This document shows, one piece after another, positions 1 through 37,796 of a stretch of DNA of 37,796 nt. The position numbers were made by a program, and so were the translations under genes. The stretch spans positions 1 through 37,796 of IMG/VR virus record IMGVR_UViG_3300027038_000043. One strand, given 5' to 3'. Position 1 is the stretch's first letter. Each line of letters starts with the position of its first letter. The DNA comes from a virus. Lineage: Duplodnaviria > Caudoviricetes. The notes beneath the pieces were generated by a model. That model did no database searches. It worked only from the letters and a program-made list of their open reading frames with translations, and was not told where the DNA came from.

Positions 1-1
1 C

Positions 2-1093
2 ACTTTTGCCCAAGCCCCCATCGTGCAATACAATGGCTACACCGGACGTCTCGAAGATCACATGCAGGATCAGATATGGTTGGACATAGACGCGAAGTTC
101 CAATTCCGCCCGACTAAGGAGTTCTTTCAGACAGTTGTTGGTAGCATAGCACGCCACAACACATTTCACCCAGTCCTTGATTATCTGAGCAGTTTGAAAT
201 GGGATGGAATTGCCCGGATAGATGAATGGTTGATTAAATATGCCGGTGCTGCGGACAGTGAATATGCTAGATCCGTTTCGAGTATGGTTCTAATGGCTGC
301 AGTGAAGAGAATAAGACAACCAGGATGTAAGTTTGATGAAATCACTATCTTAGAGAGTGGACAGGGATTGCTTAAATCGAGTGCTCTGAAGAGTCTTTGT
401 TATCGAGAAGAGTGGTTCACTGATGATTTGCCGTTGAATGTGGACTCAAAGATCGTTATTGAGAGGACTGCAGGCAAGTGGATTATCGAGGCATCGGATC
501 TTTCAGGCATGAAGGCAGCACAACAAGAACATTTGAAGGCTCTGCTGTCACGACAAGTAGACGCAGCAAGACTGTCGTATGGTCGATTATTGTCCGAAGT
601 GCCTAGGCAATGGATCATTATTGGCACAACTAATCACCAAGTGTATCTGAAGGACGCAACTGGAGGACGACGATTCTGGCCAATGAGGATTAAGCAATTT
701 GATCTTGATGGATTGAAATCTGTGAGAGATCAGCTATGGGCAGAGGCTGCTGCTCGGGAATCGAGTGGTGAATCAATTCGTTTGTCTCCTCATCTTTACA
801 AATTTGCTGAATTGCAGCAAGAGCGTAGGAGAGAGGAAGATCCATGGGAAGAAGTGATTCGCAAGCATTTTGACGAGCATAAACGGATGAGAATAACAGT
901 GAATGAGCTATGGGATTTGGTGCATGTGCCGGTTGAGAGGCGAAGCAATGTTGATCAGAAACGGTTATCAGACATTATGACACAGATGATGTTTAAGAGA
1001 GGACATGTGCGGCCGTTCGCCGGAGGCGATGCAGCAAGAGGATGGAAGAGAGACGGAGATCCTGATTTATTTACACGAAAAGATGAGGATTAA
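2..1093 (+). CDS. VapE-like (virulence-associated protein E) primase/helicase, 5' truncated by window edge
   Basis: Frame is open from base 2. Motifs FHPVLDYL, PGCKFD, Walker A-like ESGQGLLKSS, Walker B-like IIEASDL, IIGTTN and DATGGRRFWP are typical of the VapE domain. The C-terminus looks like a winged helix. Confidence 0.88.
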   Translation, partial: TFAQAPIVQYNGYTGRLEDHMQDQIWLDIDAKFQFRPTKEFFQTVVGSIARHNTFHPVLDYLSSLKWDGIARIDEWLIKYAGAADSEYARSVSSMVLMAAVKRIRQPGCKFDEITILESGQGLLKSSALKSLCYREEWFTDDLPLNVDSKIVIERTAGKWIIEASDLSGMKAAQQEHLKALLSRQVDAARLSYGRLLSEVPRQWIIIGTTNHQVYLKDATGGRRFWPMRIKQFDLDGLKSVRDQLWAEAAARESSGESIRLSPHLYKFAELQQERRREEDPWEEVIRKHFDEHKRMRITVNELWDLVHVPVERRSNVDQKRLSDIMTQMMFKRGHVRPFAGGDAARGWKRDGDPDLFTRKDED

Positions 1094-1099
1094 TGTTGA

Positions 1100-1128
1100 T
1101 TTACTTCAGAGAGATACCGGCGTATAAT
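1100..1128 (+). promoter_or_regulatory. sigma70-like promoter
   Basis: TTTACT (1100-1105), 17 bp spacer, TATAAT (1123-1128), 7 nt before the ATG at 1136; possibly a leaderless transcript. Confidence 0.65.
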
Positions 1129-1135
1129 AGAGTGT

Positions 1136-1570
1136 ATGCAAACGTACATTATTGCTTACGGAGCCGAACTCGTGAAGATTGGACGAAGTAGAGATGCACG
1201 AGGAAGAATTAAGCAACTTCGTGGATTACATCCTGTAGACAACATTGAAATCTTAGCGATTATAGATGATGACATTGAACAAGAGTTACATCAACGATTT
1301 GGACATTGTCGTAGAAAGGGTGAGTGGTTTCAGAGGACAGATGAGATAGAGGAGTATGTTCGGGAAGTAGGTGTGAGCAAGGACCCGGTTGAGGTTATTC
1401 TTGAAGATTGGTTCTGGAGATCTGGAGAGCCAACTTCGATTTCTTACAGAGATCTCCGTGATAGAACTAACAAGAAACACATAAATCAAGATAGAGTGAC
1501 AGACATAGTGAGGGATCTTGGTGGACATCATTGGTATCGGAACCGAATAGGGTGGTTTCGGATCCCGTAG
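1136..1570 (+). CDS. T5orf172/MUG113-type GIY-YIG nuclease domain fused to a VapE-like C-terminal domain
   Basis: TYII...VKIGRS...RIKQL...EQELHQRF..R.KGEWF signature. The C-terminal 60 aa resemble the C-terminus of the upstream VapE. Confidence 0.82.
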   Translation: MQTYIIAYGAELVKIGRSRDARGRIKQLRGLHPVDNIEILAIIDDDIEQELHQRFGHCRRKGEWFQRTDEIEEYVREVGVSKDPVEVILEDWFWRSGEPTSISYRDLRDRTNKKHINQDRVTDIVRDLGGHHWYRNRIGWFRIP

Positions 1571-1607
1571 GTTCGAGTGGATGAAATGTGAAGAAGCTCA
1601 CAGCCTT

Positions 1608-1859
1608 GTATACGCGAATACCGCTGTATACGCCCCCCAGCCAAAGTTACCTGATCGGACCATGCCCCCTCAATGCCTTTCAGCCTTATATTACGTTTAC
1701 AAAGTATACAACAACAAAAGGGTAATAAATACGGCCATGGTCCGTAAACGCACCGTAAACTTTGACGTAAACTTCAGAGCTCCGTCTGAGCTCTCGACGT
1801 TTACTGAAGATTCCGCCCACGACTATGTATTTAGCCCGCAACACGTTTACAACGTTTAC
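1608..1859. repeat. GTWWAC iteron-like cluster, putative replication origin
   Basis: GTATAC at 1608, 1626, 1704; GTTTAC at 1695, 1799, 1845, 1854; GTAAAC at 1744, 1755, 1767; inverted repeat AGAGCTC-N5-GAGCTCT at 1776-1794. Lies downstream of the helicase. Confidence 0.55.
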
Positions 1860-1928
1860 AAGATGTAGGAATTCAGAAGGCGGGTGCTGAAAACCGGCGG
1901 GAAATCGCTCGCTCTTCCCGAGTAAATC

Positions 1929-2078
1929 TTACTCGATTTCTAGTTTTTCCCGAGCTTGTTTGGCCAATCTGGATATGGCCACGAGGTGTGTCAGCGCTGC
2001 GTCGTGCCTCATCCTATCACTATCTTCCGATAGCTCCAAAATGCGGTCCAGGTAGTAGATAATGTCCTGTTTCTCCAC
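1929..2078 (-). CDS. small hypothetical protein (49 aa)
   Basis: GTG start preceded by GAGGG; helical sequence MEKQDIIYYLDRILELSEDS... Confidence 0.5.
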   Translation of the reverse strand: MEKQDIIYYLDRILELSEDSDRMRHDAALTHLVAISRLAKQAREKLEIE

Positions 2079-2180
2079 GAAATCCCTCACTTTTAGGTGA
2101 AAATATGGCAAATTTGTTTGATTTTGGTGGTGTTTCTGAGTAATGCAAGTCCAAACTGTGGCACATAGAGAAATGAAATC

Positions 2181-2537
2181 CTACTCTTTCTTGCGGGTAT
2201 ACCATCCAGCAGGCGACCGTTCCATCTCCGGTCGCTTGTCCGCCTGCTCTTGCCGTTCTGCCATCCTCGCGTCGATATCATGCTCTGCCGCCGCATCGAC
2301 GTCGCTTGGTGAAATCGGTCGCGTCTTGTACCAGGAGTCCGCATCATCCTGGTTCTCGGGATCCTGACCCATTGGGTCCCCCGTCGGATTCCTCTCGATA
2401 TACTGGGCATATCGCTCACTGCTCAACACGTCGCTCGCCACTGCCACAATCTTGTTGAAATACTCCTCGTAGGTGATGGCTCCCTCGAGCAACTGCATTC
2501 GGACCTTCTCTTGCGCTTCAAAGAACTCTCGAAACAT
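2181..2537 (-). CDS. hypothetical protein
   Basis: ATG with GGAGG SD, directly downstream of a consensus-like minus-strand promoter. Confidence 0.7.
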   Translation of the reverse strand: MFREFFEAQEKVRMQLLEGAITYEEYFNKIVAVASDVLSSERYAQYIERNPTGDPMGQDPENQDDADSWYKTRPISPSDVDAAAEHDIDARMAERQEQADKRPEMERSPAGWYTRKKE

Positions 2538-2557
2538 AACCTAACCTCCAGGCTACC

Positions 2558-2586
2558 ATTATACTATGCCTTGCCCTAAATGTAAA
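2558..2586 (-). promoter_or_regulatory. sigma70-like promoter (leftward)
   Basis: Minus strand TTTACA, 17 bp spacer, TATAAT. Confidence 0.75.
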
Positions 2587-2697
2587 GAGAAAGTTTTGCC
2601 GAAAGTTCTTGGTCTGTTTCATGATTGGGAAAATGTAAAGACAAATCGTTCTCGAAATATCCTCCCAAGACAAGAACACGTAGAGAAGGCGTACACG

Positions 2698-3223
2698 ACC
2701 CCAGGAATCAAGTTGTGATTTGCATGATACTGGGGGTACGCTGGTTTGATCTACTAGACCCACAGCGCCGCCTGGCACCAACGAGCCCAGGAATCTAGCT
2801 GTCCCCACTTACGATTTGCGTATATAGCCATAGCTAGACCCACAGCGCCGCCGGTCGCCGGGCCTGTGGGTCTAGTTGACGATTAGGGTACGGTAGGCCG
2901 CGTTTGGACCCAACTAGACCCAGCGGGTCCGCTATGGCCCTTGCCGACCCACCCTAGCTAACCTACTGACCTGCCGAGGCTTAGGCTAGGCGCCCCTGTG
3001 GGTCTAGTTGTCCTAGGGTAGGCTAGGGTAGCCTAGAGGCCGCCAACTAGACCCCTGGAGGCGCTGGCAGCCCCGGCTGTAACCTACTGACCTGTCTGCA
3101 CTTAGGCTCCCAGCGCGCGCGGACGTTTTGACCGGCTAACCCCTGACAGGTCAGTAGTTTATAGTAACCGGACTTTCTAACGTTTTGAGTAGGTACGATA
3201 ACTCCAGACAGGTCAACGGGTTA
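2698..3223. repeat. non-coding block with two interleaved repeat families
   Basis: Six CTAGACCC-core repeats in both orientations (blocks starting near 2754, 2834, 2863, 2911, 2995, 3044) and four 25-bp TAA-N19-TTA sites (2959, 3080, 3137, 3199). Confidence 0.85.
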
Positions 3224-3233
3224 ACCCCCGTCC

Positions 3234-3261
3234 TTTACACCCGTTCAAATCGGCGTATAAT
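3234..3261 (+). promoter_or_regulatory. sigma70-like promoter (rightward, early gene array)
   Basis: TTTACA, 16 bp spacer, TATAAT; shares CGGCGTATAAT with the promoter at 1100. Confidence 0.7.
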
Positions 3262-3513
3262 GGTATCACGGTCGGGGGCGGTAGAAAGGGTTAAGGCCTC
3301 CGGGCGGTGCGGGTAGGGAACGGGCGGTATAGCGGGTGGGTGCGAAACGGGTGCTCACAGCGAAGCCAAGAACCAGGACCTTACCAGTAAAGAAGCGGGT
3401 GGCCCAGTGGGTGCTCTCTTGGAAGGTGGGTAAGTGTACCATCAACAAGAAAGAAGACCAGGCCGAAATCCTCTAGGGGAAACCGCGCCAGGATAGTCGG
3501 TTGTTGCGTGTTC

Positions 3514-3570
3514 GGCTGGAGCCGCGCGGGTTCCAGCCCCTCACGGAGCAATCATGCTCCTACGAAAGGA
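3514..3570 (+). repeat. double-hairpin leader element, copy 0 (diverged)
   Basis: GGCTGGAGCC/GGTTCCAGCC stem, then GGAGCA-ATCA-TGCTCC, then GAAAGGA SD. Confidence 0.7.
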
Positions 3571-3580
3571 CTATCTTCTC

Positions 3581-4030
3581 ATGGCTACCAAGTATTCACT
3601 CGAAGCGAAGTTCGTCGCGAACGGTTCCAAGCTCAAGGTCTATGCCCACGAGGGCAAGCGTGGAATCAACATCGGCGTCACCATCAAGAATCCGGGGATG
3701 CGCGCGGTCACCGGCTGCCCTGCGTGCGTGCAGGACCAGGACGTCGCAGCGGCTCGTTTCTACGAGCTCGTGAACGACGCAATCTCGCTCGGGTGGACTC
3801 CCAAGTCGACCACCAGCGGTGTCGCAACGCGTCGGACATCGTTCTCGCTGGTGCCGGCTGCTCCCGGCTTCGTTCCGCCTGCTCCCGAAGTCATCGCCGA
3901 AATCGGCGGCGACCCGGTGGACCAGGACGGCTTCGTCAACGAAGACGTTTCCTCGGATCTGACGCCTCCGGCGGCTCCGGATCCGGCGGCGATCGTCAAC
4001 GACAAGCCGAAGTCGCGTCGTCGTCAGTAG
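3581..4030 (+). CDS. hypothetical early protein
   Basis: ATG after GAAAGGA SD; strong GC3 codon bias; Pro/Asp-rich C-terminus. Confidence 0.8.
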   Translation: MATKYSLEAKFVANGSKLKVYAHEGKRGINIGVTIKNPGMRAVTGCPACVQDQDVAAARFYELVNDAISLGWTPKSTTSGVATRRTSFSLVPAAPGFVPPAPEVIAEIGGDPVDQDGFVNEDVSSDLTPPAAPDPAAIVNDKPKSRRRQ

Positions 4031-4093
4031 GACTCTGCGGGGTGGACAGGAAATGTTCCTGTCCATCTCGGAGCACTCCTGCTCCCTCCGAAA
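4031..4093 (+). repeat. double-hairpin leader element, copy 1
   Basis: GACTCTGCGGGGTGGACAGGA-loop-TCCTGTCCATCTC-GGAGCACTCCTGCTCC. Confidence 0.9.
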
Positions 4094-4103
4094 ATGGTGC
4101 AAC

Positions 4104-4298
4104 GTGAAGGGACCAATCATCGGCTTGGAACCGTCTGACCGCGAAGGTCAGCCGGATTACGAAATCCGTCTCGGGAAAGATCATCGCGTCTACTGCAACT
4201 GTGCGTCGTGGCGGTATTCGCCCGCTCCTGCGAAAACCTGCAAGCATCTTAAGCGTTTCAATGCGAAGATCGTCGCTGCTGCGGCCGCTGCGGCATGA
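4104..4298 (+). CDS. small SWIM-type zinc finger protein
   Basis: GTG start after the element; YEIRL...YCNCASW...TCKHL matches the CxC-xn-CxH SWIM pattern. Confidence 0.75.
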   Translation: MKGPIIGLEPSDREGQPDYEIRLGKDHRVYCNCASWRYSPAPAKTCKHLKRFNAKIVAAAAAAA

Positions 4299-4369
4299 CT
4301 CTGCGGGGTGGGCATGAGAAATCATGCCTATCTCGGAGCACTCCTGCTCCCTGCGGTTCCGAAAGGACC
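4297..4369 (+). repeat. double-hairpin leader element, copy 2
   Basis: GACTCTGCGGGGTGGGCATGA-GAAA-TCATGCCTATCTC-GGAGCACTCCTGCTCC-CTGCGGTTCCGAAAGGACC. Confidence 0.9.
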
Positions 4370-4374
4370 AATCA

Positions 4375-4656
4375 ATGGTCAATGGCACAGTCGTCAAGAT
4401 TGTCTCCGGCAAGAAGAACCTCGGCGTCGTCGGCAAGGTCTTCTGGCAGGGTCAGACCCGCTTCGGGTCACGTGTGGGTCTGAAGCAAGAAGGTTGCGAC
4501 GTTGCTATCTGGGTTAAGTCGAACGAAATCCAGATTCTGGGCGCACCCGAGGGCGATCCTCAACCCGATCTCACCGATGTCGTCCACGCGCTCGAAGCGC
4601 GCGTCGCTATTCTCGAAGAATTCATCTCTACTCTTGTTCCTTCAGTCGTGGCGTAG
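4375..4656 (+). CDS. hypothetical protein (KOW/SH3-like N-terminus, short coiled coil)
   Basis: ATG after GAAAGGA; GTVVKIVSGKKNLGVVGKV resembles a KOW motif. Confidence 0.72.
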   Translation: MVNGTVVKIVSGKKNLGVVGKVFWQGQTRFGSRVGLKQEGCDVAIWVKSNEIQILGAPEGDPQPDLTDVVHALEARVAILEEFISTLVPSVVA

Positions 4657-4716
4657 GATGGCCGCGGGGAGGGCAGGGCCAAATGTGTCCTGCTCCTCTC
4701 GGAGCTCTCCTGCTCC
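4657..4716 (+). repeat. double-hairpin leader element, copy 3
   Basis: GCGGGGAGGGCAGGGC-loop-GTCCTGCTCCTCTC-GGAGCTCTCCTGCTCC. Confidence 0.85.
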
Positions 4717-4729
4717 AGGAAGGTGGTCT

Positions 4730-4969
4730 ATGACCACTGTATTTGTGGTCTGTCATCTGGATGGCCGCTATGTCCAGGTGTACAGCGATGTGCGCGCGGC
4801 GAATCGTTTCATCTCGGATACTGGTCGTCGTGGTCTTGGAGGCTACGACGAGTATGTTATCCACACGTGCCCTATGTGGTCGTCAGCCGATCTCGCGATT
4901 GGCGACCAGGTACATGAAATCGTGGACCGGCGGTCCTCCCCTCGGTGGGATGTGGATCCTCGGGACTAG
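4730..4969 (+). CDS. hypothetical protein
   Basis: ATG after AGGAAGG, exactly bounded by element copies 3 and 4. Confidence 0.7.
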   Translation: MTTVFVVCHLDGRYVQVYSDVRAANRFISDTGRRGLGGYDEYVIHTCPMWSSADLAIGDQVHEIVDRRSSPRWDVDPRD

Positions 4970-5031
4970 GACTCTGCGGGGTGGGCGCGAAATGTCGCGC
5001 CTAGCTCGGAGCTCTCCTGCTCCTGAAAGGA
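4970..5031 (+). repeat. double-hairpin leader element, copy 4
   Basis: GACTCTGCGGGGTGGGCGCGA-AATG-TCGCGCCTAGCTC-GGAGCTCTCCTGCTCC-TGAAAGGA. Confidence 0.9.
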
Positions 5032-5206
5032 CGTGTCGCGTTGCGATAGAATGGTAACCTCACAGTGAGTGTCTCTGCCGGATCCAGGCAGGAAAGATCA
5101 GAGACACGAGGAACAGGAGTCTGGACCATGCGCTCAACCTGGGCCCAGGCCGAGGACGTCCTTCGGGACATTCCCTCGCGCGCGCATGGCATGATAAATC
5201 GCGCAG

Positions 5207-5279
5207 GAATCTGCGGGGTGGGCACGGCTGCGGTCGCGCCTAGCTCGGAGCACTCCTGCTCCCTGCGGTTCCGAAAGGA
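5207..5279 (+). repeat. double-hairpin leader element, copy 5
   Basis: GAATCTGCGGGGTGGGCACGGC-TGCG-GTCGCGCCTAGCTC-GGAGCACTCCTGCTCC-CTGCGGTTCCGAAAGGA. Confidence 0.9.
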
Positions 5280-5283
5280 TCTC

Positions 5284-5358
5284 ATGCGTATCTACGATTC
5301 TCTTTCGAACGCCTCGAAATCGGCGCTCGCGACAGCTCAGAAGGGACGGAGAAAATGA
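5284..5358 (+). CDS. 24-aa peptide MRIYDSLSNASKSALATAQKGRRK
   Basis: ATG after the element SD; stop overlaps the next ATG (ATGA). Confidence 0.5.
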   Translation: MRIYDSLSNASKSALATAQKGRRK

Positions 5359-5507
5359 AACTCCTGAAAGTCCTTCTGTTGCTGTCTCTCACTCCGTTGG
5401 CTCTCATGTTCTCGTGGTTCGGGCTCGCTGTGCTCGTGTTCCTGATCTATCGAGTGGTCATGAAGGCGACGCCGCCTGTCGTTCACTACGTGCGCGTGGT
5501 GCGATGA
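5355..5507 (+). CDS. 50-aa membrane protein
   Basis: Hand translation MKLLKVLLLLSLTPLALMFSWFGLAVLVFLIYRVVMKATPPVVHYVRVVR; ATGA overlaps at both ends. Confidence 0.7.
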   Translation: MKLLKVLLLLSLTPLALMFSWFGLAVLVFLIYRVVMKATPPVVHYVRVVR

Positions 5508-5905
5508 GCAACTGTATCGAAATCTCTGGTCGAGTCTTGAAGACCTTCAGCGACAGCGAAATTGACATCGCTGCGCTGAAGGCCCTCATTGAGTCAGTCC
5601 AGGATCTTCCGAGCGCGCCGAAATCCGGCGACGAGTATCTTGCGTGGTGGTTCCTGACAAGTCAGTGCCACGACAGCACGTGGTTCTCCGAGAGCGGATC
5701 GTATGTTACGATTCCGTTCGGTCAGTGTCGGTCTACTCACACGTGGCGCGACTTCCGCGGCACTCTGTCCTTGTTGGCGAAATACGCCCGCAAGCCGATC
5801 AAGATCACGTTCATGCTTCGCGACGTGGATTGGGATAACAACTCGAAGCCTGGTCCGCTGGTGGTGCGCCTGACCCCTGGTGGTCAGGTAGACTTCGTAG
5901 AGTAG
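5504..5905 (+). CDS. hypothetical protein
   Basis: ATG coupled to the upstream stop; 133 aa. Confidence 0.75.
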   Translation: MSNCIEISGRVLKTFSDSEIDIAALKALIESVQDLPSAPKSGDEYLAWWFLTSQCHDSTWFSESGSYVTIPFGQCRSTHTWRDFRGTLSLLAKYARKPIKITFMLRDVDWDNNSKPGPLVVRLTPGGQVDFVE

Positions 5906-5913
5906 GAGGCGAA

Positions 5914-6027
5914 ATGCTGCGCTGGTTCAGGATCTGGATTCACCCTGTTCGATGGGTACGACGCTTTCGCTTGCTCTACGAGCAAGGATTCAGCTGGAAA
6001 TTTATTCTCCAGAACTTTTGGAGATAG
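5914..6027 (+). CDS. 37-aa Arg/Trp-rich peptide
   Basis: AGGAGG SD; MLRWFRIWIHPVRWVRRFRLLYEQGFSWKFILQNFWR. Confidence 0.6.
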   Translation: MLRWFRIWIHPVRWVRRFRLLYEQGFSWKFILQNFWR

Positions 6028-6095
6028 AGTCGGGTAGCAGGAGAGACGAGAGGGAAGGACAGCAAACTTCCCGATCGTTTCCTGAACGGATTATC

Positions 6096-6124
6096 TTTAC
6101 AACAGCGGCAAAATACGCTATACT
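6096..6124 (+). promoter_or_regulatory. sigma70-like promoter
   Basis: TTTACA, 17 bp spacer, TATACT; preceded by a long imperfect hairpin at about 6038-6084. Confidence 0.65.
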
Positions 6125-6281
6125 GGTGGTCGTTCCGCTTTGCGTGCTGCTGGTCCAGGAAATCGGCGAACTCTTTCGTGTCCTCGGTGCAAGGCACGGC
6201 GAGTGCTGACGCCTGCTGACAGGGATCGGGGATACGTGTGCGACGCGTGTGCGGATCGCTGCGGAACGTGGGTGGGACTGA
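6125..6281 (+). pseudogene. small CxxC..CxxC zinc-finger gene, probably truncated or frameshifted
   Basis: GGRSALRAAGPGNRRTLSCPRCKARRVLTPADRDRGYVCDACADR has no SD-supported start. Removing one T near 6260 gives ...ADRAERGWD-stop with a TGATG overlap to the next ATG. Confidence 0.4.
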
Positions 6282-6367
6282 TGTTATTCCTGCGAAATCT
6301 CTACTTTCGACTCATCGAGTGGCGCAACTACGAACCGCCGGACTATATCCGGCAGAGGATGTGGTAG
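6281..6367 (+). CDS. 28-aa peptide
   Basis: ATG in TGATG context; MLFLRNLYFRLIEWRNYEPPDYIRQRMW. Confidence 0.4.
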   Translation: MLFLRNLYFRLIEWRNYEPPDYIRQRMW

Positions 6368-6369
6368 AT

Positions 6370-6624
6370 ATGGATGCTCCTGCGATTGCTGTCGAGACCG
6401 ACTACGACGGATACTTCGAGCGACTCGTGAAATCCTGGGTCGCTCGAAAATCAGGCAAATTTAATCATTCGCTCATCCACATCACAGCCGGACCTTATCG
6501 GTCCGCTGCTGTGTCCTTCGAGAAGGACGGCGACACGCTCCATCTCGACTTCTACTCCGCGCTCCGCACTGGTTTCGGCGCCCTGTCGGAGGCCGAAATC
6601 CTCCAGATCATCGAGCTCCTGTGA
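6370..6624 (+). CDS. hypothetical protein
   Basis: Tightly packed ORF with GC3 bias. Confidence 0.7.
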   Translation: MDAPAIAVETDYDGYFERLVKSWVARKSGKFNHSLIHITAGPYRSAAVSFEKDGDTLHLDFYSALRTGFGALSEAEILQIIELL

Positions 6625-6830
6625 TGAAAGCAGCCGACATCCCTGCAATGACAGTGCGGCAGGTGATTGAGATGCTGGAGAAATTCGAGGATCACCAGGA
6701 CCAGAAGTTAGTGTTCAGCGACGTGAAATACGGTGACTTCGATCTCATCGGGTCTGTTGGATCTTATTTGAGTGAGGACAATTTCCAACAAGATCATCGT
6801 CCTATTCTTCGGTTGCGCAAGAGGAAATGA
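6624..6830 (+). CDS. hypothetical protein (MTVxxxIExL-type small phage protein)
   Basis: TGATG coupling; MTVRQVIEMLEKF. Confidence 0.7.
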   Translation: MKAADIPAMTVRQVIEMLEKFEDHQDQKLVFSDVKYGDFDLIGSVGSYLSEDNFQQDHRPILRLRKRK

Positions 6831-6831
6831 A

Positions 6832-7077
6832 ATGTTCAAGTTTGTGCGCGACGGCGTCGAGTGGCACGGATTTCATCGAGTGTCTAGTCCAAGCGACGTT
6901 CCTGTTGGATGTTTCTTGGTGCTTATCTGGTTCGATGGCGAGCCAGATCTCTGGGCCACCGAGACAGAGGACATCGAGTCCTTGCAACGCTATTATCGTC
7001 GAGAGTGGCCACAGCACGACATTCCCTTCACAATCTCTCGGGTCGTGAACTTCGGTCTAGATCTGGCTGTGAAATAA
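6832..7077 (+). CDS. hypothetical protein
   Basis: GAGG SD, ATG one base after the upstream stop. Confidence 0.7.
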   Translation: MFKFVRDGVEWHGFHRVSSPSDVPVGCFLVLIWFDGEPDLWATETEDIESLQRYYRREWPQHDIPFTISRVVNFGLDLAVK

Positions 7078-7277
7078 TGGCCGGAAGATGGGTGTTCCCA
7101 CTCGATCCGAACTGCGAGAAGGCCAACGCTTTTCTCGATTCACTCTACAACGATCCGATGTCGGTGGGTGCTCCACTGGACGACATCACAGAGGACTTCG
7201 AGCGCAATCATCGCAAAACGTGTGTTCAGTGCCAGGAGTATTGTGCTGCCAATGTGGATGTGGAATATGGCTACTAA
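7077..7277 (+). CDS. hypothetical protein with H/CxxC motif
   Basis: TAATG coupling; C...HRKTCVQC. Confidence 0.7.
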   Translation: MAGRWVFPLDPNCEKANAFLDSLYNDPMSVGAPLDDITEDFERNHRKTCVQCQEYCAANVDVEYGY

Positions 7278-7518
7278 GAAACGAAATCTAACAGTCGAGC
7301 GAGGTCGTGGTGCTACATACAGAAATGAAAAGTTCGTTGTGTACGAACACTCTGTATATCCGCGACATTCGGTGCTTGCTGGTCAGGACAGGCGAGTCTG
7401 GATCGAGGAATACGAGACTCTTGCCGATGCGCAGCGTGCGTATCCCACTGCTGTGTGGATTCCTGGGACCACTTTCAGGCATCCTGATCTGAGCCACCTG
7501 TCTGACTCTGAAGGATGA
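7267..7518 (+). CDS. hypothetical protein
   Basis: ATG overlapping the upstream gene end; YPRHSVLAGQDRRVW motif. Confidence 0.7.
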   Translation: MATKKRNLTVERGRGATYRNEKFVVYEHSVYPRHSVLAGQDRRVWIEEYETLADAQRAYPTAVWIPGTTFRHPDLSHLSDSEG

Positions 7519-7612
7519 AACCACTCCTATAGTAGTGAGGAGAGATCATATAGGAGACATATAGGAGAGCAGGAGTCCGGATCTAGACTACACCTAAACT
7601 TCAGGAGGATGT

Positions 7613-7792
7613 ATGAGTGCTCGTGTATGCGAGGACTGTGGGCATGAGTCCAAGACCTATTGGGTGCATGATAGTCAGTGGCTGTGTGCTACATGCTGGA
7701 AGCTGTCGAGATGCATCACACAAGGAGTAGAGGAGCAGGAGCAACAAGAGAAGGAGCAAGACATGGGCATAGTGTGTGGTGTGTCATCATGA
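7613..7792 (+). CDS. 59-aa CxxC..CxxC zinc-finger protein
   Basis: AGGAGG SD; hand translation MSARVCEDCGHESKTYWVHDSQWLCATCWKL...; below the ORF-track cutoff. Confidence 0.6.
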   Translation: MSARVCEDCGHESKTYWVHDSQWLCATCWKLSRCITQGVEEQEQQEKEQDMGIVCGVSS

Positions 7793-7986
7793 TGTCTCAC
7801 ATAGAGATGCGCACCATACTCGCGATCCTCGTACTCAACGACACCAGAGTGCATGTATCTGCACATGTATGGTTAATCGCGAATGCGTTCGGAGACTTCT
7901 TCGTGAGACAAGACAAGGACTTCAACAAACAAGAGTTCTTGCTCTACATCTATCACAACAAGATCCCCATCGCTTTCTTCATCTAA
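7789..7986 (+). CDS. hypothetical protein
   Basis: ATGA coupling with the upstream ORF. Confidence 0.55.
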   Translation: MMSHIEMRTILAILVLNDTRVHVSAHVWLIANAFGDFFVRQDKDFNKQEFLLYIYHNKIPIAFFI

Positions 7987-7996
7987 TCAACACGAA

Positions 7997-8310
7997 GACG
8001 ACGAGAATCCCATCGGCCGCCGATCAATAGGTGGTCGGACGACGAGAATCGCCCAAAACTATATTCTGCCCCAAAATCCCGTCTTCTTCCTCCCCACCTC
8101 ACCGTCTACTACGTCCTCTTCCTCCACTCCAACTATATTCTCAACTTTTTCACCGATCTCCTCCTCAATCCCACCCCCAAAATCCCCTTCCACGTCCCTT
8201 CTCCTCCGCCCAAAACTATATTCTCAAAAATTTTCCGGTCGTCGTCCTCCCCCTGCCCAACCTTCAAAACCTCATCCAAAATTTCTCACAAATTCGTGTC
8301 AACATCTCTA
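7997..8310. repeat. pyrimidine-skewed non-coding region with short repeats, possible packaging/terminus region
   Basis: GACGACGAGAATC at 7997 and 8038; AACTATATTCT at 8057, 8131, 8214; very G-poor top strand; upstream of HNH and terminase. Confidence 0.55.
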
Positions 8311-8322
8311 GATAAGTTCTAC

Positions 8323-8351
8323 TTTACATTTAACTCTAAACCCGTTATGAT
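8323..8351 (+). promoter_or_regulatory. sigma70-like promoter
   Basis: TTTACA, 17 bp spacer, TATGAT. Confidence 0.6.
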
Positions 8352-8393
8352 ACTCAAAACTCAGAAACATCAGCGCGAATTCCAGGAGTTACG

Positions 8394-8699
8394 ATGCCAC
8401 TTCACGTGTTCCTTCTAGGACCAGCTCCGGAAGGAATGATATGGGATCACAAGAATCGTGATAAGATGGACAATAGAAAGGAGAATCTTCGTCTTGTCAC
8501 GCCAACAGTGAGCAAACGAAATCAGAACGTCTACTCGAATAACACGTCCGGAGTGAAAGGAGTCTTTTTTGATAATCGTAAACGAATCAAGATTGGTGTT
8601 GGTGGTCGACAAATAGATCTTGGCCATTTTGATACGTTATCTGAAGCAACTACCGCACGACTTGCTGCCGAAAAGAAATATTGGGGCAACGACAGATAA
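8394..8699 (+). CDS. HNH endonuclease with AP2-like DNA-binding domain
   Basis: DHKNRDKMDNRKENLR, NNTSGVKGV, LGHFDTLSEA..AR..AE.KYWG; AGGAG SD. Confidence 0.88.
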   Translation: MPLHVFLLGPAPEGMIWDHKNRDKMDNRKENLRLVTPTVSKRNQNVYSNNTSGVKGVFFDNRKRIKIGVGGRQIDLGHFDTLSEATTARLAAEKKYWGNDR

Positions 8700-8972
8700 C
8701 ACCATACAACAAGCACCATATCAGCAACGATTTACGGGTTGAAGATCCATTATCGGCAAAAGAAGATACAATCACGACCTGCCCTTTAGTATACACTTAG
8801 TACTGCTAGGAGAGAATTCTCCGAACAAGGACTAGAGGGTATCTATATTAGTCTTTTTCCAGATCCTCCTCCGCCCCGCACTCCCTCACAGCCGACGTCT
8901 ACGTCGGATGGTCCCAAGCATATTTCTCTATCTGAAATCCGCAAGAAAGCCAAGAAAGATCTACTCGAACTA

Positions 8973-9278
8973 GTGGGTCCGGCGGTCGAGGCGCTGCGAA
9001 AGGCGATTGTGTATGGGGATCCCGACGACGCTCTATCGGTCAAGGCTGCCTGTGCCGTGCTAGATCGCACCGGCTTCGGGACTCACTCTACGATTGCCAT
9101 TGATGACAATGCAGCAGATCTTAGCAATCTCACACCAGAGCAATTGAAGCGGCGTTTGGCGAAGGTAGCAGCGGCGATCGCGCACCAGTCCCCGTCTACG
9201 GGGGCTGGCTCCGCTAACCCAGATGGGGCGAATGCTGTTCTTTCTTTTCCAACATCGAAGGACTCTAGTGTACATTAA
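8973..9278 (+). CDS. terS: terminase small subunit (true start may be upstream)
   Basis: Immediately upstream of TerL; helical AVEALRK...KAACAVLDRTG and DLSNLTPEQL motifs. Confidence 0.65.
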   Translation: MGPAVEALRKAIVYGDPDDALSVKAACAVLDRTGFGTHSTIAIDDNAADLSNLTPEQLKRRLAKVAAAIAHQSPSTGAGSANPDGANAVLSFPTSKDSSVH

Positions 9279-10874
9279 GTGGCTGAATTAGAGTACTCTA
9301 CTGTAGACTCTGATCAAGACTCTTGGGAGCCAGAAGATCCTATCGCTGCTCTTGCCGCGATTGAGGCCGAACTTACCCGTCGAGAATTTCTCGCAAATCC
9401 TGTCTATTGGAACGAAGAGCGGTTGCACGACTTTCTCTGGAGTGTGCAAAAGCAGATTCTAGAGGCGTTGGCTGTACATCGTCGTGTCGCTGTCAGATCC
9501 TGCCATGAAGTCGGCAAATCCTTTCTTGCTGGTCGCATTGCTGCCTGGTGGATCGACACGTCTCCTGTAGTAGGAGATGCGTTTGTCGTGACGAGTGCCC
9601 CGTCTGGGCATCAGGTGCGGGCTATTCTATGGAAAGAAATCGGTCGCGCCCACACTAGAGGAAATCTTCGTGGTCGGCTCAATCAGACAGAGTGGCTCCA
9701 GGAAACGAATGGAGGCAAAGAAGAGCAAGTCGCATTTGGTCGGAAGCCAGATGACATGAATCCAGACGCATTCCAGGGGATTCACGCTCGACGAGTGCTG
9801 GTGATCTTCGATGAGGCGAATGGGATTCGTGGGCCTCTCTGGGAAGCGGCAGACACGCTGATTGCCAACGATGAATCGAAGATGCTCTGCATAGGAAATC
9901 CTGACGATCCGGTAGGGGAATTCTACGAAGCGTGCCGGCCGGGGTCGGGATGGCACGTGATAGAAATTGGGGCATTTGATTCACCAACCTTTACAGGGGA
10001 ACCGGTCCCAACGAAAATCGCACCACTGCTCATCGGACGTACGTATGTCGACGAAAAACGGCGAAAATGGGCACCCAACTGGTACTGGGTGGACAGGAAC
10101 GGACAGCCAACGGATAATGTTGCTGAAGGAGTTCGTTGTGTCCCGCCCGACGGAGTTAGTCCCACCGATACGAATCCTCTGTGGCAATCCAAGATCCTCG
10201 GCAAATTTCCCGAGAACAGTGAAACGGGTGGGTTGATTCCAATCTCATGGGTATTGGCCGCACAGAACCGCGCACTGCCAGCAGTCGGCCCAAATGAGAT
10301 GGGGCAGGACGTAGGCGGTGGTGGGGACTCTAGTTGTACAGCTCATCGCCGTGGCCCTGTTGTTCGTATCAAACGGGAAGATCATAATCCAGATACAATG
10401 CAAACATGTGGGCATATGTTGGCGGATCTGAAAGAGGTTGGGGCAACTCTCACCAAAGTTGATGTTATCGGCATAGGTCGTGGTATCGTAGATCGTGCTA
10501 AGGAAGTGCACGCAGAGGAAGAAGCACTTTGCAAATCCCTCGATAAGGGGCCACCCAAATGGAAAGTCGTTGGCATAAATGTTTCTGGGGAACCTCAGGA
10601 TAAAACTGCTTTCATAAATCTTCGAGCGGAATTATGGTGGAATATTCGTGGTATGTTTGAAGCGGGCACAATCGATATCGATTCACAAGATGAAGACTTG
10701 GCTGCGGAACTGTGCTCAATTCGGTACAAGAGGACATCTTCTGGCAAGATCCAGATTGAAAGTAAAGACGAAGCCAAGCGTCGTGGGATTCCATCGCCCA
10801 ATCGGGCGGACGCGTTGATGTTGGCATTTGCCCCGGAAATTAAGATTAAAGACAAGACGTGGGTCACATGGTGA
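9279..10874 (+). CDS. terL: terminase large subunit
   Basis: Walker A variant RSCHEVGKS, TSAPS, Walker B VIFDEA, IGNP coupling motif, nuclease GQDVG; C-terminal NLRAELWW...ESKDEAKRRG.PSPNRADALML. Confidence 0.95.
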   Translation: MAELEYSTVDSDQDSWEPEDPIAALAAIEAELTRREFLANPVYWNEERLHDFLWSVQKQILEALAVHRRVAVRSCHEVGKSFLAGRIAAWWIDTSPVVGDAFVVTSAPSGHQVRAILWKEIGRAHTRGNLRGRLNQTEWLQETNGGKEEQVAFGRKPDDMNPDAFQGIHARRVLVIFDEANGIRGPLWEAADTLIANDESKMLCIGNPDDPVGEFYEACRPGSGWHVIEIGAFDSPTFTGEPVPTKIAPLLIGRTYVDEKRRKWAPNWYWVDRNGQPTDNVAEGVRCVPPDGVSPTDTNPLWQSKILGKFPENSETGGLIPISWVLAAQNRALPAVGPNEMGQDVGGGGDSSCTAHRRGPVVRIKREDHNPDTMQTCGHMLADLKEVGATLTKVDVIGIGRGIVDRAKEVHAEEEALCKSLDKGPPKWKVVGINVSGEPQDKTAFINLRAELWWNIRGMFEAGTIDIDSQDEDLAAELCSIRYKRTSSGKIQIESKDEAKRRGIPSPNRADALMLAFAPEIKIKDKTWVTW

Positions 10875-11164
10875 TGGCATCTTATCCTGTTAGGGCCACA
10901 AGAGTAGAAAACTTTGAGGTCTTGAACGGAGATCCTGCTCCTGGTTCCTTCTGTTTTGAAGCGACGGGCAAAGGGTTATTGTACATATGCCCATGTGGCT
11001 GTGGGAAGATGGGATTCGTAGGATTCCGTGGGAAGGTGGATCCACCGCGGCCAGCGTGGGAATGGGATGGAAATGAAGAAAGTCCTACACTTAGTCCAAG
11101 CATACATGATGTAGGTCATTGGCACGGTTGGTTGCGGGAGGGGCAATGGACCATAGCAGCATGA
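10874..11164 (+). CDS. DUF6527-like small Cys/His protein
   Basis: CPCGCG, WEWDGNEESPTLSPSI, HWHGWL motifs; TGATG coupling. Confidence 0.7.
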   Translation: MASYPVRATRVENFEVLNGDPAPGSFCFEATGKGLLYICPCGCGKMGFVGFRGKVDPPRPAWEWDGNEESPTLSPSIHDVGHWHGWLREGQWTIAA

Positions 11165-11475
11165 GTGAAAAAATTTGTGCAACTGATGGTACACCATTAG
11201 CTGATGATCATCGCGAGATTGATCCAGCAACCGGTATGCAGAAACAGTACATGGTGCTCGCACCTGAGGAACGGGCCAAAGGATATGTCCGTCCTCTTCG
11301 CTACAGCTACAAACATTTGTCCTGTAATTCGGAAACACGAATGAATTCTGCTTTGGCGGAGACATACGCACGAAATCCTCAATTTTACAGTGGCACGTTT
11401 TGTGTCCTGTGTAGGAAGCATTTTCCATTAGATCAATTTGTATGGGTTGATGATGGCAAAATGGTGGGATCATGA
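11161..11475 (+). CDS. conserved hypothetical zinc-binding protein
   Basis: ERAKGYVRP...HxxC...AETYARNP.FY.GTFCxxC; ATGA coupling. Confidence 0.75.
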   Translation: MSEKICATDGTPLADDHREIDPATGMQKQYMVLAPEERAKGYVRPLRYSYKHLSCNSETRMNSALAETYARNPQFYSGTFCVLCRKHFPLDQFVWVDDGKMVGS

Positions 11476-11720
11476 AAGCCATAAAGAAGCCTATTCCGAT
11501 AGAAATTGAGGAATTTCAACCACACCGAAGGCCATGGCCTATTTGTGTGGAAGAAGGTGAGACAGGCTCGACCATGAGATATTGTGTGGTGAACAAATTG
11601 CATGGATCACGAATTGGTATCAAGCCTGGAGATTTCATCAACGTATCGGATAAAACGGGGACAGACATCTATCCGATTGATCGGGATACATTCATGAAAA
11701 CCTACGATATCATAGAATGA
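11472..11720 (+). CDS. PGDYG-like small phage protein
   Basis: KKPIPIE...PGDFI...YPIDRDTFMKTYD pattern. Confidence 0.7.
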   Translation: MKAIKKPIPIEIEEFQPHRRPWPICVEEGETGSTMRYCVVNKLHGSRIGIKPGDFINVSDKTGTDIYPIDRDTFMKTYDIIE

Positions 11721-11726
11721 ATTTGC

Positions 11727-11930
11727 ATGAGTGATGAAGATGGGCGACCCAAGGTTTCGATTCATGAAGCAGAAGAAATCTGTGGCGTCAGTCGACGTAC
11801 AATTTACAATTGGTTGCATGCAGACAAAGTAGAGTTTGTTCGTACTCCTAGTGGTAGTGTTCGCATTTATCGAGATTCGTTATTTTGTCCCGGGAATTTT
11901 CCCAAGTTGAAGGAGAGTAATAATGCTTGA
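11727..11930 (+). CDS. excisionase-like (HTH_17) DNA-binding protein
   Basis: SIHEAEEICGVSRRTIYNWL...RTPSGSVRI. Confidence 0.85.
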   Translation: MSDEDGRPKVSIHEAEEICGVSRRTIYNWLHADKVEFVRTPSGSVRIYRDSLFCPGNFPKLKESNNA

Positions 11931-12246
11931 AGTGACCAGTTCCAATGAAGAGCAAGTCCCCATCACCGCGTCGCCAGTTAGCTCGTCTGGCAAACCTGCG
12001 CGCTTTGATGGCGCGCTCCGTATCACGGTGCAGAGCGGCAATTCTACGTTCACACAAGATCCGGCGACACCGAACGCGTTCAACGTAGTGAGTGAAGACG
12101 CTCCTGGTGTGACGGATTATCTGGTTGAAGGGGATGCGGATCTTGGATCCGGCGTCACCCTCATTCAGGAAGTCGTGCGTTACACAGTGACAGGTGCAAA
12201 CGCAGCAGCGTTTGGTCTCGTCGGTGGCACTGCGATTCCGAAGTAA
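11923..12246 (+). CDS. hypothetical beta-rich protein, possibly virion-associated
   Basis: AAGGAG SD; composition rich in V/T/G/A. Confidence 0.7.
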   Translation: MLEVTSSNEEQVPITASPVSSSGKPARFDGALRITVQSGNSTFTQDPATPNAFNVVSEDAPGVTDYLVEGDADLGSGVTLIQEVVRYTVTGANAAAFGLVGGTAIPK

Positions 12247-12342
12247 GTTATGGCTGGGTGGGGCTTCGTGCTGGGGAGCAAAAACATCAAAATCTGATGT
12301 AAAGAAGTGCCCACCCACCATATTTCTAAAGGACGAGACTAA

Positions 12343-12699
12343 ATGACCAAAGTTGAAGAAGCTCTCGATGAAATCAACAATCGTATTGCCGTATTCGCAC
12401 CGCAACACGAGGGACTACGAGACTACTCTCTTCTCAACCTTGCTGCTCCGACACGACAAGAAGTGCAGGCTTTGATTGCGGTCTATGATCGTCGTTTTGG
12501 CCATCTACTCCGGACAAAAGAATCACTCGAACAACTGATGGCCGACGGGCATCCTGATCTTGCTGTTCGCGAAGTGGAATTTCCAATATTGACCGAACTC
12601 AAGGAAAATGCTGCGACGATTGAGGCAGCTCTCAAAATGTTTGTGAGTGGAGCAGCAACTGGTATGAACTTGAGTAGTGGCGAAGCAAATCAGAAGTAA
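12343..12699 (+). CDS. hypothetical protein
   Basis: AAGGA SD; 118-aa helical ORF. Confidence 0.7.
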   Translation: MTKVEEALDEINNRIAVFAPQHEGLRDYSLLNLAAPTRQEVQALIAVYDRRFGHLLRTKESLEQLMADGHPDLAVREVEFPILTELKENAATIEAALKMFVSGAATGMNLSSGEANQK

Positions 12700-12705
12700 A
12701 TAGCC

Positions 12706-15700
12706 ATGGAAGAAGCTACTGGTCTTGCGGTCCAATCTACTTCACAAATTGCTGAAATCCGTGCAGCTGCAAGTGTGCTGATAGAAAGAATGCAATTCTT
12801 GCGGCAAGCAGGAATCTCATTCAAAGGAGAACGAGATCTCTACGAAATTCTTGGATATGAACGACTTCTTACCAATAGAGACTTTCGTGATCGTTATGCT
12901 CGTGGTGGTATCGCTGGACGAATCGTCGACGCGTTTCCTAAAGCCACATGGCGCGGTGGTTGGGAACTGATAGAAGATGAAGATCCACAGACGGATACCA
13001 AATTTGAAAAAACGTGGCGAGAATTAGCAAATCGATTAAAGATTGGTGCGGTTTTACAACGTGCGGATATTCTTGCTGGGCTCAGTACATATGCGGTTGT
13101 ATTGATTGGAGCGAAAGGTTCAGCAAATTTGGACGAAGAACTACCAAGGGGTAATCCTGATGATCTTTTATATCTAACACCATTCTCAGGTGGTGGTGGT
13201 CCTGGTGCTTCGCAACGTCGCTCAATGACAATTGATGCAGATGCAACCATACAAACGTATGTGACGGATACGTCTGATGAACGATTTGGTCTTCCTCTTA
13301 CTTACTCTCTTAAGCGCACTGATTTTTCTGTTCCTACCTTTGTGAAAACTGTACACTGGACACGAGTAATCCACATAGCTGAAGGAATACTTGATGATGA
13401 AGTATTTGGTCAGCCAGCGTTAGAGCGTGTCTGGAATTTGCTCGATGATCTTGATAAAGTGACTGGTGGTGGTGCGGAAGCATTTTGGCTGCGTGCGAAT
13501 CAAGGACTGCAACTTGATATTGATAAAGAGATGGACATGACGCCTGAGGAAAAAGAGGCGTTGAAGACGCAGGCAGATGAGTACCAGCATCAAATACGTC
13601 GTATGCTTCGCACTCGGGGTGTTTCTGTTAACACTCTGGGCAGCGATGTGGCAAATTTTAGCAATCCTGCTGACGCCGTCCTTACTCAAATCGCTGGTTC
13701 TAAAGGTATTCCAAAGCGGATTCTAACAGGATCTGAAATGGGAGAACTCGCTTCCTCCCAAGATCGTGATAACTGGAAAGACCAAGTGAACGGGCGTCAG
13801 ACCGAATACGCCGGTCCCTATATAGTACGGCCGTTAGTGGATCGGCTCATCAAGTTTGGATATCTCCCGACACCGAAAAAGGGTCCAACAGCATACGAAG
13901 TGCGATGGCCTCACATTCAGGTTCTAACAGAGCAGGAGAAATATCAAGGAGCACAAGCGTGGGCTTCTGCTAATCAAACGGCAGGAAAGCCTGTTTTTAC
14001 AGTAGATGAAATCCGAGATAGATGGTACGGTTTTGAACCATTAACAGAAGAACAAATTGCGAAAGAACTCCCACCTGCTCCACCAGAAGTACCTGGAGGA
14101 GAACTTCCACCAACAGAAGAAGAGATTGATCCAGAAACAGGTTTACCATTAGCGAGTTTGGATCCAGACATCGCTTCGTTTGTGGCTCCAAAAGATGCTC
14201 CAAAATCACTTCCTCGCGCCGCGGCAGCACTTCCTGAAGGATCCGAAAAGATTGATTCCGTAGTTGTGCCATTATCCAAGGATGAAATCTTCTCTCTCGC
14301 TGAAACAATAGATGCTGATTGGAAAGTTGGAGAGAAAGGACTTACTCGTGTTTTCAACTTTGCTGATCGTCGCATGTGTGCGTCTTTTATACAACAAATT
14401 GCGAAGGATGCGAACTCAGCGAATCATCACCCCGACATTGTAATGGATGGTGATTCAGTTGAAATCTCTTATACAACCCATTCGGTTGGTGATAAACTCA
14501 CCAAGCTAGATTTTGAAGCTGCGGCACGAGCCGATGCTCTTGCGCTGCCACTTCGAGCTGCCGGTGGTCCTGGCTCTGGTCCACAAAAAGGTCAAGGTTC
14601 GGGTCGTGTTCCTTACTCCCCATTTCCATCCGATTATGGCTTCACTGATCCTGCCGTACGAGCCAAGCTTGCTGACCATTTTGTAGAACTGCATAATTCT
14701 GCATCTAAGGAGTATAAGGAAGCATTCGCGAAGGTTGGCGCCAAGATGTGGCGGGATGATTATGCTCACCCACTGACTGGCGAAAATGCAGATTTCATAA
14801 AAGATCATGTTGCTAAGAGTACTCCTAATGCTATCAAGTCTATCTACACCATAACACGTCCTCTTACAATGCTCGACAGCTATCCAAATGTGCCAGCAAG
14901 TAAACGAGAGATACTTGACAAGGACGTCGACCGAATCTTCAACAAATATCAGCATCAGTGGACACGAACAATTAAGACTCTTGGTGGTCCTGGCTCTGGC
15001 CCAAATCCTGGCGGTGGATCTCGTGATAACGGGGGTGATGACGATGACTCGGTGAAATTTGATAACAGAGAACTTCGTCATAATTGGACAGAAGGATCTC
15101 GTGCTACTCAATCCAAGATGAGTGATCCTACAACACCAGAGGGTGAGGAATTTTCAAAATATCTAGACACACTGCCGAAAGTTGATGGCACTTTTTATCG
15201 GGGGATGGTTGTAACATCAGAAAACTTTGAGAAAATGAAATCTGATACGAGCTATAACCTGACCAAACACTCATCTTCATCTGATAACAAGGATATAGCT
15301 GAGGGATTTCTTGGAGAACAATCTGGTTCTGAAGATGGTGTTCTAGTTCTCTTAAAAATAGAAGGATCTGGACGAAAACTAACTTCAGCTGAAGACGATC
15401 TTGAAGATGAGGGTGAAGTTGTTCTTCTCGCTGGAACACAGTATGAACGTGTTTCTTTTGAGAAGATGAAATCTGTAGAAGATAGTTGGCAGATTACATA
15501 TCGCGAGAAGAAAATACCAAAAACTCTTGGTGGTCCTGGCTCTGGTCCTCACCCGGGACCAGCTCGAACCACATCAGATGTACGCAAAGCAAACAATTTA
15601 TCAGCAACTGCAAATGCTCTTTCACAGAAAGCTGTGAAATCTGGTAATAAAGAAGACCATATCGCTGCTGCAAATGCTCATCAGATAGCAGCACGTTCAC

Positions 15701-17841
15701 AATCTGGTCTTGGGTTATCAATGATCGCATCAGATCACGCTGTTCAGGCACGAATGCACTTGGACGAGACGAAATCTGAAGCGGATCACGTAGCTGCTGT
15801 TGAGCAACGTATTCGCGAAAATAATGGTGATATTGAGGAACGCGAAGATCAGATGAATCTTTCGCGAATACCTGCTGATCGTCTTCAAGACGAAATCAAG
15901 TATGCAGAGAAAGGAGGAGGAGACGACGTTACCATCAAGATTCCTTCTGGCTCTGAATTCTCGATGTCCTTGAAGGAAGCGAAAGCAGTTCTCAAAGAAA
16001 TCACGAAACACCGTGGTCGCCATCTTGAAACGACAGAGCAGGAATTATATGTTCTTGGTGGTCCTGGTTCTGGTCCTCGCGATCAAGGCAAAGGTCGCAA
16101 ACCAGGAATTGGTCGGCAGCCCGCAGCAATCAAACCTTCGGGGATCAAGCAAAAATTTAGCAAAGATGGTCGTCCTGTTCCTATTATTACCACTTCCATC
16201 GAAGAAGCAATTCTTCTAGTACATGAAGGTCTTGTTGTTCAAGTTCGCGATGTTAAAGAAGCGCACACACTAATAGAGCGTCTTGCTGCTCTCGCGACTG
16301 CTGCACAAGCTGCGGGAAAAGACGCGAAGGACTATGATCTTTGCCAGGTCTCAGTTGCTGGCAGTAACATGTTCTGTTCTGAAAGTCTACGATCTGAGAA
16401 ATATCCAGATGGTGTGCCACGACTTGAAATGCCACAACTTGGTGGCCTGACTGTTCCAGGATCTGAAGCAGACAACTTAAAGAAAGATGAAGAAGGCAAA
16501 GTTAATGGGGCTGAAGCCTTCAAAGACCATCTGAAATCTCTAGGAATTGATATTTCTTCCGAGAATGTAAAATCTTCTAGTCTAAAAGCCAGCCAGCGAG
16601 AACTTATTGGTTCTAAGGTTGCTGGAATGATGGCTCGGATGGAAAAGGAACGGGAAGGTAAGAAGTCTGATAATAAAGAGAAGAATGCTATCTTTGTTTC
16701 GAGCGATAATTATGTAATAGATGGTCATCACCGTTGGGCGGCGTCTGTAGGGAAAGATGCGGCAGATGGTAGACTTGGTGATAGCAAGATGCATATCATT
16801 CGAGTCGACTCACCAATATCTGAAATCCTACAAATTGCGAATAAGTGGGGCAAAGAATTTGGTATTAAGCAAGTAGCAGGTGTCAAGAAGGAAAAGAAAG
16901 AGCGAGAAGCAAAGGGAAAGAAACTTAAGACTGCAGCAGAACGATGGGCAGAAACGCATAAATTCTCATCTACCCAAGTTAACCTACCCTCTTCTGTCGC
17001 CAATAAAATTCTGACGTTTGCGGCTGAAATCCCAGATGAGGATCTTGCTGAAGATGGTCGTGAAACAACTCCTCATGTTACTGTGAAGTACGGCATTCAT
17101 ACGTACGATCCTGGTCAAATTCGCGAAATTGTTGAAGGATTCGGTCCAATCACTCTCTCATTTGGGCCATTGTCATATTTTCCAAACACCGAATCAAATC
17201 ATGGTGATGTGATTTATGTTGATATTCTCAGTCCGGATCTAGAAAGACTGAACACTCTTCTTTCCACTTCACTCGAAGTGACAGATACCCATCCGAAGTA
17301 TAGACCACATGCGACGATTGCATATGTTGAAACTGGTCTAGGAGAATTTTACACAAGTGATCCGTATCATGAGCTTTTTGGCCAATCAGTAACAATCAAT
17401 GAAATCGAATTCTCTACTCCAGATGATGAACGAACAGTCATAAATCTTTTAGACGAGATAACTGAGGAACAACGTGAAATAGTATTGACACTTGAAGCAG
17501 CAATTCAAACGAACAACACTGAAATCATTGATAAGATTATTGGGACTAAACATTCTCTTGTTTCTGCTCCAGTGGAAAAAGAAGTTGAAGATGTAAAAGT
17601 CTTGGAAATTCGTCAGCTGACAGAGCAGACAAAGAAATTACAGGATGCTCTAGAAAAACAGATACCAACTACATTAGAAGCAGTCGAAAATCCCATGTCC
17701 GCTGAAATCCGAGCTTTAATCGAATCCGTTAAATTGTTGGCTGCTCGAGAGACCCCAGTGCCTCGTAAGAAAATTACACGAGTTGAACGAGATGAGAAAG
17801 GTTTATTGAAATCTTTTGTGACAGAAGAAGACAATGCCTGA
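12706..17841 (+). CDS. portal protein (DUF1073-like) with about 1200-aa modular cargo extension (PCD, unknown, ART, His-rich, ParB/Srx, 2H phosphoesterase)
   Basis: N-terminal 450 aa has portal motifs (YARGGIAGRIVD.FP..TWR, VHWTRVIH, IAGSKGIPKRILTGSE.GELAS.QD..NW); position after TerL; extension punctuated by four GGPGSGP tags. Confidence 0.9.
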   Translation: MEEATGLAVQSTSQIAEIRAAASVLIERMQFLRQAGISFKGERDLYEILGYERLLTNRDFRDRYARGGIAGRIVDAFPKATWRGGWELIEDEDPQTDTKFEKTWRELANRLKIGAVLQRADILAGLSTYAVVLIGAKGSANLDEELPRGNPDDLLYLTPFSGGGGPGASQRRSMTIDADATIQTYVTDTSDERFGLPLTYSLKRTDFSVPTFVKTVHWTRVIHIAEGILDDEVFGQPALERVWNLLDDLDKVTGGGAEAFWLRANQGLQLDIDKEMDMTPEEKEALKTQADEYQHQIRRMLRTRGVSVNTLGSDVANFSNPADAVLTQIAGSKGIPKRILTGSEMGELASSQDRDNWKDQVNGRQTEYAGPYIVRPLVDRLIKFGYLPTPKKGPTAYEVRWPHIQVLTEQEKYQGAQAWASANQTAGKPVFTVDEIRDRWYGFEPLTEEQIAKELPPAPPEVPGGELPPTEEEIDPETGLPLASLDPDIASFVAPKDAPKSLPRAAAALPEGSEKIDSVVVPLSKDEIFSLAETIDADWKVGEKGLTRVFNFADRRMCASFIQQIAKDANSANHHPDIVMDGDSVEISYTTHSVGDKLTKLDFEAAARADALALPLRAAGGPGSGPQKGQGSGRVPYSPFPSDYGFTDPAVRAKLADHFVELHNSASKEYKEAFAKVGAKMWRDDYAHPLTGENADFIKDHVAKSTPNAIKSIYTITRPLTMLDSYPNVPASKREILDKDVDRIFNKYQHQWTRTIKTLGGPGSGPNPGGGSRDNGGDDDDSVKFDNRELRHNWTEGSRATQSKMSDPTTPEGEEFSKYLDTLPKVDGTFYRGMVVTSENFEKMKSDTSYNLTKHSSSSDNKDIAEGFLGEQSGSEDGVLVLLKIEGSGRKLTSAEDDLEDEGEVVLLAGTQYERVSFEKMKSVEDSWQITYREKKIPKTLGGPGSGPHPGPARTTSDVRKANNLSATANALSQKAVKSGNKEDHIAAANAHQIAARSQSGLGLSMIASDHAVQARMHLDETKSEADHVAAVEQRIRENNGDIEEREDQMNLSRIPADRLQDEIKYAEKGGGDDVTIKIPSGSEFSMSLKEAKAVLKEITKHRGRHLETTEQELYVLGGPGSGPRDQGKGRKPGIGRQPAAIKPSGIKQKFSKDGRPVPIITTSIEEAILLVHEGLVVQVRDVKEAHTLIERLAALATAAQAAGKDAKDYDLCQVSVAGSNMFCSESLRSEKYPDGVPRLEMPQLGGLTVPGSEADNLKKDEEGKVNGAEAFKDHLKSLGIDISSENVKSSSLKASQRELIGSKVAGMMARMEKEREGKKSDNKEKNAIFVSSDNYVIDGHHRWAASVGKDAADGRLGDSKMHIIRVDSPISEILQIANKWGKEFGIKQVAGVKKEKKEREAKGKKLKTAAERWAETHKFSSTQVNLPSSVANKILTFAAEIPDEDLAEDGRETTPHVTVKYGIHTYDPGQIREIVEGFGPITLSFGPLSYFPNTESNHGDVIYVDILSPDLERLNTLLSTSLEVTDTHPKYRPHATIAYVETGLGEFYTSDPYHELFGQSVTINEIEFSTPDDERTVINLLDEITEEQREIVLTLEAAIQTNNTEIIDKIIGTKHSLVSAPVEKEVEDVKVLEIRQLTEQTKKLQDALEKQIPTTLEAVENPMSAEIRALIESVKLLAARETPVPRKKITRVERDEKGLLKSFVTEEDNA

Positions 17842-18193
17842 CTTGAAAACGACAGAGTTACCCGCGATTAGTGAGCCACTCACGTTAGCTTCCTTGCTCA
17901 TGGTGGTGCCAGATCCTGATGTTGCATTCACGAAAAAAGCAACATTAGCTGAAATCTTTGCTGCAGCAGCTTTACATGATGTTGCTATTGGGGAATTGGT
18001 TATCGGTGCTATTGATGGTGTGAATACTGTTTTCACAACCTCTGGATCATATCGAGCGCAGTCTCTTATGGTGTGGTTAAACGGACTTCGTCAAGCACGA
18101 ACAATTGATTACACAGAGACATCCGATACGACATTTTCTATGCTTGTTGCACCTATTCCCGGTGATGTCATTATTGTCGATTATTTCACGTAG
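17834..18193 (+). CDS. putative virion decoration/fibre-associated protein
   Basis: G.IDGVNTVFT...VWLNGLRQ...DYT...AP..GD.I.VDY domain shared with the C-terminus of the next gene. Confidence 0.7.
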   Translation: MPDLKTTELPAISEPLTLASLLMVVPDPDVAFTKKATLAEIFAAAALHDVAIGELVIGAIDGVNTVFTTSGSYRAQSLMVWLNGLRQARTIDYTETSDTTFSMLVAPIPGDVIIVDYFT

Positions 18194-18205
18194 AAAGTAG
18201 GAAGA

Positions 18206-19552
18206 ATGGCTGGTACAAAAATTCGTGGCAATACGCAAATCCTCGCAGCATCTATTACTGACGCTGAAATAGCTGTTGCTGCTGCTATTGCTTTGTCAAA
18301 ACTGGCTGAACCAGTTATTCAGGCAGACGGTGGTCAAGCATTCACGGCGGATCAGTCTCACGGTGGATTCAAGATTACCAATCTAGGTACACCATCTTCT
18401 TCGACAGATGCTACCACAAAAGGCTATGTAGATGGTGTAGCATCGGGATTACAAATTCATAATCCGGTTCGTGCTGCTACTGTTGGCAATATTACATTGA
18501 GCGGTGCTCAAACAATTGATGGTGTTTCCGTTATTGCTACGGACCGTGTGCTTGTCAAGGATCAGTCTGCGGGTCAAGATAATGGTATTTATGTAGCAGC
18601 GGCTGGTGCATGGGTCAGAGCAACGGATCTTGATCTGACGTCGGAGTTAATCTCCGGCATCTTTGTGTTCGTGCAAGAAGGCACTGTCAATGACAATACA
18701 GGATGGGTGCTTTCGACCGCGAACCCAATGACACTCGGTACGACTCCACAAGTATGGTCTCAATTTTCTGGTGCAGGACAGGTTATCGCTGGTACTGGTC
18801 TTACGAAATCTGGTAACACTCTTGATGTTGGTGGTGGTGACGGTATTACAATGGCTGCTGATGGCCATTCTGTCAATATTGATACAGCAGCTGGACTAAA
18901 ATTCGACGCATCGTCTCCCAAGAAAGTTCAAGTCGCAATTTCGACAGATCTAGAATTTAGTGCAGGCAATCTTCGGCTTGCCGCAGCCGTGGCCGGTGCT
19001 GGTTTAACAGGTGGTGCTGGCGCAGCTCTTGCTGTTGGTGCTGGGACAGGGTTGACAGTTGCTGCCGACGCTATCGGTATCACGGCTGGTGGCGTCGGCC
19101 CGACAGAACTTGCGGCGTCTGTGGCCGGTAATGGCTTGACAGGTGGTGGTGGTTCCGCCATCAATGTGGTGGGCGGCGATGGATTGGTCGTTGCAGCTGA
19201 TCTGGTATCAGTTGGCATTGATACGTCTGTTGGGTTGAAATTTGATGCGTCGTCCCCGAAAAAGTTACAGGTTGCGTTAGATGGTACATCTCTTTCTGTT
19301 AGTGCAAGTGGTCTGAAAGTCAATGCCGCGAAATTTATCACTCGTGAAACGCCAACTGGTCTTGTGAATGGTGCAAACGTGACCTACACACTCGCGTCAA
19401 CGCCAATTGCTGGGACGGAACAAATCTTTTTGAACGGATTGCTCCAGGAGCCAGGTGCTGGTAACGATTACACTATAAGTGGTGGCACTATTACATATTT
19501 GACAGCGCCGGTAACAGGTGATCGTCTTCGCGTTAATTATATCATCGCATAA
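18206..19552 (+). CDS. head decoration/fibre protein
   Basis: ITNLGTP...DATTKGYVD, VRAAT..NITLSG.QTIDGV, DRVLVKDQ....NGIY motifs; Gly/Ala-rich shaft with duplicated GLKFDASSPKK. Confidence 0.8.
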   Translation: MAGTKIRGNTQILAASITDAEIAVAAAIALSKLAEPVIQADGGQAFTADQSHGGFKITNLGTPSSSTDATTKGYVDGVASGLQIHNPVRAATVGNITLSGAQTIDGVSVIATDRVLVKDQSAGQDNGIYVAAAGAWVRATDLDLTSELISGIFVFVQEGTVNDNTGWVLSTANPMTLGTTPQVWSQFSGAGQVIAGTGLTKSGNTLDVGGGDGITMAADGHSVNIDTAAGLKFDASSPKKVQVAISTDLEFSAGNLRLAAAVAGAGLTGGAGAALAVGAGTGLTVAADAIGITAGGVGPTELAASVAGNGLTGGGGSAINVVGGDGLVVAADLVSVGIDTSVGLKFDASSPKKLQVALDGTSLSVSASGLKVNAAKFITRETPTGLVNGANVTYTLASTPIAGTEQIFLNGLLQEPGAGNDYTISGGTITYLTAPVTGDRLRVNYIIA

Positions 19553-19554
19553 TT

Positions 19555-20433
19555 ATGGCGCGTACTGAACTGCGTGGCGGTCAAGTTAAAGACGCCTCTA
19601 TTGGGCGTTCTGACCTTATTACAGGCACAGCTGGTGAAGCTGTGATCGCTAAATTGGTGGCTGGATTTGGTGTGACACTTTCAGGTACTGGCGCGGATTC
19701 TGGTACTGGGGATGTCACCATCTCTGCGGGGAAATGGACGGTCCTTACAAACGCTGATACGGGGGCGCAGAATAATTGGGCACCGGGACTCAGTGGTAAT
19801 ACTCTGTGCATTTGGTCTGGTGCGGCTGACGCGGCCATGACGGGGATAGCCGGTGGTGTTGTAGGGCAGATCTTCGCAATTAAAAACACCGGCACGAAGA
19901 TTGTGACGTTTGCCCATAATTCTGGTAGCTCGTCCGCTGGTAACAAATGCTTCAATTTTGTAGCGAGTAGTGTGACCCCAGTCGCGCCAGGAGGCTATAG
20001 CGCATGGCAGCATGATGGTACACAGTGGCAGATCATTGCACACGAGCAAGGGGCGTGGATTACGCCGACGTTTGCCGCTGGTGACTACACCTCAAATGCT
20101 GGCACATGGGTATTATCGTCACCCGATCGCGTGACTGGATCATACATCTTAAAAGGTCGTACGCTTTCTTTCATCTACACCCTGAACACGACAACGATTA
20201 CTGGAGCACCAACGGTACTTCTTATTGGAAATGGTGCATGGGGAGGATTTACTATCGCTTCAACTTCCACACAAAAAATGGGCTATGCAAATGATGGAGC
20301 TGTGCACCCGAGTTACGTGCAAGCGACGGCCACAGCTACGACATTTGGTCTCAATAAAGATTCTGGTGCAGCATGGACAGCCAACACCAATGCCTCCTAT
20401 TTTCAAGGCAATATTGATTGTGAGGTGACGTAA
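19555..20433 (+). CDS. fibre-like structural protein
   Basis: G/T/A-rich beta composition; N-terminus similar to the previous gene (MARTELRGGQV vs MAGTKIRGNTQI). Confidence 0.7.
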   Translation: MARTELRGGQVKDASIGRSDLITGTAGEAVIAKLVAGFGVTLSGTGADSGTGDVTISAGKWTVLTNADTGAQNNWAPGLSGNTLCIWSGAADAAMTGIAGGVVGQIFAIKNTGTKIVTFAHNSGSSSAGNKCFNFVASSVTPVAPGGYSAWQHDGTQWQIIAHEQGAWITPTFAAGDYTSNAGTWVLSSPDRVTGSYILKGRTLSFIYTLNTTTITGAPTVLLIGNGAWGGFTIASTSTQKMGYANDGAVHPSYVQATATATTFGLNKDSGAAWTANTNASYFQGNIDCEVT

Positions 20434-20816
20434 TGGCTGACTATCTTCCCTTAACAACCATACGCACGACGCCTATTAGCGTAAATGCTTTGAATATTGC
20501 GTTAAGAGTAATTGATCCCACGATAGGGGTGACAACGTTTTCTTTAGCTGATCGAACAGCGGTGCTCAAGAAATCTACTACGTGGACAGCTCCAGAAATT
20601 GCGAGTGCGCAAACTATTTTTGACACAGCATTGGAGACTACTCCACAAGCAAAAGCACAATTTGCTATTGATCAAATGGATATTTTTGAAAAAGCCATCA
20701 TTCTAACAATTCTTGATCAATTTAATCTGATTCGTTCAAAATTGGCTCCTCCGCTTCCACCCATCACGGCTGAACAAATGATCGCGGCAGTACGAACGAA
20801 AGCTGGGACATTGTGA
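20433..20816 (+). CDS. hypothetical protein, possible fibre chaperone
   Basis: TAATG coupling after the fibre gene. Confidence 0.65.
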   Translation: MADYLPLTTIRTTPISVNALNIALRVIDPTIGVTTFSLADRTAVLKKSTTWTAPEIASAQTIFDTALETTPQAKAQFAIDQMDIFEKAIILTILDQFNLIRSKLAPPLPPITAEQMIAAVRTKAGTL

Positions 20817-21307
20817 AATTACTGCTTGAACAAGGTGGAGAACTACTCCTTGAACAGGGTGGATCTCTACTGCTTGAACAAGCAGAACACGTTGGTGCAG
20901 TAATCTTTGAAGCTCCTGAGATAACTGGGTTAGGAAATGTTGCTGCTCCAGTTATTGAAGAACAAACTGGTGGTGATGGCGAAATCGTCCGAGTCCATCG
21001 CAGACCACGTCTTATTCCTGTTAAAATTGTTGGCGATGCTAATGTTACCTTTGAAACACAAGTACAAGGACAAGGCGTCGTCGGACTACCAAAAATTTCT
21101 GGTATTTGTGCGATCTCTATTGCAGAAGCAGAAGTTAGTGGTAATGGTCTCATAACTCTGCCACAAATTGTTGGCATTGGTTCTACAACGTTTGCTGCAC
21201 CAAAAATTTCTGGCCAAGGCCAAATAGAGACGGAACTAGAAATCCAAATACGTCGAGAAGATGAAATCCTTGAAGCGTGGTTGTTGATGCACGAAGACGC
21301 CGCATGA
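20813..21307 (+). CDS. hypothetical structural protein with LLLEQGG repeats
   Basis: LLLEQGG-ELLLEQGG-SLLLEQ N-terminus; GTGA coupling. Confidence 0.7.
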   Translation: MKLLLEQGGELLLEQGGSLLLEQAEHVGAVIFEAPEITGLGNVAAPVIEEQTGGDGEIVRVHRRPRLIPVKIVGDANVTFETQVQGQGVVGLPKISGICAISIAEAEVSGNGLITLPQIVGIGSTTFAAPKISGQGQIETELEIQIRREDEILEAWLLMHEDAA

Positions 21308-24300
21308 TTCAACTACCTCTCGAACCATCGGTCGCTGCCCGCTTGTTGCTGCTCGCACATCTGCGCTTGAGCGGAGGACCAGGCAGCGGACCAAATGTTG
21401 ATCGCGGCAGTCGTCGTCGTATCAAATCACGACCACCAAAAATGTCGATTGGTCAAATTAGTCATGATGGTTCTATTGAATCAAAAGAATTTGATTCTCT
21501 GAAAAGTGTAAATCACGTTGAAATCTTTAATCGCCGAGCATCAGCTTCTCAAAAATTTCGCTATCAAGCAGAAACAGTACATTGGGACGATTGGCCGTCT
21601 AAAGATGATCGTTTTTCTGTTGAAGATCATTACGACAGACTCGGATTAAAAGTAAGAGATCACCGTGTTCTTGGTCATCTAATTGCTGCTGGTGGTCCAG
21701 GCAGCGGACCAAATCCTGGCCAAGGCAAACGATCTAAAATTGGTGATGGAATCACGGCACGACGTCAAGGAGACTTTGATTTTAAGACTCTCGGATTCCG
21801 ACGATTCATGTACGGTCCGGAATCCGAAACAATAGTCTTTGGTAAACGATGGCCTCAGGGTGCGCCGGGTGTTTGGGAAGACATAGGTGCATCTCATTCT
21901 GAAGAATTCCAGTTCGCGAAACAAGATCATGGGGTTCTTGGTCATTTTGACCAATATGTAAAAGGATGGATTAATCCACCAACAGAGCGTATGCCTGGTG
22001 GTATTATTGAAATCCAAGCTCCTGATGGTCAATATTTGCCAGGTGGAAGTTCTGGAACACAACTCAGAGATGTGGATGCAAATCAGGCAGCAGTATTTGA
22101 TGCTATTCACAAAACTATAGAGCAATTTGTGAAAGCAGGTGCAACTAGACAGACAGTTATACTTGCTACAGGATTTAGAGGACCACTTGGTGAACAGTTT
22201 CCTCACTTGTTTAAGAAGCCACGAAATCTTGGTGGTGCAGGATCTGGTAACTTTGATCATGCTGGTCGACCAGGAGAGGTTGGTGGTTCAGGCGATGGCG
22301 ACGACAATGTTATTGAAGGGCATCTTGGTACCGCTCGAATCACAAAAACTGTAGATGGCACGTTTATTGTGAATCTAGACGAAGAGCACGCGCATATTGG
22401 AAAAGTGTTTGCATCACGAGACGATGCTCTAGACTACGCTCGATACAGAACTCGTGGTGATAAAAATCGGCTCACATATAATGACGAAGACAAAGCAAAA
22501 CTCCAAGCTGATAGAGATGCTCGTGCAGAACAAGAGCGTCTTGATCATTCCTATGATCCTGATGTGATTGAAGCAGGTATAAAAGAACATGAAGTAGAAC
22601 TAGCTTCTCGAAGACCAGAAACAACCACGTTCTATCACGGCACTTCGTCTGAAGCTCTTCGAAAGATAAAAACTGAAGGTCTGTTGCCAGGTCGTGGTGA
22701 AGGTGCAGATGCATGGGCTGAGGAAGAATACGAGGGACGTTCTAATGATTTCAGTATTGGTGACCGAAAAGCTTCGGTCTTCATTACTTCACGTTTAGAT
22801 CAAGCAGTAACGTACTCAGAGTATGCTGAGAAAATAACTGGCTCTCGACCAATCATTTTAGCGATTGAAGTTCCTCAAGATCAGTTAGTGAATCTCAAGC
22901 CAGATGAAATGTCTGAAGGAAAGCATGCATGGCGAACCAATAAGGGAATTCCACCGACATGGATTCTTGGCCAGATAAAGAAAACTCATGGTCCTAGTGG
23001 TGGTAAAATCACAGCACTCGCAGTTAGTAGAGTCTTCTATTTTGTGATTCCCATAGTTGAGACAGAGCTCCGTGTGACAGGTGGTCCTGGCTCTGGCCCA
23101 AATGTGGGTGGTGGCTCACGTTTTGACGATGACAATAAAGTAAGTCCTGTTCGTACGTCTACGCACGGTCTAGAAGTGAAATGTGCATGGTGTAAGAAAG
23201 ATATGGGCTGGAAGAAAGGACCTTTCTCTGGTCTTGTATCTCACGGAATGTGCGATGATTGTGTGAAAGCATTTGACGCACCAGAACCCAAGACTGCTAT
23301 TGGAACTGAAACATCTGGTAATTATGGGCATGCTGGACGACCTGGTGAAATCGGTGGAAGTGGCCCGGGTGGTGGCGGAGAAGTTTCAGGTCGAGTATTA
23401 GGAGATGATCAACCTACTCTCGAAGCGGGAATGAAGCGTATTGCAGAACTGATCTCATCCCCTGACTCACCAACGGCGTATGAAATCGATAATGAAGACG
23501 ACAGTGATTTTACCGACATACGCATTTCTTCTGAAGACGGAAACCGCACTATTGAAGTGTGTATCGAAACAGATGAAAACGATGACGGTGACAGTGTAAC
23601 AACGGCAGACCTTGCTCTAATAGATTTTAAAACTCCTGTTTCTGGAGTTGTGATTCGTCAAGCAATTGGTGAAATGTTTCAAGCTCTTGAAGATACAAAA
23701 GTAGACTATGCACAACTTCGTGCGGGATTACAGGATGGTGGCTACCTTTGGGCGCGAATGGGTTTTCGTGCAGAAAATCCAAAGGACTTCGTGAAGACCG
23801 TCGAGAAGAATCTACTCGAAGCGGAAGCACGAAAAGTTACACCTGAACAAGTGGCGCAGATTCGTAAGCTGATGGAGAATCCAACACCAAAACTTCCGCA
23901 ACAAATTGCTGATCTTAAGATCATTGGAAAACGAATTCTGCGAGGAACAGATTGGCTTGGAAAGGTAAAACTTTCTTCTCCACAGTTTAAATCACGAAGA
24001 GATCACTACTTGGGACGAAATAAACAGGAATTGTTGAAAGCTGCAGAAACACGACTTGAATATCCGTGGTTTGAACGAGCAATGCTTGGAGCAGACGACT
24101 TTGAACCTGGTGTAGATGATGAAATCTGTGACCCAAAGATTTATCGGATAGCAGGAGGTTCTGGGTCTGGTAATTTCCAACATTCTGGTCGACCAGGGGA
24201 AGTTGGTGGCTCTGGGGAAGGCGCAGGAGATTCCAAGAGATCAAGTATCTATCTCGGAAAGTCATCCGGCAAATTTAAAATTTCTAAGAAATCTGGCGAC

Positions 24301-25179
24301 AACATCAAGAAGGTAGATTTTGGTAGTGAGCATTATAATGTTGATAAGTCAGAGATGGCTGAGAACATAAATAATATGTTCCATCTCAAAGAGTCTCCAG
24401 ATGGCTATCCTATCAATTTCTACGATAAAAAAGAACAAGACGAAATGCTCTCTGAAAGCCAGCGTATTGCTAGTGCGCTAGTCGCTGATGCTAGCAAAGA
24501 TTTCGACATTCGTGTGATTCCTTATCAGACAGGCATATCGGTTGAATATGTGTCCGAAAACACGTCTTTGCTACGTTCGTTCTCACGAGGTGAGAATAAC
24601 GAACTTGTTGCCCATCATGATTTTTTTGAAACTGATAAACAAGGTGCTGGACTTGCGAAAGAAATCTTACGTTCAAGTTTTGCCGAGTACGAAAAACTTG
24701 GTGTTGATAAAGTAGAGTTAACAGCAAATCGAGATGTTGGTCGTTATGCTTGGGCCAAATACGGTTTTGTTCCAGAAGACCATGAAACATACAATGTTTA
24801 TAAATCAGCTTTGCAAGTGATGGAAGCTGAACCTGAAAAAGGAATACTTCTTGAGCAATTGATTAAAGATACCAAAAGAGAAATGAAGTCAGAAAGACCA
24901 AATCCTGAGCACATTTGGAAAATTGCAGATCATGTCGATGGATTCAAGTGGCTTGCTGGTTCGAGTGACTCTCCTTCGTGGGAAGGTAAGTTGAGCTTGA
25001 AAAACGAACGTCAGATGGAACGTCTTGCGAAATACCTCGATACGAAGAGTAAACCTCATGTGGCTGATAGAGCGAGACGTGTCAAAGAAGTCGAAGAAGA
25101 AGGTGATGACGATTCTGTAGTTAGCTCGTATGATGAAATGCCTTCTCCATCGCAGCCAAATTTCAGGACCAAGAAGTGA
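21304..25179 (+). CDS. multi-module cargo polyprotein (two unknown modules, ART/Tpt1-like, Zn finger, two GNAT-like)
   Basis: ATG at 21304 overlaps the upstream TGA; six Gly-rich tags; FYHGT, CAWC..SHGMCDDC, GGYLWARMGF, QGAGLA and GRYAWAKYGF motifs. Confidence 0.85.
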   Translation: MIQLPLEPSVAARLLLLAHLRLSGGPGSGPNVDRGSRRRIKSRPPKMSIGQISHDGSIESKEFDSLKSVNHVEIFNRRASASQKFRYQAETVHWDDWPSKDDRFSVEDHYDRLGLKVRDHRVLGHLIAAGGPGSGPNPGQGKRSKIGDGITARRQGDFDFKTLGFRRFMYGPESETIVFGKRWPQGAPGVWEDIGASHSEEFQFAKQDHGVLGHFDQYVKGWINPPTERMPGGIIEIQAPDGQYLPGGSSGTQLRDVDANQAAVFDAIHKTIEQFVKAGATRQTVILATGFRGPLGEQFPHLFKKPRNLGGAGSGNFDHAGRPGEVGGSGDGDDNVIEGHLGTARITKTVDGTFIVNLDEEHAHIGKVFASRDDALDYARYRTRGDKNRLTYNDEDKAKLQADRDARAEQERLDHSYDPDVIEAGIKEHEVELASRRPETTTFYHGTSSEALRKIKTEGLLPGRGEGADAWAEEEYEGRSNDFSIGDRKASVFITSRLDQAVTYSEYAEKITGSRPIILAIEVPQDQLVNLKPDEMSEGKHAWRTNKGIPPTWILGQIKKTHGPSGGKITALAVSRVFYFVIPIVETELRVTGGPGSGPNVGGGSRFDDDNKVSPVRTSTHGLEVKCAWCKKDMGWKKGPFSGLVSHGMCDDCVKAFDAPEPKTAIGTETSGNYGHAGRPGEIGGSGPGGGGEVSGRVLGDDQPTLEAGMKRIAELISSPDSPTAYEIDNEDDSDFTDIRISSEDGNRTIEVCIETDENDDGDSVTTADLALIDFKTPVSGVVIRQAIGEMFQALEDTKVDYAQLRAGLQDGGYLWARMGFRAENPKDFVKTVEKNLLEAEARKVTPEQVAQIRKLMENPTPKLPQQIADLKIIGKRILRGTDWLGKVKLSSPQFKSRRDHYLGRNKQELLKAAETRLEYPWFERAMLGADDFEPGVDDEICDPKIYRIAGGSGSGNFQHSGRPGEVGGSGEGAGDSKRSSIYLGKSSGKFKISKKSGDNIKKVDFGSEHYNVDKSEMAENINNMFHLKESPDGYPINFYDKKEQDEMLSESQRIASALVADASKDFDIRVIPYQTGISVEYVSENTSLLRSFSRGENNELVAHHDFFETDKQGAGLAKEILRSSFAEYEKLGVDKVELTANRDVGRYAWAKYGFVPEDHETYNVYKSALQVMEAEPEKGILLEQLIKDTKREMKSERPNPEHIWKIADHVDGFKWLAGSSDSPSWEGKLSLKNERQMERLAKYLDTKSKPHVADRARRVKEVEEEGDDDSVVSSYDEMPSPSQPNFRTKK

Positions 25180-26588
25180 GCGGCAACGAACTCTTTTATC
25201 ATGATGAAAACGGCGTGAAGCAGGATCGCGCCTTGTGGGAAGAACTGCTCGGCGAGAAATTTCCTGAAATCCGAGATCTCGGAGGACCAGGCTCTGGACC
25301 ACAAGTTGGCGATGGATCTCATGATGCTCGTTCCAAATCTTTTTCTACAAATCTACTGGGTCGAGATCCAGAAGGACACGATCCAGCAGGAGAACTAGGA
25401 AAACACTTACCAGACTTGTGGAATGAAAAAGGTAAGAACGAAGCAAAGCAGTATTTGCGAAATAGTATCCAGCGTGGAACCGAAGAACTTGAAGGACCAC
25501 AACGAGACCAAAAGTTGAGTAAGCAAGGTAATGACGTTGAGATTACATTACGTCGTGTTTCACCAGATGAAATAGATCGAGTACATCTTCGTGGTGACAC
25601 ACGGTATAGTCATGGTGAAATGGCAGAGTATCTCAAAACTTCCGGTAAGGAGCTACCACCAATTCAACTTGGTCAAACTGAGCACGGTTTACATCTCCTC
25701 GACGGTCATCATCGGTGGCGCGCATATCTGGAAGCAGGAAAATCTCCATTAGTGTTTATCACGAAAACTGTGCCTGGTGTTATCGGAAATCCGCAAGTTC
25801 ATCTGAAGATTGAACTTGGTGAACATCGTGCGGCAGCCAAACGTTCACGTTCAGAGACAATTCTTCATAAAGCTGCTGACAAGCATCTTGATAAAGTACA
25901 AACAGCAATCATACAGGCATTGAAATCTGGGCAACAATCCGTTCTTCGTTCTCAATTATCACAAGCAATTCAGTCAAGAAATAGGCACCAAGCTGAAATC
26001 GCTATGGCTATCGCGCCAAGCGTTGTTCGAACAGCACTTCTGACAGCACTTCCTTCCGTTCTACTCGAAGTGTTGGCAGATGGCAAAGTGGCTGGATCCC
26101 AGTTGTTGAAAAGTAAACTTCGTGTAACGGAATTAAGAGTTGCTGCTGGTCCGGACGATCGTGCGAAAGAGTGGGCTCGTGATCATGCTGCTGAACTCGC
26201 AAAAGATATTTCTGATACTACTCGTCAAGATATCGCTGACGCAATAGTTGACGCATTTGATGATGGCGACCTAGAAAATGCTGAAGAGCGTATAATTGAA
26301 GCAGTTGGTGATGAAACTCGGGGTGCCATGATCGCGCGAACTGAAATTATGACTGCTGTTCATGTTGGTCAACGTCAATCATGGCAAGATGCTGTTGATG
26401 AAGGTATTCTTAGTGGGAAGGAACGTCGAGAGTGGATAGCAGTTGAGGGTGCGTGTGACGAATGCGGATTTCTTGATGGGACTACAGCGTCTCTAGATGG
26501 TGAATACGATGATCCAGGTGGAGATGGACCTCCACTTCACCCAAATTGTAGGTGCTCCGAGTCCATTTCTTCCGGAGGTGATGAATGA
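25176..26588 (+). CDS. MuF (Mu gpF/SPP1 gp7-like) head morphogenesis protein with N-terminal ParB/Srx-like module
   Basis: C-terminal MIARTE...W....ACDEC..LDG...PPLHPNCRC; N-terminal GGPGSGP tag then LPPI...LLDGHHRW. Confidence 0.88.
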   Translation: MSGNELFYHDENGVKQDRALWEELLGEKFPEIRDLGGPGSGPQVGDGSHDARSKSFSTNLLGRDPEGHDPAGELGKHLPDLWNEKGKNEAKQYLRNSIQRGTEELEGPQRDQKLSKQGNDVEITLRRVSPDEIDRVHLRGDTRYSHGEMAEYLKTSGKELPPIQLGQTEHGLHLLDGHHRWRAYLEAGKSPLVFITKTVPGVIGNPQVHLKIELGEHRAAAKRSRSETILHKAADKHLDKVQTAIIQALKSGQQSVLRSQLSQAIQSRNRHQAEIAMAIAPSVVRTALLTALPSVLLEVLADGKVAGSQLLKSKLRVTELRVAAGPDDRAKEWARDHAAELAKDISDTTRQDIADAIVDAFDDGDLENAEERIIEAVGDETRGAMIARTEIMTAVHVGQRQSWQDAVDEGILSGKERREWIAVEGACDECGFLDGTTASLDGEYDDPGGDGPPLHPNCRCSESISSGGDE

Positions 26589-26728
26589 ATCTCTTAGTTT
26601 TGCTCATTATTCTCATTCTCTTGTTTGGCGGTGGTGGATGGTATTCAGGTAATAACAATGTCGCTATTGGTGTTCCTGGGATACTAATTATCATTCTCAT
26701 CATTTTGCTAGTTACAGGAAGGCTCTAA
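26585..26728 (+). CDS. 47-aa DUF3309-like membrane protein
   Basis: Hand translation MNLLVLLIILILLFGGGGWYSGNNNVAIGVPGILIIILIILLVTGRL; GGAGG SD, ATGA overlap. Confidence 0.75.
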   Translation: MNLLVLLIILILLFGGGGWYSGNNNVAIGVPGILIIILIILLVTGRL

Positions 26729-26740
26729 CAGGAGACTAAA

Positions 26741-29700
26741 ATGGAAAAAGTTGCTCGGCATGTTCATCTCATTGGTGCGGCTGGGCAACTACGCACAGCG
26801 ACCTATGACAGTCGAGAACATCTAGTGCTACCAGTTATTGCCCTTATTGAGGGCGTAATCCATGCTGTGAACGCGGACACCCCTGAATTTGTTCCGTTAA
26901 CGTCACTGATGGCTGCTCCACAAGGTTGGAATGGTCGACCAGTCGTATATGGACATCCTGTACGAAATGGCCGGCAGATTTCAGCCAATGACCCACTTGT
27001 ACTTGAGAAACAATCATTTGGTGTGGTGTTTCAATCGCGAATGAATGGTTCACGATTAGGCATGGAAGCGTGGTTGGATCCGAAGAAAGCCGAACGTGTT
27101 GGGGCTCAGCGGACACTCGAACGAATTCGAGCGGGAGAAACAGTAGAAGTGTCCGTTGGTGCGTTTGTGGTAACAGAGGATAAACAAGGCTACCATAATG
27201 GAAAAGCCTACAAAGCCATTTGGCGTGATATTATTCCGGATCATCTAGCCATCCTCGAAGATGGAAAGATAGGTGCGTGTAGTTGCGCGATGGGGTGTGG
27301 AACACCACGAATGGCAGCTGCAATTCATCTTGTGACTGCTGAAGGATTCCAGACCTTTGAGACACTTGGTGGTCCTGGCTCTGGCCCACAAAAAGGTGAT
27401 GGTTCTGGCCATGTAGGAAGCAAAAATCGCGATTGGGGATCGGGTGGTGGACTTGGATCGGGCGAATATGTTGATTTTGGATCTGTAGAACAGTCTTTAA
27501 GTGGCTCAACAATTTCTGAAAAAGCGGACAAATTAAGTGAAGAAGCAAATAAATCTGGGTCTGTTGCTTCTCACGCTCAAGCTACGATGGCTCATGATAA
27601 AGCTGCCAGATCTCATCATCAGCGCGGTGATGTGTATAGAGCAGATCATCACTTGAAAAAAGCTAGAGAACATCGCCAAAAGACTACTGAATTACAGAAA
27701 GTAAGAGCTGCTGGTGGTCCAGGTTCAGGCCCGCAAAAAGATGGTGATCGTTTTGGCCTGACGAGAGAGCAAAAAGATAAGAATTACGAGATCATGCACG
27801 GTAAGCCAAAGGAACGAAACTGGAATCCAGATAATACCAATAAAAGTCCTGATTGGCGTTCTGGCCCACAAGGATCTCATAAAAATTTTGATGACAAAGA
27901 CGCAATGAGAATTGCCGATATTCTTGTTAAAGCAAAAGACAGTCCAGAGAAAGCTGAAAAGTTAGCATCTCAAATGGCTCGCTCTATCAAAGACGTTGAT
28001 AAAGCTCTGAGACGGGGAAATGCTGCTAAGGATGCTGGTCAACATAAAATTGCGAAAATTTTCCATGATCGTCACAAGGAGCTGCGTGGTGCTGAAGAAA
28101 TTCACAATTTTGCGGATAGAGTTATCAAAATTTTGAACGGAGAAAATATGGAATTTGAAACACTAGGAGGTCCTGGCTCTGGGCCAAATCCTGGCGACGG
28201 AAAGGGTCGAGGAAAAGGTGACGGCGAAAAATCTGGTGGGAAACTTGGTAAGATTTCTTCCATTGGAGAACTTCATCGGCTAGCTAAGGAAGATCCACGA
28301 TACGAAAAACTTGCGATGGTAGCATCTGAAAATCTTGGTCATGAAGCTAAAGATCTTGATGATGCCATTAAGTGGTTAAACACCAACGCGAACGAGACAG
28401 ATGAAAAAGGTGTGGTTGGTGAAATTAATTTTGTTCGCGATATTGTAACTGATCCAAAAGGGGAGAAGTTAGAGAAAACAGAAAAAGCAAGCAAGCCACT
28501 CTCTGGCAAAGCTGACAAAGATGCCAAATCCATTCTTGGTTCTGGTGTCAAGGGCAATGGCAGAGAATTCACGTGGAGTAAACGTGGTGGCTATGCTGAT
28601 GCCAAATTGAAGAAAGTGGAAGAGAAACTTCGTGCAAAAGGTTTTGTTGAAGAAACTGGATCATCTAGTTCGAGTCCTGACGGTTCATATATTGGAAATG
28701 CAACACGATATTCTCATCCGGATGGTCACTCAGCTCGTATAGATCGGGACTATGGGAACACCAAAGGGGACAATCGATTTTCAGCAACTATCAAGTTTAG
28801 AGGAGCTGAAATAAGAGATGCTGAAATCGTGGAAGAACAAGAGGATATTCTTAGTTACGCAACAATGGATACTCTTCTTGAACAGATAGGAGAATCCTAC
28901 GACGAAATCTCAAGTGTAGTTGAAGATTTGAGAGCAGCAGAAGAATATCCGGCATCAACGCCAGAAGAGGAGGAATCTGAAGAAGAGATAGAGACAGCTC
29001 GCCTAGAATCACTTCAAGCTTTGTGTATCGCCACGTATCATTCTCTTAATGCTATGATGAGCATGGCGAATAACTTGCTCGACCTTCAGACAGATGACAT
29101 GCGTCATGCTGCTCGAAGAATTATCGATTGCAAAGCTTGTGAAGGGTCGGGCAACAAGGATGGTAATCCTTGTGAAGTATGCGATGGAGATGGCGAGCTT
29201 CGGGTGGCTGTTGGTGCCAGACATTCTGTAAGTGATCTCAAAGTTATTCAGGACGTTCACGATGGTGCTGTGAAATTGGGCGCTGATTGCAAACCGCAAT
29301 TGCGTGATATGGAGAGTAAAATGCCATTCAAGCCATTTGAAAAGAAAACAACAGATTGTGATGCCTGTGATGGCACTGGTAAAAAGGATGGCGAAGAGTG
29401 TGATAAGTGTGAAGGTAAGGGCAAAGTTCCATTTAAGCTCAAGGAAGCAGAGGGAGTGAAGATGACGAAGGAAGCGAAGACCGAACTTATCAAGACACTT
29501 GTTAGTGACAAGCACAGTGGTTTTACGGTGGCGGACGAAAAGATGCTAGAAGCCGCATCTGATGAGCGTCTCGAAGCATTTCGAGTAGCATCAGTAGCGA
29601 GAGCGGCTGAAATCAAGGCGGCTGCGGCTGCGAAGAGTGAACAGCCAAAGCTGAGCGACGACGATTTCGTGAAGGAGTTTGGCGTCGAGCGCGGAGCACT

Positions 29701-29989
29701 GAAAACGTTGGTTGCTAAACAGCAAGCGCAGGAAACTGAGCGAAAAGCGGAACTCGTTGCTGCGCTGAAAACTGCGCAGAGCGAATACTCAGAATCGGAG
29801 TTGGCAGCTGAATCGTTGGAGAGACTCGAACGATTGGCAAAAGTGGCCAAGATCCAGTCGGCTTCTGTCAGCTACGAGGGTGCTCGATTGGTGCCTCGCG
29901 CAGCTGCGGCCAAAGACGATGTGTTTGCGAATCCTCCCGATCCGTATGCGGCTGGTCTCGAAGCGATGCGGAAGGGTTCAATCAACTAA
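26741..29989 (+). CDS. prohead maturation protease (DUF2213-like) fused to cargo modules and scaffold
   Basis: WNGRPVVYGHP, EVSVG, PDHLAIL, GACS motifs in the first 195 aa; three GGPGSGP tags; acidic/coiled-coil scaffold-like C-terminus; position before the capsid genes. Confidence 0.88.
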   Translation: MEKVARHVHLIGAAGQLRTATYDSREHLVLPVIALIEGVIHAVNADTPEFVPLTSLMAAPQGWNGRPVVYGHPVRNGRQISANDPLVLEKQSFGVVFQSRMNGSRLGMEAWLDPKKAERVGAQRTLERIRAGETVEVSVGAFVVTEDKQGYHNGKAYKAIWRDIIPDHLAILEDGKIGACSCAMGCGTPRMAAAIHLVTAEGFQTFETLGGPGSGPQKGDGSGHVGSKNRDWGSGGGLGSGEYVDFGSVEQSLSGSTISEKADKLSEEANKSGSVASHAQATMAHDKAARSHHQRGDVYRADHHLKKAREHRQKTTELQKVRAAGGPGSGPQKDGDRFGLTREQKDKNYEIMHGKPKERNWNPDNTNKSPDWRSGPQGSHKNFDDKDAMRIADILVKAKDSPEKAEKLASQMARSIKDVDKALRRGNAAKDAGQHKIAKIFHDRHKELRGAEEIHNFADRVIKILNGENMEFETLGGPGSGPNPGDGKGRGKGDGEKSGGKLGKISSIGELHRLAKEDPRYEKLAMVASENLGHEAKDLDDAIKWLNTNANETDEKGVVGEINFVRDIVTDPKGEKLEKTEKASKPLSGKADKDAKSILGSGVKGNGREFTWSKRGGYADAKLKKVEEKLRAKGFVEETGSSSSSPDGSYIGNATRYSHPDGHSARIDRDYGNTKGDNRFSATIKFRGAEIRDAEIVEEQEDILSYATMDTLLEQIGESYDEISSVVEDLRAAEEYPASTPEEEESEEEIETARLESLQALCIATYHSLNAMMSMANNLLDLQTDDMRHAARRIIDCKACEGSGNKDGNPCEVCDGDGELRVAVGARHSVSDLKVIQDVHDGAVKLGADCKPQLRDMESKMPFKPFEKKTTDCDACDGTGKKDGEECDKCEGKGKVPFKLKEAEGVKMTKEAKTELIKTLVSDKHSGFTVADEKMLEAASDERLEAFRVASVARAAEIKAAAAAKSEQPKLSDDDFVKEFGVERGALKTLVAKQQAQETERKAELVAALKTAQSEYSESELAAESLERLERLAKVAKIQSASVSYEGARLVPRAAAAKDDVFANPPDPYAAGLEAMRKGSIN

Positions 29990-30045
29990 CATTCACGTGC
30001 TGTTCACGTGAAATGTGATAGTTCAGTTAACGAAGGAGACTAGAA

Positions 30046-30522
30046 ATGGCACAACCGGTGAAGTTTCCGCCAAACACGATTCACCTTGGCGGCGATGTAA
30101 CAATCGTGAACGAGGTGGCTGCTGGAGTGGCAATCGTTCCTGGCATGCTCATCGAACGGTACAATTCGTCGGGCACTTCTTTGATGCGTCCATGCACAAC
30201 GGTCACTGCTATTGGTGTGGCCGCGATGTTTGCTCTCAACCAGTCCATGCTCAACAAAGGCGTCGGATTGCCTGCTCCTGGCGTAGCAGCTGACAACTAC
30301 GCCGTTGGTGATCTTGTCGAGGCGGCAATTGGCCACAAAGGTTCCACGTTCTGGGCATTGGTGGCTACTGCTGCTCCAGCGATTGTTGCTGGTGACAAGT
30401 TGGAATCAGCTGGCGACGGCACGCTCCGCAAGTGGACAACTGGAACGCCGGTCGCTCTGGCTCTGGAAGGTCTCACCAACGTGTCGGGCGCAAACGCTCG
30501 ACTCCGAGCTGAGGTGATCTAA
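30046..30522 (+). CDS. capsid decoration/cement protein
   Basis: AAGGAG SD; AIVPGMLI, Y.VGD.V, GDKLESAGDGTL motifs; between scaffold and major capsid. Confidence 0.8.
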   Translation: MAQPVKFPPNTIHLGGDVTIVNEVAAGVAIVPGMLIERYNSSGTSLMRPCTTVTAIGVAAMFALNQSMLNKGVGLPAPGVAADNYAVGDLVEAAIGHKGSTFWALVATAAPAIVAGDKLESAGDGTLRKWTTGTPVALALEGLTNVSGANARLRAEVI

Positions 30523-30576
30523 CATTTCACTTGTGTGAAATGTACTTTGAAAACTGCTGGTTGTAGGAGGTATAGA

Positions 30577-31563
30577 ATGAGATTTACTGTGACGGATGAA
30601 AATAGCCCGATCCAAGGCGCGATGATGCGCGCCATGGCAGAGGGTGGCGGCGATCTTTCGATCGCATCGCTGCGTGCACTGTCACCACTTTCTGAGCGAG
30701 CTCAGATTTTGGTGGATAAAGCGGTTTTGGAAGTTGGTCTTTCACGACTCGTCGTGACAGCCGACATTATGGCCGCTGGATTGGTCTATCCACTCTCGGA
30801 TCCACTCTCCGTAACGCAAATCGAGTGGGAAGCGATCAACAAGGTTGGTGGGGCACAGCGCACGATGAACCCATCAGCTCGTGGAGAAAACCAGTTGCCG
30901 GATCGCAAGCCCTATCGGATTCCGGTCTATCTGACGACTGACGATTTCTTCCTCGGAATCCGAACGCTGAAAATGTCTCAGCGTGTTGGTCAGCCTCTCG
31001 ATACGACGCTCGTCAGCCAAGCCACTCGTCGTGTTAACGAGGCAATCGAAGATGCCACTATCAACGGCTCAGGGCCGGTGGTTGGTGGATTCTCTGCTCC
31101 TGGTATTCTCAATGCACCAAATGCGAATACCTACTCCATCGTTGTTCCATGGACAACGGCAACGGGCGAACAAATTCGTGTCGACGTTATGAACATGATT
31201 GCGAAGTTGCAGACGGATCTGAAATATGGTCCGTACAACTTCTACGTTGGCACGACATACAGCAATGCGCTGGACGCTGATTTCAAGGCGAATGGAACCC
31301 AGACAATCCGGCAACGCCTTGAGCAAATCCAGGCTGGTGGCCGTCCCATCAAATTCACAACGGCTGACGCGATGCCAGCAACTACGGTGGCTGGTATTCA
31401 GATGACGAGCGATGTAATCGAAATCGTAAATGGTCAGCCACCTACGGTGATCCCATGGACTTCTCTGGATGGGTTCACCCTCTACTGGTTGGTAATGGCG
31501 ATAATGATACCCCGAGTACGTTCCGATTACGATGGGAACAGTGGCATCGTGATAGGGTCCTAG
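30577..31563 (+). CDS. major capsid protein (HK97 fold, linocin M18/encapsulin-like family)
   Basis: AGGAGG SD; 328 aa; PLDTT....ATRRVNEAIE, GILNAPN, YGPYNFYV, MAIMIPRVRSDY.G.SGIV. Confidence 0.9.
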   Translation: MRFTVTDENSPIQGAMMRAMAEGGGDLSIASLRALSPLSERAQILVDKAVLEVGLSRLVVTADIMAAGLVYPLSDPLSVTQIEWEAINKVGGAQRTMNPSARGENQLPDRKPYRIPVYLTTDDFFLGIRTLKMSQRVGQPLDTTLVSQATRRVNEAIEDATINGSGPVVGGFSAPGILNAPNANTYSIVVPWTTATGEQIRVDVMNMIAKLQTDLKYGPYNFYVGTTYSNALDADFKANGTQTIRQRLEQIQAGGRPIKFTTADAMPATTVAGIQMTSDVIEIVNGQPPTVIPWTSLDGFTLYWLVMAIMIPRVRSDYDGNSGIVIGS

Positions 31564-31621
31564 TCGTGAATGTTTCTACTTGTACGGAAATATCGGAAAT
31601 CCTGGGATAAGGAGCTAGAAA

Positions 31622-32134
31622 ATGCCAGAGTTGACAGCAGAACAAAAGGCCGCTCAAGACAAAGCAGCTGCCGAAAAGGCTGCAGCCGACAAAGCGGCAG
31701 CTGATGCCGCAGCGAAGGCCAATGCACCGAACATCGCTGCGCAGACAGCAGCTCAGAAGAAAGTCGCAGACGCACAGAAAGCATTGGCTGACGCCGAAGC
31801 AGAACTGGCCAAGACAGGCGCAACTAAAGCAACTACGGCAGATGAGGACAAGAAGGCAGCGGCAGTTAAGTCCGAAGCAAAGCCTGTCGTTGTTTCAGGA
31901 CGAATTGGTGGTGCGTTTTCCATCGATGGTGAAGGATTTGGTAATGCTGGTGGCACTTTGATGATTGGTGGTCGGGTGATTCCAACCACTCGATGGAATG
32001 ATCGGAGTATCAAGGGACAGTTGCCAGCGGATCTTGGTTCTGGTGAAATCGTTCTTACGACAGCGGCAGGAGTTCAGAAAGGCGTGTGGCCCACTCCTCC
32101 GCCAAAGGAAGTACCTGTTCTGGTTGTTCGATAA
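31622..32134 (+). CDS. Ala/Lys-rich protein with C-terminal IPT/TIG-like Ig domain
   Basis: KAAA repeats; FSIDGEGFG...W.DRSI...LP....GEIVLTT. Confidence 0.7.
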   Translation: MPELTAEQKAAQDKAAAEKAAADKAAADAAAKANAPNIAAQTAAQKKVADAQKALADAEAELAKTGATKATTADEDKKAAAVKSEAKPVVVSGRIGGAFSIDGEGFGNAGGTLMIGGRVIPTTRWNDRSIKGQLPADLGSGEIVLTTAAGVQKGVWPTPPPKEVPVLVVR

Positions 32135-32141
32135 AACAAAG

Positions 32142-32171
32142 TCACCGAGGAGAAGCAATTCTCCTCGGTGA
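32142..32171. terminator. strong hairpin after the head operon
   Basis: TCACCGAGGAGAA-GCAA-TTCTCCTCGGTGA, perfect 13-bp stem; a U-tract follows only on the minus strand. Confidence 0.6.
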
Positions 32172-32188
32172 TATTGAAGGACTTATAA

Positions 32189-32773
32189 ATGGCAGTTACG
32201 CTAATTGCAACACCTGGTGCAGCCGATGCAAACAGTTATGAAACGGTAGCTGAAGCAAACATATATTTTGCAAATCGTCTTCCTCTTAAGCCAGCTTGGG
32301 TTGGAATTGGCGATCTGCCGGCGCAAGCATTAATCATGGGCACAAGATCTCTTGATTCGTTGGCTGTGTTGCATAAGAGATTAATTCGTACTCAGAATTC
32401 ACAGTATTATCTCACAAATCGGGCGTGGACTGGGGCTCCTACTTCATCTACACAAGCTCTCGCTTGGCCGCGGACAGGAATGTTTGATCGTCTTGGTCGT
32501 GAAATCCCAAGTAATGTCATTCCACAAGAATTAAAAGATGCTCTTTCTGAGCTAGCAGGACAATTCCAGAAATCGGATAGAACACTTGACAACGATGTGT
32601 CAGTACAAGGTATTACGAGTATTCGAGCGGGCAGTGTTTCTGTGTCCTTTAAAGATGGCATAGAAGCTAAAGTCTGGACTGACGCAGTATGGAATCTCAT
32701 GCCTCCATCGTGGTTTACAGATGAAATCATGGAATATGCGTATAACAAACATGCAGAGTTTGAGGTTCTTTAA
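32189..32773 (+). CDS. head-tail adaptor protein
   Basis: DANSY.TVAEA..YF, QALAWPR, IPQELKDA..ELA motifs. Confidence 0.85.
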   Translation: MAVTLIATPGAADANSYETVAEANIYFANRLPLKPAWVGIGDLPAQALIMGTRSLDSLAVLHKRLIRTQNSQYYLTNRAWTGAPTSSTQALAWPRTGMFDRLGREIPSNVIPQELKDALSELAGQFQKSDRTLDNDVSVQGITSIRAGSVSVSFKDGIEAKVWTDAVWNLMPPSWFTDEIMEYAYNKHAEFEVL

Positions 32774-33160
32774 ATGGGCTTGTTAGACATTCTACGCACC
32801 GGAGTTGCAATCGCTGATTCAGTGACAAAAGACCTTCAGTGCTATGTTATGTACACGAAATCTGCTGGTGTAGACTATGAGGGAAATCCTGGTACTCCTG
32901 GTGCTCCGATAGAACTTCGAGCAATCGTCGACTGGAAACAAGCACAAGTACGCACGCAGGGTGGAGAACTAACTGTCACTCGCGCGACTGTGCTATTTTT
33001 GGATATTGATGCTATTATTGCAGCTACAAATGGTGAAGGGATAGGGGATGAGGATATTATCATTCTTCCAGATGGAACAACGGGGCCAATTCTTGATATG
33101 GGTGGATTTATCGATGCTGGGACTGGACATCCGTTAGCAACAGAGGTGTTTCTCGGATGA
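32774..33160 (+). CDS. head closure/completion protein
   Basis: Size and synteny after the adaptor. Confidence 0.65.
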   Translation: MGLLDILRTGVAIADSVTKDLQCYVMYTKSAGVDYEGNPGTPGAPIELRAIVDWKQAQVRTQGGELTVTRATVLFLDIDAIIAATNGEGIGDEDIIILPDGTTGPILDMGGFIDAGTGHPLATEVFLG

Positions 33161-33303
33161 AAACCCTTGAACTATCGAGTGGCGCGCATAACGTCGGCGC
33201 GGTCGGATCCAAAGCGGTGGACTGGGTTTTACTAGAGATCTACCTAGGATCCAAGCGCGGGCTAAAATCTTTGGCGCGTAGCTTTTACCTTGAAAAATAT
33301 TAG
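33157..33303 (+). CDS. possible 48-aa ORF
   Basis: ATGA overlap with the upstream stop and fills an otherwise empty gap; atypical codon usage. Confidence 0.3.
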   Translation: MKTLELSSGAHNVGAVGSKAVDWVLLEIYLGSKRGLKSLARSFYLEKY

Positions 33304-33341
33304 GCACCGCCAGCCCCATATGTCCAGGCTAGGAGAAGCGC

Positions 33342-33755
33342 GTGAAGATTGAAATTTTCGGCGTGCTGGAAATGACCAAGAAATTGAGGAAATACCAGGA
33401 GCAGTTTCCTGGTCGTGTTGGCAATGCGCTTCGAGTGGAGACTGAAATAGATACGAAAGAAGCAAAGAAAAGAACTCCCGTGTGGACAGGTCAAACAGGA
33501 ATAGGATATCCAATTCCTGGTGTTCTACGAGCTTCTGTTCATGCAGAAGGTCCTTTCTATGAAGGAACAAAGATATCGTGTAGTATAGTTGCTGGTGGAC
33601 TAGCGGGTGCGTATGCTATGCGACAGCATGAAGAACTTGATTGGTTTCATCCAGTTGGGCAAGCGAAATACATCGAAAGTGTTATCATGGAATCAAGATC
33701 TACAATGGGTGCTCGTGTAGCCAGGCGACTTCAACGTACGCATAAGATAATCTGA
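33342..33755 (+). CDS. HK97 gp10-like tail completion protein
   Basis: AKKRTPV.TG...LRAS, YAMRQHE, GQAKYIE. Confidence 0.8.
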   Translation: MKIEIFGVLEMTKKLRKYQEQFPGRVGNALRVETEIDTKEAKKRTPVWTGQTGIGYPIPGVLRASVHAEGPFYEGTKISCSIVAGGLAGAYAMRQHEELDWFHPVGQAKYIESVIMESRSTMGARVARRLQRTHKII

Positions 33756-33756
33756 A

Positions 33757-34194
33757 ATGTTTACGGAAGAATTATTATCCATCTTAGTAGATGCTGGTGT
33801 AGGAACTCTTGCAACTGGAACAAACCCACCACCATTCAGTCTGTTCTCATCCTCGAAGTCACAAATTCCTGGTGGTAGTGGCCCATTTCTGAGCGTGACT
33901 GAGACAGGAGGTTCTGGTCCAGAGGGTACGCACAACTCCACCAAAATGCCAGCATATCAACGACCAAATGCACAACTCGTTGTTCGAGCGTCTACTTATG
34001 CAGTGGCGCGAGCAATGGCAATGGCTGCATATGCTGCGTTGTTTCCTGTACGAAATCGCTTTGTCATGGGTTGTTGGTGGCGACAAGTCATTATCTTACA
34101 AGAGCCATTTGATATGGGTCTAGATGCAACAAGTCGAGCCACTTGTGGTTTCAACATCGCAGTGACAAAACGACCAAATGCTGCGATGAGTTAG
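33757..34194 (+). CDS. tail terminator (minor capsid-like family)
   Basis: ETGG.GP, QRPNAQLVVRA..Y..A, QEPFDMGLD...R...FN. Confidence 0.8.
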   Translation: MFTEELLSILVDAGVGTLATGTNPPPFSLFSSSKSQIPGGSGPFLSVTETGGSGPEGTHNSTKMPAYQRPNAQLVVRASTYAVARAMAMAAYAALFPVRNRFVMGCWWRQVIILQEPFDMGLDATSRATCGFNIAVTKRPNAAMS

Positions 34195-34254
34195 GAGATC
34201 ATGAATTGAAATGATCGTCGTTAAAATTCTCAGATTTGTTAAAGGAGAGTCTCA

Positions 34255-34890
34255 ATGAGCAATGCTGTTACAGCAACTGGAATTCTGATTAAGCGTGGAG
34301 AGCTTACTCCGCCAGCAGGAAAGACTATCACATCAAATACTATTGGATCCCCAACAGTTCTTTTGTTTGCTGCTCCACATGGGTTTGTGGATGGTGACGA
34401 AATCACTATCACTGGAGTAACAGGTTCAACACCAACTATAAATGGTGATTGGGTCGTGACTGTCGTTGATCCAACCCACATTTCGGTTCCTGTGATCACG
34501 ACAGTTGGTGGAACTGGTGGATCAGCTGTACAAAATTTCGCAACTATTGGTGAACTGACAGAAGTGACACCTGGTGGAATGAGCCGAAACAAGATTGAAA
34601 CAACGACTCATAATGACGGAGCTGAAAGCCATGTGTTGGGAATTCTACGAAATTCCGACCCTGGTATGAAAATCAACTATGTTGGCACTGATGCAACTCA
34701 TGTTCTGGTTGTTGCTGATATTGTTGAAAATCGGAAAGCGAATTGGCGTATCCTATTTCCATCTGGTGTTTCGCGAACCGGACAAGGGTATGTACAACAA
34801 TTCATGTTTGATCCAGCAACTCCCGATTCGAAACAGGGAGCAACTCTTGCGATTACGTGGGCAGGTCCAGTCACAGAAGTAGCAGCATAG
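34255..34890 (+). CDS. major tail tube protein with inserted small beta domain
   Basis: AAGGAG SD; IGELTEVTPGG.SR..IETT, NWRILFP...GYV; insert PHGFVDGDEITITGV.G...INGDW.V. Confidence 0.85.
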   Translation: MSNAVTATGILIKRGELTPPAGKTITSNTIGSPTVLLFAAPHGFVDGDEITITGVTGSTPTINGDWVVTVVDPTHISVPVITTVGGTGGSAVQNFATIGELTEVTPGGMSRNKIETTTHNDGAESHVLGILRNSDPGMKINYVGTDATHVLVVADIVENRKANWRILFPSGVSRTGQGYVQQFMFDPATPDSKQGATLAITWAGPVTEVAA

Positions 34891-34913
34891 ATTAGAGAAG
34901 AAGGAGCAGCAGG

Positions 34914-35144
34914 ATGTTTACCATTAAGCATACAGAAGAGAATGGAAGATCCAATATGTTTCTCGCCTTGTCAGTACATTTTGACCCAGGCGAGAAACAA
35001 CTTGTTGCATATGGTTCACCAGGGCCAAATGAAGGAGCTCGGCATGATGGTGTAATTCGATTTGGTGATGGACACATCTACGTAATGAATGATGCGGGAA
35101 AAACAGTAGCAGTGTATGTTCTTAGTGGAAGCAGAAGCATATAA
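34914..35144 (+). CDS. hypothetical protein
   Basis: AAGGAG SD; YVMNDAGKTVA motif. Confidence 0.7.
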   Translation: MFTIKHTEENGRSNMFLALSVHFDPGEKQLVAYGSPGPNEGARHDGVIRFGDGHIYVMNDAGKTVAVYVLSGSRSI

Positions 35145-35160
35145 GAAGTAGGAGAATAAC

Positions 35161-35571
35161 ATGTCTGAAGAACGATTACTCACAATAGATGAAATGTTGG
35201 CAGCAGAAGATGTTTCTTACGTTACTGTTCCTGTTCCTGAGTGGAGTTCTAATGGCGTATCCGGATCTGTCAGATTCGGCTCGATTGATGCTGGTACAAT
35301 GATCGAATTTGCTGAATTCAGTTCATCACCAGATGGTGATCAAAATGCAACAATTCGGTTAATTATTCAAAGTCTAGTTGATGCAGATGGGAAGCGGCTA
35401 GTTCAAAAAGAACATGTGGTTAACTACATACCTCTCTTCATGAAAAAAGGCGTTCGAGTAATGAATCGTCTTCTTGACGCTGTAATGGCATTGAATGATA
35501 TCAAGATCGGACGAGTCCAAATAAAAAACGCCTTAAGCGAAGCAGCCATAGGCTCTTCGCCCACAGAATAG
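35161..35571 (+). CDS. tail assembly chaperone (gpG-like)
   Basis: VPVPEW...V, SLVDADGKRL, ends near a KN slippery site. Confidence 0.85.
   Translation: MSEERLLTIDEMLAAEDVSYVTVPVPEWSSNGVSGSVRFGSIDAGTMIEFAEFSSSPDGDQNATIRLIIQSLVDADGKRLVQKEHVVNYIPLFMKKGVRVMNRLLDAVMALNDIKIGRVQIKNALSEAAIGSSPTE
35523..35529 (+). other. programmed -1 frameshift site A AAA AAC
   Basis: In-frame ATA AAA AAC; the -1 frame is open from here (KKRLKRSSHRLFAHRIA...) into the 35595-35918 ORF. Confidence 0.85.
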
Positions 35572-35918
35572 CAGCAGAGCGTGGCATCGTTAATGTGGAC
35601 CGTATGCTTCGTACTCTTACTGCGAAGCAATTTCTCGAACTTCGTGCATATGATGAAATAGAACCATTTGGTGAAGCACGTACTGATCTACGTTTTGCTA
35701 TTCTTGCTTCTGTTGTTGCTGGATCTTTGGGAGCATCAAGTAGGGATGGGAAACCTTATACAGCGAATACTTTCTTACGAAGTCTGTATGGTGATGAAAT
35801 CGAGGAAAAGAAGGAACCAGGGAAATCTAAAATTCAGTCTGTTGCGGAAATGGAACAACATCTAAAAGACTGGATTGATGTTTCAAATAAGATTCGTAAG
35901 GAAAAAAGACTATCATGA
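35523..35918 (+). CDS. tail assembly chaperone frameshift extension (gpGT-like)
   Basis: VDRML..LT..QF.E..AY..IEPFGE.R.DLRFA motif; reached by -1 frameshift. Confidence 0.8.
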   Translation, partial: KKRLKRSSHRLFAHRIAAERGIVNVDRMLRTLTAKQFLELRAYDEIEPFGEARTDLRFAILASVVAGSLGASSRDGKPYTANTFLRSLYGDEIEEKKEPGKSKIQSVAEMEQHLKDWIDVSNKIRKEKRLS

Positions 35919-37796
35919 GTGAAATGCTTGATATTGGAACTCTTGGTGGACGAATCGAACTAGATAATCGATTGTCGACCCAGCTAAATCAGGCAGCCAA
36001 TAGTGTAGCAAGATGGGGAAAAGAATCTCTTGGCTCATTTGCGGGAGTTGCGGTGGCAGCTGGTGTTGTAACTACAGCAGTTGTTGCTATAGGTGCGACT
36101 ATTTCAGGTCTTGCTTCTAAAGGATCTGAAATAAATGAAATCGCTGGGAACTTTGAGAGGTTGGCTACTAGAGCAAATGCTGTAAACGAAGCATATGGAT
36201 CTCTTGCTCAAGCAACAGCAAATGTGAATGACAGTTTACTTGATACAAACGCTGGAGCAAAATTATCAGTTGACATCCTCGAAGCGATGCGCCACGGAGT
36301 GGCTGGTACAGTAACAGATCTAGATCTAATGACTCAAGCTAACAAGATGTTGGCAGCTGGAGTCAAAGGAAATGCCGGGGATTTTGGCACCTTAATGCAA
36401 GCGTCTCGAGTTCTTTCCAATCAGGGATTCGGCCCGCTCGAAACAATCATGTCACAGATTGATCGTGGTATGATTACAGGATCTGCTGGGAGACTGAGTC
36501 GTATTGGGCTTACTCTTGACATGGCTGAAGGCGAGCAAAATTATGCTGATTCTCTTGGGAAGTCTACTGGTCAGCTGACCTCTCTTGAAAAGAAAGAAGC
36601 AAATCGAATTACGATTTTGACTGCAACAAGAAAATTAGTGGCAGATGCTGGTGAACAAGAACTTTCATTTGCCAATAAGATAGATGCTGTCAAAACGTCT
36701 ATCATGAATTGGGTGAATTCGTTAGAAGGAGCAATTTCTCGATCAGAAGAAGTAAATCGTGCATTTGGAACAATACAAGATGCAATTCTGAAGACATTTG
36801 GTGGTGATAGCGCCAACATGATGGAGATGATTATTAAGTGGACCAATAATTTTGCCGACGCAGTGACCGAATATGGTCCTAGCGTCATTGCAACATTTGG
36901 TCATATCAAAGACGCAATTTTTGGAATTTGGAATACAGTATTAGGTGCGTGGAATTCATTGCCTGATTGGTTGAAAGGTATTGCCAAAGAGGCTGTTCTT
37001 GCGACAGCCGCTGTATGGTTAACTAGCAAAGCTGTTGGGGCTGTACAAGGAACTATAGCAGGATTTGTAGGGGGAGGGGGAGGCGGAGGTGGGAGTTTGT
37101 TTGACACAATTGCTGGATCAGCAACAATTGCTAGTGGTACAATTGACACTGTTCGTGTAGCTTCAGGATCACTAATACCAAAATTAAAAGAGATGGGTAA
37201 ACTGTTTTCTATCCCAACTCCAACAATAGTTAGTGGTGGATTTCAAGAATTTCTGGTATCTACTGCATCAGCTTCAACTATTGCTGCAACTGCGATGGCT
37301 CCATGGGTCATTGGCATTGCTGCTGTTTCTGCTGCCGTTGGAATTGGGTGGCAAGCATGGAAATTATGGGGAGAAAATGCTGAGAGAGCTAAAGACAAAG
37401 CGGCACAAACTGCTGTAGAACTTGCTCAGCTCGACCTAGTGAATAAACGACTTGGCACTTCTTTCACAAATTTGAATGAAGCGTTGAAGGAAGGAGCTAA
37501 ACGACAAAAAGAGACAAAAGATGCTGCAGAATCAACAAGAGTAACTCTAGAAGCTCTAAACGGGATTACCAAAGAACGAAAAGCAAAAATTGATGCTCTT
37601 ACTAACTCTATGCTTGATGCGACAACTGATACCGATGTGTTATCAGATGCGTTTGCAAAGATGAATACGATTAATAAATACACTATTCAAGGACAACAAA
37701 TTCTTCTCCCACTGATGGATAAGCGGATTTCTCTTGGTGGAAAACTTACAAAAGCTGAATCTGACTATTATGATGTAACAACGACTAGTAATATCA
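35915..37796 (+). CDS. tail tape measure protein, 3' truncated
   Basis: ATG overlapping the chaperone stop (MSEMLDIGTLGGRIELD...); Ala/Gly-rich helical sequence. Absent from the ORF track, consistent with no stop before the window end. Confidence 0.9.
   Translation, partial: MSEMLDIGTLGGRIELDNRLSTQLNQAANSVARWGKESLGSFAGVAVAAGVVTTAVVAIGATISGLASKGSEINEIAGNFERLATRANAVNEAYGSLAQATANVNDSLLDTNAGAKLSVDILEAMRHGVAGTVTDLDLMTQANKMLAAGVKGNAGDFGTLMQASRVLSNQGFGPLETIMSQIDRGMITGSAGRLSRIGLTLDMAEGEQNYADSLGKSTGQLTSLEKKEANRITILTATRKLVADAGEQELSFANKIDAVKTSIMNWVNSLEGAISRSEEVNRAFGTIQDAILKTFGGDSANMMEMIIKWTNNFADAVTEYGPSVIATFGHIKDAIFGIWNTVLGAWNSLPDWLKGIAKEAVLATAAVWLTSKAVGAVQGTIAGFVGGGGGGGGSLFDTIAGSATIASGTIDTVRVASGSLIPKLKEMGKLFSIPTPTIVSGGFQEFLVSTASASTIAATAMAPWVIGIAAVSAAVGIGWQAWKLWGENAERAKDKAAQTAVELAQLDLVNKRLGTSFTNLNEALKEGAKRQKETKDAAESTRVTLEALNGITKERKAKIDALTNSMLDATTDTDVLSDAFAKMNTINKYTIQGQQILLPLMDKRISLGGKLTKAESDYYDVTTTSNI

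Follow-up and report, generated by a model that had tools for sequence, protein, structure and literature searches.

The window, that is, the whole stretch analysed here, comprises 37,796 nucleotides (positions 1 to 37,796 of IMG/VR record IMGVR_UViG_3300027038_000043; Duplodnaviria, Caudoviricetes) and represents a 51% complete virus record encoding helicase, terminase, portal, capsid and tail genes. No close relative was found among cultured phages, with terminase identity reaching at most 39%, and blastn against these phages returned only two 30-nt matches, judged to be chance. A run of small + strand genes, none belonging to a PHROG or Pfam family, lies downstream of a strong sigma70-type promoter-like site (TTTACA-16-TATAAT, 3234-3261), which agrees with 11 of 12 consensus positions and is a consensus match only. 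These genes are termed early, a label deduced from the operon layout. The site is followed by a long G-rich 5' leader (3268-3496) holding a putative 20-codon ORF that ends with TAG 3494-3496. Early gene 1 (3581-4030, 149 aa) has homologs in L302, L297, L192 and L298, and early gene 2 (4104-4298, 64 aa from a GTG start) has homologs in L192 (71%) and L302 (37% over 46 aa). Early gene 3 (4375-4656, 93 aa) and early gene 4 (4730-4969, 79 aa) have no assigned function, and a 24-codon ORF with a GAAAGGA Shine-Dalgarno (SD) sequence occupies 5284-5358.

Interspersed with these genes, on the same strand, are six copies of an element consisting of a 5' flank, an anchor C, a variable hairpin (hairpin 1) and a second hairpin of the form GGAGC-N6-GCTCC (hairpin 2). 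Copy 1 (3497-3560) comprises the flank at 3497-3506, anchor C3507, the variable hairpin and hairpin 2 at 3545-3560. In copy 2 (4027-4085), the stop codon TAG 4028-4030 lies inside the flank, ahead of anchor C4038 and hairpin 2 at 4070-4085. Copy 3 (4293-4350) combines stop TGA 4296-4298, anchor C4304 and hairpin 2 at 4335-4350; copy 4 (4654-4716) combines TAG 4654-4656, C4665 and 4701-4716; and copy 5 (4966-5023) combines TAG 4967-4969, C4977 and 5008-5023. Copy 6 (5203-5262), with anchor C5214 and hairpin 2 at 5247-5262, has no stop codon directly ahead of it.

The original prediction of six copies was borne out, these being the sole copies in the window by both pattern and covariance model. 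In 300 dinucleotide-preserving shuffles of the window, GGAGC-N6-GCTCC occurred 0.01 times on average and at most once. A covariance model of 26 elements, whose training set included the six window copies, scored these copies at 56-69 bits and the next best candidate at no more than 17.1 bits, and the folding energy of all six gave z values of -3.2 to -6.3 against shuffles. Several details of the earlier description needed revision. The statement that copies 1 to 4 begin at the upstream stop codon had skipped the 3514 copy in its numbering, and it is true of the 4031, 4297, 4657 and 4970 copies. The lead GACTCTGCG, given as a common feature, is absent from the 3514 and 4657 copies. A third hairpin enclosing the SD (TTCC-GAAA-GGA) does exist, but in the 4297 and 5207 copies rather than in those named, and no convincing start codon was found downstream of the 4970 copy.

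The element is a real, uncatalogued RNA family. No match was returned by Rfam 15 for the window at gathering score, or for window positions 2400-5600 at E values up to 5; among 20 element loci only tRNA was matched, and 11 further loci gave nothing, so that the Rfam check proposed earlier has revealed no characterised family, whether twister, pistol, hatchet, HDV-like or other. Motif and topic searches of the literature yielded no description of the element, within a scope that was thin on subscription journals and lay outside supplementary motif lists. Pattern scans returned 2, 28 and 21 viral loci, 54 genome loci and 121 of an estimated ~210 metagenome loci, many of them chance or partial matches; the exact window hairpin-2 pattern had no match in viral contigs, and a long window-specific pattern found three loci, none with the architecture of the element. 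Most terminase relatives of the window phage lack the element, and a host search over 151 genomes from the phylum of G032, run without a positive control, gave no match.

The comparative set comprised 34 elements in 16 record groups, from the window and other uncultured phages, which were chosen by eye from pattern and model hits on two features, a hairpin directly adjoining GGAGC and a flank able to pair. The set excludes duplicates as well as L133-L135, whose sequence is that of the window, several weaker or atypical cases (L101, L069, L189, L169 and L039) and a copy with a 4-nt loop in L143. Across 26 aligned elements, 12 of the 13 pairs of hairpin 1 showed changes on both sides, which upholds the covariation originally noted. 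The proposal of an RNA-level structure on the + strand also held, given the G-U pairs and the recovery of 21 viral loci by the pattern of hairpin 2 plus SD versus 3 by a loop-flipped control, all three being one self-symmetric sequence that also matches the forward pattern. All five pairs of hairpin 2 were kept in 34 of 34 elements, an invariance partly built in by early search patterns that fixed GGAGC/GCTCC; the three both-side changes all occur in L192, in copies found by the model.

The double hairpin described earlier carries compensatory changes, but a second fold competes with it and excludes it, the pairing of the 5' flank having been overlooked. In the alternative long fold, ten bases 5' of hairpin 1 pair with the 5' strand and loop of hairpin 2, giving a single hairpin of ~22-25 bp (an upper arm of 12-20 nt in most elements plus 8-10 lower positions) with a conserved G.G mismatch, the flank of which overlaps the upstream stop codon. 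The span of the upper hairpin is never below 30 nt. The anchor C-G pair at the junction is present in 33 of 34 anchor-aligned elements, G.G at -1/+1 in 30, and an A-U or U-A pair at -2/+2 in 32, while further long-fold pairs are formed at -3 in 31, at -7 in 32 and at -8 in 30 of the 34. Pairs switch even within a single phage, as in L043 (U-A versus G-C at -6/+6), and one L192 copy has changed to C-G at -2/+2 and to U-A at -3/+3 with hairpin 2 retained. Flank and loop of the same element are more complementary (-3.57 kcal/mol) than permuted combinations (-1.79±0.33 kcal/mol), a difference reached in none of 100,000 permutations of 28 unique pairs, although kinship among the elements inflates this significance. 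In the folding predictions the long fold dominates in 28 of 31 intact elements, where hairpin 2 has a probability of 0.05 or less; with the flank blocked, hairpin 2 reaches 0.86 or more in all 31. The double hairpin is therefore not the predicted ground state in five of the six window copies, where the flank pairs with hairpin 2, and is predicted to be favoured in copy 3. Both folds look to be under selection, with the long fold appearing from these predictions to form first.

The long fold has the dimensions of an RNase III substrate, for which PMC3867540 describes an ideal length of ~22 bp, a stem length around the cut that the predicted ~22-25 positions provide. Ten registers were scored with the E. 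coli in vivo pair matrix (PMC6212723, Table S4), the rules of which the host may not share. In 26 of 34 elements (12.1 of 16 groups) a single register came out on top; its 3' cut immediately precedes the first G of GGAGC, and its 5' cut lies two bases above the anchor. The p values from column permutation, ~0.01 for the whole and 0.0007 when the base-side half is taken alone, are optimistic, the 34 elements being hand-picked and related. This register alone has A-U or U-A at both D and D' in 16 of 34 elements, other registers achieving this in at most 2, and it places the near-invariant U-A at D', C-G or U-G at E' and G.G at C', the position at which G.G is commoner than at any other in the E. 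coli substrates tabulated in PMC6212723 (6/85). Its lead by mean score persisted when the G.G and U-A columns were removed (16/34) and when the window and L192 were left out (18/23).

The fit is one-sided. An A-U or U-A pair occupies the D-type position in 32 of 34 elements on the base side and in 17 of 34 on the loop side, where G-C or C-G, disfavoured at D and D' in RNase III sites, is found in 9; the loop-side half scores -2.8 bits, with positions A and C fitting badly and often G-U. Such a one-sided fit is possible because a single set of proximal and distal boxes can suffice to specify an RNase III site, as described in PMC1540722. The strict score given with the matrix, -25.5, was reached by 3 of 33 elements and a score of -33.8 by 30 of 33, and a register inside hairpin 1 was slightly better per position in absolute terms. 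The 40 elements of the alphaproteobacterial class described below favour no single register (split 14/13/5/other), and a sequence-dyad test was weak (best p 0.04 among seven registers) and was dropped. In the window, the predicted 3' cuts fall at 3544/3545 (with a 5' cut at 3509/3510), 4069/4070, 4334/4335, 4700/4701, 5007/5008 and 5246/5247 in copies 1 to 6, respectively; copies 1 and 2 prefer other registers by the matrix, a neighbouring one in the case of copy 1. The one RNA run that could be compared yielded three contigs of 151 nt and no transcript ends.

The intergenic slots themselves point to cleavage. In a relative, G002/L302, the homologs of gene 1 (46%) and gene 2 (37% over 46 aa) keep the order seen in the window, and three complete type I hammerhead motifs are present, in the gaps after the gene 1 and gene 2 homologs and in one further gap, each starting at the upstream stop and ending in the SD. 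These are the only descriptor matches among 313 loci (1.37 Mb with overlaps); since the Rfam score of one of them is 23.9 bits, under the cut-off of 34, it is the core sequence and the stems that identify them. Perfect hairpins of 16-18 bp stand on either side of the gene 1 homolog in G001, and plain long hairpins precede early SDs in G001 and others. Clustered phage hammerheads that cut long transcripts have been described (PMC3088659). What ribozymes do between phage genes is treated as an open question in PMC6765202. The occurrence of a hammerhead, a plain hairpin or the present element in one slot argues that the selected function is cutting of the early message into separately stabilised pieces, and the intergenic slot would then be a cleavage site.

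Taken together, we consider it reasonably probable that the copies direct processing of the transcript by RNase III and that the downstream product then folds anew, forming a protective hairpin at its 5' terminus. The T7-like RNase III processing listed among the original hypotheses is thus the one favoured by the register fit, the slot and the long fold, with cleavage itself being predicted. A long polycistronic early message would be transcribed from the upstream promoter, and each gap would fold into the long, imperfect hairpin of ~22-25 bp predicted above with covariation support. A host enzyme, presumably RNase III, would cut one or both strands, the 3' cut falling immediately 5' of the first G of GGAGC; the downstream piece so released is predicted to refold at its new end into the 5-bp GGAGC/GCUCC hairpin. 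The overlap of the lower-stem and hairpin-2 folds would follow from this geometry, since a cut in the hairpin leaves the 3' strand of the lower stem at the new 5' end, so that a terminal hairpin must reuse those bases. By analogy with processed mRNAs of B. subtilis, which are stabilised by 5' hairpins (bioRxiv 10.1101/2023.03.12.532304), the terminal hairpin 2 likely protects a single-gene message; five hits in which hairpin 2 and an SD, lacking hairpin 1, directly follow a promoter-like site count in favour of this. A ribosome terminating at the upstream stop might modulate the cutting, and the copies may double as crossover points for cargo exchange, as PeSLs do, a role that is possible because cargo differs between the window and L192. 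The reading predicts the new 5' end to one nucleotide, the first G of GGAGC, and, if true, a module of 60 nt that cuts the message and caps its own product would be of use as an insulator in engineered gene expression.

Self-cleavage offers a different, though unlikely, source of the same cut: the element could be a new class of small ribozyme, a G.G-containing hairpin swapped with hammerheads, that cuts near the junction of hairpins 1 and 2 and refolds to cap the product. Its occupation of slots held by three hammerhead motifs in a relative is the kind of shared context by which twister was recognised (PMC6765202), and its ~14 near-invariant bases, including the G.G mismatch, within a size of 60-70 nt would suit a small ribozyme. 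However, this conservation is explained by double pairing, and the length floor of hairpin 1 and the RNase III register fit also speak against self-cleavage. The topology appears to provide no junction or feasible pseudoknot: in some copies the whole six-base loop is taken up by pairing with the flank, and pairing of the flank with the 5' strand of hairpin 2 would exclude hairpin 2. There is neither a hammerhead core nor an Rfam ribozyme match: the core CUGANGA...GAAA...UH in a three-stem junction is absent from the element loci of the window by a type I and III descriptor, and RF00163 has no match in G000. A loose hammerhead pattern run over 32 records was uninformative, being equally frequent in controls. 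The failure of ten candidate motifs from ribozyme-bearing contigs to cleave, recorded in PMC10085705, further counsels caution. Readings of the element as a pseudoknot or as a pistol-like or HDV-like RNA were discarded because the topology does not fit.

Quite unlikely, in our judgement, is a switch operating without any cut, in which a ribosome terminating at the upstream stop removes the 5' flank from its pairing, so that the double hairpin forms and downstream translation or stability becomes coupled to upstream translation. In 26 of 34 elements, an ORF of at least 40 codons has its stop codon beginning 5-13 nt ahead of the anchor, and blocking the flank converts 31 of 31 elements to hairpin 2. 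Yet the cost of opening the SD and start hardly changes between the folds (4.63 versus 4.47 kcal/mol, n=29), being lower by more than 0.5 in 6 elements and higher in 10; a switch exposing or occluding the SD was rejected on this lack of systematic change in SD access. Moreover, some copies have no upstream stop, and a start at the stop codon is seen in the hammerhead motifs as well, so the overlap may reflect compaction. Modulation of cutting by the ribosome is also compatible with RNase III processing.

Little probability is likewise given to the element being only a stabiliser or protein-binding site, acted on by another nuclease or by a binder of the hairpin-2 loop, with RNase III uninvolved. 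A hairpin 2 whose loop starts with A-M-U is also found in other architectures: one class (five hits) places hairpin 2 and an SD, without hairpin 1, directly after a promoter-like site, and another, in arrays of alphaproteobacterial genomes, places hairpin 2 after an 11-bp tetraloop hairpin. This recurrence, and the orientation specificity of 21 versus 3 loci, would suit a bound or protective hairpin, but they leave the covarying long fold and the register fit unexplained, and in the alphaproteobacterial arrays the sequence of hairpin 2 is variable, with compensatory changes, or the hairpin is missing.

It is very unlikely that the copies serve mainly as DNA recombination anchors for the swapping of accessory genes in the manner of T4 PeSLs. 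L192 does carry five copies around partly different cargo with homologous genes in unchanged order, and copy 6 has a chimeric look, its stem arm resembling copy 5 and its tail being identical to copy 3. The stems, however, diverge in sequence yet stay paired, and the G-U pairs and the strand specificity indicate a role at the RNA level; several phages carry a single copy only, and shuffling may be a by-product.

The least plausible reading, to which we attach almost no weight, is that of put-like nascent-RNA antiterminators, which would act by terminator read-through via the RNAP zinc-binding domain; it draws on the two adjacent stems in an early operon, but the 5' duplex with triple helix, bulged stem I and irregular stem II described in PMC9378689 have no counterpart in the alignment by eye, the element is repeated in each intergenic gap and replaceable by hammerheads, and terminator-like sites in the region are not in excess (6 versus 6.3 in shuffles). 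This part of the original prediction is not supported.

Intercistronic signals of the T7 R1.1 type are imperfect hairpins between early genes with a mismatch near the cut. The present element shares with the T7 early RNase III signals (rules in PMC3867540, PMC1540722 and PMC6212723) an imperfect hairpin of about two turns between early genes, a mismatch near the predicted cut and, in about half of the elements, A-U or U-A at both D and D', whereas here the lower stem overlaps a second, conserved and mutually exclusive hairpin placed exactly at the predicted new 5' end, the G.G is conserved, hammerheads take the place of the element in a relative, and cleavage is a prediction. Clustered hammerheads of phages and prophages (Perreault et al. 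2011, PMC3088659) occupy the same slot and, judging from the synteny with G002/L302, likely have the same purpose of cutting the polycistronic early transcript into gene-length pieces; the present element lacks their CUGANGA/GAAA core and three-way junction, and its product would begin with a hairpin, whereas a hammerhead product would begin with the SD. Like the T4 PeSL cassettes (PMC2839356, PMC4122927), it is a repeated intergenic module ending in SD and start ahead of variable ORFans, but the promoter scan, whose hits were the strong site ahead of the array and a weak 9/12 site at 5023-5052, placed no sigma70 promoter within the copies, and conservation acts at the level of RNA pairing. 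With HK022 put RNA (PMC9378689) it has in common two adjacent stems in a phage early transcript, and it differs in architecture, in being present once per gene and in having a competing long fold. Most likely the element works like the T7-type RNase III signals with a built-in 5' hairpin.

Long leaders of 230-430 nt, which are predicted to be structured, separate the promoter from the first early gene in the window (3268-3496), in L302:3576-4000 of record G002, in L192:2680-3045, a relative carrying five element copies, and in L028:4010-4395, where the first element also contains a large insertion within hairpin 1. Upstream of the early promoter, in the window region 2750-3110, a visual count gives approximately six short CTAGACCC repeats, which occur in both orientations. 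The region also holds a 29-nt direct repeat and is accompanied by a divergent promoter-like site at 2586-2558; it is possibly an origin or genome-end region. At the corresponding position, L192 contains a repeat of ~23 nt occurring six times by eye (3080-3450), likewise upstream of its early promoter.

The stretch between copies 5 and 6 of the window (5024-5200) lacks a clean gene, and an ORF starting at 5128 would run in frame through copy 6 into the ORF at 5284. Behind related elements at other loci, the cargo includes DUF932 genes (L043:3089-4045, L046:2025-2981, and L101:2545-3372). Hairpin 2 followed by an SD, with hairpin 1 absent, is located immediately 3' of promoter-like sites at L063:3001, L063:3370, L070:3028, L079:2533, and L140:2024.

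Further downstream, window positions 12706-29989 encode head proteins of very large size. The portal measures 1711 aa and has domains that are pterin-4a-dehydratase-like and 2'-5' RNA ligase-like; alongside it are an unknown protein of 1300 aa and one of 1082 aa that bears a DnaJ-type zinc finger. Across these proteins, a repeat family coding for a Gly/Pro/Ser motif occurs about nine times.

Arrays of unknown genes were identified in soil Alphaproteobacteria, three of them in the single genome G028 (L300:4850-10620, L299:7700-13020, and L301:6400-9720). In front of every gene lies an 11-bp hairpin that has a loop of the AGCA/AGAA type and, in addition, an internal loop and a short lower stem; 3' of it come a variable small hairpin and then the SD. 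Rfam gave no match. Arrays of the same kind are present in L086, L114, and L117, and group II intron domains (RF00029 and RF01999) lie close to one array, at L300:15228-16406.

L302, which carries homologs of window early genes 1 and 2, contains three type I hammerhead motifs (4446-4510, 4706-4765, and 5090-5150), only one of which is scored by Rfam, under the family cut-off. Because the SD of the following gene sits within stem I of each motif, hammerhead cleavage would free the ribosome-binding site of the next gene.

What the first reader, a model, noticed from the sequence alone, without database searches (positions are those of the whole stretch)
12706..29989. Candidate new system: tagged, protease-releasable effector cassettes built into portal, MuF, protease and a stand-alone polyprotein
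Seen: 14 Gly-rich tags. GGPGSGP occurs at 14563, 14983, 15529, 16057 (portal), 21373, 21691, 23080 (polyprotein), 25281 (MuF) and 27368, 27713, 28166 (protease). The longer GxxxSGN(F/Y)xHxGRPGE(V/I)GGSG occurs at 22231, 23302 and 24154. Each tag opens a module of roughly 70-340 aa and follows LRAA, IKTL, PKTL, LYVL, LRLS, LIAA, PRNL, LRVT, PKTA(I), YRIA, IRDL, FETL, VRAA or FETL. Recognisable modules are conflict-type enzymes (ART x2, GNAT x2, ParB/Srx x2, Zn finger; 2H and PCD follow untagged sites). Known: T4 gp21 cleaves many head proteins at a short consensus and matures injected proteins such as Alt; MuF-fused toxins and phage polyvalent proteins exist. Inference: cargo is loaded by fusion to obligate head-assembly proteins, cut free by the phage's own prohead protease, and left with a common N-terminal GGPGSG tag that may act as a retention or ejection signal. 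Carrier choice would set the dose (portal is 12 copies, others differ). I know of no description of one tag shared across all these carriers.
Basis: partly seen in the sequence, partly recalled or inferred. Interest (0 to 1): 0.93.

Follow-up and report, generated by a model that had tools for sequence, protein, structure and literature searches.

The report
Protease-unmasked delivery tag on phage cargo
This uncultured virus splices fourteen small protein modules, several resembling host-modifying enzymes, into four genes of its head-building region, each module starting with the same glycine-rich peptide behind a site that its own head protease likely cuts; the exposed peptide would probably mark these proteins for delivery into the next host cell along with the DNA.

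Summary
Confirmed: 14 tags at the stated places in portal, polyprotein, MuF and a DUF2213 protease-scaffold. The tag is shared by at least 1,629 protein clusters.

Three new results.
(1) The residue before the tag follows each phage's prohead protease: Lys with S78 (32/32), Asp with canonical DUF2213 (39/40), Ala/Leu with the window's clade (64/69). The same residue recurs at the protease's own end, scaffold and capsid propeptide.
(2) In an SPP1-type virus with no detectable protease, 10/10 tags start the protein, so the tag is more than a cut site.
(3) Tags sort cargo: ART, GNAT, ParB, zeta kinase, topoisomerase IB and DUF3626 are tagged (107/127); 2H, Nudix and PCD are not (0/29).

The tag is optional (6/74 clade relatives) and head-linked. 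Cleavage is strongly inferred; packaging, ejection and the tag's partner are untested. Best reading: a retained N-terminal signal that gets cargo into the next host, probably by binding DNA. Fused effectors are known; my searches found no paper on the tag. The scan noted it before on two other genomes.

The parts
9279..10874 (+). Terminase large subunit (context)
   Evidence: phrog_2 E 6e-28
12706..17841 (+). Portal-cargo polyprotein, 1711 aa: portal core aa ~1-506, then PCD, four tagged modules, 2H, short tail
14224..14562 (+). Untagged PCD (pterin-4a-carbinolamine dehydratase-like) module behind PRAA
   Evidence: PF01329 E 3e-21; site
14563..14982 (+). Tagged module (short tag 14563-14583 behind LRAA), 140 aa, unassigned
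14983..15528 (+). Tagged VIP2/Alt-type ADP-ribosyltransferase-like module (behind IKTL), 182 aa
   Evidence: jack-knife profile E 8e-16
15529..16056 (+). Tagged module (behind PKTL), 176 aa, unassigned
16057..16935 (+). Tagged ParB/Srx-like module (behind LYVL), 293 aa; homologues sit behind tags in phages with other proteases
16936..17604 (+). Untagged 2H phosphoesterase module behind LKTA (weak Acb1 match, E 0.04)
   Evidence: PF13563 E 1e-9
21277..25179 (+). Stand-alone polyprotein with six tagged modules; probable start ATG 21304
21304..21372 (+). 23-aa leader, alike in other polyproteins of the Ala/Leu clade; candidate removable capsid-targeting propeptide
   Evidence: similar leaders in P0001, P0005, P0022, P0058, P0105, by inspection
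21373..21690 (+). Tagged module (behind LRLS), 106 aa, unassigned
21691..22230 (+). Tagged module (behind LIAA), 180 aa, unassigned
22231..23079 (+). Long tag 22231-22293 (behind PRNL) plus HYE-type ART-like module, 283 aa
   Evidence: E 3e-24; weak Tpt1
23080..23301 (+). Tagged Cys/His (Zn-finger-like) module (behind LRVT), 74 aa
   Evidence: sequence only
23302..24045 (+). Long tag variant 23302-23364 (behind PKTA-I) plus GNAT-like module
   Evidence: E 1e-7
24154..25179 (+). Long tag 24154-24216 (behind YRIA) plus GNAT-like module, 341 aa
   Evidence: E 3e-17
25176..26588 (+). MuF protein: 35-aa leader, tagged ParB-like module 25281-25835 (behind IRDL), MuF part from 25836
   Evidence: PF04233 E 5e-11; phrog_1033
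26741..27316 (+). DUF2213 prohead protease domain; invariant His72, Ser138, His168; ends at the release-type site PRMA
27368..28807 (+). Three tagged modules inside the protease-scaffold (27368, 27713, 28166; behind FETL, VRAA, FETL), unassigned
28808..29989 (+). Scaffold part with DnaJ-type Zn fingers, 11 untagged consensus sites and a C-terminal hook behind PRAA (29894-29905)
30046..30522 (+). Head decoration protein (context)
   Evidence: phrog_766
30535..31563 (+). Major capsid protein; predicted propeptide junction LRAL/S at 30670-30682

Best explanation
The Gly-rich peptide is likely a retained N-terminal signal that the phage's own head protease is predicted to unmask on each cargo module inside the prohead, and it would then carry those modules into the next host together with the genome. 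Step 1 (sequence shown, assembly inferred): cargo is translated in frame with portal, MuF or protease-scaffold, or behind a short lineage-specific leader, and is built into the prohead with them. Step 2 (strongly inferred, about 0.9): the DUF2213 serine protease cuts after hydrophobic-(R/K)-x-(A/L), the same site that frees the protease, chops the scaffold and trims the capsid protein. Step 3 (inferred, about 0.6): tagged products (ART, GNAT, ParB-like, unknowns) stay in the head and are ejected to modify the new host. Untagged 2H and PCD are cut at the same kind of site but take another fate, most likely acting in the producer cell late in infection. Step 4 (weakest, about 0.35): the tag's partner is most likely DNA. 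GGPGSG is letter for letter a phosphate-binding loop, followed by GRP or basic residues, and DNA is the partner common to all head types that use it.
For: P1 by protease family, distinct tags in de-duplicated records: S78 32/32 K (8 records); XkdF 6/7 K; canonical DUF2213 39/40 D (21); divergent DUF2213 with Ala-type end 64/69 A/L (13); third DUF2213 group 3/3 N; Mu-like 13/13 L/F/Y. Within-genome P1 identity 0.68 against 0.16 shuffled (max 0.24 of 5000; 45 records, 205 tags), while P2, P6, P8 stay at 0.10-0.17. Within-protein 0.82 against 0.21 (106 proteins, 430 tags). The protease's own C-terminal end and scaffold hook show the class residue; capsid junction A/L in 7 of 7, N in 4 of 4, K in the S78 capsids; protease end versus capsid junction 23 AL/AL, 18 N/N, 8 crossed, 8 other of 57 pairs. 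Held-out sets: 19 of 19 tags A/L in loci found by protease homology; D in 11 of 12 prophage loci with canonical DUF2213. Window: 11 sites in 393 aa of scaffold, 3 in 2830 aa of cargo interiors, 12 in 4386 aa of 20 other ORFs. The model's best PDB matches are T4 gp21 (E 1.7e-3) and herpes assemblins. G051: 10 of 10 tags directly behind a start codon or Met-Val, SPP1 portal, MuF, scaffold, capsid, tagged ART-like and SAM-lyase-like genes, no hit for six protease families; five more loci show Met-initial short tags beside SPP1-type head genes. Sorting: 0 of 29 against 107 of 127. 45 of 79 loci from a Met-GGPGSG scan are Walker A loops GGPGSGK(S/T). Prohead proteases trigger CBASS late (bioRxiv 10.64898/2026.03.04.709575, abstract), which would explain a late-acting 2H.
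Against: No experiment shows cutting, packaging or ejection, and no cultured phage with the long tag was found (short low-complexity queries, weak). The Asn-end DUF2213 group is loose: 22 tags give N5, H4, L4, Q3, Y3, E, M, D, and G032 has an Asn end but four Leu tags. G040 has XkdF with Phe. The predicted T4-type protease for Glu-tag records was not found (no control rang). Counts are not corrected for kinship: all 16 Nudix cases are portal fusions of the Asp class, and some held-out prophages are close to training records. A strictly free Gly is not required (Met-Val-Gly in G051; PKTA-I-G in the window). G051 is about 79% complete and a divergent protease could be missed. Tagged modules are not uniformly basic (pI 4.6-9.8). 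If the partner is DNA, it is unclear how G051's carrier-less proteins enter the head. Iyer 2017 and 2022 (passages) read portal- and MuF-fused 2H and Nudix as injected, against my late-acting reading.
Confidence: 0.6

Rival explanations
1. The tag is an anchor for the inside of the head (coat, scaffold, portal or MuF), like an encapsulin cargo-loading peptide. It loads or holds cargo while scaffold fragments leave; ejection is passive.
For: G051's tagged genes have neither carrier nor leader, so the tag itself would have to load them. The 20-aa long form is highly invariant yet predicted disordered alone (pLDDT 59), as binding motifs are. P1 DarA/Hdf sit on the inner capsid wall (PMC12810830, abstract). 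Pa193, a DUF2213 phage, has unassigned ~16-residue trimers under its hexons (PMC11456595, passages). MuF is in 41 of 54 tag-selected records against 35% of tailed phages (PMC5576092).
Against: One tag serves four Pfam portal families and several unrelated capsid groups. Among head-assembly proteins only terminase and MuF span most classes by sequence. MuF was not detected in near-complete G006, G010, G040, G049 or in G025. Carrier-fused cargo would not need a second loading signal.
Confidence: 0.22
2. The tag is only the flexible prime side of the cleavage site (a spacer that helps the protease), with no later function.
For: It always follows the site and is Gly-rich and predicted unstructured.
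Against: It is the same behind K, D, A/L, N, F and E sites. Native protease, scaffold and capsid sites lack it. It starts proteins in an apparently protease-less virus. It is withheld from 2H, Nudix and PCD. Twelve positions are invariant in 36 aligned copies.
Confidence: 0.07
3. The modules are cut free and act in the producer cell late in infection; the tag localises them (for example to phage DNA) and they are not packaged.
For: All are late-operon genes by position. Prohead proteases can act on host proteins. Iyer 2022 names counter-defence of the packaging apparatus as an alternative for such ARTs.
Against: Fusion to portal and scaffold places cargo inside the prohead. A SAM-lyase-like protein and topoisomerase IB among tagged cargo fit entry better (inference).
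Confidence: 0.08
4. The repeat is a DNA-level recombination or insertion signature of mobile cassettes; the peptide is incidental.
For: The same cargo occurs in different carriers and lineages, and tag DNA copies could seed exchange. One low-depth 86%-alike contig in run X1 joins one tag copy to the 23302 module, more simply a relative.
Against: Nine DNA spellings among 11 copies, two Ser codon families; always in frame; the upstream residue adapts to each phage's protease.
Confidence: 0.03

Closest known systems
Phage polyvalent proteins and portal-, MuF- or peptidase-fused effectors (Iyer 2017 PMC5512222; Iyer 2022 PMC9503650)
   Same: Disparate enzymes (ART, GNAT, ParB, 2H, Nudix, zeta kinase) in one chain, fused to MuF, portal or the capsid-processing peptidase, predicted packaged and injected (passages and sections 8, 29, 30).
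   Different: Those passages propose processing mainly by built-in zincin metallopeptidases and describe no shared inter-module peptide ('glycine' occurs 0 times in the 2017 main text). Here every module junction carries a protease-matched site plus a common tag. Their FTP alignments (LPD1-40) were not seen.
MuF polymorphic toxins (Jamet 2017 PMC5576092)
   Same: MuF with variable effector domains in the packaging module; SPP1 gp7 binds the portal, 1-2 copies per capsid (passages).
   Different: The cargo here is N-terminal to MuF, three other carriers are used, and that paper has 0 hits for 'cleav' and 'motif'.
T4 internal proteins and Alt with the capsid-targeting sequence, processed by gp21 (PMC9026906)
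   Same: A prohead protease of the same fold cuts scaffold, capsid and cargo at one short motif, and cargo is ejected (passages). The window's 23-aa leader looks like a CTS equivalent.
   Different: The T4 CTS lies before the cut and is removed. This tag lies after the cut, stays on, repeats inside polyproteins and is shared across unrelated head types and protease specificities.
DUF7211 (PF23847) Leu-x-His tag noted by this scan
   Same: Short peptide on variable cargo behind a site shared with the capsid precursor (unchecked notes).
   Different: Different sequence and lineage; no PF23847 hit in any window protein or in 121 tag-bearing ORFs.

Membership tests
Assemblin-fold (clan SH) prohead protease, DUF2213 | Profile match to PF09979 | tested here: met
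   E 3.9e-9, over cut-off; divergent subgroup on tree, 100/100
Assemblin-fold (clan SH) prohead protease, DUF2213 | Assemblin barrel fold with conserved Ser and His | tested here: met
   pLDDT 86 model; best hits T4 gp21 (E 1.7e-3, just outside 1e-3) and herpes proteases; invariant H72, S138, H168 in 22 sequences
Assemblin-fold (clan SH) prohead protease, DUF2213 | Proteolytic activity at the inferred site | not testable with these tools
   inferred from co-variation only
Phage polyvalent proteins | Two or more domains of disparate activity in one chain | tested here: met
   ART, ParB-like, 2H, PCD on the portal; ART, 2 GNAT on the polyprotein
Phage polyvalent proteins | Encoded with or fused to virion genes | tested here: met
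Phage polyvalent proteins | Delivered with the DNA at infection | not testable with these tools
   no virion data
MuF polymorphic toxins | N-terminal MuF domain with C-terminal toxin | tested here: not met
   PF04233 at aa 351-461 of 470; cargo lies N-terminal
MuF polymorphic toxins | Adjacent immunity gene; temperate host phage | not tested
   record is 51% complete; not examined
T4-type capsid-targeting sequence | N-terminal propeptide removed by the prohead protease | tested here: not met
   the tag lies C-terminal to the inferred cut; the 21304-21372 leader fits by position
T4-type capsid-targeting sequence | Sufficient to package a foreign protein | not testable with these tools
   needs fusion experiment
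DUF7211 (PF23847) tag | Profile match | tested here: not met
   no hit
Walker A / P-loop NTPase | GxxxxGK(S/T) inside a beta-loop-helix fold | tested here: not met
   position 7 is N, P, R or W rather than K, and the tag is predicted disordered; resemblance only

The most novel reading that the evidence does not exclude
Tailed viruses of bacteria and archaea share a portable, head-type-independent protein delivery code. A family of short N-terminal peptides (this Gly tag plus at least four others seen behind the same sites) is unmasked by whichever prohead protease the virus has, or placed after Met where there is none, and tethers effectors to the genome for co-ejection, while untagged products are sorted to the producer cell.
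Probability: 0.4. Interest if true: 0.93.

Novelty: new variant of a known kind. Interest (0 to 1): 0.82.

Why it matters
How small tailed phages choose which proteins leave with their DNA is open: T4's known signal explains loading and is cut off. Here a 7-20 residue peptide stays on the cargo, is shared by over 1,600 protein clusters, and separates enzyme classes, so a sorting or ejection signal becomes testable with one reporter fusion. Two by-products hold even if that role fails. The residue before the tag reads out prohead protease specificity for families I found no cleavage data on (DUF2213 subgroups, XkdF, Mu-like), which bears on protease-sensing immunity such as CBASS. And the tag delimits hundreds of modules (324 tag-to-tag modules in 120 proteins, median 229 aa) that are ready-cut candidates for anti-defence screens.

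Tried and rejected
Binding partner: a complex prediction of two capsid subunits with the long tag gave no answer (score 0.00) and is not used either way. A shared protein 'reader' was sought by clustering 2053 ORFs; among head-assembly proteins only terminase and MuF span most classes, and MuF is not universal.

Expression: no RNA holder listed. Contigs of four DNA runs show no cassette deletion in the window's own phage; the single joint comes from an 86%-alike low-depth contig.

Tag in known data: no PDB match, no match among 50,697 cultured phage records with two short queries, no NCBIfam family over its cut-off, fold prediction disordered.

Glu-type tags look like T4's L/I-x-E, but PF03420 was found in 0 of 44 records with no control ringing; ClpP-type PF00574 occurs in one Glu-type record (G049) and four bacterial genomes, not examined further. 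The Asp-class capsid alignment was uninformative as printed.

The short pattern GGPGSGP alone is unspecific: most of its 123 viral loci look like chance matches, and 57 of 80 bacterial-genome loci for the long core were chance. The first concordance run dropped G032's real tags through a strand error; one search corrects it and is the one cited.

ES18, a cultured Asn-type relative, has AVN/AVG at coat residues 51/52, matching my recollection that 51 residues are removed, but the paper was not held. A paper on P-loop prototypes binding DNA was not held either. The Hardycor1 passages say nothing on cleavage. The Atlas gave no usable family for the 21691 module.
Full report
THE WINDOW. It is a linear IMG/VR virus record, about 51% complete, held by four sediment or groundwater DNA runs of one study. 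The head module runs terminase (9279), portal (12706), five accessory genes, polyprotein (21277), MuF (25176), protease-scaffold (26741), decoration (30046), capsid (30535).

All 14 tags are at the stated coordinates; the backwards control finds none; the 11 short copies use 9 DNA spellings. Cargo calls were checked with profiles that exclude the window: two ARTs and two GNATs. The two ParB-like calls are weaker, the Zn finger is by eye, and seven tagged modules are unassigned.

THE TAG IS WIDESPREAD AND HEAD-LINKED. A pattern for the long core gave 161 viral loci from a third of the collection. A profile of 36 tags found 1,629 protein clusters among 7,978 candidates scored, a lower bound. The consensus is GG(P/A/E/K)GSGN(F/Y)GHxGRPG(E/Q/K)(V/R/I)GGS, with a short form GGPGSG(P/R). 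Of 80 bacterial-genome loci read with flanks, 23 hold a real tag and 21 of these have a head gene nearby (three loci are one contig); 1 of 57 chance matches does, and it is a variant tag. In viral loci the figure is 47 of 55, partly circular because the markers came from them. Record titles for real tags include Clostridia, Dehalococcoidia, Omnitrophota, Melainabacteria, Alphaproteobacteria and two archaeal genera (short loci L432, L445); binned contigs need not be true hosts. Among 121 tag-bearing ORFs the carriers are portals of three Pfam families, MuF, several protease families, ChaB and stand-alone chains. The tag is optional: of 80 loci found by protease homology, 6 already known were set aside, and 6 of the other 74 carry it, 3 carry other tag types (loci are partial).

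TEST 1: THE RESIDUE BEFORE THE TAG FOLLOWS THE PROTEASE. I searched 51 records for four protease families and extended with local profiles. Distinct tags in de-duplicated records with an identified protease: S78 32/32 Lys; XkdF 6 Lys, 1 Phe; canonical DUF2213 39 Asp, 1 Glu; the window's subgroup 64/69 Ala or Leu; a third group 3/3 Asn; Mu-like 13/13 Leu/Phe/Tyr; the Asn-end subgroup mixed (N5, H4, L4, Q3, Y3, E, M, D). Records without an identified protease are left out of this tally. Lys agrees with HK97's known cut (recalled). Within records P1 identity is 0.68 against 0.16 shuffled; P2, P6 and P8 are at background, P3 at 0.31. In the separate protein set it is 0.82 against 0.21 (106 of 120 proteins with two or more tags). 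These tests ignore kinship.

TEST 2: UNTAGGED NATIVE SITES AGREE. The protease domain ends in the class motif: (I/L)-x-D in the Asp group, R-x-A in the window's group (PRMA here), x-x-N in the Asn group. A second such site precedes the scaffold's C-terminal hook, like the herpes release and maturation sites (labels recalled). Capsid junctions read R-x-(A/L) in 7 of 7, Asn in 4 of 4 and Lys in the S78 set. In 57 distinct pairs from the protease-selected loci, protease end and capsid junction agree in 41, cross in 8 and are other in 8 (Fisher p 2e-6, uncorrected), so Ala/Leu and Asn blend within this clade. In the window the motif is dense in the scaffold (11 in 393 aa) and rare in cargo interiors (3 in 2830 aa) and 20 other ORFs (12 in 4386 aa). 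The domain has invariant His72, Ser138, His168, folds like T4 gp21 and herpes assemblins, and its family includes Pa193 gp24, whose capsid is resolved from residue 66 though cleavage was not determined (PMC11456595, passages).

TEST 3: THE TAG WORKS WITHOUT A CUT. In G051 all 10 tags follow a start codon directly (8) or after Val (2), mostly behind a ribosome-binding-like sequence. It has an SPP1 portal, MuF, a gp46-type scaffold and a capsid, with tagged ART-like and SAM-lyase-like genes, and none of six protease families (79% complete). Of 79 loci read from a Met-GGPGSG scan (121 found), 5 show Met-initial tags beside SPP1-type head genes with no protease hit, and 45 are plain Walker A loops. 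So position at or next to the N-terminus matters, and the cut is one way to reach it.

TEST 4: THE TAG SORTS CARGO. Counting domains in tag-bearing ORFs that are the first domain within 170 aa behind a tag: VIP2-type ART 33/41, HYE-type ART 24/27, GNAT 18/22, ParB-like 13/14, zeta kinase 11/13, topoisomerase IB 7/7, DUF3626 1/3; but 2H 0/11, Nudix 0/16, PCD 0/2. The Nudix cases are one class of portal; the 2H cases span Lys, Ala/Leu and Phe lineages. Prohead proteases activate CBASS late in infection (bioRxiv 10.64898/2026.03.04.709575, abstract) and Acb1 is an anti-CBASS nuclease (PMC9117128, listing; weak Pfam match to the window's 2H). I infer that untagged nucleotide-signal hydrolases serve the producer cell; Iyer et al. 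read them as injected.

A TWO-PART ADDRESS. In 58 of 109 tag-bearing proteins of the search set the first tag lies within 60 aa of the start. The leaders look lineage-specific, and the window's 23-aa leader resembles those of other Ala/Leu-class polyproteins (by inspection). That fits a removable T4-like loading signal followed by a retained common tag. The same cargo moves between lineages and takes the local P1: the 16057 module's homologues sit behind tags in Phe-class records. Four other peptides (a W(D/N)ExxHPR type, NPxHD, SNPEG and WITxxG types) mostly follow the same genome-specific sites; none is in the window.

MECHANISM. Shown: sequences, architecture, co-variation, sorting. Inferred: cutting (about 0.9), delivery role (about 0.6), DNA as partner (about 0.35). 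The DNA guess rests on identity with the P-loop, a GRP core like the AT-hook and reports that bare P-loops bind nucleic acid (both recalled), and on the lack of a shared protein partner. The head-anchor rival explains G051 better and stays open. Dose by carrier is plausible (portal 12 copies, recalled; SPP1 gp7 1-2 copies) but untested.

WHAT IS KNOWN. Fused, packaged effectors are established as predictions (PMC5512222: abstract, passages, sections 8, 29, 30; PMC9503650 and PMC5576092: passages). T4's removed CTS and gp21 motif are established (PMC9026906, passages). Not found in print by these searches of open-access text: GGPGSG + phage (2 unrelated), GRPG + GSGN + phage + head (1 unrelated), DUF2213 + cleavage terms (1 listing, not read), six-term effector search (0), DUF7211 (0), and listings. 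Subscription papers and Iyer's FTP alignments were not seen. The scan's notes e1-5899475 and e1-5625210 saw this tag on other genomes, after I had formed the reading; they are unchecked and not counted as support.

VERDICT. A real, widespread and apparently undescribed feature on a known kind of system. Interest 0.82.

Noticed in passing
window 17834-21307: Five genes sit between portal and polyprotein; 18206-19552 is a Gly/Ala-rich head-decoration or fibre-like protein (phrog_2647, E 2e-45). None carries a tag.
   Followed up: partly
window 28808-29449: The scaffold carries two DnaJ-type CxxCxGxG zinc fingers between cleavage motifs; several relatives have them too.
   Followed up: no
window 2-1570: VapE-like domain (PF05272) and a MUG113/T5orf172 protein at the left end.
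   Followed up: no
window 26591-26740: A short hydrophobic reading frame with a Gly-rich loop lies between MuF and protease (seen at 26633); possibly a small membrane protein.
   Followed up: no
L142, L150, L156, L183, L195, L069, L132, L465 and others: Four further short peptides follow the same genome-specific sites, and one follows close behind the start in G051; several types coexist in one genome.
   Followed up: partly
L028:6433-10023 (also L573, L631): A tape-measure-like protein (PF10145) starts with Met and the short tag in an S78-type phage; one lineage only.
   Followed up: partly
L199 (G051), between terminase and portal: About 13 kb of genes that look like sugar-modifying enzymes (by eye) separate terminase from portal and include one tagged gene.
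   Followed up: no
L567, L583: Met-GGPGSGG starts proteins that resemble P27-type small terminases (recalled resemblance), hinting at a DNA-binding arm.
   Followed up: no
L569, L592, L596: A basic tag variant (HWGHKGRKG) behind x-E-M/L or R-A-M.
   Followed up: no
window 14563, loose ends in runs X2 and X4: Other contigs in the same study carry the same tag DNA directly behind a ribosome-binding site and ATG.
   Followed up: no
L326 (G032): Protease with an Asn-type end but mostly Leu-type tags: a possible intermediate in a specificity shift.
   Followed up: partly
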